Source: Phallusia mammillata
Taxonomy: Eukaryota
Length of the DNA stretch: 64,000 bases
Assembly: GCA_965637545.1 (NCBI GenBank)
Contig: OZ281497.1
Location: 28,272,001-28,336,000 of the forward strand
Direction: 5' to 3'
Shown: positions 1 through 64,000 of the stretch, in pieces
Layout of the letters: each line of letters opens with the position of its first letter
How positions within the stretch are numbered: position 1 is the stretch's first letter
The notes under the pieces: model-generated
Database searches by the model: none
Seen by the model: the letters and a program-made list of their open reading frames with translations, nothing else
Told to the model about the DNA's origin: nothing
Translations under genes and position numbers: made by a program

Positions 1-709
1 GAACAGAAACATCGCTTCCATCATTCCACTGAAACTTGGTTGTGTTTCCGATTCTCTTCGCGCCAATGTACAGCGAAAAGGGCTTATCTGGATTTAACAA
101 AAAGTAAAACGTATTTTTTTGCATGCTTCCGATGTATGAGTACTAGTTTGAGAAAAAACAGGATCCTTTAACTCAAAAATAAAGGTACATATAAAAATAA
201 TTATGCTATTATCGTGGTACATTAATGATGTCCAATATCGTCTAATGATAGCGAGAAAGGCTTATCTAGATTCAACAACTTGTACAATTTTTTATACATG
301 CCCGCATCGAAAACGCACTGATTAATGTGAAAAATATGAAACGTTATTATTGTGGATCGCCTATGTGAGATATTGATATTAGTTCATGATGGCATAAAAA
401 CGAAAACGAATATAGCGTTTCCGATTAAGAAAAGATAATTGAATTTATGGTTCAATTTTTACTAAACAACATCAAACTATAGTTCACAATTATCACCTGT
501 CAAGTTAATATATGTCTTCAAAAACTCAAATATTGCCGTAGTTTTGACGTTAGCTACTTCGGCTTGCAATGCAGAACATCCCATTTCAGCTTCAGCATAT
601 GAAGTGACTGGAGTCATTTCGATGGAATATTGAAATCCATTGAAGTTATGCCAAGTTCTTCCTTTTGAAACAAATAGCACAAGATATATATCACAGCAAA
701 AACCTCCAT
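1..709 (-). pseudogene. L1: C-type lectin receptor paralogue, 5' part only (exon 1 497-709; exon 2 <1-87), frameshifted in the signal peptide
   Basis: Exon 1 encodes GRTWHNFNGFQYSIEMTPVTSYAEAEMGCSALQAEVANVKT with donor ACAG|GTGATA at 496. Exon 2 (ccag|AT AAG) reads DKPFSLYIGAKRIGNTTKFQWNDGSDVSV to the window edge. The family-position ATG (709) is 47 nt from the GRTW codons versus 51 nt in L12, so it is out of frame. Confidence 0.8.
222..265 (-). other. Duplicated exon-2 acceptor and first codons inside L1 intron 1 (pseudo-exon)
   Basis: gcgagaaaggcttatctagattcaacaa nearly copies the true acceptor region gcgaaaagggcttatctggatttaacaa. It reads DKPFSL then diverges to TAA at 222-224. Confidence 0.6.
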
Positions 710-1077
710 GTTTGCCTTTCACGAAAATCTTGTTTACATAAAAAAATAGCAACACTTTTACAGCCCATGGCAATCTTGTGTAAAAGGCAACGTCCATTTA
801 ACTAAGACACAAAGTTTAATCTTGAAGATATTTCCAGTCTGTTCAGGAAAGTACTTCCTTTTCTTTAACGCAGCAACGAAGACACGGAAATTATTGGCAT
901 GACGTCATGTAACTTTCGTTTCTTATATTTTGCATCAATCACGCTAACTGTGCGTGAAAAGATGAAAACCGCGTTTATACAGCTTTGCTCCGTGTTTGGA
1001 AATGCGTGTCCGTATTTTAAACAAAGTAATAACATTTCGAGAACAGTTGCTAATTTCACTTTAAGTCAATTTCTCTA

Positions 1078-2532
1078 CTAAAAGTGCAAATGTATTTTAT
1101 ACTTACCTTGTGTTGCATGGATAACTGGACCACGTTTGGAAATAATGGTTATAGTGGAAACGGTTAGACTGGTTAAATCTGTAGATGGTAACGATAAAGT
1201 AGTGGTTGGTTTGGTGGATCGTAAAACAGTTCGGATGGTTGACTTTGTTTCTGGTAAAAAAAACGGTTAATGCTGTATGTTCGGTAGATGTGGTTAGTTT
1301 GGGAGACGGCAACACCGTTGAGACGGTGGTTGATGTCAATATGGTCGTGGCGCGACAAAACAAATTACTATGATACTTTTTACACATTTCAAAGTCATGT
1401 TATTTGTAGTTTAACTGTGGCCTGTTATAGATTTTCGGGAGAGTCATATTTCAAGGTACTAGTTAATACGTTTTTAGTGTCGATAGATCACAGCAGTGTG
1501 CACTGCCTGCTTCTTATGATCTATTGGCTTGATATGACGAATTGTTAGTTTTTGAAAAAAAAAATAATATTTGATTTGGCATGAATTAAAAATAAACTAC
1601 ATATTGCCCTTCAGTATAATCTTTTCATTTCTGTTTTTATGAGATATTGGTAGTTTTCTTACATGCGAAAATTGCTCATTTGAAAGTCAAAGAATGAATA
1701 ACTTTATGTTTTATGGAGATGAGAACTGTCGCTATAAAGTCAGATCAGTCATTCGAAATAAGACTGCGGACTGTGTAATTCCAATTATCAAGTACGATCT
1801 TTTTTTCGTCACCGGGTAGTGCCTACCTGCTATTTTTTCACAAATGTATCTCGCGCTGTGTCTTGTACATCGTACTTCATAAAAATTGTAAGATCTTATT
1901 CGAATAGATTCGTAATGATGACCCATGGTCATGCATCTTTCGTAGATGTTTTTTGATTGTCCTTTTTTCCACATACTGCTTGGAACTGCAACTTCGCTTC
2001 CATCATTCCATTGAAATCTCCCGTTGTCTTTTAGTATTCTCGCACCGATATAAAGCGAATTAGGGAAATCTGATGAAAGCAAAACAAGTGACGAGTTGTC
2101 TATGAGGTATTTGCCACCTCGGTGATAATAAAGTATGAATTTTGTGTCCTCGTATTATCGGTGCGTCAAAACTATCCGTTGTTTTCATACGAAATTTTTC
2201 ATTTACAAATTAAGGCACGTTTGGCTATGGGTAAAAACTACCATTTGAGTTACAGTTTGCTAACCAAACACAAGCTTTCATTTTAGAGGCATGAAACAAT
2301 CTAATAAATTATCACCTGTCAAGTTGATATGTGTTTTCAAAAAGTTAAAAATGGCCTCATTTTTGACGTTGGCTACATTAGCTTGCAGCAGGGAACAATT
2401 TCCCTCTGCTTCAGCATATGAATTGACTGGAGACATTTCGATGGAATATTGAGATCCATTGAATTCATGCCAAGTTCGTGCTTCAGTAGAAGCAGATAAA
2501 CACAGCAGACACAACAAAAGTAACAACGCCAT
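1078..2532 (-). CDS. L2: C-type lectin with mucin stalk and no TM exon found (exons 2316-2532, 1827-2069, 1107-1250); secreted or decaying
   Basis: Signal peptide MALLLLLCLLCLSASTEA, CTLD with 4 Cys and YIGA/WNDG. Exons of 217 and 243 nt have GT-AG phase-1 boundaries. The Thr-rich exon ends CAAG|GTAAGT at 1106, and read-through gives GKYKIHLHF* at 1078. No hydrophobic exon is seen before L1. Confidence 0.7.
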
Positions 2533-2813
2533 GTTTGTTTAAACAATTCTAGCTTCTTCAACACAAACTCCACACATAATGCCTTTTAACAACGCAACAC
2601 ATTCTTTACTAAGTAAATGGTTTTGTGTTTGTAAACTTTACAAAACCTATGAAACGGACTTTTTCTCACGTTTTCTGACAAATAAATAAACTTTAAGTAG
2701 GCCTTGCTCACAAAAACCCTTACATAAATTCGTGATACTACGAATAACACAAACAACAGACTGGCTGCTTTCTCCTTGCACACTTAAACTGATACAAGGA
2801 AATTGTATAGAGA

Positions 2814-3255
2814 TGACGTCAAAGCACTTTTTTTCTTGATATCAAGAGAAATGATTTGATTGTTCGTGAAAGGAAAGTGAAATCAAGTTTACAGCTTCAT
2901 TTAATTTGTTTAATGTCAAGCTGGTGCATTTTCTTTTCGGTCTTGAATTGTGGTTGCTATTTGGGAGTTTTAATTATTTTTCGAAGTAACAATTTTATCT
3001 ATTGTGCGACATGGATATTAGAATTTTGATTTATTTTTCAGGTATGATTTAAATCTTGTAAATTGCCACGAAATAATGTTGGTTTTGTTTTTGTTAAATG
3101 TATTGCCTGACTAGCTATTTGACTGCAGTAAAAAACTATTGTCCAACTGACGCTTTTCCTCATGCTCATATACAATAACACGGAAGTTTCATTAGGATGA
3201 CGTCATCTTACTTTAACATCTTGTCATCACGTGGAGAGAATTGATTGTTTTTGTC
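2814..3255. promoter_or_regulatory. Upstream region of L2 with two perfect CRE palindromes (TGACGTCA) and a CACGTG E-box; block conserved upstream of L3 (7658-7727)
   Basis: TGACGTCA at 2814-2821 and 3198-3205. The atgacgtc..tcttgtcatcacgtg..aattgttt block recurs at 7668-7727. Further perfect sites lie at 900-907 (L1) and 41608-41615 (L12). Confidence 0.45.
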
Positions 3256-3701
3256 AAGAGTAAAATCGATTCTGTATGCTTACCTAGAACGTGAACAAAA
3301 ACTTTTAATACGTCCGTAACAACTACATAACATATACAATACTATGATATTAACCATATGATCATTTGGTTCGGGGCTGTTAATTTTAACGGCGGGAAAC
3401 AAACGCCTGCATGCCCGCCACTTTTTGTGTGCTGGGAATAGTTTACGTTTTTTGATAGGCCGATGCCCAATTCTGTTGCAGAATGACATATTCAAGTTGT
3501 TATAGTTGTTGTGATCTAGTGGATATTAGTGCGGTGTTATTGACAAAAGTTGTTTTCTATGCTACCTTCAACCGTTCAAAAAGCAAACAAAATTTACAAT
3601 CATATTTACACTTTAAACTGGAAGAAAAGGCCATTTGCAGTAACACATAAACAAAGCTATAGCAAAAAATTGAACAGTGTCGCAATGTACTGTATCCAAA
3701 A

Positions 3702-6700
3702 TTAATTGGGATCAAATGTTATGTAATCAGGACGTCGATCTTGGCTGACACAATAGGGATTGACGGCATCAGCTTGTAATTGTGATGTGGTTGGCTGCAC
3801 AGAGTTGTTGACATAGGTTGGTGGGTTGTTGTGTATTTCTTCACTTAGTTGAATTCCATCTGTTTAAAACAATTCTGCAATCAATAGTATTTTATACCTG
3901 AATAAAAAAGATTACATGTAAGGTGGTAAACAAACTGATAGAGAAAAAGAAATAACGGTCGTATTGGGACTTATCTAAACATTTCTAAATAGGGACAAAT
4001 TGTAAAATACACTTGATCAATTAAAAATATGCATTGGGGACCTTGTTCATAGTTGATGCAATAAGGACTGATGTCATCAGCTTGTTGCTGTTCCACTGAA
4101 ACTTGTAAGGAATTGTTTGGTGGGTTCGTGTGAATTTCTATGATCCGACGATTTTCAGCTTTTAAAACAAACGCAGTTTAAAACACTTCGACGAAAGAAT
4201 GTCTCAATATAGTAACGTTTAACCAAAAACTAAAAGCGGTTCATATTTGCATTGATTTCAAGCAGGAGTTGTGCAACTTTCAACACTGATGGGCAAAATG
4301 CAATTACCAAAACTAGATCGCGAGCCACACCTTTACACAAATATGTGTTCACTACAGCACACGGACATACTGTGTTAACAACAACCAGTAATATTTGCAA
4401 GTGAGTCCAACCGCATGGTTGAGTCGCAGAATAAACCCAGACGCAATAGTCCGGTAAGAAAAAATATTGAATTGTTCTAGGGACCACTTTAGTGGACACA
4501 CTTCATTTGAAATCAAAACGTATCCGAGGATCACTTCATTAAACAGGCGCATTAGATCTGCGGGCCGAATCCGTTTTGCACACCCCCAATATGGAAAAAA
4601 TTTGCAACTTGGTTTTGTTTTCGTTTTACTTTACTGTGTAATTCTGGTTTAAACAAGAGCACTCACTCATGTTAACGTATTCAGGTTCATCTGTATTTCT
4701 TGCTGACATCTCACTCCTACAAAACAAAAAATCTAGTTTAATCACATAATTAAATGGCACATGGTGTTTTAATGAGCCCAACATTTATGCTAAACTAAGA
4801 TTATGCTTCCAACATATAAAAACTTCAATCAGATTAACTTTTGCTGAACATTTGTACATCATGGATAGGTTTGCAGTCGTATACAGTGGATCTTACCTCT
4901 TTTTGCGTTTCCACCAAGTCATAATGACTATGCAGATTATGAAAACCAAGCTTCCGCATATTGTTGAAGATATGATGGTGATGTTCATGTTAACCTTTGC
5001 TCCAACTGTAGAACCTAAACACGTTTTTCACCATAAAAATTATGCCCTTTTTTAAAATACAAAAGATTTATTATTATCAGGAGCAAAAACATATTTTCAT
5101 TAAAAGCTATTTGCAGGATAAAAATCTGTGAAATGTTTTTTTGCACTTAGTGCTAAGAGGAATTAACCTAAAAACCTGAGATTGTTAAAACGTATTGAAG
5201 GTAAGTATTAAAACTTTTGGAGTAAGTATAACTTAACCATGTTAAGCATTTTGTCAATGACGCAAATCCGGCTTCCTCGTCTGCAAAATTTTATGAACAA
5301 TGTCTTATTATAAGTTTGGAACCCTTAGTTTAAAATCTCGACATGATTAATATGCCAGGTTAAGTATTAGACCATGCGAAAAAAACGAAAAAAACACATC
5401 TTTTTTGTAAATGGAAAGTATACGTTTCTCTCACGTAATGTTTACAATGGTCTCTTGAGCTACCAAACAACATAAGTGTCATGATCCAATACATTGCATT
5501 GTTTACCAGATCAACATTCTGGATTTCTCCACATTAAACGTCACCTGAAAGTGTGTTGTGGATTACAAGATCTGACTCGGTGGTTGGGACTGACTCCGTG
5601 ACTTTAATAGTTGCCTTGGGTGTGGTGGTTTGTTTGCGTGTGGTCTTAGTTGGTTTGGTTGTTTTGGTTGTGGTGGTTGGTTTAGTTTTGGTGATTGGTT
5701 TAGTGGTGGTGGTTGGTTTGGTTGTGGTGGTTGTTTTGGTTGTGGTGGTTGGTTTAGTTTTGGTGATTGGTTTAGTGATGGTGGTTGGTTTGGTTGTGCT
5801 GTTTGGTTTGGTGGTGGTGGTTGGGGTGGTTGGTTTGGTTGTGGTCGTTGTTGGAGTGGTCGTTTTGGTTGTGGTGGTTGGTTTAGTTGTGGTGGTTGGT
5901 TTAGTCGCGGTGGTTGGTTTAGGTTTGTCTCCGGGAGTAGTTCTTGTTTTCGTGGTGGTTTCTTGAACGACAAAATATTCTTATTTTAGTTTTTCTCACG
6001 GAAATATTATAATGAGCATATTTAATTACTTTACTCGAAATTTACTTCAGATAAATACAATGAGGTTAAAATAGTGTAAAATACATTCCTTAACAACTGT
6101 TATATAGATTTTCTGCTTAATATCATCTTACTTGTCTTCCAAGCTCCACATAACTACTTAAGGATTTAATGCCCTGGTGTGTATACTTTGCAACAAGAAC
6201 CGACCAACTTCAAAAATTGTGCATGCGTTTAGATGCTGAATGGCAGTGAACGTTAAAATGTTTCAATGTATGTTTAATGTATCGTGACCGTCTCTAGGTA
6301 ACATAAACCTTAAAATAAATGCGTTCTTCGCCCATTCCAGGTAAATTATTGGTCTATTCAGGTCCGGACTAGCGAAGGTTTCCAGCATGTCTATATAACT
6401 TTAGATTCTCCAGATCATAGTACTTACAAAAGCAACATTTTAATAATTGAAACTTGTTTTTACTTTTAACCGAGTTTTCTCACCGGTTTTCTTCTCACAA
6501 ATATATCTCGAATATCCTGTACATTTTACGTCATACAATTTGTAAGATGAGACAAGAAGCAAAGCCCAACCCATTGTGGCGCAATCTTCTTTTCCACCAT
6601 AATTATTTGGCTGCCTAGCTCCCCACAACTTTTTATAAACTCCAACATCATTTCCATCATTCCACTGAAACTTTGTTGTACCTTTGATTCTTCTCGCACC

Positions 6701-7259
6701 AATGTAAAGAGAGTGGGGATAATCTTAAAAAAGTGAAATTCTTTATTTGTTTTTTGCAGTAAGTTTGATAATTATATTCTTGTAACTTTTGAGTACATTA
6801 TCAAAACACATGTAATACTCTATTTCACGGAGTTTTCTAGATGATTTATCTTCAAACGGTTTGATCACATCGTGCAAGGATTTAGGTTTGTAATGTTGTT
6901 GCATAAAAACCACCTGAATTGTTGTTAAGGTCGCGCATACGGTTTCACTTAATGACAAAATAAGACGTTAAGGGTGAAAATGGAAAATAAGTTAAAAGGA
7001 CACAATTCTATTGACGATTCAAAATGCGTGCGAAATTATCACCTGTCAAGTTGATATGTGACTTCAAAAACTCAAAGATTTCCATAGTTTTGACGTTTGC
7101 TACAATAGCTTGCAGCGCGGAACAATTCCTCTCTGCTTCAGCATATGAATTGACTGGAGTCATTTCGATGGAATATTGAAATCCATTGTAGTCATGCCAA
7201 GTTCTCCCGTCAGCAAAAACAGATAAACACAATATAAACAACAAAGCTAACAACTTCAT
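3702..7259 (-). CDS. L3: intact type I membrane C-type lectin/mucin receptor with YVNM tail (exons 7043-7259, 6484-6723, 5545-5961, 4897-5014, 4667-4716, optional 4042-4158, 3702-3859)
   Basis: All exons are open with AG/GT ends and matching phases. CTLD: QPNN..EDC..LYD..YIC. 139-codon KPTTTT stalk. TM ITIISSTICGSLVFIICIVIMTWW-KRKKR. Tail SEMSARNTDEPEYVNM...PPTYVNN...NPYCV...PDYITFDPN*. Confidence 0.88.
5600..5925 (-). repeat. Coding 18-bp tandem repeat (K-P-T-T-T-T) in the L3 mucin exon
   Basis: About 15-18 degenerate AAACCAACCACCACAACT units (not exactly counted). They explain the overlapping Val-rich, Gly-rich and Pro/Gln-rich ORFs in the track. Confidence 0.9.
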
Positions 7260-7939
7260 CATTGTTTAGGCGCCAAAAAGCTACGATTTTTATATCTCTG
7301 AATGCATAAACAGCCTTATTGGCAGTTTATATTTCCTTGAGTACTACTTGATATTATTCGAAAAAACAAAGTAAAGTGAAAACATAAATCATAACTACAC
7401 GGAAAGTTAATTCGTTTTATTGCTTTAAAGTGAGTGATTGAAACATATACAAAACGTTACTAAACAATCTTCCTGAAAGGTTTATTTTGACTGAGATATG
7501 TAATTCAAAAAACAAATCCTAACTACGTCTCGATAGAACGGTGGTTGTCCAATAAAATATTTTGCTGCATTTTGTTCTAAGGTTAGCCTGACTAACTACA
7601 ACAAACGACCTAATGACGGAGTTCCTCATGCAGAGAAACTATAGAAACTATAGGAAATTTCTATTAATATGACGTCTTGTCACTTTTATACTTCTTGTCA
7701 TCACGTGAAGATAAATTAATTGTTTTTCCCCGACATTCTACATACTTTCTTAGACGCTACTCGCACTAATGTAAATAAATGTAGGGGGATCTAAAAAAAA
7801 GCGAAGCAGCTCATTATTTTTCTTTTATTAAAAAAAAACTATTCGTTTTAAACGGGAAATGATTTGAGGTTTTAATCTCAGCATAAACGTTTTACGTTAA
7901 ATGTCCCAAGTAATCCTTATTTACCACAATACTGACACC

Positions 7940-8423
7940 CAGACTTGGACAACTAGATAATTCTAGTTGTCTAGTTGGGTAAAATAGAGCAAAATGGCGG
8001 TAATTCTAGTTCTAATCTAATTTAGAATTATCCAGTAAGCTCTAATTCTAATTCTAATCTAATTCACAGTTTTCCCAAAATCGCTAGTTTGTCCAACGGC
8101 ACTTTTAGGCATGTGATCTGAGCATGCATTTTGTAACCAAAGCGCACAAAACCATGCAATTAACAAGACCAAACTACATCACTGAAACATGTTCTTCAGT
8201 GAAATTTGGCACTCAGCTCCGTTTAAACACGTTTTAGATGCACCGAATCGTATTGTTCTAAATGTGCAAATCTACAAGTTCAAATTTGAAACAAACTAAA
8301 GTTGGTTGGCTTAAATCTAATTCTAGTTTGAATTCTAGTTTAATTTCTGGATTTTGAGAAAATTCTAATTTTAATTCTAATCTAATTTGAAAAACCGAAA
8401 AAAAATCTAGTTGTCCAAGTCTT
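7940..8423. mobile_element. MITE with 18-bp terminal inverted repeats and 8-bp target-site duplication (hAT-like)
   Basis: agacttggacaactagat (7941-7958) is the reverse complement of atctagttgtccaagtct (8405-8422). CTGACACC flanks both sides (7932-7939, 8424-8431). Interior has ctaatt/ctagtt arrays. Confidence 0.9.
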
Positions 8424-10119
8424 CTGACACCTAGCCGTCAGGATAAAGTTACGAAAGCAGCTCATTGGTACCAACTCCCTTGGCAACAATAATGTAAACC
8501 TGTCGGTGTTTAAAATGCCAAACGCCGACATCATGACTGATCATATTTTACATCAACGAAACAGAAGTTATAATCTACACAATAACAAAACTTCTGCCAA
8601 ACTGACCACTACTTCAATGTTATCAATACACAAAACATCTGCACAAAGACTACCTTTGTAATAGTTTCCTATTTGATTGCACACGTAGCTACTTTGTTTG
8701 CTATTAACACTTCCATACTTAATACTCCCATAATAAAATAGCCACACAAGTACTAGAGATGCATCACACAATGGCAGCTTAGTTGGGAGCGCCTTGGTCA
8801 GGAAGCTGACTGCAAACGAATTTCTTCAACTTTCGAAACCCGACAGGTAATAATGCAACATACGTAACAATAGAAAGAGTCCATTGAACTATAAATAGCT
8901 CGCGCGTCGCATTCATCACTGTTGGGAAAGTATAAACGAAAGTAAAAAGAATGACAATAGACTGTTTGATGCAAACAAAGCATGGAGCTAATAAAAACAG
9001 TCGTTTTGATGTGACTGTCTTTAACAGCCAAATTGAAAATACTCGAATATTAATCACATATATTTTAAAATCTAATTTTCGTCTCGTTTGAAAAACTGAC
9101 CTGGTGATTTTTTCAGAAACCTTTTTTGAACAAAATGGATCCACTTATTATGAAATAATTTACTTATATTTTTCACCCGAACGACAACTCGAAACAATAA
9201 AAGCAACAAATACAGCATGGGTGCATTAAACGTTTTTTTTGTGCTTCCTAAAAGAATTCCATGATTTAATGCGCTTGCAGAACAACAAGCCGGAAATAGC
9301 TGCGCAACGTAAAAACATTATGAAGCGCAAAAATGTGGAGGAAGCACTTGGTGGATGGAGGCTGAACGAACTGCAGTACAGTGCCATATAAAGCGTTATG
9401 TAACTTGAGCTTACAAGAAAATCATTGTGATCATTGTAGACAAACATAACCGGTTAGTGTGGAGGTACGGTGGTTGGACAAGTTGATGGGCATAAAACTG
9501 TCTATCTGTGTCTTATTGATGAATAAATACTATATACTGTAGATCAGTAATATATATTAAAAAAATAGCCAACAACATGTTGGGTTTTCCTTCTAGTTAT
9601 TTATGTTACAATTTGCTTATAAAACTAAAATTAAAAATTTAATTAAATGTGAAATTAATGACACTGTGGAAAATTTGCTTCGAATTATCCATACTGTGTG
9701 TGCAAAATCGTCAAAAATTGTAACATTTTTATTAATGTGTTTGTCATTACCCTTTAGCTCCCACGTGTGTCAAAAATATTAACACAGCTACTGTGGCAAA
9801 ATAATTCCTTCAAAAACTTGCTTGGATTAAATACCAAGTTATACTAGTTAGGTGTTTACCATATACGTTGTATGATCTGCATGTAAATAAACAAATCAGG
9901 TTGAGCTTTAACTTTCAAAATACGGTAACACACTTAATAATTTGATTAGGCATTGCAAGCGTCGGAAAGTGGAAAATAGGTTTTCAAAAGTTTTGTACAT
10001 TTTTTTGCAAAGTTACATTCACAATGACGATGCAATTTACAACGCTTATGACGCAACTGCATTTAGTCATCTAAATGGTCTTGTAAACTTTAATTCCCAT
10101 ATGTTAATAAAGAAAAGCA

Positions 10120-10880
10120 GTATAAAGCAGAAATATTTTGCACAATGACGAAAGCACGGCATATCTTAAATCTGGGACGAGTTTCATCCATTTTAATACA
10201 ATTTCTTTTTCGTTTCCTTGTCAGGTTTCCTTTAATCCGCAAGAAAAAAATTGGTTCAATTTTGCTTTGCCTATTCCATTAAAACTATTCAGTACCGTTT
10301 AATCTCGTTAAACCGATGTAAAAAGAAGAAACCAAACCTAAAAACGTTTTGTTTGATTAAATCATCCTCTAGTAGGAACGAAGGCTTTGCAACAAAGAGT
10401 TCAATTTTCGCACATGTGTAAACTGCTTTCTCTGATTAAAACACAAAACTAAAAATCTTTCAAGGTGGTTCAAATAGCAATTAAACCGCATGAAACGTAA
10501 ACAGACTGTCACAAAATGCTGCCACACACGAGAGTTTTCTCAAAAAAAGCAGGTCTCAAACTTTTAACAAAGAAGCAAGCGGGACCTGACATGTGTTCAA
10601 AACTAGTGGTGGGATTCAGCCGGTTCGCACCGGTTCTATAGAACCTTATAACGAAATTTTATGAGATCAGCGAACTGGTTAAGATTAATAATAGACTTTT
10701 TGTAACAGAACCGTCTGAAACATATGACTTTTGTGATTTATGACAAAAAAATTGAATTCCACCACTGTTCAAAACTAAGTAGTAATGTATCAAAGCCGAA
10801 AAACATCGATATAGCTCGGCAAACATTGTCACAAAACTAAACCAGAAGTATCGGAACAATTGAGAGTGGCAGATAAGTGT
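10120..10880 (-). pseudogene. L4: decayed CTLD paralogue of a divergent subfamily (exon-2 relic ~10120-10337; exon-1 relic ~10750-10880)
   Basis: ttttag|GT then GLVSSFYIGLTRLNGTE*F*WN...NCIKMDETRPRFK..PCFRHCAKYFC with stops and frameshifts. Alignable by eye to 27888-28114 and 37556-37807. Confidence 0.75.
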
Positions 10881-11511
10881 CAGCAGGTCTCCTTAAATAT
10901 AAATGTTTTACACAACAACAATCCAATGCCAACACACTAATTAGTTCAAACAGTTATACTCGTTTATTAACACGTTATAAGCGCGTCAATACACATGTGT
11001 AACTAAGCTAGGACACACCTAAATGATTCCGCCATAGAGCCATTCATATTTGCTAGATGTCGGAGGGATCATTGCTTTGCATTTTCCATCTGATGTTGCT
11101 GGTAAAATGTGAGATTGGTGTCGCTAGCAGAACTCGGCGTAATAATTTCTTTCAGAAATGACAAAAGCAAATACATCTGACATACATTTGACAGAAATTT
11201 GACAGGGAACGTTTTTCGATCGCTCGATTTTGGACAACAGCAAACAGTATGAAATAAAACAACGCAAAATATGTATGGATTCGTAGAGTTATTTTGACCA
11301 AAATGAAACACTGTAAAGCTGTAACTTACATGTGCATTATTTGATGTAAGCATCGATTTGATTGCATTTTTAAACAATTTTGTTACACAACACCAAAGTG
11401 ACCAATTGTTTATTAGCTTGTTTTAAAAGGCCTGTAACCGTTTTGTTTTGCAATTCTGTTCAAATTAGGAGATGTAAGTGACACAATATTTTGAAAACGT
11501 TGACCATCGTC

Positions 11512-13084
11512 TTAGACCTTATGAGTAGCAAAGCTCCGATGACCATGAACTGCCAAAACAAAACTTGAATCTTTCCGAAATGTAAACCTGTAAGTCTGCA
11601 ATCTTTTTTTTTATGTCAAAATGATAGAATTTTTTTTAAATTTTCTTCAGTAACGTTTTGCATTGTTTATAGATATACCAAGTAGGGATTTGTTAATTTT
11701 CGTTGTTTCGCATAGAGTAAGCCGATAAAGTAAGCTAAACTTGCGGTTTATAATTTTTATGTGTTTGCTACGTTTACATTTTTTCCCATTACGCAAAATA
11801 ATTCTGAAACTTTGTATTGTGGTTTAATTGTTAAACAACGCACTTACCTGTACAAGTGCTCGCTGTAACTCCAGTCAGAATTTTATCTCCTAGAAGTAAT
11901 TGTTCATTAATCTTTGTGTTTCGACCATTAAAGCAGTTTATGATGTACACACAGATTTCACAAATCAACCTTAAACATTTGGATACAGACAACTTCAATT
12001 TGCTAAAACGGTCATATAACAACTTCAACTCAGCTGAAACGGCCATGTAGTTTTGCCTTCGGATTAAGCTAAAAGTTCCTTACCTGCGTCTACGTTTCTG
12101 AGCGGTTATAAATACAATAACTTTGCATGCAATCATAATAATAAAGGCAGTGCACGCTGCTGCTGTAAGCATGACCACGATCCTGTGAACTTTTTCACCC
12201 GCGGTTAAACCTTCAAACAAATTGCGCACATCTCCATTTTTTCAAAACATGGATTTTGGGTAAAAGGGTTAGGCCATACGGGTTCTTACGTACCTTGTAT
12301 TACGTACCTTGTATTAGCGGAAAGTTTGGTGGATGTTAAGATTGGGGTAGGGGTTGACTTAGATGAGTAAGTTTTGTGGATGGTAATTTAATGGTAGTAG
12401 TTATGGTTTAATAGTGGGTAGTTTGGTGGACGGATGGATGCTGGTAGTAATTGGTTTGATGGATGTTTGTATGATGGTAGAAGTTGTAGCGGGTAGTTTG
12501 GCTGTAGCTCTAACGTAAAAAGGATTAACTCGGTTGATTTAAAACGAAAACACCAATCTGTAAAAACAATGTGTCCAAACTGTTTGCATGGAAAGCAAAC
12601 TTAACTTTTAGTGGTCGTGTTTTCACTGAATTACTTTTGAGCCTACATTTTAAAGTCACAAAATCTAATGTAAGTCTGAAGCATGTTATTACCTATACGA
12701 CATTCCTGTCTTTTGTCTTTTTTAAGTAAATAAGGTTTTCTCACCTGGATTACCCTTTTGGCAGATGTATCCTGCAGCGTGCGTTCTACAACTCTTATCG
12801 AACCATTTGAAAATTTTCGTACGGCGTCGTTTCATGAAACGCAGAAATTAGTTTTTATAATTGCAAATAAAACTTCCATACCGAATGTATAAAAAGTTGT
12901 AGATTTCCTTAATTTTGACGTCAACTACATTAGCTTGCAATGACGAACATCCCATCTCAACCTCAACATATGTAGTAACTGGATTCATTTCGACGGAATA
13001 TTGAAATCCATTGAAGTTATGCCAATTTCGTGCCTTAGCAGAAACAGATGAGGACAACACAAACAACAAAACTAACAACACCAT
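11512..13084 (-). pseudogene. L5: TM-lysine-type lectin receptor, disrupted (exon 1 ~12880-13084 beside an exon-2 remnant 12745-~12845; stalk ~12292-12507; TM 12084-12210; 11848-11889; 11512-11549)
   Basis: The YIGA-WNDG-QPNN half of the CTLD is missing and KWFDKSCRTHAAGYICQK follows exon 1 within ~50 nt. In-frame TAA in the stalk. The linker exon is 42 nt versus 41 nt in L9, giving AGA TAA. The TM exon is open: IVVMLTAAACTAFIIMIACKVIVFITAQKRRRR. Confidence 0.82.
12286..12313. repeat. 14-bp tandem duplication that duplicates the L5 stalk-exon splice donor
   Basis: ttacgtaccttgta occurs twice, giving CAAG|GTACGT twice on the minus strand 14 nt apart. Confidence 0.85.
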
Positions 13085-16000
13085 CCTAATAGATTTGAAA
13101 ACATATAAGTTCCACTTATTTGCAATAGCATTAATGCACACATAAACCTAACGTTTTCAAAGTTTTGAGTTTACGTCAATCTAAAGTACACTTCAGTTTG
13201 CTTGCTTTAAATACCAGCTAGATTAAATTCTATTGGTAACCCAAACGTAAAATGGTTAATTCTAGACAAACTGATCAATACAAAAAAACTGTTAGCATCA
13301 ATTTCATTCTTTGCGTTATTGCATAGCTTAATAAGAAACGTCTCATTTTGTGAACTGTGTTGTTAAAGACTGGCAAAGAGCTTGGACATTAAGCTGCCAA
13401 GAACGTCTATGTGAATAGAACATAATTCTTTAAATAAAAATAGTCCCTTAACGGTTAAATAAAAGGGTATTACCGAATGCGTATATAGGTATTTTAATTG
13501 CATTATGTTCATTAAATATGTTGATATGTTGAGACGAACTAAATTGGTAAAGAAGTCAAATCTGAGTACAGAGTGAAAATATTCCGTTGCCAAACGTTCG
13601 TTATTTTCCTTAATATGTGGTTAAAATTTCGATTGCTGAGTATTTTAGCATGACATATAAAAAGTATTTTATGGTTTGGAAACACTGCTGATTACATGTG
13701 TGTGATAATGTACGCATAAAACGCAAAGTGACAGCCCAATTTAGATAAGTATCACAGATTTTATTGCGATAGGCCAAACTCATTATTACGTTTGTTTAAA
13801 ATTTAAACGTTTAAGATGCCTCCGTGGACGAAAAAGTCTACGTCAGATCAGCGGATGTCGGATCCAACTACAAATAATGTACATTCACACAATATAGCAA
13901 AATATATATAATTTAGTTCATATCGCAAAAATACATAATTTAATTATTTTCCGCCTCAAACGGAATGGTTTTGATTTAAAAGTTATAACTTAATAATAAA
14001 TGAAAGAAGTTGGTACAGATTAAGAAAAATTAAGCAGTTCGAAATTTGTCATTTTTTTAAATACAAAAAGAAATAACAGTAAAAGTTATGAGGAACTTCC
14101 ATATATTTACCTATCCCTTCCGTTGTATTTAATTACTGCTGATGCGTTAACGTTCATTTACTGATGCAGTCACACAATGTACAACGCATTACTTTAGTCA
14201 AAACTAATTGAATTTGTTAACAGCTGCATATTTATTTCAGAAGAATGTCACTACAGCTTCTGTACTAATCAAGTAAAAAGTCCTATCTGACTTCACAGTG
14301 GAAACTGTCCAAAGCGCAAAAATTTTTGTGTGCTGCGAAAATTTTGTTTGATTTAAAATCGTTGTAAAACTACAAATCTAATCACACACAAAAAATATGT
14401 TAAACAAACGTCTGTTTAACACTCTTTGTATTTTCAATCTGTTTTTTTGCTCCTTCATAAAGAATATTCTTAAATGTACAAAGCGGACACATTTATTCAT
14501 TGCCACAGTTATGCACTGAAATTTAAAACTTTTGAATATTCTCAACATGACACAGTTTGCAAGCACAATTTGATGCAATCACAATAAACTAATTTGTGCA
14601 ATCGTTTTGCTGGTTTTGCAATACGTGCATTTGGACTGGAACAAACTCTAAAACCCTTAAAATGTTTTATTTTTGTGGACGAATCAAGTGTACTTACGCC
14701 ACCTTTGTTTTACGTCAACCACAGATTCATATGGTCTGTTTTCACAAAGCGCATATATCATCGTATACGCTATAGCGAACACCAATTTACGCATCATTAT
14801 TACTGAAGTTTGGACTTTGGTGATAAATGAGTAATTTGAATAGGTGATGCTACACAAGTCAGTTAATAGCGACATAAAAAACAATAAAATACGTAGCGAC
14901 ACAGCACGAGGCAGTAAAATGTTGAGGACACATTAAGTGACGTTACATTTACACCGTCGGTTGCCAAAGCAAAACGCCCATTTGCGGTTTAGGTGAGATT
15001 ATAAGCACAAGTTTATTGCAAAGAAACACTTCATGGCCTGTAATGACTTCTTTACTAAGTCGTTTTCTGTAAAAAGCTGAGCTGACTTTATTTCTGAATC
15101 ACAATTGTTTTAATGTCTATTTGAATCTAAGCAGCCTTGTTTTCTTTCGCTTATAAGTTAATTACCGTTTTTACAACGCATTTGTCACAGGAAAGGGCGC
15201 CCGTATCGTTGAATACAGAAACCAAGGTGGAGTTTGTACAATCCACAGTAACGCAATGTACATTTAAAATCTACTTGTGATTTTTATAATTATACGTTTG
15301 CTTTAAAACCGAAACATCGCATTCATCGCGACAGCAGGCAAAGCAAAAACGGTAATGAAGACAATTATTATAACAGTTTTGTCCGTAGAATTTTACCCGC
15401 TGAAACGTAGTTGTTACAGGATGTAAATCATGAATCAACTAATGCGACAAATCAATTTAAAATTAAATTTTATAAAACAAAGGCAATCAAAAGTTAATTA
15501 CATTCAAAACTGGTTATATAAAGTGTATAATATGCAAATACAGTTATCTAAATTGTAGACAAAATCAAATACTCGAAGAAACAAATAATAAATGAAATAA
15601 TACCAACACAGAACTAATAGATCTAGTTGAGACAAAGATCGAGTATCTTGTTGAACTGTACATTTGTATGCTTTCGATTTACTGATTTCAATGCAACTTA
15701 AAGCGATTTTGTTACACAACACCAATGTGTCTGTTTGTTTATTTGCTTGTTTTGAGAAGTCATATTTTTAAATCGTTTTCCAATATTTTTGAATCGTTTT
15801 CCAACGTTTTAGGCCTTGTGTGTGCTCCGATGATGGAAAAACTGCAAAAAAGAAACTCAGCACAAAATGTAAACTTGCAGGTCTGAATTTTTCCCACTTT
15901 ATATGTCGTTGGTATATATATCTTTGATTTACAAAGGTTTTGCATTTAAACTTCTAACAAGTTACAATTTGATGTAAATATGTCTTTTTCTGTAGTGCGT

Positions 16001-16180
16001 TAACATTAAGTAACATCAATGTAATTTTAAATATAGATATTTTGCAACCCGAGAAAAATCAACGTTTTACCCATTAGTTTCACGAGTTTCACTGAGTTCA
16101 AAAGCATAAAATAAATTATACAAGGCCTGTTGTTTTGCCTTCACTATGAGCTAAAAGCTTGTTACCTGCGTCAACGTTTA

Positions 16181-19100
16181 TCAGCGGTGACGAATACAAA
16201 CTACTTTGCATGCTACTATGATAACTACGGCAGGGAGGGCTGCTGCTATGAGAATGAAGACGATCTGGTAAACTTTTCCGCCAGCTGCTGAACCTTTAAA
16301 CCAATTGCGTACAACGAAAAACATGGTTCATGGTTGTTATTAGAAAAGTTTTACGTACTTAAATGATCATAGTGGTTCTTAACTTACTTTGTACAGCGGC
16401 GGCAGTAGTTTGGGTGATTGTTGCAGTTGATAGTATAACTGTAGTTGCGTTGATAGATTTGGAGCGCGCTGTTTTGTTAGTTTTACTGAATTTTAACATG
16501 GAAGTAGTGGTTGGTTTCATACTGGTTCGTTTGTTGTATGGTTGTGTGGTGGTTGTAGTAGGTTCGACACTAATTGGTTTGCGGAATGGTACAATAATGG
16601 TGGTGACAGATTTGTAAGATGTTTGTATGGTGGTAGTGGCAAATTTGGTGGTTAATATGTTATTGGATAGCAATTTTGTTGTAGTGGTTGGTTTATTGGT
16701 AATTATTTTTGTGGATGGTAGTTTTGTAAATGTGGTTGATTTACTAGAAGTCGATTCAATCGATAACTTTGTGGTTGTAGTGGGTAGTTTGGTTGTAGCT
16801 GTAACGTAAAAATAAATCTTTAACTCGATTGATTCAAAACAAAAACGTCAATCTGTGAAAACTGTTCAGTTTGAAATATTAGGCAATTTAACCACTTGTC
16901 TCTTTTTTAAATATATAAGGTTTTCTCACCTGAAATAAATCTCTGGCAAATGTATCCTGCATACAATCTTACTGAATATTGTTATCAAAAACAGATTAAA
17001 AGAATTCATTCACTCCACGAGTTCAAAATGTTAAATTTCCATTAAATTTGAATATTCCATTTTTACTTTTCCCAGTTTCACAGTTTGAAGTTTGACACAA
17101 ATAAAAACACCTCGGGAAAAATCGGCTGTTTTTTATCACTAAACTCATATAGCTGTAATAATTGTTTGCAATTTTCTTGCTTAAAAATCGTTTCGTTTTG
17201 TAGTAAAACATATAAACAACACGTGCCTCAAATAAAAGCTTGGTTTAATAACGATTACTTTAATGACGCCAAGCAACTTTTTTATGCCAAATCCAATAAG
17301 AGCACAGGTGAGTTGATTCCCATTTAATTCATGACAAGTCATAACTGTTATACCAACCAGTGAACAAAGTTAAGCAACAAATGATTACCCAGTATGCCAG
17401 GATATTGACCAATTATGATATTATTTGGATCAGGTTAGCTAATTTCATCGACAGGACACAAACGCCCCTAACCTCGCAAAGTTTTACATGAAAGGCCCTG
17501 CGTTAATAATTACAAAATTAGGTTGTGGTTGTGTAGTGCAAAGGTGTTATTTACTAAGGTTAGTAATTGTTTTGTGTTTCCATGTTACCTCCAGTATAAC
17601 CTTTTATAGATCTAACAACATGAGCAATACTATTTACATTGTAATGGACCAAAAGCCAATTCCAGTAAAATGGAACTCAAGAAAACAAATTCAAAACTGA
17701 AAACAAGATCAAACTGTGTTTTATTCTAAAGATTTACAACAGGGATCGGCAACCTATATTATTTCGTCTATATCGTTTTGTATCACAATCGCTATTCTAA
17801 CAAACACACAAACAACTCCAAATACGTGCATTCAAGTGCAAGTAACTTTGTTGCGATATTGTTCCAAGTGTGCTAAATTAAGGATCCGAAAATACTCGAC
17901 CAATGTAGTGCGACCAACACCATACAGTCCAATGCCCGGGTCCCAACGAAGCTGCCATGGTTACGACTAATTATTTTTTTTATTACCGTGGTGGGCGGCT
18001 TTATCGCTTTAAATCCAGTTTTTGTAGTATATATTTAAGAAAGGTTAGAGACGGTCACGGATAATAAAATATTTTCGTCTATTTTTTGCGATGTCCGTTG
18101 CTTTGCCAAATAAACATTGCCGAGAGCAACAATTTAACTAGAATTGATCGCAATTAAAGGGTAAAAAATTGGCCCGCTGCGACTTGGCAAACCTTCGTTT
18201 TGGCCCGCTGCGGATCAAATGTGGAATGAGGCCAGAGTTAATTTTAACATATTTTGTAGTAAATTCCACCTGGTCCTTCTTGCCCTAATCAAAAAAAAGA
18301 TATATCACCTGAAACAATTTTCTGGCAAACGTATCCATTTGACGTTGTACATGGTGCATCATACCATCTGCTCTTTTTGGTCCGTGCACTTGGTGTGTAG
18401 AAGATTATTATGCAGTTATCTTTTTCACTAAAATTATTTGGTTGTCCTCTACTCCACATGTTGGCTGGAACATGAACATCACTTCCGTCATTCCAGCGAA
18501 ATTTATTTGTGTTGCCGATCCTTTTTGCACCGATGTAAAACGAGTGAGAATGTCCTTAAACAACAAATTACAATGTAAACAGACGGAAAGGTCTGTGTAC
18601 GTTCGTTCCACCAAACACAGAAGCTTGTGAAAGCATTTGTGCATAAAGATATGCAAGGATTACTCAACCGATCTTCGGTTGTTTACAGACTGAAATGTTC
18701 TTGTGGAAAAACCTACATTGGAGAAACCAGGCGAAACCTTGGAACGCGAGTTCATGAACACCAACAAATCGAAACGTCCGAGGAGTGTCAACACCTTCAG
18801 GCCAACAAAGACCATGTAGTGGACTTTAAAAACCCGGAAGTGCTTGGGACAGCCAGGGACCGCTATCGACTTATGTTACTGGAATCAATTTTCATTCAAC
18901 GCTATAAGCCGGAATTAAACGTTGATTCTAAGTCGGTTCCTTTGTATTTGTTTAATACCTGATTAACTTGTTGCGTATTTTGATGTAGCGTGCTGTCCTA
19001 CTATTGTTTCTTTGTTTGTAAATATATTGTATGTCGTAGTTGCTCTGCACCTGTTTGGTCAGACGCACACATTTGCAGGTGGCTTACACCTCGCTTCTGC

Positions 19101-19706
19101 GCACCTTTTTATCTATCGTTTTTATGCGACACTTGTATCGCACCTTTTTATCATTCTTTTATGCGACTAAAGTGTATATAACTGGGTGCAATTGATGTGG
19201 CCTTCATATCACTGATGATGGCATGAGCATTTGCCGAAACGTTTGAACAACAAAGCATGTCGCTTTTAACGTCTATTTGGGCCGTTATTTTCACCATTAA
19301 ACTTATGAACAGATCCGTATATAGTGTTCCAAAGGACACATTTAAGTTTCATAAATTCAGTGATAGGACAGCAATGATAGAATTGCAGTTTTCTACAATT
19401 AGCTGTTTTATTAATAGACACAATGAACTTATTAACGACGAACACGGATGAAAGCAAAGGAAATTCCTTGTTTATAAACCAAATCTTACTTGCTTGGCTA
19501 AAAATAGTTCTCAAAAAGTTGTTGATTTCCGTGGTTTTGACGTAAGCTAAAGTACCCTGCAATGCCGAACATCCCATCTCTGCTTCATCATATGAGTTGA
19601 CCGAACTTAATTCGATTAAGTACTGAATTCCTTCTAAGGTATACCAAGTTGTTTTCTCAGCAGATGCACATAAACTAACCACAAACAAAAAAACTAACAA
19701 ATTCAT
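16181..19706 (-). CDS. L6: C-type lectin/mucin receptor with TM lysine and truncated tail (exons 19490-19706, 18309-18554, 16388-16798, 16181-16293)
   Basis: Exons 1-3 are open and phase-consistent. CTLD: FYIGAKR..WNDG..QPNN..DNC..WYDAPC..YVC. The TM exon is 128 nt versus 127 nt in L5/L9; the extra T gives IVFILIAAALPAVVIIVACKVVCIRHR* (TGA 16181-16183). Confidence 0.75.
16930..16956 (-). other. Relict 3' end of a second CTLD exon 2 (GYICQRFIS) in L6 intron 2
   Basis: gcag|GA TAC ATT TGC CAG AGA TTT ATT TCA G|gtgag, 27 nt, phase 1-1. The following intron resembles the one after the L5 exon-2 remnant. Confidence 0.7.
18570..19460 (+). mobile_element. 5'-truncated Penelope-like retroelement: GIY-YIG endonuclease C-terminus (ORF 18627-18962) followed by pLTR, antisense in L6 intron 1
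   Basis: VVYRLKCSCGKTYIGETRRNLGTRVHEH is the PLE GIY-YIG (Uri) signature. It is followed by a 3' UTR, a hammerhead motif and a short restart ORF (MNRSVYSVPK...). Boundaries are approximate. Confidence 0.88.
19199..19283 (+). ncRNA. Type I hammerhead ribozyme of the Penelope pLTR
   Basis: CUGAUGA 19212-19218, one extra U, stem II GGCA/UGCC (19220-23/19232-35), GAAA 19236-39. Stem III ACGUU (19239-43) pairs with AACGU (19268-72). GUC cleavage triplet at 19271-73. Stem I is imperfect (GGCC..AUA / UAU..GGCC). Confidence 0.7.
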
Positions 19707-21749
19707 GTTGTACAGAAGCAACTAAAAGTAGATTTTACTTCAATAAATTGAATTCTTACACAGACAATGAATACTATTAAACACAGCACTTCAATAAATT
19801 TGCTTTTATAATCCGTAAATTAAGATTTTTAAAAACTTCGAATGCCTTCTCAATAAAAATATATTGGTTTTTCCATCCCCCAACACTGCGACCGCTTTAA
19901 TACTATTCGGACATGATATGCCATTGACAGATCGTTCAAGCAGTCACGTAACGTGACTTTCACACTTAGAAAAAATAAATAAACACATCGAAAGGCAAAT
20001 ATGTTGACTTACTTCTATAGATAGTGTAAAGCAGTCAGCATAATATAAATATCTTAATGTCGCTTAACGGTCATATCATTTAAATTATAATACAATACAA
20101 AACGCTATGCAAATGATGCTTGCATGCGGATTGTATATGGTGTCAATCAAAGTTAAGTTTATTTCCATGTATAGAAACTGTCTTTGTAGTATAACATATA
20201 TAATGTATGTCTTCGATAGTGTTAAACAAACCAACAAACGATTTTTTATTGATTGTCGAAATGACAAATGGTCGGTTGAAAAGAAATTGGGTTTATCGGA
20301 TTTATTCGTGTGTAAAAGTAAACACTTTTTCAATGTTGTGTGGTCAGAGATGATTCTGCTTAACAAGCAACAGTAAGCCTTATTGCATATCTCCGGTGTT
20401 TGTACCCGGCGACCCCAACATTCTTTAGGCCAAAACTATACAGACACAGTTACAAACGTTGGAATAAAGAGCAGAGTTTAACTTTGTCACTTGACCAGCG
20501 CCTGTTCCTAATTTGTTCACCGAATTTTTAAACCTCCCGTAACAATAACTGGCCAAACTCGCCATGACTATTTACTACAGATGAAACAATGGTGGCTGAA
20601 CCAAGTAAAAAGGAGACCCTATTAATTTGGCCTGGTACGCGAAAAAGTGAAACTAAACGGTAGCGTCTGCAGCATTAGATTTGGGACGTACAGAAACAGT
20701 CCACAACACTTAATAAGATGATGCGACGTTTAAGGCACATGTAACAATAATAAACGAGTGTTGATAATCGAACTGACGTTTGAGGTTTTTTGTGGAATTG
20801 CGAAAGTACGGAGAAAAATAAACAGGAGCTATTGTTTAGCCTAACAAAATCAAAAATCGGTTGTATGATTAAAATGCCTAATAATAATACCAGCATAAAA
20901 ATAAACTGTCAAGTGCATACACAGTATGTGCAGCACAAACCTAACATAATTTAGTTTCTTCTATATGACAAACTGACGAAAGAAAAAGTACAATACTTTT
21001 GAAAGATAATGTGGAAACATATACAAAATACACGTATCTTAGTTGTTGTCAAAATCGGTAAAATGTTTCAGATTACAAAAATTAACAGACCATTACAGAA
21101 GTTAAAAAAAACGTCTTTGCAAAGAAATATGAGACATAGTAAAAGTGTGTTCTGTGGATACATGCAACAATACAGCATTCTGACACAACTAATCAAAAAC
21201 AAGTTTTGAAACACATCAATGGGTAGGATAGTTTGATTTATCAACAAAGAAATCAAATGTACCAAAGGTAGAAATAAAAAAAAATCACTACAAATGTGCG
21301 CAAACTCAATTTCCTCTTCAAAACCATTGGAAACAACAAAGTGTCAACAATATGACAAGAAGTAAACAAAACAAACAACACATTAAAGGAGGAACAAGAG
21401 TTCACTGCAGTAAATTTCAACTTCCTGCAATTTTAATTGACACAGATGTTGACCAAGTCCTTCAAGTAAGTTCATTTTATAGTTATTTCATAGACCAGTG
21501 GCTCTTAATCGTTTTTACGTTTAGATTCTTTGAATTTTATTATATCTACGTATTGCTTATCTGCAATAAATGACAGAAATAACGAAGTAACAGTGTATTT
21601 GCAGCGCGTTTACCTGCTATCTACCAACTGTGCCCTCTACAACTTTGTCGCGCTTTATGACGTCTCATATTGTTTAGCTATTTACAGCAAGGTGAATATT
21701 TTTGTGCCATTGAGCTGCTACTATTTTTTTTGCACCGAGTGAGAGACGT

Positions 21750-24700
21750 TTATACAAAAGTGCTCAAGACATTATATGGGTTTTTGCTCTCACCCTGCTC
21801 AACGTAAAGTTGCCCGTATGCATTAGCGCTGTCTCCGGGATTTTCCGGTTTATCCCGCGTAAGATGGCTGCAAGCATCTTGACTATCCTGTGACTGATGA
21901 GGGGTGCTGTATATTTCTGCTGCTACTGTTTCAAGGTTAGATTGACCGGCATTAGTTGCTTGCTGTTTATTATTTACCACACTGTACCTAGCATTGTTGG
22001 CCGGAGTCCCATCAGAAGCCAAAGAATATTGGTCATTTTGATTCGCCAGTAATTGATTGGCGCTTATTTCGACGACATTACCGTTTTTTCGTGCTGCAGA
22101 TGGCGTCACTGGTTGCTCTTGGACATGAAAGCTTGTTAAGACAGGATTGTTGTGTGTTTCGTCCGGTTCAAAATGATGAGCTGTTGTTAAAACTAATAAC
22201 GTATTTGTTGCCAAAATAAACTAAAGTTTAGCACAACTGCATTCTGCTTACAAAGTTGTGGGTTTTAAGCTCGTTTCGACCACTTGTGTTTTCCTGAGCA
22301 AGGAACTAACATTGATTCAGCTGATGGATTTAAACTAAAAGTAAAGTCTACTACTCATATTAAAAAGGATCCAATGGATTTTAATGAGACTAGTTAGTCA
22401 AACAGCAGAGCTCACCAAGCATTAGTACAAAATAAGAAACAAGAAAAGCAGATTGCTAAACGAAGCACATTGAATTGTCCAAAAAATTCCTTCGGTCAAA
22501 GTACACTACTTCAAGCTTTTTGCCACACGTTTGTCACCTGTGTTGAAAAGGTTTCCCAAATCATTAAGTTCTGTAGGTTGCCGTAAGCTGCAAAAACAAT
22601 AGAGTATTTTTATCTTTAGCAAGGTAAAAAAGTAACAAGCAGTTGATTCAGAATTAAAAGCGGCCTCGAAAATGTGACCCAAACTCGAAGCCCTTCTCAA
22701 ACAGTAAAGACTGATATATCATATAGTTTCATTCCAACCTAAAACACGGCCGGCTTTACTTATACCTTTGTGTTGATTAAATAACAGTGTTGCCTTTGTT
22801 TATTCTGTGAGGCGTTGTACGATTTAGTTTGTTCAGTTTAACGGATCATTGTACACTTTGGATGCCTGACATATAAATTATGCAAATTACCGTTTTTTCC
22901 GACGTCTTTTTGACTTCACGAAGGCGATGACGAGGCATATTACGATGATTGTGACACAACTGCCCACAACTGAAACAACGATGATTGTGGTGGAGTTCGA
23001 TTCAGGGGTGGATTCTATAAATTTGCAAGGGCATTAAAAGTACTTGCTCGCAGCAATTTAACTTATGACAGGAGAGCGTCGAACCAGTGGTCAGGGTAAA
23101 AAAAACATAAACTAAAACCCTTCCGAATTTCTACTAATAAGCATTGCTCTGTGTAAGTTGGACTGCCACTTTATTGATGTTAATAAACTCAAATGGTGTC
23201 CCGGTTTCGTTTGTGTTGCTCACAAAAAAATCCACGAACGCTGAGTTTCGTTTCAGCTTATGCAAGAGCAGAGATGTGCGACTTTTATCACTGATTGGCC
23301 AAATACTTTTAAATAGATTTGACCGCAGGCCGCGCCTTGATATAACACAAGTTGACTTTAAATCATTGCATAGCAATCGTGCCTATTTTAAGTCATCTGC
23401 TAGCAGTAAGATTCGGAAATGATTCTAACCGCAATGTAATGTTGTAGAAATATAGTAATGGACTCATTGAACTGCTCAGAAACAAAACTTTCTGAAGTTC
23501 AAGATATTAAAAGTTGCCTGAAAGTGTGGGTGCGACTGATTCCGTTCCAACCAGCGACTTAAAAATGGTGGTTGAGGAAACTGGTTTGTGTTCGTTTGCT
23601 GTTTTTCCGGTTGTTTGTGTGATTGTTTTTGGTCTGTCTGTGGTGGTAGTGATGGTTTTGGTTATGGTGGATTGTGGAAGTGTTGTGGTTGTAGTGGTTG
23701 GTTTGGATGTGATTGTCATGGATGTTGGTTTGGGTGTGGTGGTAGTTGTAGTGGTTGGTTTGGGTTTGTCTCCGGGAGTAGTCCTTGTTTTAGTGGTAGT
23801 TTCTGGAACGACAGAATATTATAATTTTACTCTTTCCTAATAAGATATGATAATGAGCATATTTAATTACGTTACTCTTTTATCACTACAAAATACAATA
23901 AGATTAGGATATGTAGAATATGTCACAAATGTTATGTTTAATGTCGTATCTATTTTGCTATTTATATCACATAACAACCAAGGGGTTAAACGACCTTGTG
24001 CGTATAAATTTGCATAAAAGGGGACAAAATTTAATAAACATAGATACACACGAAGAAAAAACGTTAATAAACATTCACGCCAAATTTTGTTTTTTCAAAA
24101 ATAAAAACGTTTTTTTGGTCATGCTACATACGTGTGACTTTCCTTTGACAAATGAATTTGGTTTTGATGTCGCATGGAACGTCTCTGAACTTGAACTTTG
24201 GATAGTAAGTAAACTCATCGCCCATCGTCACACAATTCTCACGTCCATTTTGATTATTCGGTTCTCCTTCAAACCACAGAGATAAAGAATCGTCAAACTT
24301 GCTTCCATCACTCCACTGAAACTTGTAATCATCGCCAATTCTTTTTGCGCCAATATAAAATGAGTAAGGTTGACCTTAAAAGAGAGAATTTGCTTTAAAA
24401 AGTGACCGAGAATTCAGAAACCACATATGAAGGGTTCAAACTAAGAACTTGTTTTTTAACACAGCAAATCCCATGATATTTATTTTCAGTTGCGCATGCG
24501 TAATTGCATGCAAATGAGATGCAACTGGTTGACGGCAAAGAGACGATATCGGCAATATGGTGGAGTGATCGGTTAATTGAAACTAGTCAGTGTACGCAGG
24601 TTGCAAAAACGAAATTGTTGTACGTTATTGGTCCTGTAAATGTAAGTACACGTAACACGTGGTTGCTAAGGAACTGGGAGGAGGAAAGCAACACAATGCT

Positions 24701-25146
24701 CACGACATTGGAAAGTACAAGCATAACATACATGCAAAAACTGGGTCAAATAATTATCAGATTTTTTGTATAATTTGCAGAACAAGTGAAGAGGTTTGCT
24801 TTTGGTAAACTTTTGATGTCATGTGAAAAATGAAATATTTTACAAACATTTGTTTATTAAAGTGACAAGTTTGTCCAAGTGAAAGTTCAAATAAATACTA
24901 CGAGCAGCATTCAAATTAATTTTGTGCTTTACTTGTTAGGTTAAGACGTGGCAGCAAAACATCATAGATTTCCTTTGTTTTGACATCGGCAAGGGTAGCG
25001 TTCTTCTCTGCACATTTTTGTTTTGCTTTTTCATACGATAAGCTCCTCTTCGACTTCCTTATCAGATACTCAACGTCATTTAATGAAGGAGGTTTTCCCG
25101 CAACAGCAGAGAACCACGTTAAAAACAGCAATCCTAACAATTTCAT
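21750..25146 (-). CDS. L7: intact type I C-type lectin/mucin receptor with EPN motif and ITAM-like tail (exons 24933-25146, 24132-24374, 23518-23802, 22891-23014, 22538-22587, 21750-22180)
   Basis: All exons are open and phase-consistent; intron 3 needs a GC donor (TCAG|GCAACT). CTLD: FYIGAKR..WSDG..EPNN..ENC..FRDVPC..FIC. TM IIVVSVVGSCVTIIVICLVIAFV-KSKRRRKKR. Tail has YSLA, YSVV, YSTP and YGQL-x10-YNVL. Confidence 0.86.
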
Positions 25147-27887
25147 TCCTGGATTTGCTCAAAAGACTGTAAAACACCAACGAAGTAAGCAACATTCCCA
25201 AGGAAGTGGCAACCAACCGTCCAACAGTAATGTAGTATTTCTATGGTAGTCGGCGCATATAGCAATTTTGTAGCTACTAAGGCATTACATTTTTATCGTA
25301 TGTTGCTCATCAACTTTCGATTTATTGAGTAATGGCACCAACTCGTTTGGCAACAATGAAATTAAGGTTAACCCGTTGGTATATAAATACCAAATGTCGA
25401 CTTCATGACTGATCATATTTTCAATATTGTCTTCTTTACTCGTCTCTATATTTCTAGCTTGCAAGCTCAATCGCATTGTGTAGCGACAAAACGGAAATAG
25501 CAAACTACACAAAACAAAACTTCTACAAAACTGAACGCTACTTTAACTATCTCCACAAATCCCGCAATTGCAACACGCAGACTACATTTGTAATAGTTTG
25601 TTATTCGACTTGCAGACCTAGATACTTCACTAGCTGTTAGCACTTCCATACATACTTCCATGATGCAATAGCCCAATAAGTACTAGAGATACATAACACA
25701 ATGGCAGCTAAGTTAAGAGCGCCTTGGTCAGGAAGTTGACTGCGGTCGAATTTCTTCAACTTTCGAACCCTGACGGGTAATTATGAATGCAACATACGTA
25801 ACAATGGAAAGAGTTCATTAAACTATAAATAGCTTGCTGGTCGAATTGTTGAGAAAAGTATAACAAAAGTTGAAGGACTAATAATAGACTGCTTGCTACA
25901 AACCAAAGCATGGAGCTAACGAAAAGTAGTCATTTTGCTGTGACGATCTTTAACAACTCAATTTGTTAAAAAAATCAAACACTATTCACATAGAGCACCT
26001 TTTTGCATCTAAATTGCGTTACTTTTGAAATACTGACATTGTTATTTTTTTAGAAACCGTTTTTTTTTAATTAAATGTGATTGACACTCTCATTGTGACG
26101 ATTTTTTGCCTAAAACAAATTGGGCCTTCAATTTACCTAGTATCTGTGTCAATCTAGTAGCATTCCTGTATTTCATGTGTTTGCAGGACCTTTACTGTGA
26201 GTTGAGTTTATTTTGCTTGATGAAAAAAACATAGCGACACAATAGCACTAAAAGGATCAACAAGTCGGAAAAAACCTGCTCATCATTAAAACGGCAAACA
26301 AGTGGATAGCACAGTTGGTGGATCATGATTAAACGCGCTGCAGCTACACCGTCATCGCTTGGCGATATGTGACTGGGGCTCATAAGAAAGAGAGTTTGGC
26401 TTATTGTATGTAATCACAAATGTAAGAGGTGGATGAATCACTGTTAACTGGTCTCTTGGTTTGCAAAATGTTGGGTGTGCTTTCCATGTATTTCAGTTAC
26501 AAATTTGCTAACAAAACGAAAGTAAACATCAATGACACTGTGGTATCAATGTGGTAATTTGCTTCGAAATCACTATAAAATGTACAAAATCGACAAGCAA
26601 CGTTTGTAACATTTTTTTAAATTCAGGTGCTAATCCAGAACATGTGTACATGATTATACTTTACCTTTCACTTGTGTCAAAAAATATTTACAACAGATAC
26701 TGTTGTTTAAGAACGGAGTAAAACGCACTTGCTCACGTGGATTTAAATAGAAAGTTATACTATCTAGCTTTGTTTGCTATTTGCGTTGTATAATCAACAT
26801 GTCAATTGACAAAGCAAGCTACTAGTCAGTTCTGTAAAATTGCTTTAATATTTGGTTTTATTTTAATTTACACCCTAAAACCGACAGTAGATGGTTATGG
26901 TCATCTTGCTCTCACAAGTGATGAAACGTGTCATATAACCTTACTTTACCAGGTGTGAGAGCAAAGAAAACTGGTCTCTAAAAAAAAGCGTTAACTTGGT
27001 GTTAAACACGCAACTTTAACCAAAAGCATTGTAGATTTATTTCAATTTTACGCAGAGTTGTGATTACCTACGTTTCAACTTCTTAAAAAAAATTCACAAC
27101 TCTGTTTAAAAAATAAGTAATCATAACAGGTGATTGCATTTTGCAAGGGTAAGTGTTTTTGCTTGCTTAAGTAATGAAAAGGAAACCACTCATTACAACC
27201 TCCTACCTATGTTGGTAATTAAAATACATGTGACAATTTTTACAAAACAAACTCCATGTATTCCACCTTGGGCTTTTGGATGATGTCATGAAGATTGTTG
27301 ACGTCATCTGTTTGTTGTTATGAAGTGGTCGGTTAACCCTTGGTTAAGAGACGGATTAGTCTGAATGAGTGGGATGTTTTGTGATGTTAAATTTTGCACA
27401 CTCGATTTAAATATTTTGTTTTTGTGTTCTTTGTCAATTTAGAAACAAAATACGCACTCTTATCAACCTAAACGCTTTTATCTTGAAATCTTGTATCTTG
27501 AAATTTCTGTGAAATAAATCTAATTTTGTTATAGTATTAGTTTTTGTGGAACGCTATACACAGATCTGTTTGTATTAGGTTTAATGCCGACTATGTTAAT
27601 TTTTTTTTTGTAATAACAAATAGTTCTGCAGTACCGCAAAACACTTAATAATTTAATTAAGTTTGATTTAGGGGTACGAGCCATACATTGCAAATTTCGA
27701 AAAGTGGAATTTAAAGAAACCCTTTAACGATATTTCAGCCACACATGCTACAGAGCAGGAATAAAACCAGAGCCAAGAAACTTTAATGATTTAGGTCGAG
27801 AAAAATACTTTTCAAACGTTCCTACAAAATCCAGGATATACATAAGTTGGTTCTAATTTTAAATGAATCGGATAAAACAAAACTTAC

Positions 27888-28600
27888 TCGCAGCAGGCGA
27901 GTTCTGTTGACAAATGATTTGGGCCAAATGTCGATAGCAAAGTATGTCTTTGAATCTAGCACAAGTTTCATCCATTTAACACAATTCTCTTTTACGTTTT
28001 CATTGTCTTTTAAGCCACAGAGAAGAATTTGGTTCCAATTTGCCTCCACCATATCACTAGAACAGTTCAGTTTTGTTTATCCTCGTTGCACCGGGAAAAT
28101 AGAAGAAACCATACCTAAAAAAATGTTTGGTTTGCAAAGCATAATTAAACTACCGAAAACCTGGAATACAGAACTAAAGCTTTGCTACGAAAGGTCCGAT
28201 TTAAGTAACGCGGATAAACTGCTTTGTCTCATTTAAACACAAAACGAAAAATCTGTAAGCTGTCCAAATATTAACTAACTACACACAACAAACGTTAACC
28301 CACTGTTGCCAATAGCTGCCAAACGCAAGAGTTTTCTAAATAAACATGCAAAAATAAGCTTTTATAATTCACATGAAAAAGGCTAGTAGCGCCTAACATA
28401 TAACAAGACTCCCACTGATTAGTAATGCCCCAATCAAGTGAATGCTTAAGGAAGTAATTAGCAAAATAAATTGATACAAAAATGCTAACGCAAGGAAGCA
28501 ACCCATCTAAGTATAGCTCAGGCAAACATTGTCGCAAAAGCAACCAGTAGTATTGGACCAATTGAGAGTAGCAGATAAGTGTCAAAAAATAGACAATGTT
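27888..28600 (-). pseudogene. L8: decayed CTLD paralogue, L4 subfamily (exon-2 relic 27888-28114; exon-1 relic ~28400-28600)
   Basis: Frameshifted GMVSS..GATRINKTELF..KENCVKMDETCARFKDILCYRHLAQIICQQ ending at a GTAAGT donor. Upstream relic LSA..W..G..SYT*MGC. Confidence 0.75.
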
Positions 28601-29334
28601 TTTTACTCGCCACCAATCCAATGACTATAAACTAATTTACTCAAACCGTCATACCGGTTTATCAACACGTTATAAACGGGTAAAATCATTCACATGTGTA
28701 ATTGAGCTGGCACAAAACGCTACAAACCTAAATGATTCCGTCATTGAGCAATTTATTTGCTGGATCTAGGTTTTATCATTGCTTTGCATTTTTGACCTGA
28801 TGTTGCTGGTAGAATGTGAAATTTATGTTGCAAGAAGAACTTGGCCTAATGACTTCCTTGTTGAGCCGATAGATTTCCGATAGCAAACTGGACTGACTTT
28901 GTTTCTAATTCCTAAATGTCTACAAAGCTCACACCATAGCCTTGTTTTCGTATCTCTTCTTGATTAAAGTTTCAGAAATGACAAAAACAAATATAAGCTT
29001 ATTTGACAAGAAATCAAGGCGCAAAATTGTTTAAAGTGTGATTTGTAATTTATAGAATATTAGCTCGATTTTGTACAACAGCAATCAGCTTAAAATAAAC
29101 CAACGCAAAACATTACGAATCCAGACAAAAATGAAACACTGTAAACTTGTACATGTGCAATCTTTTCATATAAGTACCGATTCGAAAGATCTATGAACAA
29201 GTTTGTTACATAACACAAAATTGTCAAATTGTTTGTTTGCGTATTTTGAGAAGTCGCGCAAGGTTTCATTTTGGAATTGTGGTTTGTTGAGAAGAAGTAG
29301 ATGACATAATGTTTTGAAAACGTTGACCATCGTT

Positions 29335-31397
29335 TTAGACCTTGTGAGTTACAAAGCTAGGATGACTATGAACTGCAAAACAAAAGTGTAAATCTCTTTA
29401 AAATGTAAACTTGTAGGTCTGAGATCTTTTACTTTTATGTCAAAGTAATAGGAACTTTTGATATTTTGTTTAGTAACGCTTTGTATTTTAAAGTTTACAG
29501 ATATACTAAGCAATAACAGGGATTTGTCGGCTTTCATTGTTTCGCATAAAGTGTTCCAGTGAAATAGCCTAAACTTAAGGTTTATAATTTATTTGTGTTT
29601 GCTACGTTTAGTTTTAATCTCATGACACAACATTTTTGCATATTATTTATGCTGTAGGTTAGTTGCTAATCAACGCAATTACCTGTACGAGTGTTTCCTG
29701 TATATCCCGTCCAAATTTTGTTCCTAGAAATAATTTTTGGTTAACAGTATGTATGTGTGTATGTCGACTAATTTGCTTAATGTAAAATTTTTGCAAATAT
29801 ATGTATAATTTCATTTTAATTGTATTGATCTATTAAAAGCAGATTAGGATGAACAAACAGAATTACAACCTGAGAAAAATCAATCTTTTACAGATCGGTT
29901 TCATGCAGGCAGTTTTCAAATGCTAGATATAATGCCCTGCAGTTTTGCCTTCACATTGAGCTAAAAGCTTCGTACCTGCGTCTACGTTTCTGAGCGGTGA
30001 TGAATACAATCACTTTGCATGTTATTATGATAATGAAAGCAGTGCACGCTGATACTACAAGCATGATGACGATCCCGTGAACTTTTTTCCCAGCGTCTGA
30101 ACCTTTAAACCAATTGCAAACAACAGAAAATTTGCTGAAAACAATAAAGGACTGTGTAATTTTTCCTACCTTGCACTGTGGCGGCAGTAGTCCACATGCC
30201 TATTGTAGTGGAAAGTGTGTAACTGGTTGCGTTGATCGACTTGGTGTGCGCTGTTTTGCTGATTTTATTGGATGATAACACGGTGCTAGCGAATGAGTTG
30301 GTAGTGATTGGTTTAGTAGATGGTAAAATGGTGGTTGTAGTTGGTTTGGCAATTGGCAAATTGGTGGTTGCGACAGGTTTGGTAAATATAGCAGCAGTAG
30401 TAAATCTGGTAGTGGGAATTTTACTGGATAGCGATTTCGTTGTGTTGATTGGTTTAGTGGTAATAACATTAGTGGGTTGTAATTTTGCGTTTGTGGATGA
30501 TTTACTAGAGGTCGCTTTGATTGATGATAATATGGTCGAAGTGGTTAGTATGGTTGGTACTGTAACATAAAACAGCCAATCGTCAACTTTATTTGCTTGA
30601 AACGAAAACCATACCTTTACTTAGTGTGAAGTATGTCATTATCCACTACACATTTTGGTCATGAGATTTTTTAATAAACAAAGTTTGCTCACGTGGAATA
30701 AGCTTTTGGCAAATGTATCCTGCACTTGATGAAGTGCAATTCGTGTCAAACCATTTGAAACGCTTAAACTCTCTTTCATAAAATATTAAAACACAATCTT
30801 CTTTTCCGCCATAGTTATTTGGTTGGCCATGACTCCAGACGTCTGCTGGAACTGACACATCGCTTCCATCATTCCATTGAAACTTATTTGTGTTTCCGAT
30901 TCGTTTTGCACCAATGTACAGCCAGTCGAAATGTTCTAAAATTTTAGCGTCAGTGGTTGCTGGTGATCTGTGAAAGCTATGCTATATTTACATGTTGGTA
31001 GAACGCCTGAACACTATGTTTGAAAAAAAAGGAGAAAAGAAGTTGCTATCGGGAAAATTTGTTTTAAGGAAACTAAAAGGTTTGATGCCAATCGTAGAAA
31101 ACAAGAATAATACACAGAATGTACAAATTAACCAAGGGAAATGCAACTTTCGTTCAAATAAACTCGAGACTAAATTTTACCTCCATCGCACAAGAGTTAT
31201 TTCAAAAAATTGTTTATATCCACAGTTTTGATGTTAGCTACATTAGCTCGCAAAGCAGAACAACTCTTCTCTGCTTCATGATATGAAGAGACTGAAGTCA
31301 TTTTGATGGAATATTGAAATTCATCGAAGTTATGCCAAGTTTGTCCTTTAGCAGAAACAGATAAATACAACATGTACAACAAAACTAACCTCAACAT
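29335..31397 (-). pseudogene. L9: complete TM-lysine-type lectin receptor with a single nonsense codon (exons 31181-31397, 30693-30935, 30170-30559, 29976-30102, 29683-29723, 29335-29372)
   Basis: All six exons have family lengths and GT-AG ends. The only lesion seen is TAA at 31197-31199 in exon 1. TM IVIMLVVSACTAFIIIITCKVIVFITA-QKRRRR. Tail NKIWTGYTGNTRTVHSHPSFVTHKV*. Confidence 0.85.
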
Positions 31398-31783
31398 GAT
31401 TATCGACCTGTAACCCTGCAACTTTTTTGAAAACTCAGCTATTTAATGAGTGGTGTAATTAGAAAACGCTTTTTGGTAAATCGAAAAAATAATAAAAATA
31501 AAGCAGGGAAACGTAGTTTTCTATTACGTCTATGTAAGTGAAACACAATTCTTTGACTAAAACTGTACTTCAACTGTTTAAAATGTGCATCTCCTCATGA
31601 CGTTCTAAAGAGTAATTGCAAACCTTATTCTACCAACATTTGAACAAATCGTGCAAGTAAAGAAGAAAAGTTTAATCGATGCTAAAAGTTTATGATAATA
31701 TATTTGCATATAATTTAAATATTCTCAACGTCGCTAAGTTTACACAAGAATTTGAATTTTAGACAAAATTTGATGGTATAACC

Positions 31784-32001
31784 CACGGGTTGGCAACCTT
31801 TTTTCTACTGCCGACCGGTTTTGAAAGTAAAATTTTATCGTAAACCGGTCTTCAAAAAACTTCAAATATTCAGCAATAAAAACGCTTAAATTTGTTTGTC
31901 ATCCCCGGGATACATGGGCAAAAAATTTTGAATGCATTGAACCTGAAACAGTTTACGGCCCGGTAACGAACTCGTCGCGGTCCGGCGGTTGCCGACCACT
32001 G
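31784..32001. mobile_element. hAT-type MITE
   Basis: TIRs cacgggttggcaacc / ggttgccgaccactg. Flanks gtataacc and gtataaac match at 7 of 8 positions. Confidence 0.8.
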
Positions 32002-32632
32002 GTATAAACAATAACCTGTTCAGCTACATTAAATATGTTGTCTCTATTTCACTGCCTGCATGTACTGCAAAAAATCATATTACCTTGCCAAATTAAATAA
32101 AAACAAGGACATCAAGCTTATTGTATTAGTTAAACGCTTCTAATCAGTCTTGCTTATGACGATTTGTTTTAAAGTGTGGCGTGATCGCTGGTCTGCATAA
32201 ACTCTTAATTTTGTGTTGTACCAGGACTACACTTGTTTAAGCGTAATAAAAACTTGCTTAGATAAATCTGCACTCTGCATAAGCCCTCACTTACATAAAA
32301 ATATCCGTGACTTATGCATTGCCTTTCTGACAGGCCAAAGTTTTCATCGTTTTTGTGCCTTGTCTGTACTGATTACAGGTTTATTACGCAACTATTAATG
32401 TGTAAACAAACATAAAAATCAACTACGTATTTTATCACAAATACGTGCACAGTTTCTATTTTCCATACCATTTTGGACAAAAGTATACCATGTAACTTAA
32501 TAATAATAGCTTTGCGGCAGTACTTCTATGTAAGATAAAGCAGTATGCATTAAATAAAAATTACCAGTGGGTATAATCAGTAACCAACAGGCGGAAAGTC
32601 AAAACAGAAAATGTGAACATGAGTTTGAATTA

Positions 32633-32773
32633 AGTGCAAAAGTTTATGGCTAAAATTTGAATAACGTGTGTACATGATTTTTATATGAGTGCAAAAGTTT
32701 ATGGCTAAAATTTGAATAACGTGTGTACATGATTTTTAAATGAGTGCAAAAGTTTATGGCTAAAATTTGAATA
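32633..32773. repeat. 55-bp tandem repeat, ~2.6 copies
   Basis: agtgcaaaagtttatggctaaaatttgaata... starts at 32633, 32688 and 32743. Confidence 0.95.
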
Positions 32774-33289
32774 TTCTCAAGACAGATTAGTTTCAACCCT
32801 AAATTGACCTTGGAGTATTGCAAAACTCAGAACATTTGTAAGTAGATATTATACTTTACTTACACTCACAGCTACATTGTATCTAAGATGTTAATTATAT
32901 AACAATTCAATATTTGTATTTACTGGTAATTACATGCTTGTTACCAAAATAACAATATGTAAACGATATTAAAAAAAACAGTTCACGAAAACATGTTTGC
33001 TAAAGGATATTGGCACGTGTACAGGCACAAAAAACACTGACTAGGATTTGTACTTTGAAATGCCCTTCCCCAAAATACATAATTGGTAAAAAAAGAGTAT
33101 AAAAATCAAATCGCGAGACATACCTTCGAGAAGTTTAAACACACGTAGCAAAAATGATAGGTTTAGTTAAGATATCTCGGGCAAATAGTGCGTCAATTTT
33201 GCAATGTTTCTACCATACATAAGAAATGGACAGACAGACTCAACAGGCAAAATTCTAATCATAAGTTTTTAAACTATATACAGTTTGGT

Positions 33290-33535
33290 TTGTTTATTTG
33301 TCACGTCGTAGTTTATCGTAGGGTGAATCCGATTCGTCGTTAACCCCATGTCTATTATCATAGATATTAGTTGGATTGCTGCCGCTTGCAAATTGATTGT
33401 GGACTTCCACATGTTGAGATAGTTGCAAAGTTTCGTAACTGACTTTATTCAATTGATTGTGATCGCATTTTAGAACATGTCATTGTTCTCCATTGTCGTT
33501 AACCTTTGTAGATTGTTTCAACTTTCTGACCTTCC
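33290..33535 (-). pseudogene. Orphan copy of the L12-type ITIM tail exon
   Basis: VRKLKQSTKVNDNGEQ*HV..VSYETLQLSQHVEV..NIYDNR..DSPYDKLRRDK* aligns with the L12 tail and has one internal TGA. Confidence 0.8.
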
Positions 33536-33939
33536 TGGCAAAAGCGTTTAACCAAAATCAGGTTATTTTTTGTCATATTAAATAAGCTTTTATTGAATTT
33601 AAGTAATACTGTACAAGTTACTCGAGTTGTCAAACAGGACTTTTTGCTAACGTTTTGTCTGCCAGAACCTATCACAAAGCAGCAAACTTCCAGCTTCCAT
33701 GGAAGCTAAAAAGTCGTCGGTGATCATTTCGGTTAATGTTTTATTTCAGACATTTGTCCAATTTTGCCAGAAAACATAAATGGCCAAGCAACAATGCGAA
33801 CCAAGATTGGAGATGCTGTAATGGCCAGGCGACACAACACTGTACTTATTTATGAAATAGCAGTATCCATAAAGCTATAAAGGCACATACCTCCTTCATA
33901 CGATAGGTTGTTGTAATGATGTAAGTTGTTAAATTGAGC

Positions 33940-35757
33940 CTACACAGTTTCATGATGGCAGTAATATGCCTGTAAATACGAACCTTGTGTGACATCACAT
34001 GATTTGACTTCATCAGCTGATTGTTTTTGTGATGCGGTTGGTCGTAGGGAGACAAACATTGTTGGATTGTTGTGTGTTTCTGTGATTTGACGATTTCCAA
34101 CTATTAAAAAACAAGATTGTTGACTGACATTTGTTAGCTGTAAGTGAAAATTTATCTTGCTTAAAATCGGAACACCTACTGGTATAGACGTGGACACTCT
34201 CATTTGCATATCTGTCTGATGCTGCATTTCTACAAAAGTAAAGTTGAAATAGTTGACAATAATAGTGGTATCAGCTCTATATTAGTATTTTGTAAACAAG
34301 GTCTTGGATCAAGAGTAAAATTTACATTTTTCTTCCTCATTTACACTGATTTTATTGTTGACTTATTCGATTGGGAGCTTTAACTTATTCCATGTACCAG
34401 CTCGGATTGTTCTTCCACTTGCACTCTTAACATATTTTAAAATTAGGGTCTGAACTCTTAAATACCAAAGCATGCAGTTGAAAACAAAACTTTACCTTCT
34501 TTTACGTTCCAGCAACGTAACATTTGCTGTAGCAAAGCAGATTATGACGAAGGCAATTACTCCGCACACAGAGATGATTATTTTGTCAAACATTGTTGTA
34601 CCTAATAAACCCAATTTTGATTATACTACCATAAGTATGAACTGGCCGGTTTCTTACCTTTTCTTGTGTGATTAGTTGATATGCTTGTGGTGGCAGTCGA
34701 ATCAATAAATGGTAATGTGGTGTTTATAATTGCTTCGATTGATGATAATTCGATAGATGGTATAGTTGTAGCCGTTGGTTTGATAGAAGATAATATAGTT
34801 TTAGCAGTTGGTTTGGTAGAAGATAATATAGTTTTAGCAGTTGGTTTGGTAGCTTGTGAAATGGTTGTAGTGGTTGGTTTAGTAAACGTTAATATAGTAG
34901 TACTTTTTGACTTGGTAAATGGTGTTACTGTGGTATTGTCTGGTTTGGTGGTTGCTGTAACAAACATATACGGTTACAGTCAGGTATTTTTAGCAAGCAT
35001 CAATCAGTTGCAAGCTCCTATCAAAACTTTTTTTATTCAAATAAATAACATTTTTTCACCAAAAATAAGCTTTTGGCAAATGTAACCGGCACTGTATGTT
35101 GTACAACCCATACCAAACCATTTGTAACACATAAACTACGGAGTGGTTACATACAACATGACAACACAATTCTCTTGTTCGCGGTAGTTATTTAGTTGCG
35201 AAATTCCCCACGCATTAGCTGAAACTAAAACATCGCTTCCGTCATTCCATTGAAACTGATCAGTGTTTCCAATTCTGTGTGCACCAATATACACTTAGTA
35301 GAAGGGTTCTATAAAATGACATTTGAGATTTAATTTTGTTTGTTATATTTCCTACACCGAAGAGGATGTGGCACAATCGGGTATTGATAGTTTGTGAAAA
35401 AACTAGTTATATATTTGTTAAACGGCCCAAAACAAAGATTTAGAATAATAAGTAAGCTGTAAGCAGATACGATAGTTTCGAGAAAAAACACAGTCTTTAT
35501 TAACGGCGCCGATCGATTCTTTTTCAAAGATATCGGAACTTATGTTTTGCCGCCAATCATAGAAAACAATAGTATTAAATACGTACGACAAAAATCTATT
35601 AAGGTAAATAAACTGAAATTCCTAGTTGCTCGGACAAAATGTCTTTTTAAAAAGTTTTTGATTTCGATAGTTTTGACATTAGCCACATTAGCTTGCAACG
35701 CAGAACATTTCATCTCTGCTTTAGCATATGAGGAGACTGGAGTCATTTCGATGGAAT
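33940..35757 (-). pseudogene. L10: lectin receptor pseudogene (partial exon 1 ~35620-35757; 35060-35308; 34658-34954; 34496-34601; ~34387-34427; 33940-34100)
   Basis: The signal-peptide half of exon 1 is absent and its donor is not GT. Exon 2 has two in-frame stops (FY*VYIGAHR; TTP*FM). Stalk, TM (IIISVCGVIAFVIICFATANVTLL-ERKRR) and an L3-like tail exon (ETHNNP..ADEV) are open. Confidence 0.85.
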
Positions 35758-36270
35758 AACTACAAATGTCATATTAGCATAATATTTAGCAACTCTAAAC
35801 ACTCAAAAAGGTATCTAAAAAAGAAGAATGTAAATTCTTGACTCCGGCTAAACATTGTTTGCTAACATATATCTAGGAAAGCTGCTTAAAGTACTATATA
35901 AAGTGGTTTAGATTATTTTCTGCAAAAAATAATCACCCAGAACTATTTGCAGAAACTCCAGACCAGGAAAACTTAAAACCTGATTCAAAATCCCAACATT
36001 GAAAAAAAAAGTGCTCACTTCGTAAATCAGTTCTAGGACTGTCTAGCTTATTTATGGCGACTTATAGTTTGGACAGTTCACTTTTTATTAATAGATTATC
36101 TAGGGGTGATATATTTGTGTCCACAGTACATGGCATTTAATTTGAATAACATTTCAATATTCTTGAATTCACTTAATGTATGACGGTAGCTTGCACTTTA
36201 ATCAACGGAAAATACCGATACAAAAAGTACAAAAACAGAATGCGATCTACTTACCTTACAACATTACAAG

Positions 36271-36385
36271 ACATTACAAGAGTTATTAAATTTACATTAC
36301 AAGAGTTATTAAATTTACATTACAAGAGTTATTAAATTTACATTACAAGAGTTATTAAATTTACATTACAAGAGTTATTAAATTT
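36271..36385. repeat. 23-bp tandem repeat x5
   Basis: acattacaagagttattaaattt, five consecutive copies. Confidence 0.95.
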
Positions 36386-36414
36386 AAAATCTGTACCAAC
36401 TACAACATTACCAA

Positions 36415-36600
36415 GTTCGGGTTTGCGGTGATTACTCAGTGGCCGTCAATTCTCAACACGACACTCACCGTCAGCCACTACTGTTACCGATCTAATGCAG
36501 CAACTTGAGGGGCGTGGTATTTCCAAAATAAATCTGGCAGATGCATACAACCAGATCAGACTTGGTCCAAAAACCGAAAAACGTTAGCCATCAGTACTCT
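36415..36600 (+). mobile_element. Ty3/Gypsy reverse transcriptase fragment (degenerate)
   Basis: Across frameshifts it reads CGDYSVAVN..HRQPL..DLMQQL..SKINLADAYNQIRL..LAIST, the typical Gypsy RT N-terminal motifs. Confidence 0.8.
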
Positions 36601-37555
36601 TCTGTGGGTTTGTGTTAGCGGACACACTAAGAATTAGCCATCGTTGTTTACTAAACCACTGCGCCCATTTCTTACAATCTATCTTTTGTTTCCGTTGGTG
36701 CTTATTATTATTCAGACTGTACGAGCTAAGCCATTGCACGTATGTGGTCGCGGAATTTTATCTATGCCCTTATGTAACACAGTAAGTGTACTTAACACAT
36801 TGTTAGCAGATAAGTTGTTGCGTTTAAAATTGGTAGTTTTAAATCCACTGTATTTGTTAACTCGTTGCACAGTTGTGGTATGTGTCATCTATCGCGCATT
36901 TGGGCAGTGTTTCATCTACGAACAAAACCGTAAGTTATACTAAATGAAAATAAACAAATTCTGGTCCGATTAGACAGGAACGAAATACCAAAACAAAAAA
37001 TATAAATAAAATATATACGGAAATATTTCGCATGTCACCCGTTGTACATTTTTTTGTTGATTTGTTTCTATAACACTTGTTTTTCATCTTTTCAAATTGA
37101 TAAAAGAGAAGGTTAAAATTGGAGACACTGTGAAATGTTTGCTTTGAAATCACGATAATGTGTGCTTAAAATGGACAAAGCAACAATAGAAAAATATGGC
37201 ACAGAATGAGAACATATCTACGATATTACACATTAGGCCCCACTTGTGTCAAAAATATTTACTACAGCCACCGTAGTTACATAAATCAAAAGATATGCTA
37301 ATTTGGAATTTTTTTAAAATTTTGACACAATGGCGGTATGTTTTAAAAGTAACTTGATAAAGCAAGTCAGTAGTTCTATAACATTGCGGTAATATTTGGC
37401 TGCCAGTCAGCTTAATTTGCAGCCAAATTTACATGACAGAACTGACGGTAAATACTTATGTGCTAGTCCTTTAGCTCCCATTCGTAACAAAAACGTTTCT
37501 GTTTGTAAAATAAATCTAGGTTACTATGCTTTTATTGTCATAAAATAAAACTTAC

Positions 37556-38260
37556 TTGCACTATCAGATTTTGTTTGACAAAACAATCGCGCCAAATGTC
37601 GATAGCACGGAATGTTTTTAAATCTGAAACGAGTTTCATCCATTTTCACCCAAAATTTTCTTTAACCCATTTTTTTACCTTTTTTTGCCAGGTTACTCTT
37701 CAAGCCTTATTGAAAAGTAAATGTTTCCAATTTGCCTCCCTCATGTCACTGAAACTGTTCAGTACCGTTTTTCCTCTTAGCACCGATGTAAAAGGAAGAA
37801 GCCAAACCTAGAAAAATGTTTTGTTTGCAAATCATGATTAATATAACAAAGTCCTAAAATACTGAAGTAAGACTTTACTACAAAAAGACTGACATTAAGC
37901 ACGCTTTTAAACTGCTTTGATGGTTCAAAACACAAAACTAAAAAATCTTTCAAGCTGGTTTTGATATTAAGTCAACCTCTAAAAACGTTAAACAAGAACT
38001 AGGCTTCTGCCAAATACTAACGATTTCCAAATAAACTTGCGAAGGAAGAAGGCTTTAAAGTTTCCAACTAAGAAAAAAGAGCATCACATAAAACGAGGCG
38101 TTCACTGATTGTTGATACTCCAGGGACAGCACTGGAAGTAATTAGCAGCAAAATTTTGTGTCAAAGTGCTTGCCCAAGAATGCAACACGTAACAACTTCA
38201 TTAAACTTGTTGCGCGACACAAAGTGCGCTTTAGGTAGAACACTTCAACACCAAATGGAA
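37556..38260 (-). pseudogene. L11: third decayed copy of the L4/L8 CTLD subfamily (exon-2 relic 37556-37807)
   Basis: ctag|GT then GLASSFYIGAKRKNGTEQFQ*HEGGKLE...MDETRFRFKNIPCYRHLARLFCQ ending at a GTAAGT donor. A weak exon-1 relic lies near 38130-38260. Confidence 0.75.
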
Positions 38261-38545
38261 AACTGTTAAGTACAAATACGGATAAGCTTAATGCACGTCT
38301 ACTCTTCTAAATCGGGACACGATCTGTTCTACATTAAAAAAAATTGCAGCCACATTAGTTATAGATTTTTATCAAAACAAAAATTTGTATATACACATGT
38401 TTTATTGACATGAGCCAAGCTCGCCAAAAAATTAGCATCAACAGCCGCAGTTTGTGCCACTAATTTAGAACAAACACATGTTCGACCACTTGATGTCGCG
38501 GGAGATAAGTTTGCGAGAAACAGATTTTAAGCGATATATAATGGG

Positions 38546-38669
38546 GGCAGGAACTTGGCCGAATGGTCTTGCGCGCCTGACCCATATACAGACATAAAAA
38601 ACCTGATCGGGATTCGTCCCCGGGAGAGTCCTGGGTTCGAACCCCGTGAAAAAAAAAAAAAAAAAAAAA
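38546..38669 (+). mobile_element. Young tRNA-derived SINE or retroposed tRNA-like RNA with poly(A) tail and perfect 17-bp TSD
   Basis: A box TGGCCGAATGG and B box GGTTCGAACCC, then a run of 23 A. aagcgatatataatggg flanks both sides (38529-38545, 38670-38686). Confidence 0.9.
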
Positions 38670-39138
38670 AAGCGATATATAATGGGAAAGCATTTGACCC
38701 TATGTTCGAAGACAATACATTGTGAAAACAACAAGATCAGTACAAAAATGCACCGATGTAGCGCTGTTTATTTGCACGAGTTCAAATATCGAAAGACAAC
38801 ACCACAGAAAAGGCGAGATAGGACAGGTTGCAAACAGAAAAAGGCACGTGACGTATTGTGCGGTTCGGTTACGCATGGCTAAATAACGCAGTTGTGAAAA
38901 ACGCCTAGTTGTCGCCACACCGGTATAATAAAAAACACCGGGTTCCACACTCGTTCTGAATCGTAAAAAACAGACTGCAATGCACTGAAGTGAAACAACT
39001 GTTACTTTGACCCAAAATATACAAGCAAATACGGCGAAAACTTTTCAAAAATACATGGAAGTTAGTTACTACAAATGTACATAATAGTTCCACAAAAAAT
39101 CTTAATCTACAGATTTGAGTCAAACTTCATTTTTTTGT

Positions 39139-41253
39139 TCATTTGTGACGTCGTAATTCGTCATAGGCTGAATCCGATTCGTCATTAGGCCCCTGTCTGT
39201 TATCATAGATGTTAGATGGATTGCTGTCACTTGCAAATGGATCGTGGATTTCCACATGTTGAGATAGTTGCAAAGTGTCGTAACTGACTTCATTTAATTG
39301 ATTGTGATCGTATTTTCGAACATGTGATTGTTGTCCATTGTCGTGAACCTTTGTTGATCCTTTCGACTTTCTGACCTGAGCATAGACATCGCTGCTTCCC
39401 GCAACTGGCTGTGCAACATCGTCAAAGTGTTCTTGTCGAGGTTGCTGGATTTCGTCATAATGGTTGTCATGGATTTGGTGAAGTGAAAGCCGTTGTGTTG
39501 AATGGTTGGCGAAACTGTTTTCTTCAATTTGAGGAATGTTGTACGTTTCTTCGGGCTCAAAATTGTCACCTGCTTTGACAACATTAATTTTATCTTGTTT
39601 AATCATTTTGGTTCCGTAAACTGAAAAATCACTTTTTCAAATTAATAATGAGGAATTTGAGTAAAAAAGAACTACGTCAGGAAAGATCACTGACATGTTA
39701 ACACAAATAATGATTGTAACTAATATCAGAATATTACATATTTTCCTACCTCCTGTATTGTATTCAGCCACCACTACTTCCTTTAGGGGTTTGTTTCCCC
39801 TGTGAAAGTTAAAGGCAAATTACTTCCCGTAAGACGTTTAAAGACAAAGATGCATCAGCGCACGTAACAATTGTGAGTCAGAAAGTTTTGAAATCTTAAA
39901 CATTTATTTAAAATCTTCAACTTATATTTGTTATTGTACTACTTGTTTGCTAACGCTGTTTGTTCTTTCAAAATATTTTTCAATTACGTAAAAAACGTTG
40001 TGTTGTTACCTTTTCTTCTTGCGTGACGTAACAAAGAAAATGACGATACAGATTATGACTAATATGACGCATCCGCTTATTGCTGAAGCAATAATTGCTG
40101 TGTTGCCATTCGCTACTGCTGTAAAATCAGTAAATAAATTTAATTCTGGTTAGCCCGATAGATTTGGTTAAATCGTGTTACATTTGGTTGAAGCAAACCT
40201 TAAAAAAACAATGTTTGTTTACTCATACCCTGTGAATACGTGAATATCTGTAAATACTAGTTTTGATTTATTTTTGATCTGACAATGCTTTTTAAGTTTA
40301 TTTCTGCTTGCCTTGTGTTGTGTTGATGGTAACCGAACTTCTAGAAGCAAAGGTAAAAGTGGACAGGGGTAAAATGGTTGAGTGAGTGGATGGAAACGTA
40401 GAGGGACTGGTTAACTTGGTAGATGGTAATGATGTCGCGTCTGTCATCAAAACAAATTTATATTGTTCTCAGGATAAACCAAACCACTTTAATTTCGTCA
40501 TTTGTAAAACACTTTCTGATTGTAGCTTACTATATCTTTATGATAGGTTTATTTTGCTGTAAACAACTCAGAAAATATAGGTTTAGAGCTTTGGAGAAGT
40601 GTCATTCCAGCATTTTTCCACAACCTACCATGACCGTCGTTTGTTTACCTGAGACATTTTTCCGGCAAATGTATCTCGAATTGTAACTTGTGCAGTCTAC
40701 ATCATAAAGTTTGTGAGAAGGAACAAGATAAAATCCCATTGTTATGCAATCCTCAGTGCCCCTTACATTATTTGGTTGATTATAGCCCCACATGGAGCTT
40801 GGAACTGCAACTTCTGTTCCATCATTCCATTTAAACTTGTAAGCACCGACTCTTTTCGCGCCGATATACAGCGAGTAAGGGACATCTGATGGAAACAAAG
40901 TCAATGGTTCATTTATTTAAGAACTTGAAAAACAAGAGCTCTTTCTTGTCTGTGATATTTTGTTTAAGGCGCCAAATTTTAATAAATTAGCCAAAAGATA
41001 TTCCTATTTTTGCATTTTTGGACAAAAAATTGCCACCTGTAAGATTAGTTAGTTTTGTTAAAAATTCAAAGACTTTTTGAGTTTTAACGTATGTTAATTT
41101 AGCTTGCAGCGCAGAACATCTCATCTCTGCTTCAGCATATGAATTGACTGGAGTCATCTCGATGGAATATTGAAATCCATTGTATTTATGCCAAGTTCGT
41201 CCTTCAGCAGAAGCAGATAACCATGACACAAACATGACAACTATCAACTCCAT
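39139..41253 (-). CDS. L12: intact type I C-type lectin/mucin receptor with two canonical ITIMs (exons 41037-41253, 40649-40885, 40312-40440, 40010-40118, 39750-39799, 39139-39572)
   Basis: All exons are open and phase-consistent; intron 3 has a GC donor (CAAG|GCAAGC). CTLD: QPNN..EDC..LYDVDC..YIC. TM AIIASAISGCVILVIICIVIFFV-TSRKKKR. Tail has VSYDTL (39271-39288) and SAYDEL (39154-39171), plus YDEI, YAQV and YDN. Confidence 0.88.
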
Positions 41254-41844
41254 ATTTGTCCTGAAAGAAAAGATGAATTTGGTTGTACCACATGCTGTAC
41301 CATAGCTTTTCCAACAATTAAATAGTAAGGTTTTTACCCTTTAATTCGTAATCACGACAAACTATCAATGCCTATTGTAATCTAAACTTTATTTCGTTGT
41401 TACGTCTTTATCACAATTATAAGATGACATGTATGTATTAATGTGTTAATGCGCTTCAAAATAATCTTTTTAGGTATTAACATGCTACCTACAGTTTACC
41501 AAATACAAGACACCTCCCATACTACTGATAACAGACAATGTATGCACGACTAAGATTATAAAGGACCGATGAACGCATTTTACGCATACGCGGAAACTCT
41601 ATTGAGGTGACGTCATACCAATATCCTTGCCCCGTATGACAGGATTAATTGCTTTGCATCAAAATCAGAACTATGTTTGCTGCCTAAGTTTTGTTTAGGT
41701 TGTTGTTCGAGTACGTTTTACTTTTTGTAGTCGTTTTATCAGTTTGCTTGACGTCGAAATTATGTGCTATTTGTTATAAGAAGTTGTATATTTATTTTGG
41801 CATAATTTTCACTTTTATTTCTGTTTGTAACTTTTTTGTTGCGT

Positions 41845-44102
41845 CACAATTCATCGTAGGCTGAATCCGGTTTAGGGTCGCTTCTATTATCATAGATATT
41901 GGTTGGATTGCTGCCGCTAGCAGAATGAGCTTATACATCCACATTTTTAGATACAAGTGTCGTAACTGACTTCATACAATTGCTTGTGATCGTATTTTCC
42001 AACATGTGATTGTCGTGGACCTTTGTTGATTGTTTCAAATCCTGGATCTAAGAAATAAGTTTTTCTAACATTTGTATGAGAAATGTATTGATAACTTTAA
42101 AGTGTCAATCCCACAATAGTACAAATAACTGATCATTATAATAAGGTTTTTCGGCAAGCAACGAGAAAATTCCGGCTAAAACTCAGCTATTGTTTGGTCC
42201 ACCAAAATTATTAACTGGTTGTTTTATAATGCAATTAAAATGCCTGAAAAAAACGAACTAATAAAAATAAACTCTCATGGGTATACATAATATGTGCAGA
42301 ACAAATCTAACATATGACAAACTGACCAAAAGAAAATCTTGATGATGATATGCAAACATATACATAGTACATACATCTTAGTTGTTGTCAAAACTGTTTT
42401 GCATAGAAATGTGAGACATAAAATGTTTCAGTGTATATGTTACAAAATTATTTCGGTAGATTTGGGAATTCGAGCAAAAGATCTTCAAGTGGCAATATTA
42501 AATTCCCATCGACCTCTTATGCATGATTCTATATCTTGCACCATAACTGCCCCCCTAATTCAGAAACCGCCCAAACCCGTCCAGAACGGCCCACCACTAA
42601 GCCAGAGAAGGACTTTTGAAGCCTTCGATAAAACAAAAAAAACATTTGCACGAAACAACTCGATCACAAGGATCACAAGCGGAGTTCACTATTGGGCGCT
42701 TTGCTTAGATAAAACGACAAAAAATATTTGCATAATACAACTCGTATTTCCTAATTCAACCAGTTAATTTAAAAAGTTCCACATAATTTAAAGTAAACGC
42801 CAGTAAAACACGACAAAAAGCACATCCGGTTAACGATATGAACAATCAAGTGTAAATTAATGACAGGAAAGAGGAGATCATAAAGAAACGAAGAAAAAGC
42901 CACGATTACAGTGTAAAACAAATAAGTAAATAGTGTGTGATAAAAAAGGTAAATGGCCAAAAAGTGAAAATATGAGTGACAACGCAAACCAATAAAACTC
43001 AAGAATTACAGAGTAAAAAATGTTGTTGGTAAAGATACACAATATATATCATTACAAACGAAGCGATTATAAGTACAAGTAGGTGTGTGAAAATAAAGTA
43101 ATCGAATAGCAAATAATTAACAAAAGGCGACAGTGCTAAATATTAGTAAAAGCCAAAAAAAGCAACAAATGTAAAAAGTAATCAAATATAGCTGCCATTT
43201 GTAATTAATTGTACTTTTGAAGACTTTTAATATGCTTGACAGTCAGTCCTTCAGATACTATTGATCTCACACCTGTATCTAAGTTATTTCCTTAATCCAA
43301 ACTCGGATAAAAGTATTCAAAAATGTATGCGACCCTAAATCACACACTACCACATCGACAGTTACTTATTTGACAAGAGCTTTCTGATCTATTAGCCTGC
43401 AACCTGGAAGCTTTCCGTCCAAGCTAATCGAACCAAAAGTTTCTGAAATCTAAATTGCAGCAAGCATGCACTGAGTACCAACTATAAAATAAGAATGACA
43501 CGCAGTTCCAAAGCACGATGTGCGCCTTAAGAAATACTATTGTCAGTAACAGGCATGTTGCCATCAGCCACTTGTGCTATGACACACACAACAAATTAGA
43601 ACCAACGCACACACGCAAAAAATGCGACAGTAGGTAAACATTATCGATGTTGAACAGGTTAAAATGTCGTAAACGGTTGTATTACTCATTTTCCTAAGGT
43701 TTTGTAAATTAATAACATATATTGCTAACATTTCACCTGGTGGACTTTCAGTTTGAGAAATAAAAAGCCTGTTTAAAGGATTGTTTACTTTATAAACTAA
43801 AGTACCTATACTGCAGAAATGTAAAATATTGACAAAACTTACTTTTTATTGCATGTATTGTCATCACGATTTCACTAAACCAAGTTCGTGCTTTTTCAGT
43901 TGACTTCAAGCACTTGCAGCTAAATTTGTAGCAAACTGAAAACTGCTGGTTTATCTTTCGCGTCACCGCTGTTTGCAACACTGTTTTCCTAATTACTTCG
44001 GCGAAACTGCCTTGCGTTGCGAACTGAAGGCACAAGAACATATCGACAAAATCATATTCGCTTCATAAAGCTGCGACCGATTGTGTAGTTGGTACTCAGT
44101 AT
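41845..44102 (-). pseudogene. 3' remnant of a further paralogue (tail-exon relic ~41845-42047; possible exons 43737-43768 and 43997-44102)
   Basis: The tail relic clearly matches L12 (QSHVGKYDHKQLYEVSYDT; frameshifted NIYDNR..DSAYDEL). The two upstream candidate exons have the right phases (1-2, 2-1) but weak sequence similarity. Confidence 0.55.
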
Positions 44103-46776
44103 CTTGTTAAAGCAGGATCTTGGGGTCTCGCCACTTTGGAACTAGATTATAACAGCCTGTTGCATTGAATGTCGGTGTGTGATCGAAATTGTTTACAACA
44201 AAATTACGTTCTATTCCCACCAAGCAAAGAAAACTTGTATGCTAATGAGGCTATACCTCATGAATTGTGAAGCAGCTCTTTATCTCAAGCTCATCCCGAA
44301 TAAGGAAACACAAAGCAGTGCTTCGGTTTTATATATACACATGAGAAATTGATCATTTCAAAACACGCATATTAAATGCAAAAAGAAATGGACCAAACTA
44401 ACCTAGTAAGTTAGTGTCCACCTGCAAAAGTAAACACGTTTATGGTTTGAGGCAGTAAACTTTACCTGATTTGCGAAACACATTTTGTTGTGCCTTCGCT
44501 TTTTCGTAGTGGTTCTCGACGTGAGATGTGCAGTTAACGATTTTAGACATACCGATCAATGGTGCGCACTTAGGTATAAAAAGTTTGACAAATAATGACT
44601 TAACGTTTTTACTGTTTCGCTTTCTGGCAGTAATTTTAAAACTTTATTAAACCTTGTCTCAAACCTGAAAAGCAGATTAAAATCCGAACTTTGTTTCTTC
44701 ACACGTAAATCCAGACCCATAATATGTTTGTTTGTTGCGAACTCTCAACTTGTATGCAGTTTTATCACCCCCGTACTTTATAACATTCCTTAAAAGACTG
44801 CTTTTTAACGTCAATGCGATACGGAGTCTCGTTGCATCTCAAATCACGAGCTACAGCTCATTTGCATACAAGTTTTGTCGCTTGGTGGAGACAATGTGCA
44901 GTTCAGCAAATTTTGCAACCTGGCTATGTGAGCTAATGCGACAGAAATGACCGAGATTCGTTTTCAGTGAATTAGGATAAAAAAAACAAGACCTCCAATA
45001 CAACCCAGCAGGCAAACTTATAATTCAGTTTTCGTTGGATGCTCAGAACAAGCAACTCTATATGTCGATGATTTTGGTACATCTTGTATCACAAACAGTT
45101 TCTGTTACTACTTGTAAGTTATTGTATTGTGATGTTGTAAATATATTCTCAAAAGTTGTGTGTTTGTTTGGAGGTGACTATTTCAAACTGCAACAAATTA
45201 ACAAGCAATTCATATTGTATAAATTAAGTATTTAATACTCCGTTCTGTTACAAAATTGCTAATCTTTCTACTTATTCAGTGACACGACATTGTTTTTTTT
45301 CACCAGATACTTCTCATTGGCATTCCACGTGTTGTATGTCTGGAGCATACGTTTTGTCTACTGAGAATAAGAGAAAGGCTTAGCTTAGCAACCAGACGTG
45401 GTGCGAGAAAAAATATGGCGGTTTCCGTTTGCTATAATTTCGATTGCAAGCGCTTGATGTCGACTAAGAATGCTCAAACTTGGTTGAGTGATGGAATCAC
45501 GAAGAAGACAAGATGCAAAGTAAGTTTTGTACTTATGTGTGCTGTGGGCAATTTAACACTGTTACAATGAAATGCTGAAAGTCAATCTAGTTTGTGACTG
45601 TTTAAGTTTTGTTGATATTGTTGTTCATATATGGCGACGCAAGCTGATTGAAGATTATTCAGGGAACTCTGAACATTGTTCGCTGAGCCACGTGTTGTGT
45701 ACCTGACTCTTATGTATGTTGTGTATATTATTAACCAGCATTGTGGTAACTGTTTTGTGGAACTGTTAGGATTAGTTTCGATTACGACTTAACCAAAAAA
45801 AACTATTAATTATTTGCTTGGTAAAATGGTTTGTAAACCCCGAAATTATTTGAATTTGCGAAAACTTTGTCATTTCTCTTATTTCTTTGCAGTTTAGCGT
45901 TTTGTTAAAAAACGACGGTTAACGGTTGACTAAACAGTGTTGACGTGGTGCAGCGATCGTAGTAAACTCCCAATGTTTGCTGGCACTGAAATGGTGTTGA
46001 AACGCTCGAAAAGCTCGTATGTTATCGATGTAATGCTAAAAACTTTCAAAGCGCCGCATCTTGATTTACTCAAACCTTTCGGAGTCACATTCATAGCTAT
46101 AGCGAAATTTTTAAGCTCTTTTTTATGGGTTTGGCCGGAACTGAAATCGGCAGTTTTGCCGAGAAAATTCGGCAGGATCAACCGAATCATTTATGACCTC
46201 ACGTGAAGTCTGTAGCTAATTTGACACTAAAACATAAGTTTTTCTAACAAACAATGGTGTTACACAGCAGTATAGTTTTGTTTCATTAATCTTAGTTCTG
46301 AGGGGTTTAAGTTTGTCTCGACCATTGTTGCCAGCCTGCTAAAGTACTGACGTTTTTGTCTCAAGTGGATAAAACGATGATGTTTCAACTCATAATAGTT
46401 AACACGATTTTAGGTTTGTCATAGTTTGAACGATGTGGTAATAAAAGCATGGCTTGAAAGAAGATTAGTTGTGGTGCCATTATTCAGCAAAAAATCTTGA
46501 TTTCTGCCGAATTGCGACAAATTATAATCGGCCGAAACCGAATCATTGCAAAAATGGCACATTCCGCCGAATAAATTAGGCAAACCGAACATCTCTTGTT
46601 GTGGCATTAAAAACAAGACCAGATTGTGCGCAAACAACTACATTCTTTGTTATTTGTAATAGAATTAGGAAGCATTGATCAGCATATCAGAGAGATTGTT
46701 GACCCGTAAGCTCTTGGATGGTACAACTAAAGCACAATGGATCATGGACTATAGTTTGACTATCGCTGGTCTAGAG

Positions 46777-46878
46777 GAGTGGTTTTCAACTATTTTTACG
46801 TAGTTGCGTTTCCGCAACCTTCTCAAAAGTGCTTGGCGACCCCTTTGAGGTTCGCGACCCCCAGGCTTAGAAACACTG
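46777..46878. mobile_element. ~100-bp hAT (Charlie-like) MITE with perfect 8-bp TSD
   Basis: GTCTAGAG at 46769-46776 and 46879-46886. Imperfect TIRs gagtggttttcaac / gcttagaaacactg. Confidence 0.85.
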
Positions 46879-46899
46879 GTCTAGAGCTATCATAGTAAT

Positions 46900-49800
46900 A
46901 TACCCCATTTAATGAGAATTTGAAATAAAACGACATATTTTCACACATTTTTCTGCGACTTGTGTGGAGTGCAGTTTCAAGGTATATAAAAGCACAGGTG
47001 CTCTTAAGACCGCTGGTTTCCAAAACCCTGATTTCGGGCATTTTTGCCCAATATCACCGAACTTGTGTGGTTATTTATTTGGAGGTTATTTTGGTGAAAT
47101 GTTGAGTTGTGTTCCGCGGTTACTAGTAGTTCGAAAAGTGGCTCAAAAAAATTGTGAGTTGGAGACCCCTGGTGTAGATAAATTGAAGTGTGTCTGATAA
47201 ATTTGATAATGTTTGAATCTTGTATGTGCAGCTCGTCCATCTGTGACCCACTCTTTATATGTTGCGTTGTCTCGTTGTGACAACAACCAAATAATAGCAA
47301 GGGCAAAATATGAGCCGTATGTTCCAATCGAACAAAAAGTAACTTAACAACAAAACAGAACGCTTCACATGTCAAATATACTTTGCTTTGGTTACTTGCT
47401 CAAACAAAACTCTGAAACAGCTGTTTTGTGTAAAGTCGATTGCGACAAGAAATTAAACCATTGCACGGCTATACGCGACGCGACAGACACAATTCGTTTT
47501 TGTAAAATTTACTGCTGTAAAACACTTGAACCCTGGTGGCACTAACAATGAGTGTAATAATACAACACAAATTACATGCCGTTACATTAAAATTTGAGTA
47601 GCGTATTTATAATTAAAAGAGTATAAAAACGGTGATTTTTTTATTACGTGTTTAGGTGTTCGCGGCAAGTGAAAATACTTTAGGAACACTTTGCCTTATT
47701 TCACTTGATAGTTGCATAATATTGACACTTGATTTGTTTTGTTTAGTCACAGCTGTTTTTCCTGTCAAAAGTATTTTGAACCACTAACACTAGACGAAAA
47801 AAGATTTACGCACGGAATCTAGTATTGATACCATAATTATTGTCAAGTGATAAAAATCATTTTCTTTTCCTCCACTCGCATTAACCAACGGATCGTTTCT
47901 CGATGTTTCGCCACCGAATGCTTAAAATAGTTTGCAACAAAAAGGGCTTTGTTGTTTTCAGTGGGCGTTTTCTTCCCTCGACCGGTTTTTTTGCAGTCTG
48001 TTGCAAACAATGCGACGCCATGTCTGCGCACGTACGAAAAAAATTCCTGCTAACGGTTCATACCTTTGATTCGTGAAAAACCACTTGTTTTCGAAAACCT
48101 CTCTTTCGTAACCGCTAAATTAGACATGCTGAGCGCAAGAAAAAAATCCACGATACGAAGGCCTATACTGTGGTTGTCTTGTAAGCAACGCCGCCACAAA
48201 AATGTGTGTGCAAATGTTCGGAGCAAATGTAAATTCTTCTCCGCCACTTGGTCTGGATTTATTGATCAGTAATGCTTTTTTAGGTGACGTTACTTTATAA
48301 CTGGACAAAGGATATGTTTTGTATCGTCAAACGTTTTTGACTGTAAAAATACTTCGAACCACACTAACATCAGATGTAAAGAAGATACAAGCACGAGAAA
48401 AATGGATGTATTTTATGTTGTGGCGACGTTACTGGAACGCTTAACTTAAAAACCTAGTTTCAATTTCTCAGTACTGTATTCATTGTCAAGTCAAAAATAA
48501 GCCGTTTTTATTTTTCTTTACTCGCACCAACTAACAGATCGTTTTCCCAATTCTACCACACCGAAGGTTTAAAATATTTTGCAATCAATAACGCGTTGTG
48601 GTTTTCAAAGGTAGTTTTCAGAGGGTGTTTTCTTCCCCCACCCACTTGTTACAGTTCGCTGCAAACAATGCGAATTCTCACGCGATGTTTCAGGACGTTC
48701 TCAGAAAATTCCTGCTGACCGTTCAACCGTTTTATTCGTGGAAAGCTAGTTGTTTTTGAAATCCTTCCATTTGAAGCCGTTAAATTGGCCTTGCTGTTGT
48801 GACTTGTTATTGCACTACAATTTAAAACATTTCCAGCAAATATTGAGGCACATGGTATAAAGTAGATTTGCGCAATCTATTCACCAAATGTTGCAAAAAG
48901 CATAAAGGAGGTTAATGAAATAAACCATCATGAAATTGCAATGAAGAAAACAAACTGATAAAAACCTAGAGAGAGATACCCAATTTAATGGTAATTTGAA
49001 AATACGACATATTTTTCACACTTTTTTCTGCGACTTGTGTGGAGTGCAGTATCAAGGTATATAAAAGCACATGTGCTCTTAAGACCGCTGGTTTTCTAAA
49101 CCCTGATTTCGGTTATTTTTATACAATAACACCGAACTTTTGTGGTTGTTTATTTGGGTGTTATTTTAGTGAAATGTTGAGTTGTATTCCGCAGCTTCTT
49201 GGTAGTTCGAAAAGTGGCGCAGCAAAAATATGGAGTTGGAGACCCCTGGTGTAGATCAATTGTGTGTTTGATGCAAAGACCAAAGGGTGTTTGATGCAAA
49301 CTGATAAAGGTTGAATCTTGTATGTGCAGCTCGTTCATCTGTGACCAACTTTATATGTTGCGTTGTCTCGTTGTGACATTAACCGAATATCAGCAAGGGC
49401 AAGTTATGTACTGTACGTTTCAATCGAACAAAATGGTAACTTAACAACAAAACAGAACGCTTTACATGTCAAATATACTTTGCTTTGATTACTTGCTCAA
49501 ACAAAAACTCTTTTGTACAAACTCCACGCGACGCGACTGCGCGCGACGCGACACTTCGAAAACCCACGTTGAACCCAGGTGGCACTAACAGTAAGTCAAA
49601 AAATACAATACAAATTGCATGCGGGTACGTTTAAATTGGTGTAATGAATTTATAATTACTTTTTTTTATTATGGTGATTTTTTATTAAGTGTTTTGTTGT
49701 TCAAATACTTTAGAAACAATTTGCTACTTACATTTGCTAGTTGTTGACACTTCGTTTGTTTTTTTCAGAGCTTTTTTTCCTGTCAAAAGTATTTTGAACC

Positions 49801-51345
49801 ACTAACACTTGACGTAAACAAGATTTACGCACGGAACCTAGCATGAATACGATAATTATCGCCAAGTTAAAAAAATCATTTTTCCTCCACTCGCATCAAC
49901 TAACGGATCGTTTCTCGATGCTTCGCCACCGAAGGCTTAAAATTGTTTGCAACAAATAGGGCTTTGTTGTTTTCAGGGGGTGTTTTCATTCCTCAACCGT
50001 TTTTACAGAATGTTGCAAACAATGCGACGCGATGTCTGCGCACGTACGCAAAAAATCCTGCAACCCGTTCAAGCCTTTGATTCGTGAAAAACCACCTGTT
50101 TTCGAAAACCTGTCTTTCGTAACCGCTAAATCAGCCTTGTTGAGGGCAAGAAAAGATCCACGATACGAAAGCCTAAACACGAAAGCAATAGTTTAGTAAA
50201 GTTCACTGCTGTAAAACGCTTTGAAATCATATTTAACTGTGACGACGCTAAAATCATTATAAACGTGAGAAGTGGAAACATACAACACAATTTGAATACG
50301 TAACCTTTGAACTAGAGTATTAGTAATTACCAGAGTAAAAGCATATTCAATTTTATTGTGTTGTTGAGCAGGTTTGCACACGTTAAAAACAAAATAAAAA
50401 CAGATTTGTCGCATTTAACAACAGTAGCCTATATTGCGCATTTTTAGACTGATACCGTGTACCAGACTGGGATTGGGTAATTATTACAAAAACCGAGTTG
50501 TTGGGCTACGTGTGTCGCCGTATTGTTCGACTTAGCCTTTCTCCCGTTGTCGATTGCTGGTTTGTTTTACAATTTTCTACATATTTTGGTTGTCTTGTAA
50601 ACAACACTGCCACAAAAATGTGTGTTTAAATTTTCGCGGCAAATGCAAATTCTTTACTACCACTCGGTCTTGATTTGTTGATCAGTAAAGCTTTTTTGGA
50701 TGACGCTACTTGATGACTCGACAATGGATATGTTTTGTTTCGTCAAACGTTTTTGACTGTAAAAATACTTGAACCACTTTAACATCAGATGTAAAGAAGA
50801 TATACGCGCGAGACAATTGTCTACATTAATGTACTTTATGTTATGGTGACGTTAAAAAAAGTTAAAAACCTTGTTTCAATTACGCTGTATTGTATTCATT
50901 GGCAAAGTAACAATCAACCGTTGCTATTTTCCCTTACAATGTGCAAATAACGGATCATTGTTTATTTACTCTACCCAAGCAGCAGCCTAAAATAGCTTGC
51001 AATCAATAACGCATAGTTGTTTTTAGAGGGTGTTTTCCTTTTGCAAACAATGCGTCCTTTCACGCGATGTCTGGGCTCGTTCGCGGAAAATTCTTGCTGA
51101 CCGTTCAAGCGCTTTATTCGTGAAATTTCTGTCTTTTGTAGCAACTAAATTGGCCTATAGCTGCTGTGACTTGTTATTGCATTTGCAGCAAGTACTTAAG
51201 TAAATAGTATTGAAAAGTTTTGCGTAACCCATTCACCAGATACAAATGTTTTTACCACTCTCCGAACCACAGAAGAGGCTTGTAAAATTAACCATCATGA
51301 TGTTACAATGAAGAAACAAGCTGATAAACAGCTAGAGAGAGAGAT
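46900..51345. repeat. Tandem segmental duplication of a ~2.1-kb unit (copy 1 ~46900-48975; copy 2 ~48976-51345 with a ~400-bp insertion at ~50177-50580)
   Basis: Long colinear near-identities, e.g. ctgcgacttgtgtggagtgcag, gagacccctggtgtagat and cgtcaaacgtttttgactgtaaaaatactt each occur twice. Each unit holds an internal ~130-bp repeat (gcaaacaatgcg...aaaattcctgc). Confidence 0.9.
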
Positions 51346-52257
51346 AAAATAACAACACCAACAAAGCAATTTACGATATTGTTTTTGTCCGAAAAGATGT
51401 AGTTGATTGCCAGCACCAACAAACGTCCGAAAAGGCGCGCAGTTTTAAGAGTGAAAGAGTGTATGAGTATCCTATTGCTGACAACTTTTAAAGCGTCGTT
51501 TTGAAACATGATCCGGTTTAACATTCAAAACCAAAATATTTTGTACAATGTAAACCATGGTACCATGCCCGGATGTGAAACTGTGCTTTGTATTTATATT
51601 TACAATGTGAATGAGTCTTTTATTTTCTAAATAATAAGTACTTTCTTCTTTTTTATTATTCAAAGAGTTTTATTAGATTTTGGATTTAGTTATTTTTTAT
51701 TTGAATACCTACTGGAGGTTTACTGAATACTCGGTTTGCCGAATTTATTTAGCCAAATGCGGTCATTTTTGCAAAGATTCAGTTGCTGAGAAAATAATTT
51801 GTTGCGATTGGGCCGAAATCAAATCTTTTACGAACACACTTTTGAAGCAAGGTGTTTTTCCTGCTTCGTATGGTTCCACGCAATCTTTCAAACCATGTCA
51901 TAACGAAAATTGCGTCAACTATTATAGTTTGGAGCAAACGTGTTTTTACATCTTCACAATTTGGAGATAAAGGCGTTGCTCAGTAACCAGCCGTGACGCG
52001 AAAAACAAAATGTCGGTTTGCAGTTTACTGTAAATTTGGCTAAAAGTGCCTAATTGTCAAGTGAAGAAGCGCGAACTCGGTTAAGTAAAGGAACCGCGGA
52101 AAAGACAAGAGGCAAAGCAAGTGATGAAGTTCTATAGTTATGTGTGCTGTGGTCATTTTAACAAACTGTTAGCATCGAATACTCAATACATCAACCTGGG
52201 TTTTGGCATGTCTGCTTTTATAGTTAGTGTAGCTTTACACTGCTGCAGGTTATAAAT

Positions 52258-52512
52258 CAGTGGTTCTTAACTGGTGGTCCATGGACGTCCACTGAATTTG
52301 GTGATAAACTGAAGATGATTGTATACTACACATTGAAGAAGAGTCAGAATAATTTTGAAATACTTTTTGAAATTCGGTTTTAAAGAAGTTTGTTTTAAAC
52401 CAAAATGCTTGTTGCGTATGCCTACTTCAAGCTTGCTTAAAATTAAATTGGTCCACATAATTATTTTTACAGCGCCTGTGGTCCATGGACTGAAACGAGA
52501 TGAGCACCACTG
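52258..52512. mobile_element. hAT-type MITE
   Basis: TIRs cagtggttcttaac / gatgagcaccactg. Flanks ttataaat and ctataaac match at 6 of 8 positions. An internal gtggtccatggac occurs near both ends. Confidence 0.7.
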
Positions 52513-53514
52513 CTATAAACTGTTTTCGTAGTCACAGCAAAACGTAAACCGTACAGTTATTTCATATCATTACAAGCCTTGTACTGAAATGTCTTCTATG
52601 GCTGTTGGGTTATTTCTAATTACGGCAAAAAGTAGTAAGGCGAAACCGGGTTTATCACTAAAACGACTGTTTTGTATTGCTTGATATTGTCTGGTGATGT
52701 AGATTTGTCTGGGAATTTTTATGAACTGTTCGTGCATATCACTGCAGGTCACGTCTTATCTGTCAGGCGCGCACGTCAACGCTTTTGGCACAATGGTGCA
52801 GATAAAAAAACAGACCAATCACCTGACAATGGAAGTAGGAAACAACAAAAGAATGGAAACCGAGCAATCGTTAGTACAACAAATACAACAGGACCTATAT
52901 TAGCGGATTTGAGGCAATAACATTTTCTTGATGTAAATAGAAGCCTGTCAACTTGAGCCATTTTGCTTCGGCCTGATCTAATAGGGCCACGTCAGGACTT
53001 TCAACGAAAATCACCTCGAAGCATTTTGCACGATCGTTTTTTTATCGTAGATTACGGAATGCTTCGAGGCAAAGTGTTGACACAGCGATGAACGCTGTGT
53101 TGGCTGAAGTTATTCGTTTGGAAAGTGCAACTATCTACATCGTTGTGCCCAAAGCGTTGACGTGCGCGCCTAAAAGATAAGACGTGACCTGCAGTTCGGT
53201 CAGCTTGTCAAACGTTGCATGTCAAACCCATTTGAAAGCCGCAGTGTTAACAATGTATCCTGTGTTTTTTTTCGTTCAGTTTTTTCGTCCCACTTTTATT
53301 TGTTGTGTTTTTGATTTTTATAAGAACTGAAGATGCCATTAGGCGAAATATATATTCCAAGATTTCTATCGACTGATTTCGTTACTTGGAAAATACTTTT
53401 CATTCTTAGTTATTGAATTAATTAAACAGTGATCGTCGATGACCATGCTGCCTGTTACAGGGTCAGATACTGTTCGGTTTGAATACTCTCTGTTCAAATA
53501 CCTTATAAACCATT

Positions 53515-54180
53515 TTACTTACACTTCGTATCTTTAGAGCGTGGTCTTCGTCCCCTGACGAAAGTATCGCGTACCACAGGAACCGAAAGTCCAGTAACCG
53601 AATGTCGTTCCGCTGGTCGTCGAGCCCCGAAAGATAATTCAGGGGCAGCAAAATCAAACGCCAACCAATCGACGTTCTGCCGATGCGCTCGTTGATAGAA
53701 CCACACCGCCTTCTTATTGACACACCGTCTGTCTCTTTGAACCACCTGGGGGAAGTCAACACTTGCAATCTCCTTTTGATACAGGACAGAACGAAACTGC
53801 TGGAGGTATCTCGACAGGTGATAACCAGGACCAAAGATAGTGGCGTCGTAGAATTCCGAATATTTGGGAACGTTTTTGAGCTCACAGATCTTGAGACACC
53901 ACAGCCAAGTTTGAGTGGGCGCCCACCACTTGTATAGAGGAAACAAGGGATGAGACACCGCGGCGTTGCCTAGATAACGTCTCTCGGAATCAGAGAATTC
54001 TAGGGCCGTATTTAAAGGATCTTCAAAATCCGACAGATCTTCTTGCCTTTCTGCTAGCTGCCCGTATGTGCCTGGCACAGCCTCCGGTAGATCGTAGTTC
54101 TAGGAATCACTAAGTTCACCTTCTAAAATGCCTTCGTCGATTTCTTCTTGGTCAATCAAGTTATTCTCAACAGTAAACAT
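53515..54180 (-). pseudogene. Intronless ~221-codon orphan ORF with one in-frame TAG (codon 27); possible endogenous viral capsid/nucleocapsid-like sequence
   Basis: The ATG at 54180 is in frame with the 187-aa track ORF, with TAG at 54100-54102. Acidic N-terminus, visibly higher GC than the flanks, and a WLAFDF motif. Identity not established. Confidence 0.45.
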
Positions 54181-57100
54181 TATTGCAACTCGTAACTGTG
54201 CTGCATAACATTGTCCACAAAGTGTTTAATCTTTCTCTGTAATTTTTATTCACGCACCAAGTCTCATTTTCTCAAGGTAAAATAGAAGGCCGAAATGGAA
54301 CAAAACACTAGTTTTTATAGTTAGATTTTCCCTTTTTCTACGATTATTACAAAGCAGTCCCTTTTTTAAACCACATTAGTTGTTAGTTTGTTTTAACTTA
54401 AAAACTTGCAAAAATGCAAAGGTCGAAATATCGGCTGTAATAAATTGCGCAATTATTTCGCAATAACCAGCTTGCGCAACGACCCAGCATATGGCCAGGC
54501 GGCTCTGGCACAACAGGAAAACGAGTACATGAACTACTGTGGGACTAGTGACACTGAACATAAAAATTCCAACCATTACTGAATCACAAGAAGACACGAG
54601 CAAGTAAATAACACAACTCGATATCCAATGTCGCCAGCAGGCGTATGGATTTCACAGTTCTGCAAAGTTAATCTAGCAAAGTTGACAATTTCATTGCAGA
54701 CGAACACATTACAATAGTGAGAAACATGTTTACAAGAATTGCAGCATTTGCAGCGTTTGTCACATTATCCAAACTTAAAATTTTTCATCGCTTAATGCTT
54801 AGTCCAACCAAAGTGCTAAAACGATGGCTTGAAAACACGTGACCGCTACAAGCCGTATACTGCCAGGTTTTTAAGCAGAGAAAATATCATGAAGTTTTGA
54901 AAACCGCCGAGCAAGCGCTGAGATTGTGGTCTAAACGAATAAAACTTACGTAATAGTTTTCAGACCTGAGTATTTCACAGTAAACGAAGTCAGGCTTAAA
55001 TTTGTCAACAAATTGATTGTATGAGAAGAATTCGGGTTTACGTTTTGGTTTACAAAGCAGGAGTTAAAAATAAAAATTACGACATCACATATTGAAGTCG
55101 AAACAAGTTGGTTGCATACGGATGGATAAATCCAAGATGGATTCTGCTTCGCAAAATACAATTAAACGAACCTAACACATGTTTTTCATACATTGCCTCG
55201 CGTGTGTAATTTATAAGTATGAATTAGGCATAGTTTTCCGACTGGGTTTAATCACTTATATTTGTAGACAGGCCATTACTTGCGCATACCAAGTGTGACG
55301 GCAAGACCTGATCTGTCCTACTTCTCCTTGGTTCAATTTTTCTACGTTGGTCAAGAAGAAAACTGGTGAGTTTGTTTGTTGATTATCGTTAGTTGTGCTA
55401 GAAATCTCACTTCCGCCAATTCTTATGTTCCACGTCACCACGCTGGTTTAAACGACTGTTATGAAATCTTTAAACGTAATCTAAATTCGTCAATCGGTGT
55501 TGCCTTAAATCGATCGCAGGAAATACCGAGTTTCGTCACGGACCGAATGTATTTTATTGGTAATTAAACAACGCTGTTTTATTGTGTTTGTCTCGATCGA
55601 GGACCGCTACCTTATTTGGCGACGCTGATCTCAAACTTCATTTTACAGTACAATGAACTTTGTCTCGCTTGTTTTCATCCAACCCATTCCAAGTCTGTAT
55701 TTATGGACCCCTTTTCTCAAAGTGTACATTAGTTATTTTCCCCTTTTTTTGTCCAACGCTTGTTTGTTCCACCCGTTTTGCAAAACCAAGATGATCTTAG
55801 TGGTTCAGCATAGGTTCCCAAACGCCAATTTTTTTAACGGCCATATTTACCAATGCACATGATCCAATTTTATAGTTTCTTGGTTGGTGCATTGTAACGT
55901 ATTTCAAGGCATACGTTAAACATCCCAAGAGCAAAAACGTCACAAGTGAGGCACTTACTGGCGTAATACTGTGTTTTTTTTAAATATAGAGCGGGTGGTT
56001 TCTGCTTTGCTTTACGCATTTACAGAAGGTTTGCTAAGTAGTCTTTTCAGTGATTAGGAATCGGATTTTTAGCGCAGCAATGCTGTATGGTTTAATAAGT
56101 TAGCATGCGCATTGTAGACCTTAGGCCTGATGTAAACCCGTTCAACGATAGTTCGGTTTTAAAACCGTCAGACAAAACTTCAATGATAGACATAAAGGTC
56201 AAAAGATGAACTTGGTGTCTGCGAAAGCAAGGAGAAATGGCCATTAAACGGCCACTTGTAGCTTTGCCTTCGCACGACGAAGGGTCAGTGAAGGTCAGCT
56301 TGTAGGCATCGCAAAATACGGTTAGGAATAATTTGTAAAACCTTTGTCATAATAAGGCTTCCTTATTTTTGAGAAATAAACTCAAGAAACAATGCATGAA
56401 ATATGTATAATTTGGTCTAAACGTTGTTGTTTAACGTAAAATACTTCATGCTACTGGAAACTGTGTCGAAAGGTCATAAAACCTACTGAAAACTGTATTA
56501 AAAGGCCATAAACGCCATAAAAAGGTCATTCGGATTGCTAACAAAAAGGGACAGACTACTGCAATGCGGTATACATTTTGCGAAGTAATGTTAAGCCGCA
56601 AATGACTTCCAGTTGTTGTTTAAAATCTAAAAATCTCCAAATTATTACTGTTACTTATTTTCATGTACACGTGGGACCCATTGTGGCGATCATGGTGGCG
56701 CAGTAAGTAAAATGGGAACTCTGCTTTATTGCTTTGCCTAAATTGCTCTATATTCGACGTAAAGTTCCATATATGTGTGTAGTACGTTCAGTAACTCACA
56801 CTATTAATTGTGCAGACCGCCATTTTTGAGCCAGTTTGACCCTACCAGGAACTATGCAGCCAATATATGCTCTGGTGTGACACCTGGCGGTATACGACTT
56901 CAAGATGACACGAAGGCCGGAAGCGAAGCACTTAATGCAGAAGCACTGCGTTGGATGAAGGACAAACTGTTGAGGTACAAATGTTAATGACAAACCCTTA
57001 TAATTTATTCCACAACAGTCCGTTGCAAACACGCTTTACTGCTGGTTAACACCTTATACACACCAAGCAGATTTTAGATTTTTGGTTCAGAGAGATTTTA

Positions 57101-57449
57101 TGCAGCCGTACAGCAACGCAGCTTTTTTTACCTGGTAACCGTTAGTCACAATATGTCGGTGATCAGTAAAATACGTGACTTTTACAAGCTTTTCAGTTAT
57201 AAATATCGCGGCTAAAGCAATCTTATTGTTATGATGATCCTTATTGTAGAGATGTAGAAATTTATGAGTTTTTTTCCGTGTGGCTTTGTGGTAAGAAGGA
57301 AATATGAATCCGCGGTGTTAACGTTGACGCACCAGAGGTTTGGTTCCCGTGGTCTATATTTCGGAGCACATCAGGTGCAAAACTCTCATACATTTAAAAC
57401 ATAAACAAAAAATTATTTTCCGCTTTCAGTTGGATTAGATGAACTAGTT

Positions 57450-59250
57450 GTTTGGTGTAAATTGGAGGTGCAGAACTCTGGCACACTTGGAGGTGCAGAA
57501 CTCTGTTTCCCGTTGTTTTCAGGCAGGCACACCTGGAGGTGCAGAACTCTGTTCCCCGTGGTTTTGAACTCTGTTCCTCGTGGCTTTGAGGTGGGCACAC
57601 CCAAAATGTGCGGAGAATTGTGTCTTGTGGTTTAGATTGGACACACCTGGAGTTGCAGAACACTGTTCCCGTGGTTTTGCGGCAGGCACATTCGGAGGTG
57701 CAGAACTCTGGTGCAGCACTCTGAACCCGCTGTGTTGAAGCTGGCGAACCCGGAGGTGCAGAACTCCATTCTATTGGTGTTGAGATGGGCACACCTGGAG
57801 GTGCAGAACTCTGTTTCACGTGTTTTTTAGGCGGGTACACCCGGCGATGCAGAACTTTTTTCCCCAGAGTGTTGAGGCAAGAGCACCCAGTGGTGCTGCA
57901 CTCTGGACCCGCTGTGTTGAGGCTGATGCACCTGGAGATGAGGAACTCTTTTCCCCATGTTTTTTACTCTGTTTCCCGTGGTTTTGAAATGACACACGCG
58001 GAGGCGCGGAGCTCCGTTCCCCGTGTTTTTGAACTCTGTTCCTGGTGGTTCAGAGGCGGGCACCTTCGGACGTGAACAACACTGTTCCCTGTGGTGTAAA
58101 GGCGGGCACACCCGAAGGTGCAGACATCCTTTTCCGTGGTTTTAAGGTGGGCACACCTTGAGGTGCAGAATTATGTTCCCCAAAGTTTGGAGGCAAGAGC
58201 ACCCAGCACTTTGGACCTGCAATGTTGAGGCGGGCACACCCGAAGGTGGAGAACTCCTTTTCTCATGGTTTTGAAGCAGGTACTTTCGGAGGTGCAGAAG
58301 TATGTTCTCGTGGTTTGAGTCGGGCACACCCGGAGGTGCAGAACTCTGTTCCTCGGGTGTTGACGCAGGAGCACCCAGTGCTGCAACACCCACGACCTGC
58401 TGTGCTGAGGCTTACGCATCCGAAGCTGCAGAATTCCTGTCCCCCTGGTCTGCAGATGTCTGATGTGGAAGTACAAAACTAGTCGGGCGCCCTCCAAGGT
58501 GCAGCCCCTTAGTTTTTGGAGGTGCAGAAATCTGTTCCCCGTGGTGTGGAGGCAAGAGCAGTGGTGCAGCCCTCCTTTTCTAAGGTTTTGAGGTGATCAC
58601 ACCTGGAGGTGCAGAACACTGTTCCTCGTTGTGTTGAGACTACGGCACCCCCAATTGCAGAATAATGTCTTCCGTGGTTTTGGGGCGGACACACCTGCCT
58701 GTGCAGAACTCTGTTTCTCCTTGGTTTTGAAGCAGGCGTACCTGGAGTTGCAGATCTCTGTTCTCCGTAGTTTTGATGTGGGCACACCTTGAGGTGCAGA
58801 ACTTTGTTTCCCATTGTTTTGAGGCAGGCACACCTAGAGGTTTGGAACTCTGTTCCCCCTGGTGTGGAGGTAAGAGCACCCAGTGGTGCAGCACTCCTTT
58901 TCTAAGGCTTCAAGGTGATCACACCGGGAGGTGCAGAACACTGTTCCCCGTGGTGTTGAGACTGGTGCACTCGCAATTGCAGAACTTTGCTTCCCGTTGT
59001 TTTGAGGCAAGCACACCTGGAGTTGCAGAACAATGTTCTCCCGGGTTTTGAGGCGTGCACACCTGGAGGTGTAGAACTCCGTTCTCCGTGGTTTTGAGGC
59101 GAGAACACCTGGAGGTGCAAAACTCTCTTCCCTAGGGTGTTGACCTAGGAGCACTCAGTGGTGCAGAATTCCTGTCCCTGTTGTATTTTTATTATCGGAC
59201 CTGGAGGTACAAAACTCTAGTCAGGCGCCTTCGAAAGTTCTGCCCCTTGG
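57450..59250. repeat. GC-rich ~45-46-bp minisatellite array with higher-order structure
   Basis: Consensus GGCACACCTGGAGGTGCAGAACTCTGTTCCCCGTGGTTTTGAGGC, roughly 35-40 degenerate units. Two blocks end in a similar terminal sequence (58472-58510; 59208-59250). Confidence 0.92.
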
Positions 59251-59344
59251 ATCGCAACACGTCTTCGCTGGGCCTCTCGGCTACCTTGGGCTCACACGCA
59301 ATGTCAAGCATGTTGTAATTCTTGTTGTACATCACCTGTAACTA

Positions 59345-59643
59345 GTTGGGATTAACTCCAATCTCAAAACGTGTTGGGGGATGCTCTTAATGGGATAGTT
59401 TTACCCTCAGTATTTTTGATGGCAAAAATCCTTCAGAATGACATGCAATCGTTGCATTCTTAGAATGTCATTTGACAATTGGATGTGTGTGCCAACCTAG
59501 ATACATCAAGGACAATCCCAATTTAATGCCAAGCGTTCCTAATATCAAATATATTTGTTGACAGGCGCTTAACAAGTGCGAAAGCAAGACCTGATCTGCC
59601 CTTCTACTTCTCCATGGTCCAGTGTTGGTCAAGAAGGAGAGTG
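59345..59643 (+). pseudogene. Degenerate putative death-fold exon, with a partial second copy at ~55250-55365
   Basis: Both copies share gcaagacctgatctg..cttctcc.tggt..gttggtcaagaag..g|gt(a/g)ag. Across stops they read ISKRVGG..WDSF..AIVAFLE..YIC(R)QA..QVR(R/K)QDLI; the RxDL-like ending is typical of DED/DD helix 6. Confidence 0.4.
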
Positions 59644-62029
59644 GTAAGCTTTTGTGGTAATTATACTGTATTGTGTTCAAAGAGGCAATATTTGGAAGCG
59701 AGTGGGGTAAATTATGTATATTATTTGGTGTCTGTCTGTGTTCGAAAAAGTTTATCGAACAGCACGAAGAAATTTCAAATATTCAGAATTAAAACTAGTT
59801 ACGAAATCGAACACATGTGTCAATTTGAATAACACAGTAACCAATTGAATAAATCACATAAATGAAACCCTGTTTTTTGTACGTGGCAATTTCTTAATTG
59901 GAATACCTAAGCATAGCAGTTATAACCACATGTTATTTCAATTACAGAACATTTGACATTCCAGGTGTGAAACCAAACGTTTCCTTGGTAATTGTTCCAG
60001 TGATGTGTACGAACTTTGTTAAATTTTGCAGCAAAACATTTTGCCAAATGTCATTGCAGCAAAAATGAAAATTAGAGAATTATGTTCTCAAGTTTATTTG
60101 ATATGCCAAACTGCAAAGGCTCTGCTTTGGTTATTCTGCATAAATGCTAGCCTATGGTGATATCCAAATCTACCTTGGCCTGACTTGGTCATTCGCGCCT
60201 TGAAAACTCGCCTAGAAAAACGAAGTTTGCGCCCTGACACCAAGTCAATAAACGCCCAAGAGAAAACATCCGCATTGTTTGCGAACAAATTGCATTGTTG
60301 AGCAATGGAGACAATCCCTAACTTCTAAGCAGGATTTGCACAGTTTTAGTAGACTTTAAAGAGATTGGCGGTCTCAGCAAAATTGCTTCACCGAACCCAG
60401 TTTGAGAACTGCTCCTAAAAAGTAAAGATCGATTTATATTATATCGCCGCTATGGGCGATTATAAAAAAGTAACTAAAAAGATTATCATTCTGACAACTA
60501 CAAAAACATATGTATAAAATAATGCCCAAACAAAAACCATCACTAATATATGATAACACCCGACTACACCAACAAAGCAAACATGTCAATCCAAAGCCAA
60601 AAGAACTCAACTGGTATTCTCCAGGCACGCAAGGTATTTTTTCATGTCACGAGAAATGGTGTGTGATAATTTAAACTGTAACATTGATTGTTGTTTTATC
60701 ATGCACTGCTTTTTGCTTACGTTTGAGATCGGCTGGCACAAACCTCCATTACTCACAAAGCAATGTTGATACGAGAAGTCATTATCTCATTGAAATAACA
60801 AGCTAATAAATGTGGATCGGTGCCGACACCCGCAGTTTAAGTAACTATAGTCCGTCAGCAAGGGTGCTTTGTGCACCTATAACCTGACGATACCTCAGGA
60901 ACCCCACCGACTCCATGACGCGTTAGTGACCCCTTATTGACCGTTTCGAATCCACTTGGGGTCCCCAACCCTGATTTGGGAACCACAGGAACATGGAGTT
61001 GTTTAATTTCAATCCTCTCGCTTGCACCAGCGGCCAATCACGTTGTGAGCTGCAGAGCGCGCAACTCGTTCAGCCGAGAATAAATGTTGAGCGAGTAGTT
61101 CACTTCTTTCCAAATCATAGGCAGGAAATTCACTCGGTGCCTCCCACCGGGGAGAAGAAATGAGCGAAGTGCACGTTTCAATGGTATAATGCTTGCATTC
61201 GAATGTTGTGAATATCAGAAAAATTTTGAGGTGCAAAACTTTAATTTTTATTGTTGAAAACGATGCAACAAGTATTATTGTTACGTTACAATTGATTCAG
61301 TGTTTAGTACATGCGCAAAAAAATGTTAAATTATGCAGAAAAACGTTATCCCAATATTATTGACGTAATAAAAGATTAGGTAAGTTCATGTCAAGTCTGT
61401 AATCCGGAGTTTCGCAGCAAGGTTTCAAAACGTAATTGCACAGTAGAAAGGCAGTTTGCACAACCGCGTCGGCGTACCGAGACCATAATTGAACTATGAA
61501 TTGACAACTGGCAAAGACAATTTCAACAGAAAATATCTAATTTCACAAACTTCGTCAAATAGGCATTAATAAAGACAACGGATTAATAGTTTTTTATTGC
61601 TTGGAGGAACAAATGTTAACGTTGGACTAGTTTACATTGCTTTACAACCGACTACAGTCACAAGTAAATCTGTTGGTTTCCGAGAGTTGCAATTTCTCTT
61701 TGCCTAATATTGCATAACAAATATTGCAAATGTCTCAATTTTCTGTCTTAATTAATCTTGTGTTTTGGCTTTTTGGTTATTTTCTGGTGTTTAAAGCTTT
61801 TCTTATTGTAAAGGTTTAGGATTAAATTGTAAAAATATTTTATACACGTTAAACACACTGGTCTGAATTCTGTTTCGACGATCCATGTGGTATTCATCAA
61901 ATATTTTGGGAACTCTCAATCATTAGCGATGCTGGCATTATGTTGCAAGAAGTAACGATGTTACAACAAACATACAGTGAACACACCCTATTAACAATCA
62001 CTTAATAATAACTCAGAAAATCCCCAAGA

Positions 62030-64000
62030 ATGGATTATCCTGAACGCCAACTTAACTTGACTCAAAAGCCAAACGACACTGAAACGCATCCCAGCCTGAA
62101 CGAAGGCCCAAATGCCATTGTACACAGTGCAAGCGAAGAATTCAGATCTTTGATGCCCCATTTAAGTCCAAACCACCCTTTGTTAGTTGATGTACAAGGC
62201 AAAAATTTAATTTTTAACTTGGTAAGACTTTTCACCCGATTTGCCGAGAATTCCTCCATTGAAATACGAAATTTCTGCTTTTCAACCGAGTGGTATTGGT
62301 ATTTTATAACACGTATTGTAACACAGGTCGATTGTGGTAGGTTTACGTGGTAGAACTCCGACAAAAAGTATCTGTTTTGATCTTAAACTTCTTTTGTTTG
62401 CAGGAAAGTGAACAAGCACCTCAGATTGGAGACACAAACATCCACACAACTGGACCAGTTTACAACGCTCCAGTTTATCAACAACACATCATGCAACATG
62501 TAACAGTGCATCATACATACCAACAAGCTCACTGCTCGTCCCAGTTACCTCATCCACGCTATTTAGATAAAACAAAAACACCCAAACTCCCCGCTACATC
62601 TTCTTTGTCCGAACAACCTCACTGCTCCTCTCAGTTGCCCTCCTCATATTCCTCCTGCAAAGAAACTCTACCCAAACTTCCGGCTGCAACTTCTTCGCAC
62701 GAACCAGCTCAATGTTCGTCTTTGTTGCCTTCTCCACGTGACTTAGATGAGGAAACTTTGCCAAAACATCCCCTTACCTTTCACACATTGGAACGAGATC
62801 ACTGCTCCTCTCAGTTGCCTGTCGAACACGGCTTTGATGAGAAATCATTGCTGAAACTTCCCACAAAAGGACAGAGGTGTTCTGAGCATCAACCTTCAAC
62901 TTTAAAGAAACAACAAAGAAAACACAAAGATGATCATTGTTTCTCAGCACTGATTGCATTGATCAGACAAAGAGCGGAGGTCATTTCAGGTGAGGAGACG
63001 TCACTAGCAGATATTGCCAACAGCCCAATAAAACCCGTAAACCTCGCCATAGTAAAAGAACCAACACGAATTGATGATGAGTTTCAAGCAGACGGACATT
63101 ATCGCCGTAGACAGGAACTGGTGGACGTTTACAAAATACCTGAAAGCGATATCACCTGTGAAAAAATGTTTGCCTTTGCAAAAGATAAGGCAAAAGAGGA
63201 AGTGGATCAGAAGTTCACACCAGATGATGTAAAAGCAAAACAAGATTACATTGAAAAACATGGAAACGTGGTCGGTGTGGTTGGACAAGCTGGAATAGGA
63301 AAAACGACCTCATCCAAAAAGTGGGCCAGGCAATGTTTAAGGGGAGAGTTGTTCGGAGAAACTTCGTTCTTCTTCTACATTGCGATAAGGCGCATCGACT
63401 TCACTAGGAAGATGACTCTGCTTGATTTTTTTCTCTCAGCCATGTCGATTGAACAAGATTACAACCGGAAGCAAAGTAGAAATATTCTCGATGTGATTGG
63501 CAGAGATCCAAATGTTGTTATAATTTTCGATGGTTTTGACGAGGCAGCCATTGAGTCATTTTCCAAAGAAGTTTCGCAACCCCCACTACATTTGAAGTCC
63601 AAGGCTGAAAACTACCTAAAGCATTTGGCTGCAGGAAACTTGCTTCCACGTGCTCGAAAGATTTTCACGTCACGACCAGCTCAACTGTACAAGCTCCATC
63701 CTTCATATCGACCAAGGTTCGTTATCCAAATACTCGGATTAAACCAAGCATCTCAAGACGAACTTGGACGGCAGATATGTGGAGACAGATACAACGATAT
63801 ACAACAAAAGCTGGTGCAAAAGCCCAATGTCCTTGCTCACTGCTATGTTCCTGTCAATTTTATATTGACTCTCAACTTCCTCATAAATTACGATGGAGAT
63901 ATTCAGTTTGTTACACTCACTCGTGTCCTTGCTTTCACTTGTGTTCAATATCTCACCACCAATCACCTGAGGGGCCAAGAAGGTGAGTTAGACAAACTGG
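62030..64000 (+). CDS. NACHT-domain (NLR-like) protein, 3'-incomplete (exon 62030-62221; exon 62404->64000)
   Basis: A 532-codon frame with no stop follows the acceptor tttgcag at 62403. Walker A GVVGQAGIGKT (~63274-63306), Walker B VVIIFDGFDE (63514-63543), sensor-1 IFTSRP (63661-63678), later CYVPV. The upstream phase-0 exon ending TTG|GTAAGA is less certain. Confidence 0.9.
62530..62889 (+). repeat. Four 90-bp (30-aa) coding repeats HCSSQLP...ETLPKLP upstream of the NACHT domain
   Basis: Units start at 62530, 62620, 62710 and 62800. Confidence 0.9.

What the first reader, a model, noticed from the sequence alone, without database searches (positions are those of the whole stretch)
1..44102. 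Paired activating/inhibitory C-type lectin receptor complex: one ectodomain plan, four signalling outputs
Seen: at least 12 tandem paralogues share exon lengths and phases but end differently. L12 has two canonical ITIMs, L7 has a YxxL-x10-YxxL pair, L3 has YVNM, and L5/L6/L9 have a TM Lys with a tail of about 30 aa or less. Known: this mix of inhibitory, activating and adaptor-coupled members plus many pseudogenes characterises vertebrate paired-receptor clusters (Ly49/NKG2, KIR, LILR, Siglec), whose lectin members are type II proteins; these are type I with a mucin stalk. Inference: an independently evolved invertebrate self/non-self or pathogen-sensing receptor complex. From memory, Botryllus fester co-receptors are a comparable ITIM/hemITAM family; homology was not tested.
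Basis: partly seen in the sequence, partly recalled or inferred. Interest (0 to 1): 0.92.

Follow-up and report, generated by a model that had tools for sequence, protein, structure and literature searches.

The report
Sea-squirt lectin receptor gene cluster
A sea-squirt genome carries a fast-turning-over tandem cluster of cell-surface lectin receptor genes. Their interchangeable tail exons carry inhibitory-type, activating-type and co-stimulatory-type tyrosine motifs, so it resembles an immune receptor complex, but only three to five copies are intact and no immune role is shown.

Summary
On the minus strand of 1-44102 there are 12 loci of one type I C-type-lectin receptor family plus one tail relic.

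- **Intact six-exon genes (three):** C/L3, F/L7 and I/L12, with shared exon lengths and phases.
- **Motifs present as stated:** I has VSYDTL and SAYDEL. F has YGQL-x10-YNVL. C has YVNM in a 50-nt exon. D, E and G have a Lys after a conserved TM Cys.
- **Damage:** D and H are dead, G has one stop codon, A is frameshifted in its signal peptide, B lacks TM and tail exons, and three loci are exon-2 relics. E is open but ends three residues after the membrane segment.

The ITIM tail recurs in a public Phallusia mammillata protein (all six compared tyrosines kept). RNA contigs of a close paralogue show the predicted TM-linker-tail splicing. No transcript of the window's own genes was seen.

The family is not unique. 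Ciona has unstudied relatives with the same CTLD intron, and the overall build is layilin-like. Strict pairing fails, because Lys-type and ITIM-type lectin domains are only about 45-53% identical. The Lys also sits near the cytosolic face.

My reading: a birth-and-death, exon-shuffling receptor cluster with probable phosphotyrosine signalling and a plausible but unproven immune role.

The parts
39139..41253 (-). Exons: 41253-41037, 40885-40649, 40440-40312 (GC donor), 40118-40010 (TM), 39799-39750 (50-nt linker), and 39569 or 39620 to 39139 (tail with VSYDTL, SAYDEL, DVYAQV, NIYDNR).
   Evidence: full ORF with consistent splice sites. RNA contigs of a 90-95% identical paralogue or allele join the TM exon to about 64 nt and then to the tail from 39570; tail is 76% identical to P0003 and all six compared Tyr are kept.
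21750..25146 (-). Copy F (L7), an intact six-exon gene of 448 aa with an EPN-type CTLD. Exons: 25146-24933, 24374-24132, 23802-23518 (GC donor), 23014-22891, 22587-22538, 22180-21750. The tail ends YGQL-x10-YNVL.
   Evidence: Pfam PF00059 on exon 2. Alignment to Mincle shows EPN kept and WND changed to FRD.
3702..7259 (-). Copy C (L3), an intact six-exon gene of 396 aa. Exons: 7259-7043, 6723-6484, 5961-5545 (Thr/Pro mucin stalk), 5005-4897, 4716-4667 (EPEYVNM), 3859-3702. A duplicated alternative tail exon lies at 4158-3971.
   Evidence: Pfam PF00059. The start of the stalk is 72% identical in nucleotides to F's stalk.
16181..19706 (-). Copy E (L6), an open four-exon ORF of 328 aa. Exons: 19706-19490, 18554-18309, 16798-16388, 16293-16181. 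The TM segment has Cys-Lys and the protein ends RHR-stop, because the 3' end is frameshifted relative to G and D.
   Evidence: Pfam PF00059.
29951..31397 (-). Copy G (L9), Lys-type. Exons: 31397-31181, 30935-30693, 30559-30170, 30102-29951. It is open except for one in-frame TAA at 31199-31197. The tail reads QKRRRRYEAFSSM.
12068..13039 (-). Copy D (L5), a dead Lys-type gene. Exon 1 is at 13039-12890 and only the last third of exon 2 remains (12838-12746). The stalk is frameshifted, and the TM exon 12229-12083 is followed by a stop.
   Evidence: It lies in a segmental duplicate of the G unit (8556-13084 matches 25486-31397).
33297..35773 (-). Copy H (L10), a pseudogene. It has no start codon or signal peptide, two stops in exon 2, and an ITIM-type tail relic at 33533-33297 (VSYETL, SPYDKL) with a stop.
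   Evidence: The tail relic is 87% identical in nucleotides to I's tail.
1107..2532 (-). Copy B (L2). Exons 1-3 are open (2532-2316, 2069-1827, 1250-1107) but there is no TM or tail exon before copy A. QPN has degenerated to QSK. It is either a soluble form or a pseudogene.
1..797 (-). Copy A (L1). Exon 1 ends at 497, and the homologous ATG at 709 is out of frame because of a 1-nt deletion. Exon 2 starts near 100 and runs off the window. It is the closest window match to P0003 (about 90% aa).
10162..10338 (-). L4: a degenerate F-type exon-2 relic with stops.
27850..28050 (-). L8: a degenerate F-type exon-2 relic, the duplicate of L4.
   Evidence: ORF; 10144-10547 matches 27927-28344.
37566..37808 (-). 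L11: a degenerate F-type exon-2 relic.
41835..42069 (-). An orphan ITIM-type tail relic (VSYDT..., NIYDN, SAYDEL) with deletions and a stop.

Best explanation
This is a birth-and-death tandem cluster of an ascidian family of type I membrane receptors. Each gene encodes a signal peptide, one short-form C-type lectin domain split over two exons, a Thr/Pro-rich mucin stalk exon, a TM exon, a 50-nt linker exon and one long tail exon.

The CTLD-2 and stalk exons are symmetrical phase-1 cassettes. Exons have been exchanged or homogenised between paralogues, so similar ectodomain plans are joined to different cytoplasmic modules.

Shown:
- The gene models, the motifs and the pseudogene load.
- The mosaic history of the exons.
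- Conservation of the ITIM tail in a paralogue.
- Splicing of that tail type in RNA.

Inferred:
- The three intact long-tailed genes signal through tyrosine phosphorylation after ligand binding by the lectin domain. Copy I would recruit SHP-type phosphatases through its two ITIMs. Copy F would recruit a Syk-type kinase through its spaced YxxL pair. Copy C would recruit PI3K/Grb2 through YVNM.
- The short-tailed Cys-Lys genes are a separate, decaying sub-lineage whose coupling is unknown.
- The cluster most likely serves cell or microbe recognition. It is immune-like, but it is not a matched activating/inhibitory pair system.
For: - Gene models with canonical splice sites and full ORFs for C, F and I and for E.
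- PF00059 scores above the curated cutoff on exon 2 of C, E, F and G and on P0003. The nearest solved CTLDs are Mincle, CLEC4D, DCIR, langerin and the MRC family.
- Motifs are present and individually uncommon in shuffled tails.
- The I tail and the P0003 tail are 76% identical and all six compared Tyr are kept. The same ITIM positions recur in the H and 42-kb relics.
- RNA contigs from two studies (X8, X12) join the TM exon, about 64 nt and the tail exon exactly as modelled, and carry the P0003-like F-to-V change.
- Mosaic history: exon 1 dS is 0.2-0.5 against exon 2 dS of 1-2.3 between the same copies. C's stalk matches F's while C's CTLD matches I's.
- A segmental duplication links 8.5-13.1 kb with 25.5-31.4 kb.
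- Ciona has SYK (accession listed in PMC13344425).
Against: - No transcript of C, F or I themselves was seen. Exons 1-3 of I have no RNA contig at 90% or more.
- The tissues of the RNA runs are unknown.
- YxxL/V/I motifs also fit AP-2 sorting signals, as was proposed for layilin (PMC2132847).
- The Asn of the WND Ca2+/sugar motif is replaced in every window copy, so sugar binding is uncertain.
- Pfam did not score I's exon 2 on its own.
- Two of the three intact genes depend on a GC donor before the TM exon. Reading through that donor meets a stop within 3-9 codons.
- The motif p-values are not corrected for about 18 tests.
Confidence: 0.5

Rival explanations
1. One reading: a true paired activating/inhibitory receptor complex. 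ITIM members would be opposed by short-tailed members whose TM Lys recruits an ITAM or YxNM adaptor, for self/non-self or pathogen sensing.
For: - ITIM, ITAM-like and YxNM tails plus three Cys-Lys short-tailed members lie in one cluster.
- The Lys replaces Ile/Leu at a position that is inside the hydrophobic segment of the long-tailed paralogues.
- Pseudogene turnover and segmental duplication are typical of such clusters.
- Botryllus uses ITIM/hemITAM co-receptors in allorecognition (PMC12582321).
Against: - Lys-type and ITIM-type CTLDs are only 45-53% identical and fall in separate clades.
- D is dead, G has a stop and E is truncated.
- 20-22 hydrophobic residues precede the Lys, so it may lie at the cytosolic interface, as Cys-Lys does in the Ciona relatives.
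- No acidic-TM adaptor was sought or is known to me in ascidians.
Confidence: 0.17
2. A layilin-like adhesion or endocytic receptor family. The lectin domain would bind matrix or glycan ligands, and the tail tyrosines would serve as talin/PTB or AP-2 (YxxPhi) sites rather than as immunoreceptor motifs.
For: - Language-model features place P0003 nearest to layilin clusters, at 0.89-0.91.
- The build is the same: type I, one N-terminal CTLD, a TM segment and a tail of 120-190 aa.
- Ciona relatives carry V[DA]N[EVA]IY near the C-terminus. This resembles layilin's talin-binding ESGFVTNDIY, and layilin also has YNVI and YDNM (PMC2132847).
- I's best-conserved tail stretch is NP(S/T)NIYDN.
Against: - The layilin motif register (N-x-I-Y preceded by V) is not met in C, F or I.
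- The atlas score is at the level where 4-10% of shuffled proteins also hit, and only 148 of 256 features are shared.
- A layilin role would not predict the copy-number turnover or the diversification of tail types.
- By sequence the nearest solved CTLDs are myeloid CLEC4 receptors.
Confidence: 0.23
3. A largely decaying gene cluster with no current receptor function. On this view the motifs are chance features of Tyr-rich disordered tails.
For: - Seven or eight of the 12 loci are damaged or truncated.
- No RNA was seen for the window's own genes.
- Each motif has an uncorrected p of 0.008-0.03.
Against: - Three six-exon ORFs of 390-450 aa remain open with all splice sites intact.
- dN/dS is 0.13-0.5 in exon 2.
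- The Tyr motifs are conserved between I and the public Phallusia protein P0003.
Confidence: 0.1

Closest known systems
Ciona intestinalis type I CTLD proteins with automatic names only (XP_002129946.1 'CLEC4G-like' = P0151, plus P0153, P0154, P0156-P0158), and Phallusia mammillata CAB3231619.1 (P0003)
   Same: - Signal peptide, then a W(H/Y)-x-x-G...Y start and a single CTLD.
- Intron at the same place inside the CTLD, after '...N(L/V)T'.
- Thr-rich stalk, TM segment with a conserved Cys, and a Tyr-bearing tail.
- Small tandem groups in Ciona.
- P0003 has the same two-ITIM tail.
   Different: - Ciona members keep canonical EPN and WND, have short tails of 40-100 aa, and carry a layilin-like V-x-N-x-IY motif.
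- None of the retrieved Ciona proteins shows the two-ITIM tail, the ITAM-like tail or the YxNM exon.
- The window's QPN-type genes form their own clade.
Layilin (vertebrate CTLD group VIII, talin-binding hyaluronan receptor)
   Same: Type I orientation, one N-terminal CTLD, a TM segment, and a long unstructured tail with YxxPhi motifs including YDN. It is the nearest hit by language-model features.
   Different: Layilin is a single-copy gene with no mucin stalk exon. It has the LH2/LH3 talin motif ESGFVTNDIY (PMC2132847), which the window genes lack, and it shows no ITIM/ITAM-like diversification.
Vertebrate NK-complex and myeloid lectin receptors (Ly49, NKG2/CD94, DCIR, Dectin-1, NKG2D-DAP10)
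   Same: - Clustered, rapidly duplicating lectin-domain receptors.
- ITIM tails (DCIR, Ly49 inhibitory members).
- YxxL-based activation.
- YxNM output (DAP10).
- A charged TM residue in short-tailed members.
- The CTLD sequence is nearest to the CLEC4 family.
   Different: - The vertebrate receptors are type II proteins with N-terminal tails, whereas these are type I with a mucin stalk.
- Vertebrate activating/inhibitory pairs share near-identical ectodomains. Here identity is 45-53%.
- Here the motifs sit in the receptor's own tail, not in an adaptor.
Botryllus schlosseri fester co-receptors (FcoR; PMC12582321)
   Same: An ascidian type I receptor family in polymorphic clusters. Tails carry ITIM, hemITAM or other Tyr motifs that can be swapped by alternative exons. 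Copy I carries one DVYAQV, which fits the FcoR 'core-2' pattern [A/D]VYxxV.
   Different: - FcoR ectodomains are immunoglobulin-superfamily domains, not lectin domains.
- Core-2 motifs occur in pairs 29-33 residues apart.
- YxNM was reported absent from FcoR.
- No partner gene family is seen here.

Membership tests
C-type lectin-like domain (Pfam PF00059) | Profile match above the curated cutoff, and the four canonical Cys | tested here: met
   Exon 2 alone of C, E, F and G scores 37.7-44.6 bits against a cutoff of 22.6, and P0003 scores 43.5 bits. I's exon 2 alone did not score. The four Cys are at the canonical positions in all open copies.
Ca2+-dependent sugar-binding CTLD | EPN or QPD tripeptide, a downstream Glu/Asn, and the WND motif (Asn and Asp as Ca2+ ligands) | tested here: inconclusive
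   EPN is present in F and QPN in C, E, G and I, with QSK in B. The E/D-x-C motif is kept. The Asn of WND is replaced in every copy (FRD, LYD, WFD, WYD) while the Asp is kept. Ciona relatives keep WND.
Paired activating/inhibitory receptor cluster (KIR, Ly49, NKG2, LILR type) | Tandem cluster with gene gain, gene loss and pseudogenes | tested here: met
   There are 12 loci, of which 7-8 are damaged, and one segmental duplication. Variation between haplotypes was not tested.
Paired activating/inhibitory receptor cluster | Inhibitory members with [SIVL]xYxx[IVL] in a long tail | tested here: met
   I has VSYDTL and SAYDEL. Both are conserved in P0003, which has VSYDTL and SAYDEI. SH2 binding is not testable here.
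Paired activating/inhibitory receptor cluster | Activating members with a short tail and a basic residue inside the TM helix | tested here: inconclusive
   The Lys is conserved in D, E and G after the TM Cys. However, 20-22 hydrophobic residues precede it, D and G are disabled and E is truncated.
Paired activating/inhibitory receptor cluster | Activating and inhibitory counterparts with near-identical ectodomains | tested here: not met
   G against I is 53% identical in exon 1 and 45% in exon 2. E against I is 51% and 44%. E and G form a separate clade with 95/94 support.
Paired activating/inhibitory receptor cluster | A signalling adaptor with an acidic TM residue (DAP12, DAP10 or FcR-gamma type) | not tested
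   None is encoded in the window, and the rest of the genome was not available. A literature search found no ascidian DAP12.
Canonical ITAM | YxxL/I, 6-8 residues, YxxL/I | tested here: not met
   F has YGQL, ten residues, then YNVL. The spacing is outside 6-8 but inside the looser 6-12 range, so it is ITAM-like only.
Layilin | Type I protein with a single N-terminal CTLD, a TM segment and a long tail | tested here: met
   Gene models. Layilin clusters are the nearest hits in the atlas at 0.89-0.91.
Layilin | Talin-binding LH2/LH3 motif (ESGFVTNDIY) | tested here: not met
   No [VIL]xNxIY in the tails of P0003 (which scanned only the retrieved proteins) or of C, F and I (by eye on the models). 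It is present as V[DA]N[EVA]IY in Ciona relatives. The motif itself was read from PMC2132847.
Layilin | Orthology by phylogeny with vertebrate layilin and chondrolectin | not tested
Botryllus FcoR | Immunoglobulin-superfamily ectodomain encoded next to a fester-family partner gene | tested here: not met
   The ectodomain is a CTLD plus a mucin stalk, and no Ig or CCP gene lies in 1-44 kb.

The most novel reading that the evidence does not exclude
Ascidians of the Phallusia lineage have built, from a layilin-like type I lectin receptor, an immune-type receptor complex by exon shuffling. It would have inhibitory (double ITIM), Syk-type (spaced YxxL pair), PI3K/Grb2-type (YxNM) and adaptor-coupled (TM Lys) members. 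The ligand-binding exon would diversify while exon 1, the TM exon and the tail exon are kept alike across a much larger genome-wide family. That would make it a lectin-based, type I counterpart of the NK-complex receptors and of the Botryllus FcoR genes.
Probability: 0.25. Interest if true: 0.8.

Novelty: new variant of a known kind. Interest (0 to 1): 0.55.

Why it matters
If the tails really signal, this would be a second kind of tunicate receptor cluster, lectin-based rather than immunoglobulin-based, that mixes inhibitory and activating tyrosine motifs. [quoted passage not shown] Such a cluster would bear on how often NK-like integration of opposing signals has arisen.

It would also show a simple genomic route to it: symmetrical phase-1 exons and a separate 50-nt motif exon that can be swapped between paralogues.

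In addition it gives testable candidates (copies C, F, I and the P0003 gene) for SHP, Syk and PI3K coupling in an invertebrate chordate used as an experimental embryology model.

If the tails turn out to be sorting or talin-binding signals, the cluster is an expanded layilin-like adhesion family and of modest interest.

Tried and rejected
- **Homology searches.** The word-based search with P0003 found only itself. With I's tail exon it found nothing, because of the tool's length window and word limits. Only an alignment query reached the Ciona relatives.
- **Exact look-ups.** P0003, P0151 and I's tail ORF are not on record in public assemblies. The source species therefore could not be confirmed. 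The best clue is about 90% identity of copy A to a Phallusia mammillata protein.
- **Reads.** The single reads call covered only 39000-44100, so F, C, E and the stop in G were not checked against reads or RNA.
- **Positive selection.** Pairwise Nei-Gojobori values are below 1 and dS is saturated in exon 2, so nothing can be said about the binding loops.
- **Other ORFs.** Pfam found nothing in the other long ORFs, including the plus-strand ORF in E's intron 1 that looks GIY-YIG-like by eye.
- **RNA genes.** Rfam and tRNA scans of the window were empty.
- **Literature.** Searches for a described ascidian type I lectin receptor with ITIM found none. The known tunicate lectin receptors there are the type II CD94-like genes.
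- **hemITAM.** I considered SAYDEL as a hemITAM, but the three acidic residues are not in register.
- **Tree error.** A first tree used wrong coordinates for B's exon 2, so B's placement is meaningless. The other rows are unaffected.

Full report
**Where and what.** The window is AT-rich (about 35% GC over 1-44 kb). Earlier agents placed this genome among the sea squirts. All the genes discussed lie on the minus strand.

tblastn with exon peptides finds nine loci that have both halves of a C-type lectin domain. More sensitive searches add three degenerate exon-2 relics and an orphan tail relic.

**Gene models.** Reading the sequence of copy I and enumerating splice sites by phase gives complete six-exon ORFs for I, F and C.
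- Exon 1 (214-217 nt) encodes the signal peptide and the first half of the CTLD.
- Exon 2 (237-243 nt) encodes the second half.
- Exon 3 (129-417 nt) is a Thr/Pro-rich stalk.
- Exon 4 (109-124 nt) is the TM segment ending in a basic cluster.
- Exon 5 is exactly 50 nt in all three genes.
- Exon 6 is the tail.
- The phases are 1, 1, 1, 2, 1 throughout, so exons 2 and 3 are symmetrical cassettes.

I and F use a GC donor after the stalk exon. Reading through that donor meets a stop within 3-9 codons in I, F, C, E and B.

Exon 2 of C, E, F and G matches Pfam Lectin_C above its cutoff. The nearest solved domains are Mincle, CLEC4D, DCIR, langerin and the mannose-receptor family.

The sugar/Ca2+ motif is EPN in F and QPN in C, E, G and I. 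The Asn of WND is replaced in every copy, so classical sugar binding is uncertain.

**The four endings.**
- I's tail carries VSYDTL and SAYDEL, plus DVYAQV and NIYDNR.
- F ends YGQL, ten residues, YNVL.
- C's 50-nt exon encodes EPEYVNM, and its tail adds PTYVNN.
- D, E and G have Lys immediately after a Cys that is conserved in all TM exons, where I, C and F have Ile or Leu. Their tails are 3-17 residues.

Shuffling each tail gives p of about 0.03, 0.008 and 0.012 for the three motif findings. These are suggestive only, given about 18 implicit tests.

**Intactness.**
- C, F and I are intact.
- E is an open 328-codon ORF, but its 3' end is frameshifted relative to G and D, so it stops three residues after the hydrophobic segment.
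- G is open except for one TAA in exon 1.
- D has lost most of exon 2, and its stalk is frameshifted.
- H lacks a start codon and has several stops.
- A has a 1-nt deletion that puts the homologous ATG out of frame, and it runs off the window.
- B has three good exons but no TM or tail exon.

That is largely right, although E remains open.

**History.**
- A block at 8.5-13.1 kb (L4 relic plus D) is colinear with 25.5-31.4 kb (L8 relic plus G) at 66-83% nucleotide identity.
- Exon 1 is far more alike between copies than exon 2 (dS 0.2-0.5 against 1-2.3).
- C combines an I-like CTLD with an F-like stalk.
- Together these show exchange or homogenisation of single exons, which agrees with note s1-385384.
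- A CTLD tree puts the QPN-type copies and P0003 in one clade (95/98), E and G in a subclade (95/94), and F outside on a long branch. B's row in that tree was mis-built and should be ignored.

**Relatives and expression.** A full-library search with I's exon 2 found one close relative, P0003. This is Phallusia mammillata CAB3231619.1, automatically named 'CLEC4G-like'.
- P0003 has the same build without a stalk exon. It is about 90% identical to copy A's exons and 76% to I's tail. It keeps all six compared tail tyrosines, including both ITIMs.
- RNA-type contigs from two studies (X8, X12) lie on I's TM and tail exons at 90-95% identity. They join them through about 64 letters, which fits 15 nt of exon 4 plus the 50-nt exon and an acceptor at 39570/39569, the one P0003 uses. 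They also carry the P0003-like Phe-to-Val change.
- So this tail type is transcribed and spliced as modelled, but in a paralogue or allele. No RNA lay on I's exons 1-3, and F, C and E were not examined.
- An alignment query then found seven further Ciona proteins (nine in all with P0003 and P0077) with the same N-terminal pattern, stalk, TM segment and short Tyr tails. The intron sits at the same place in the CTLD. One locus holds three CTLD genes in tandem.
- The family is therefore older than this lineage and already sits, unstudied, in public annotations.

**What it most likely is.** I favour a birth-and-death cluster of type I lectin receptors whose modular exons give different phosphotyrosine outputs, most plausibly for recognition at the cell surface.

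The strict paired-receptor reading is weakened in three ways:
- Lys-type and ITIM-type ectodomains are only 45-53% identical.
- The Lys-type genes are decaying.
- The Lys follows 20-22 hydrophobic residues and could sit at the cytosolic face. In the Ciona relatives Cys-Lys marks the membrane boundary.

A layilin-like adhesion or endocytic role is a serious rival:
- Language-model features put P0003 nearest to layilin, a weak score.
- Ciona relatives carry V[DA]N[EVA]IY, which resembles layilin's talin-binding ESGFVTNDIY (PMC2132847).
- However, the window genes lack that motif.

**Literature.** Searches found no described ascidian type I lectin receptor with ITIMs. The nearest functional parallel is the Botryllus FcoR family, which is immunoglobulin-based (PMC12582321).

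**Verdict.** It is a new variant of a known kind, and my interest score is 0.55. I did not test that note.

Noticed in passing
window 39000-44100 (read laying, run X1): In the DNA run, base depth is about 150 over introns and intergenic DNA. The bins with I's exon 1 (52,655), TM exon (17,968) and tail exon (4,600-15,000) are 30-350 times deeper and are carried by dozens of variant contigs. Exon 2 and the stalk exon stay at base depth. This may mean many more paralogues elsewhere share 90% or more identity in exon 1, the TM exon and the tail exon but not in the ligand-binding exon. The tool warns that this depth is not a copy number.
   Followed up: no
window 3971-4158 and 3702-3859 (-): Copy C has two similar candidate tail exons in tandem, both starting near '...EIH(N/T)NPP...' and both in phase with the 50-nt exon. 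They could be alternative endings or a decayed duplicate.
   Followed up: partly
window 40310-40311, 23516-23517 (-): I and F use GC donors after the stalk exon. In I, F, C, E and B, read-through of that intron meets a stop within 3-9 codons, so intron retention would give soluble lectin-stalk proteins. P0003 lacks the stalk exon altogether, which fits skipping of a symmetrical exon.
   Followed up: partly
window 39569-39620 (-): There are two in-frame acceptors for I's tail exon, 51 nt apart. The downstream one matches P0003, F's exon length (431 nt) and the RNA contigs.
   Followed up: yes
Ciona proteins P0151, P0154, P0156, P0158; loci L001, L002: The Ciona relatives carry a layilin-like V[DA]N[EVA]IY motif at or near the C-terminus and keep canonical EPN/WND. 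L002 holds three CTLD genes in tandem next to an Ig-domain gene.
   Followed up: partly
window 18627-18962 (+): An ORF of 111 aa inside intron 1 of copy E looks by eye like a GIY-YIG nuclease remnant of a mobile element. Pfam gave no hit.
   Followed up: partly
window 57400-59200: A GC-rich (up to 48%) degenerate tandem array with a period of about 46 nt, open in several frames on both strands. Pfam gave no match.
   Followed up: partly
window 46900-51342: Tandemly duplicated blocks of about 1.2 kb (46900-48168 matches 48976-50178 at 79%, and 48165-48976 matches 50581-51342 at 70%). Their content is unknown.
   Followed up: no
Styela clava P0020/P0021/P0152: These are large type I proteins with repeated CTLD units, each followed by a Cys/Trp-rich segment (TSP1-like by eye, not tested), then a mucin region and a tail with many xxYA(V/T)V motifs, several of which fit the ITIM pattern. 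They suggest that Tyr-motif lectin receptors are widespread in ascidians.
   Followed up: no
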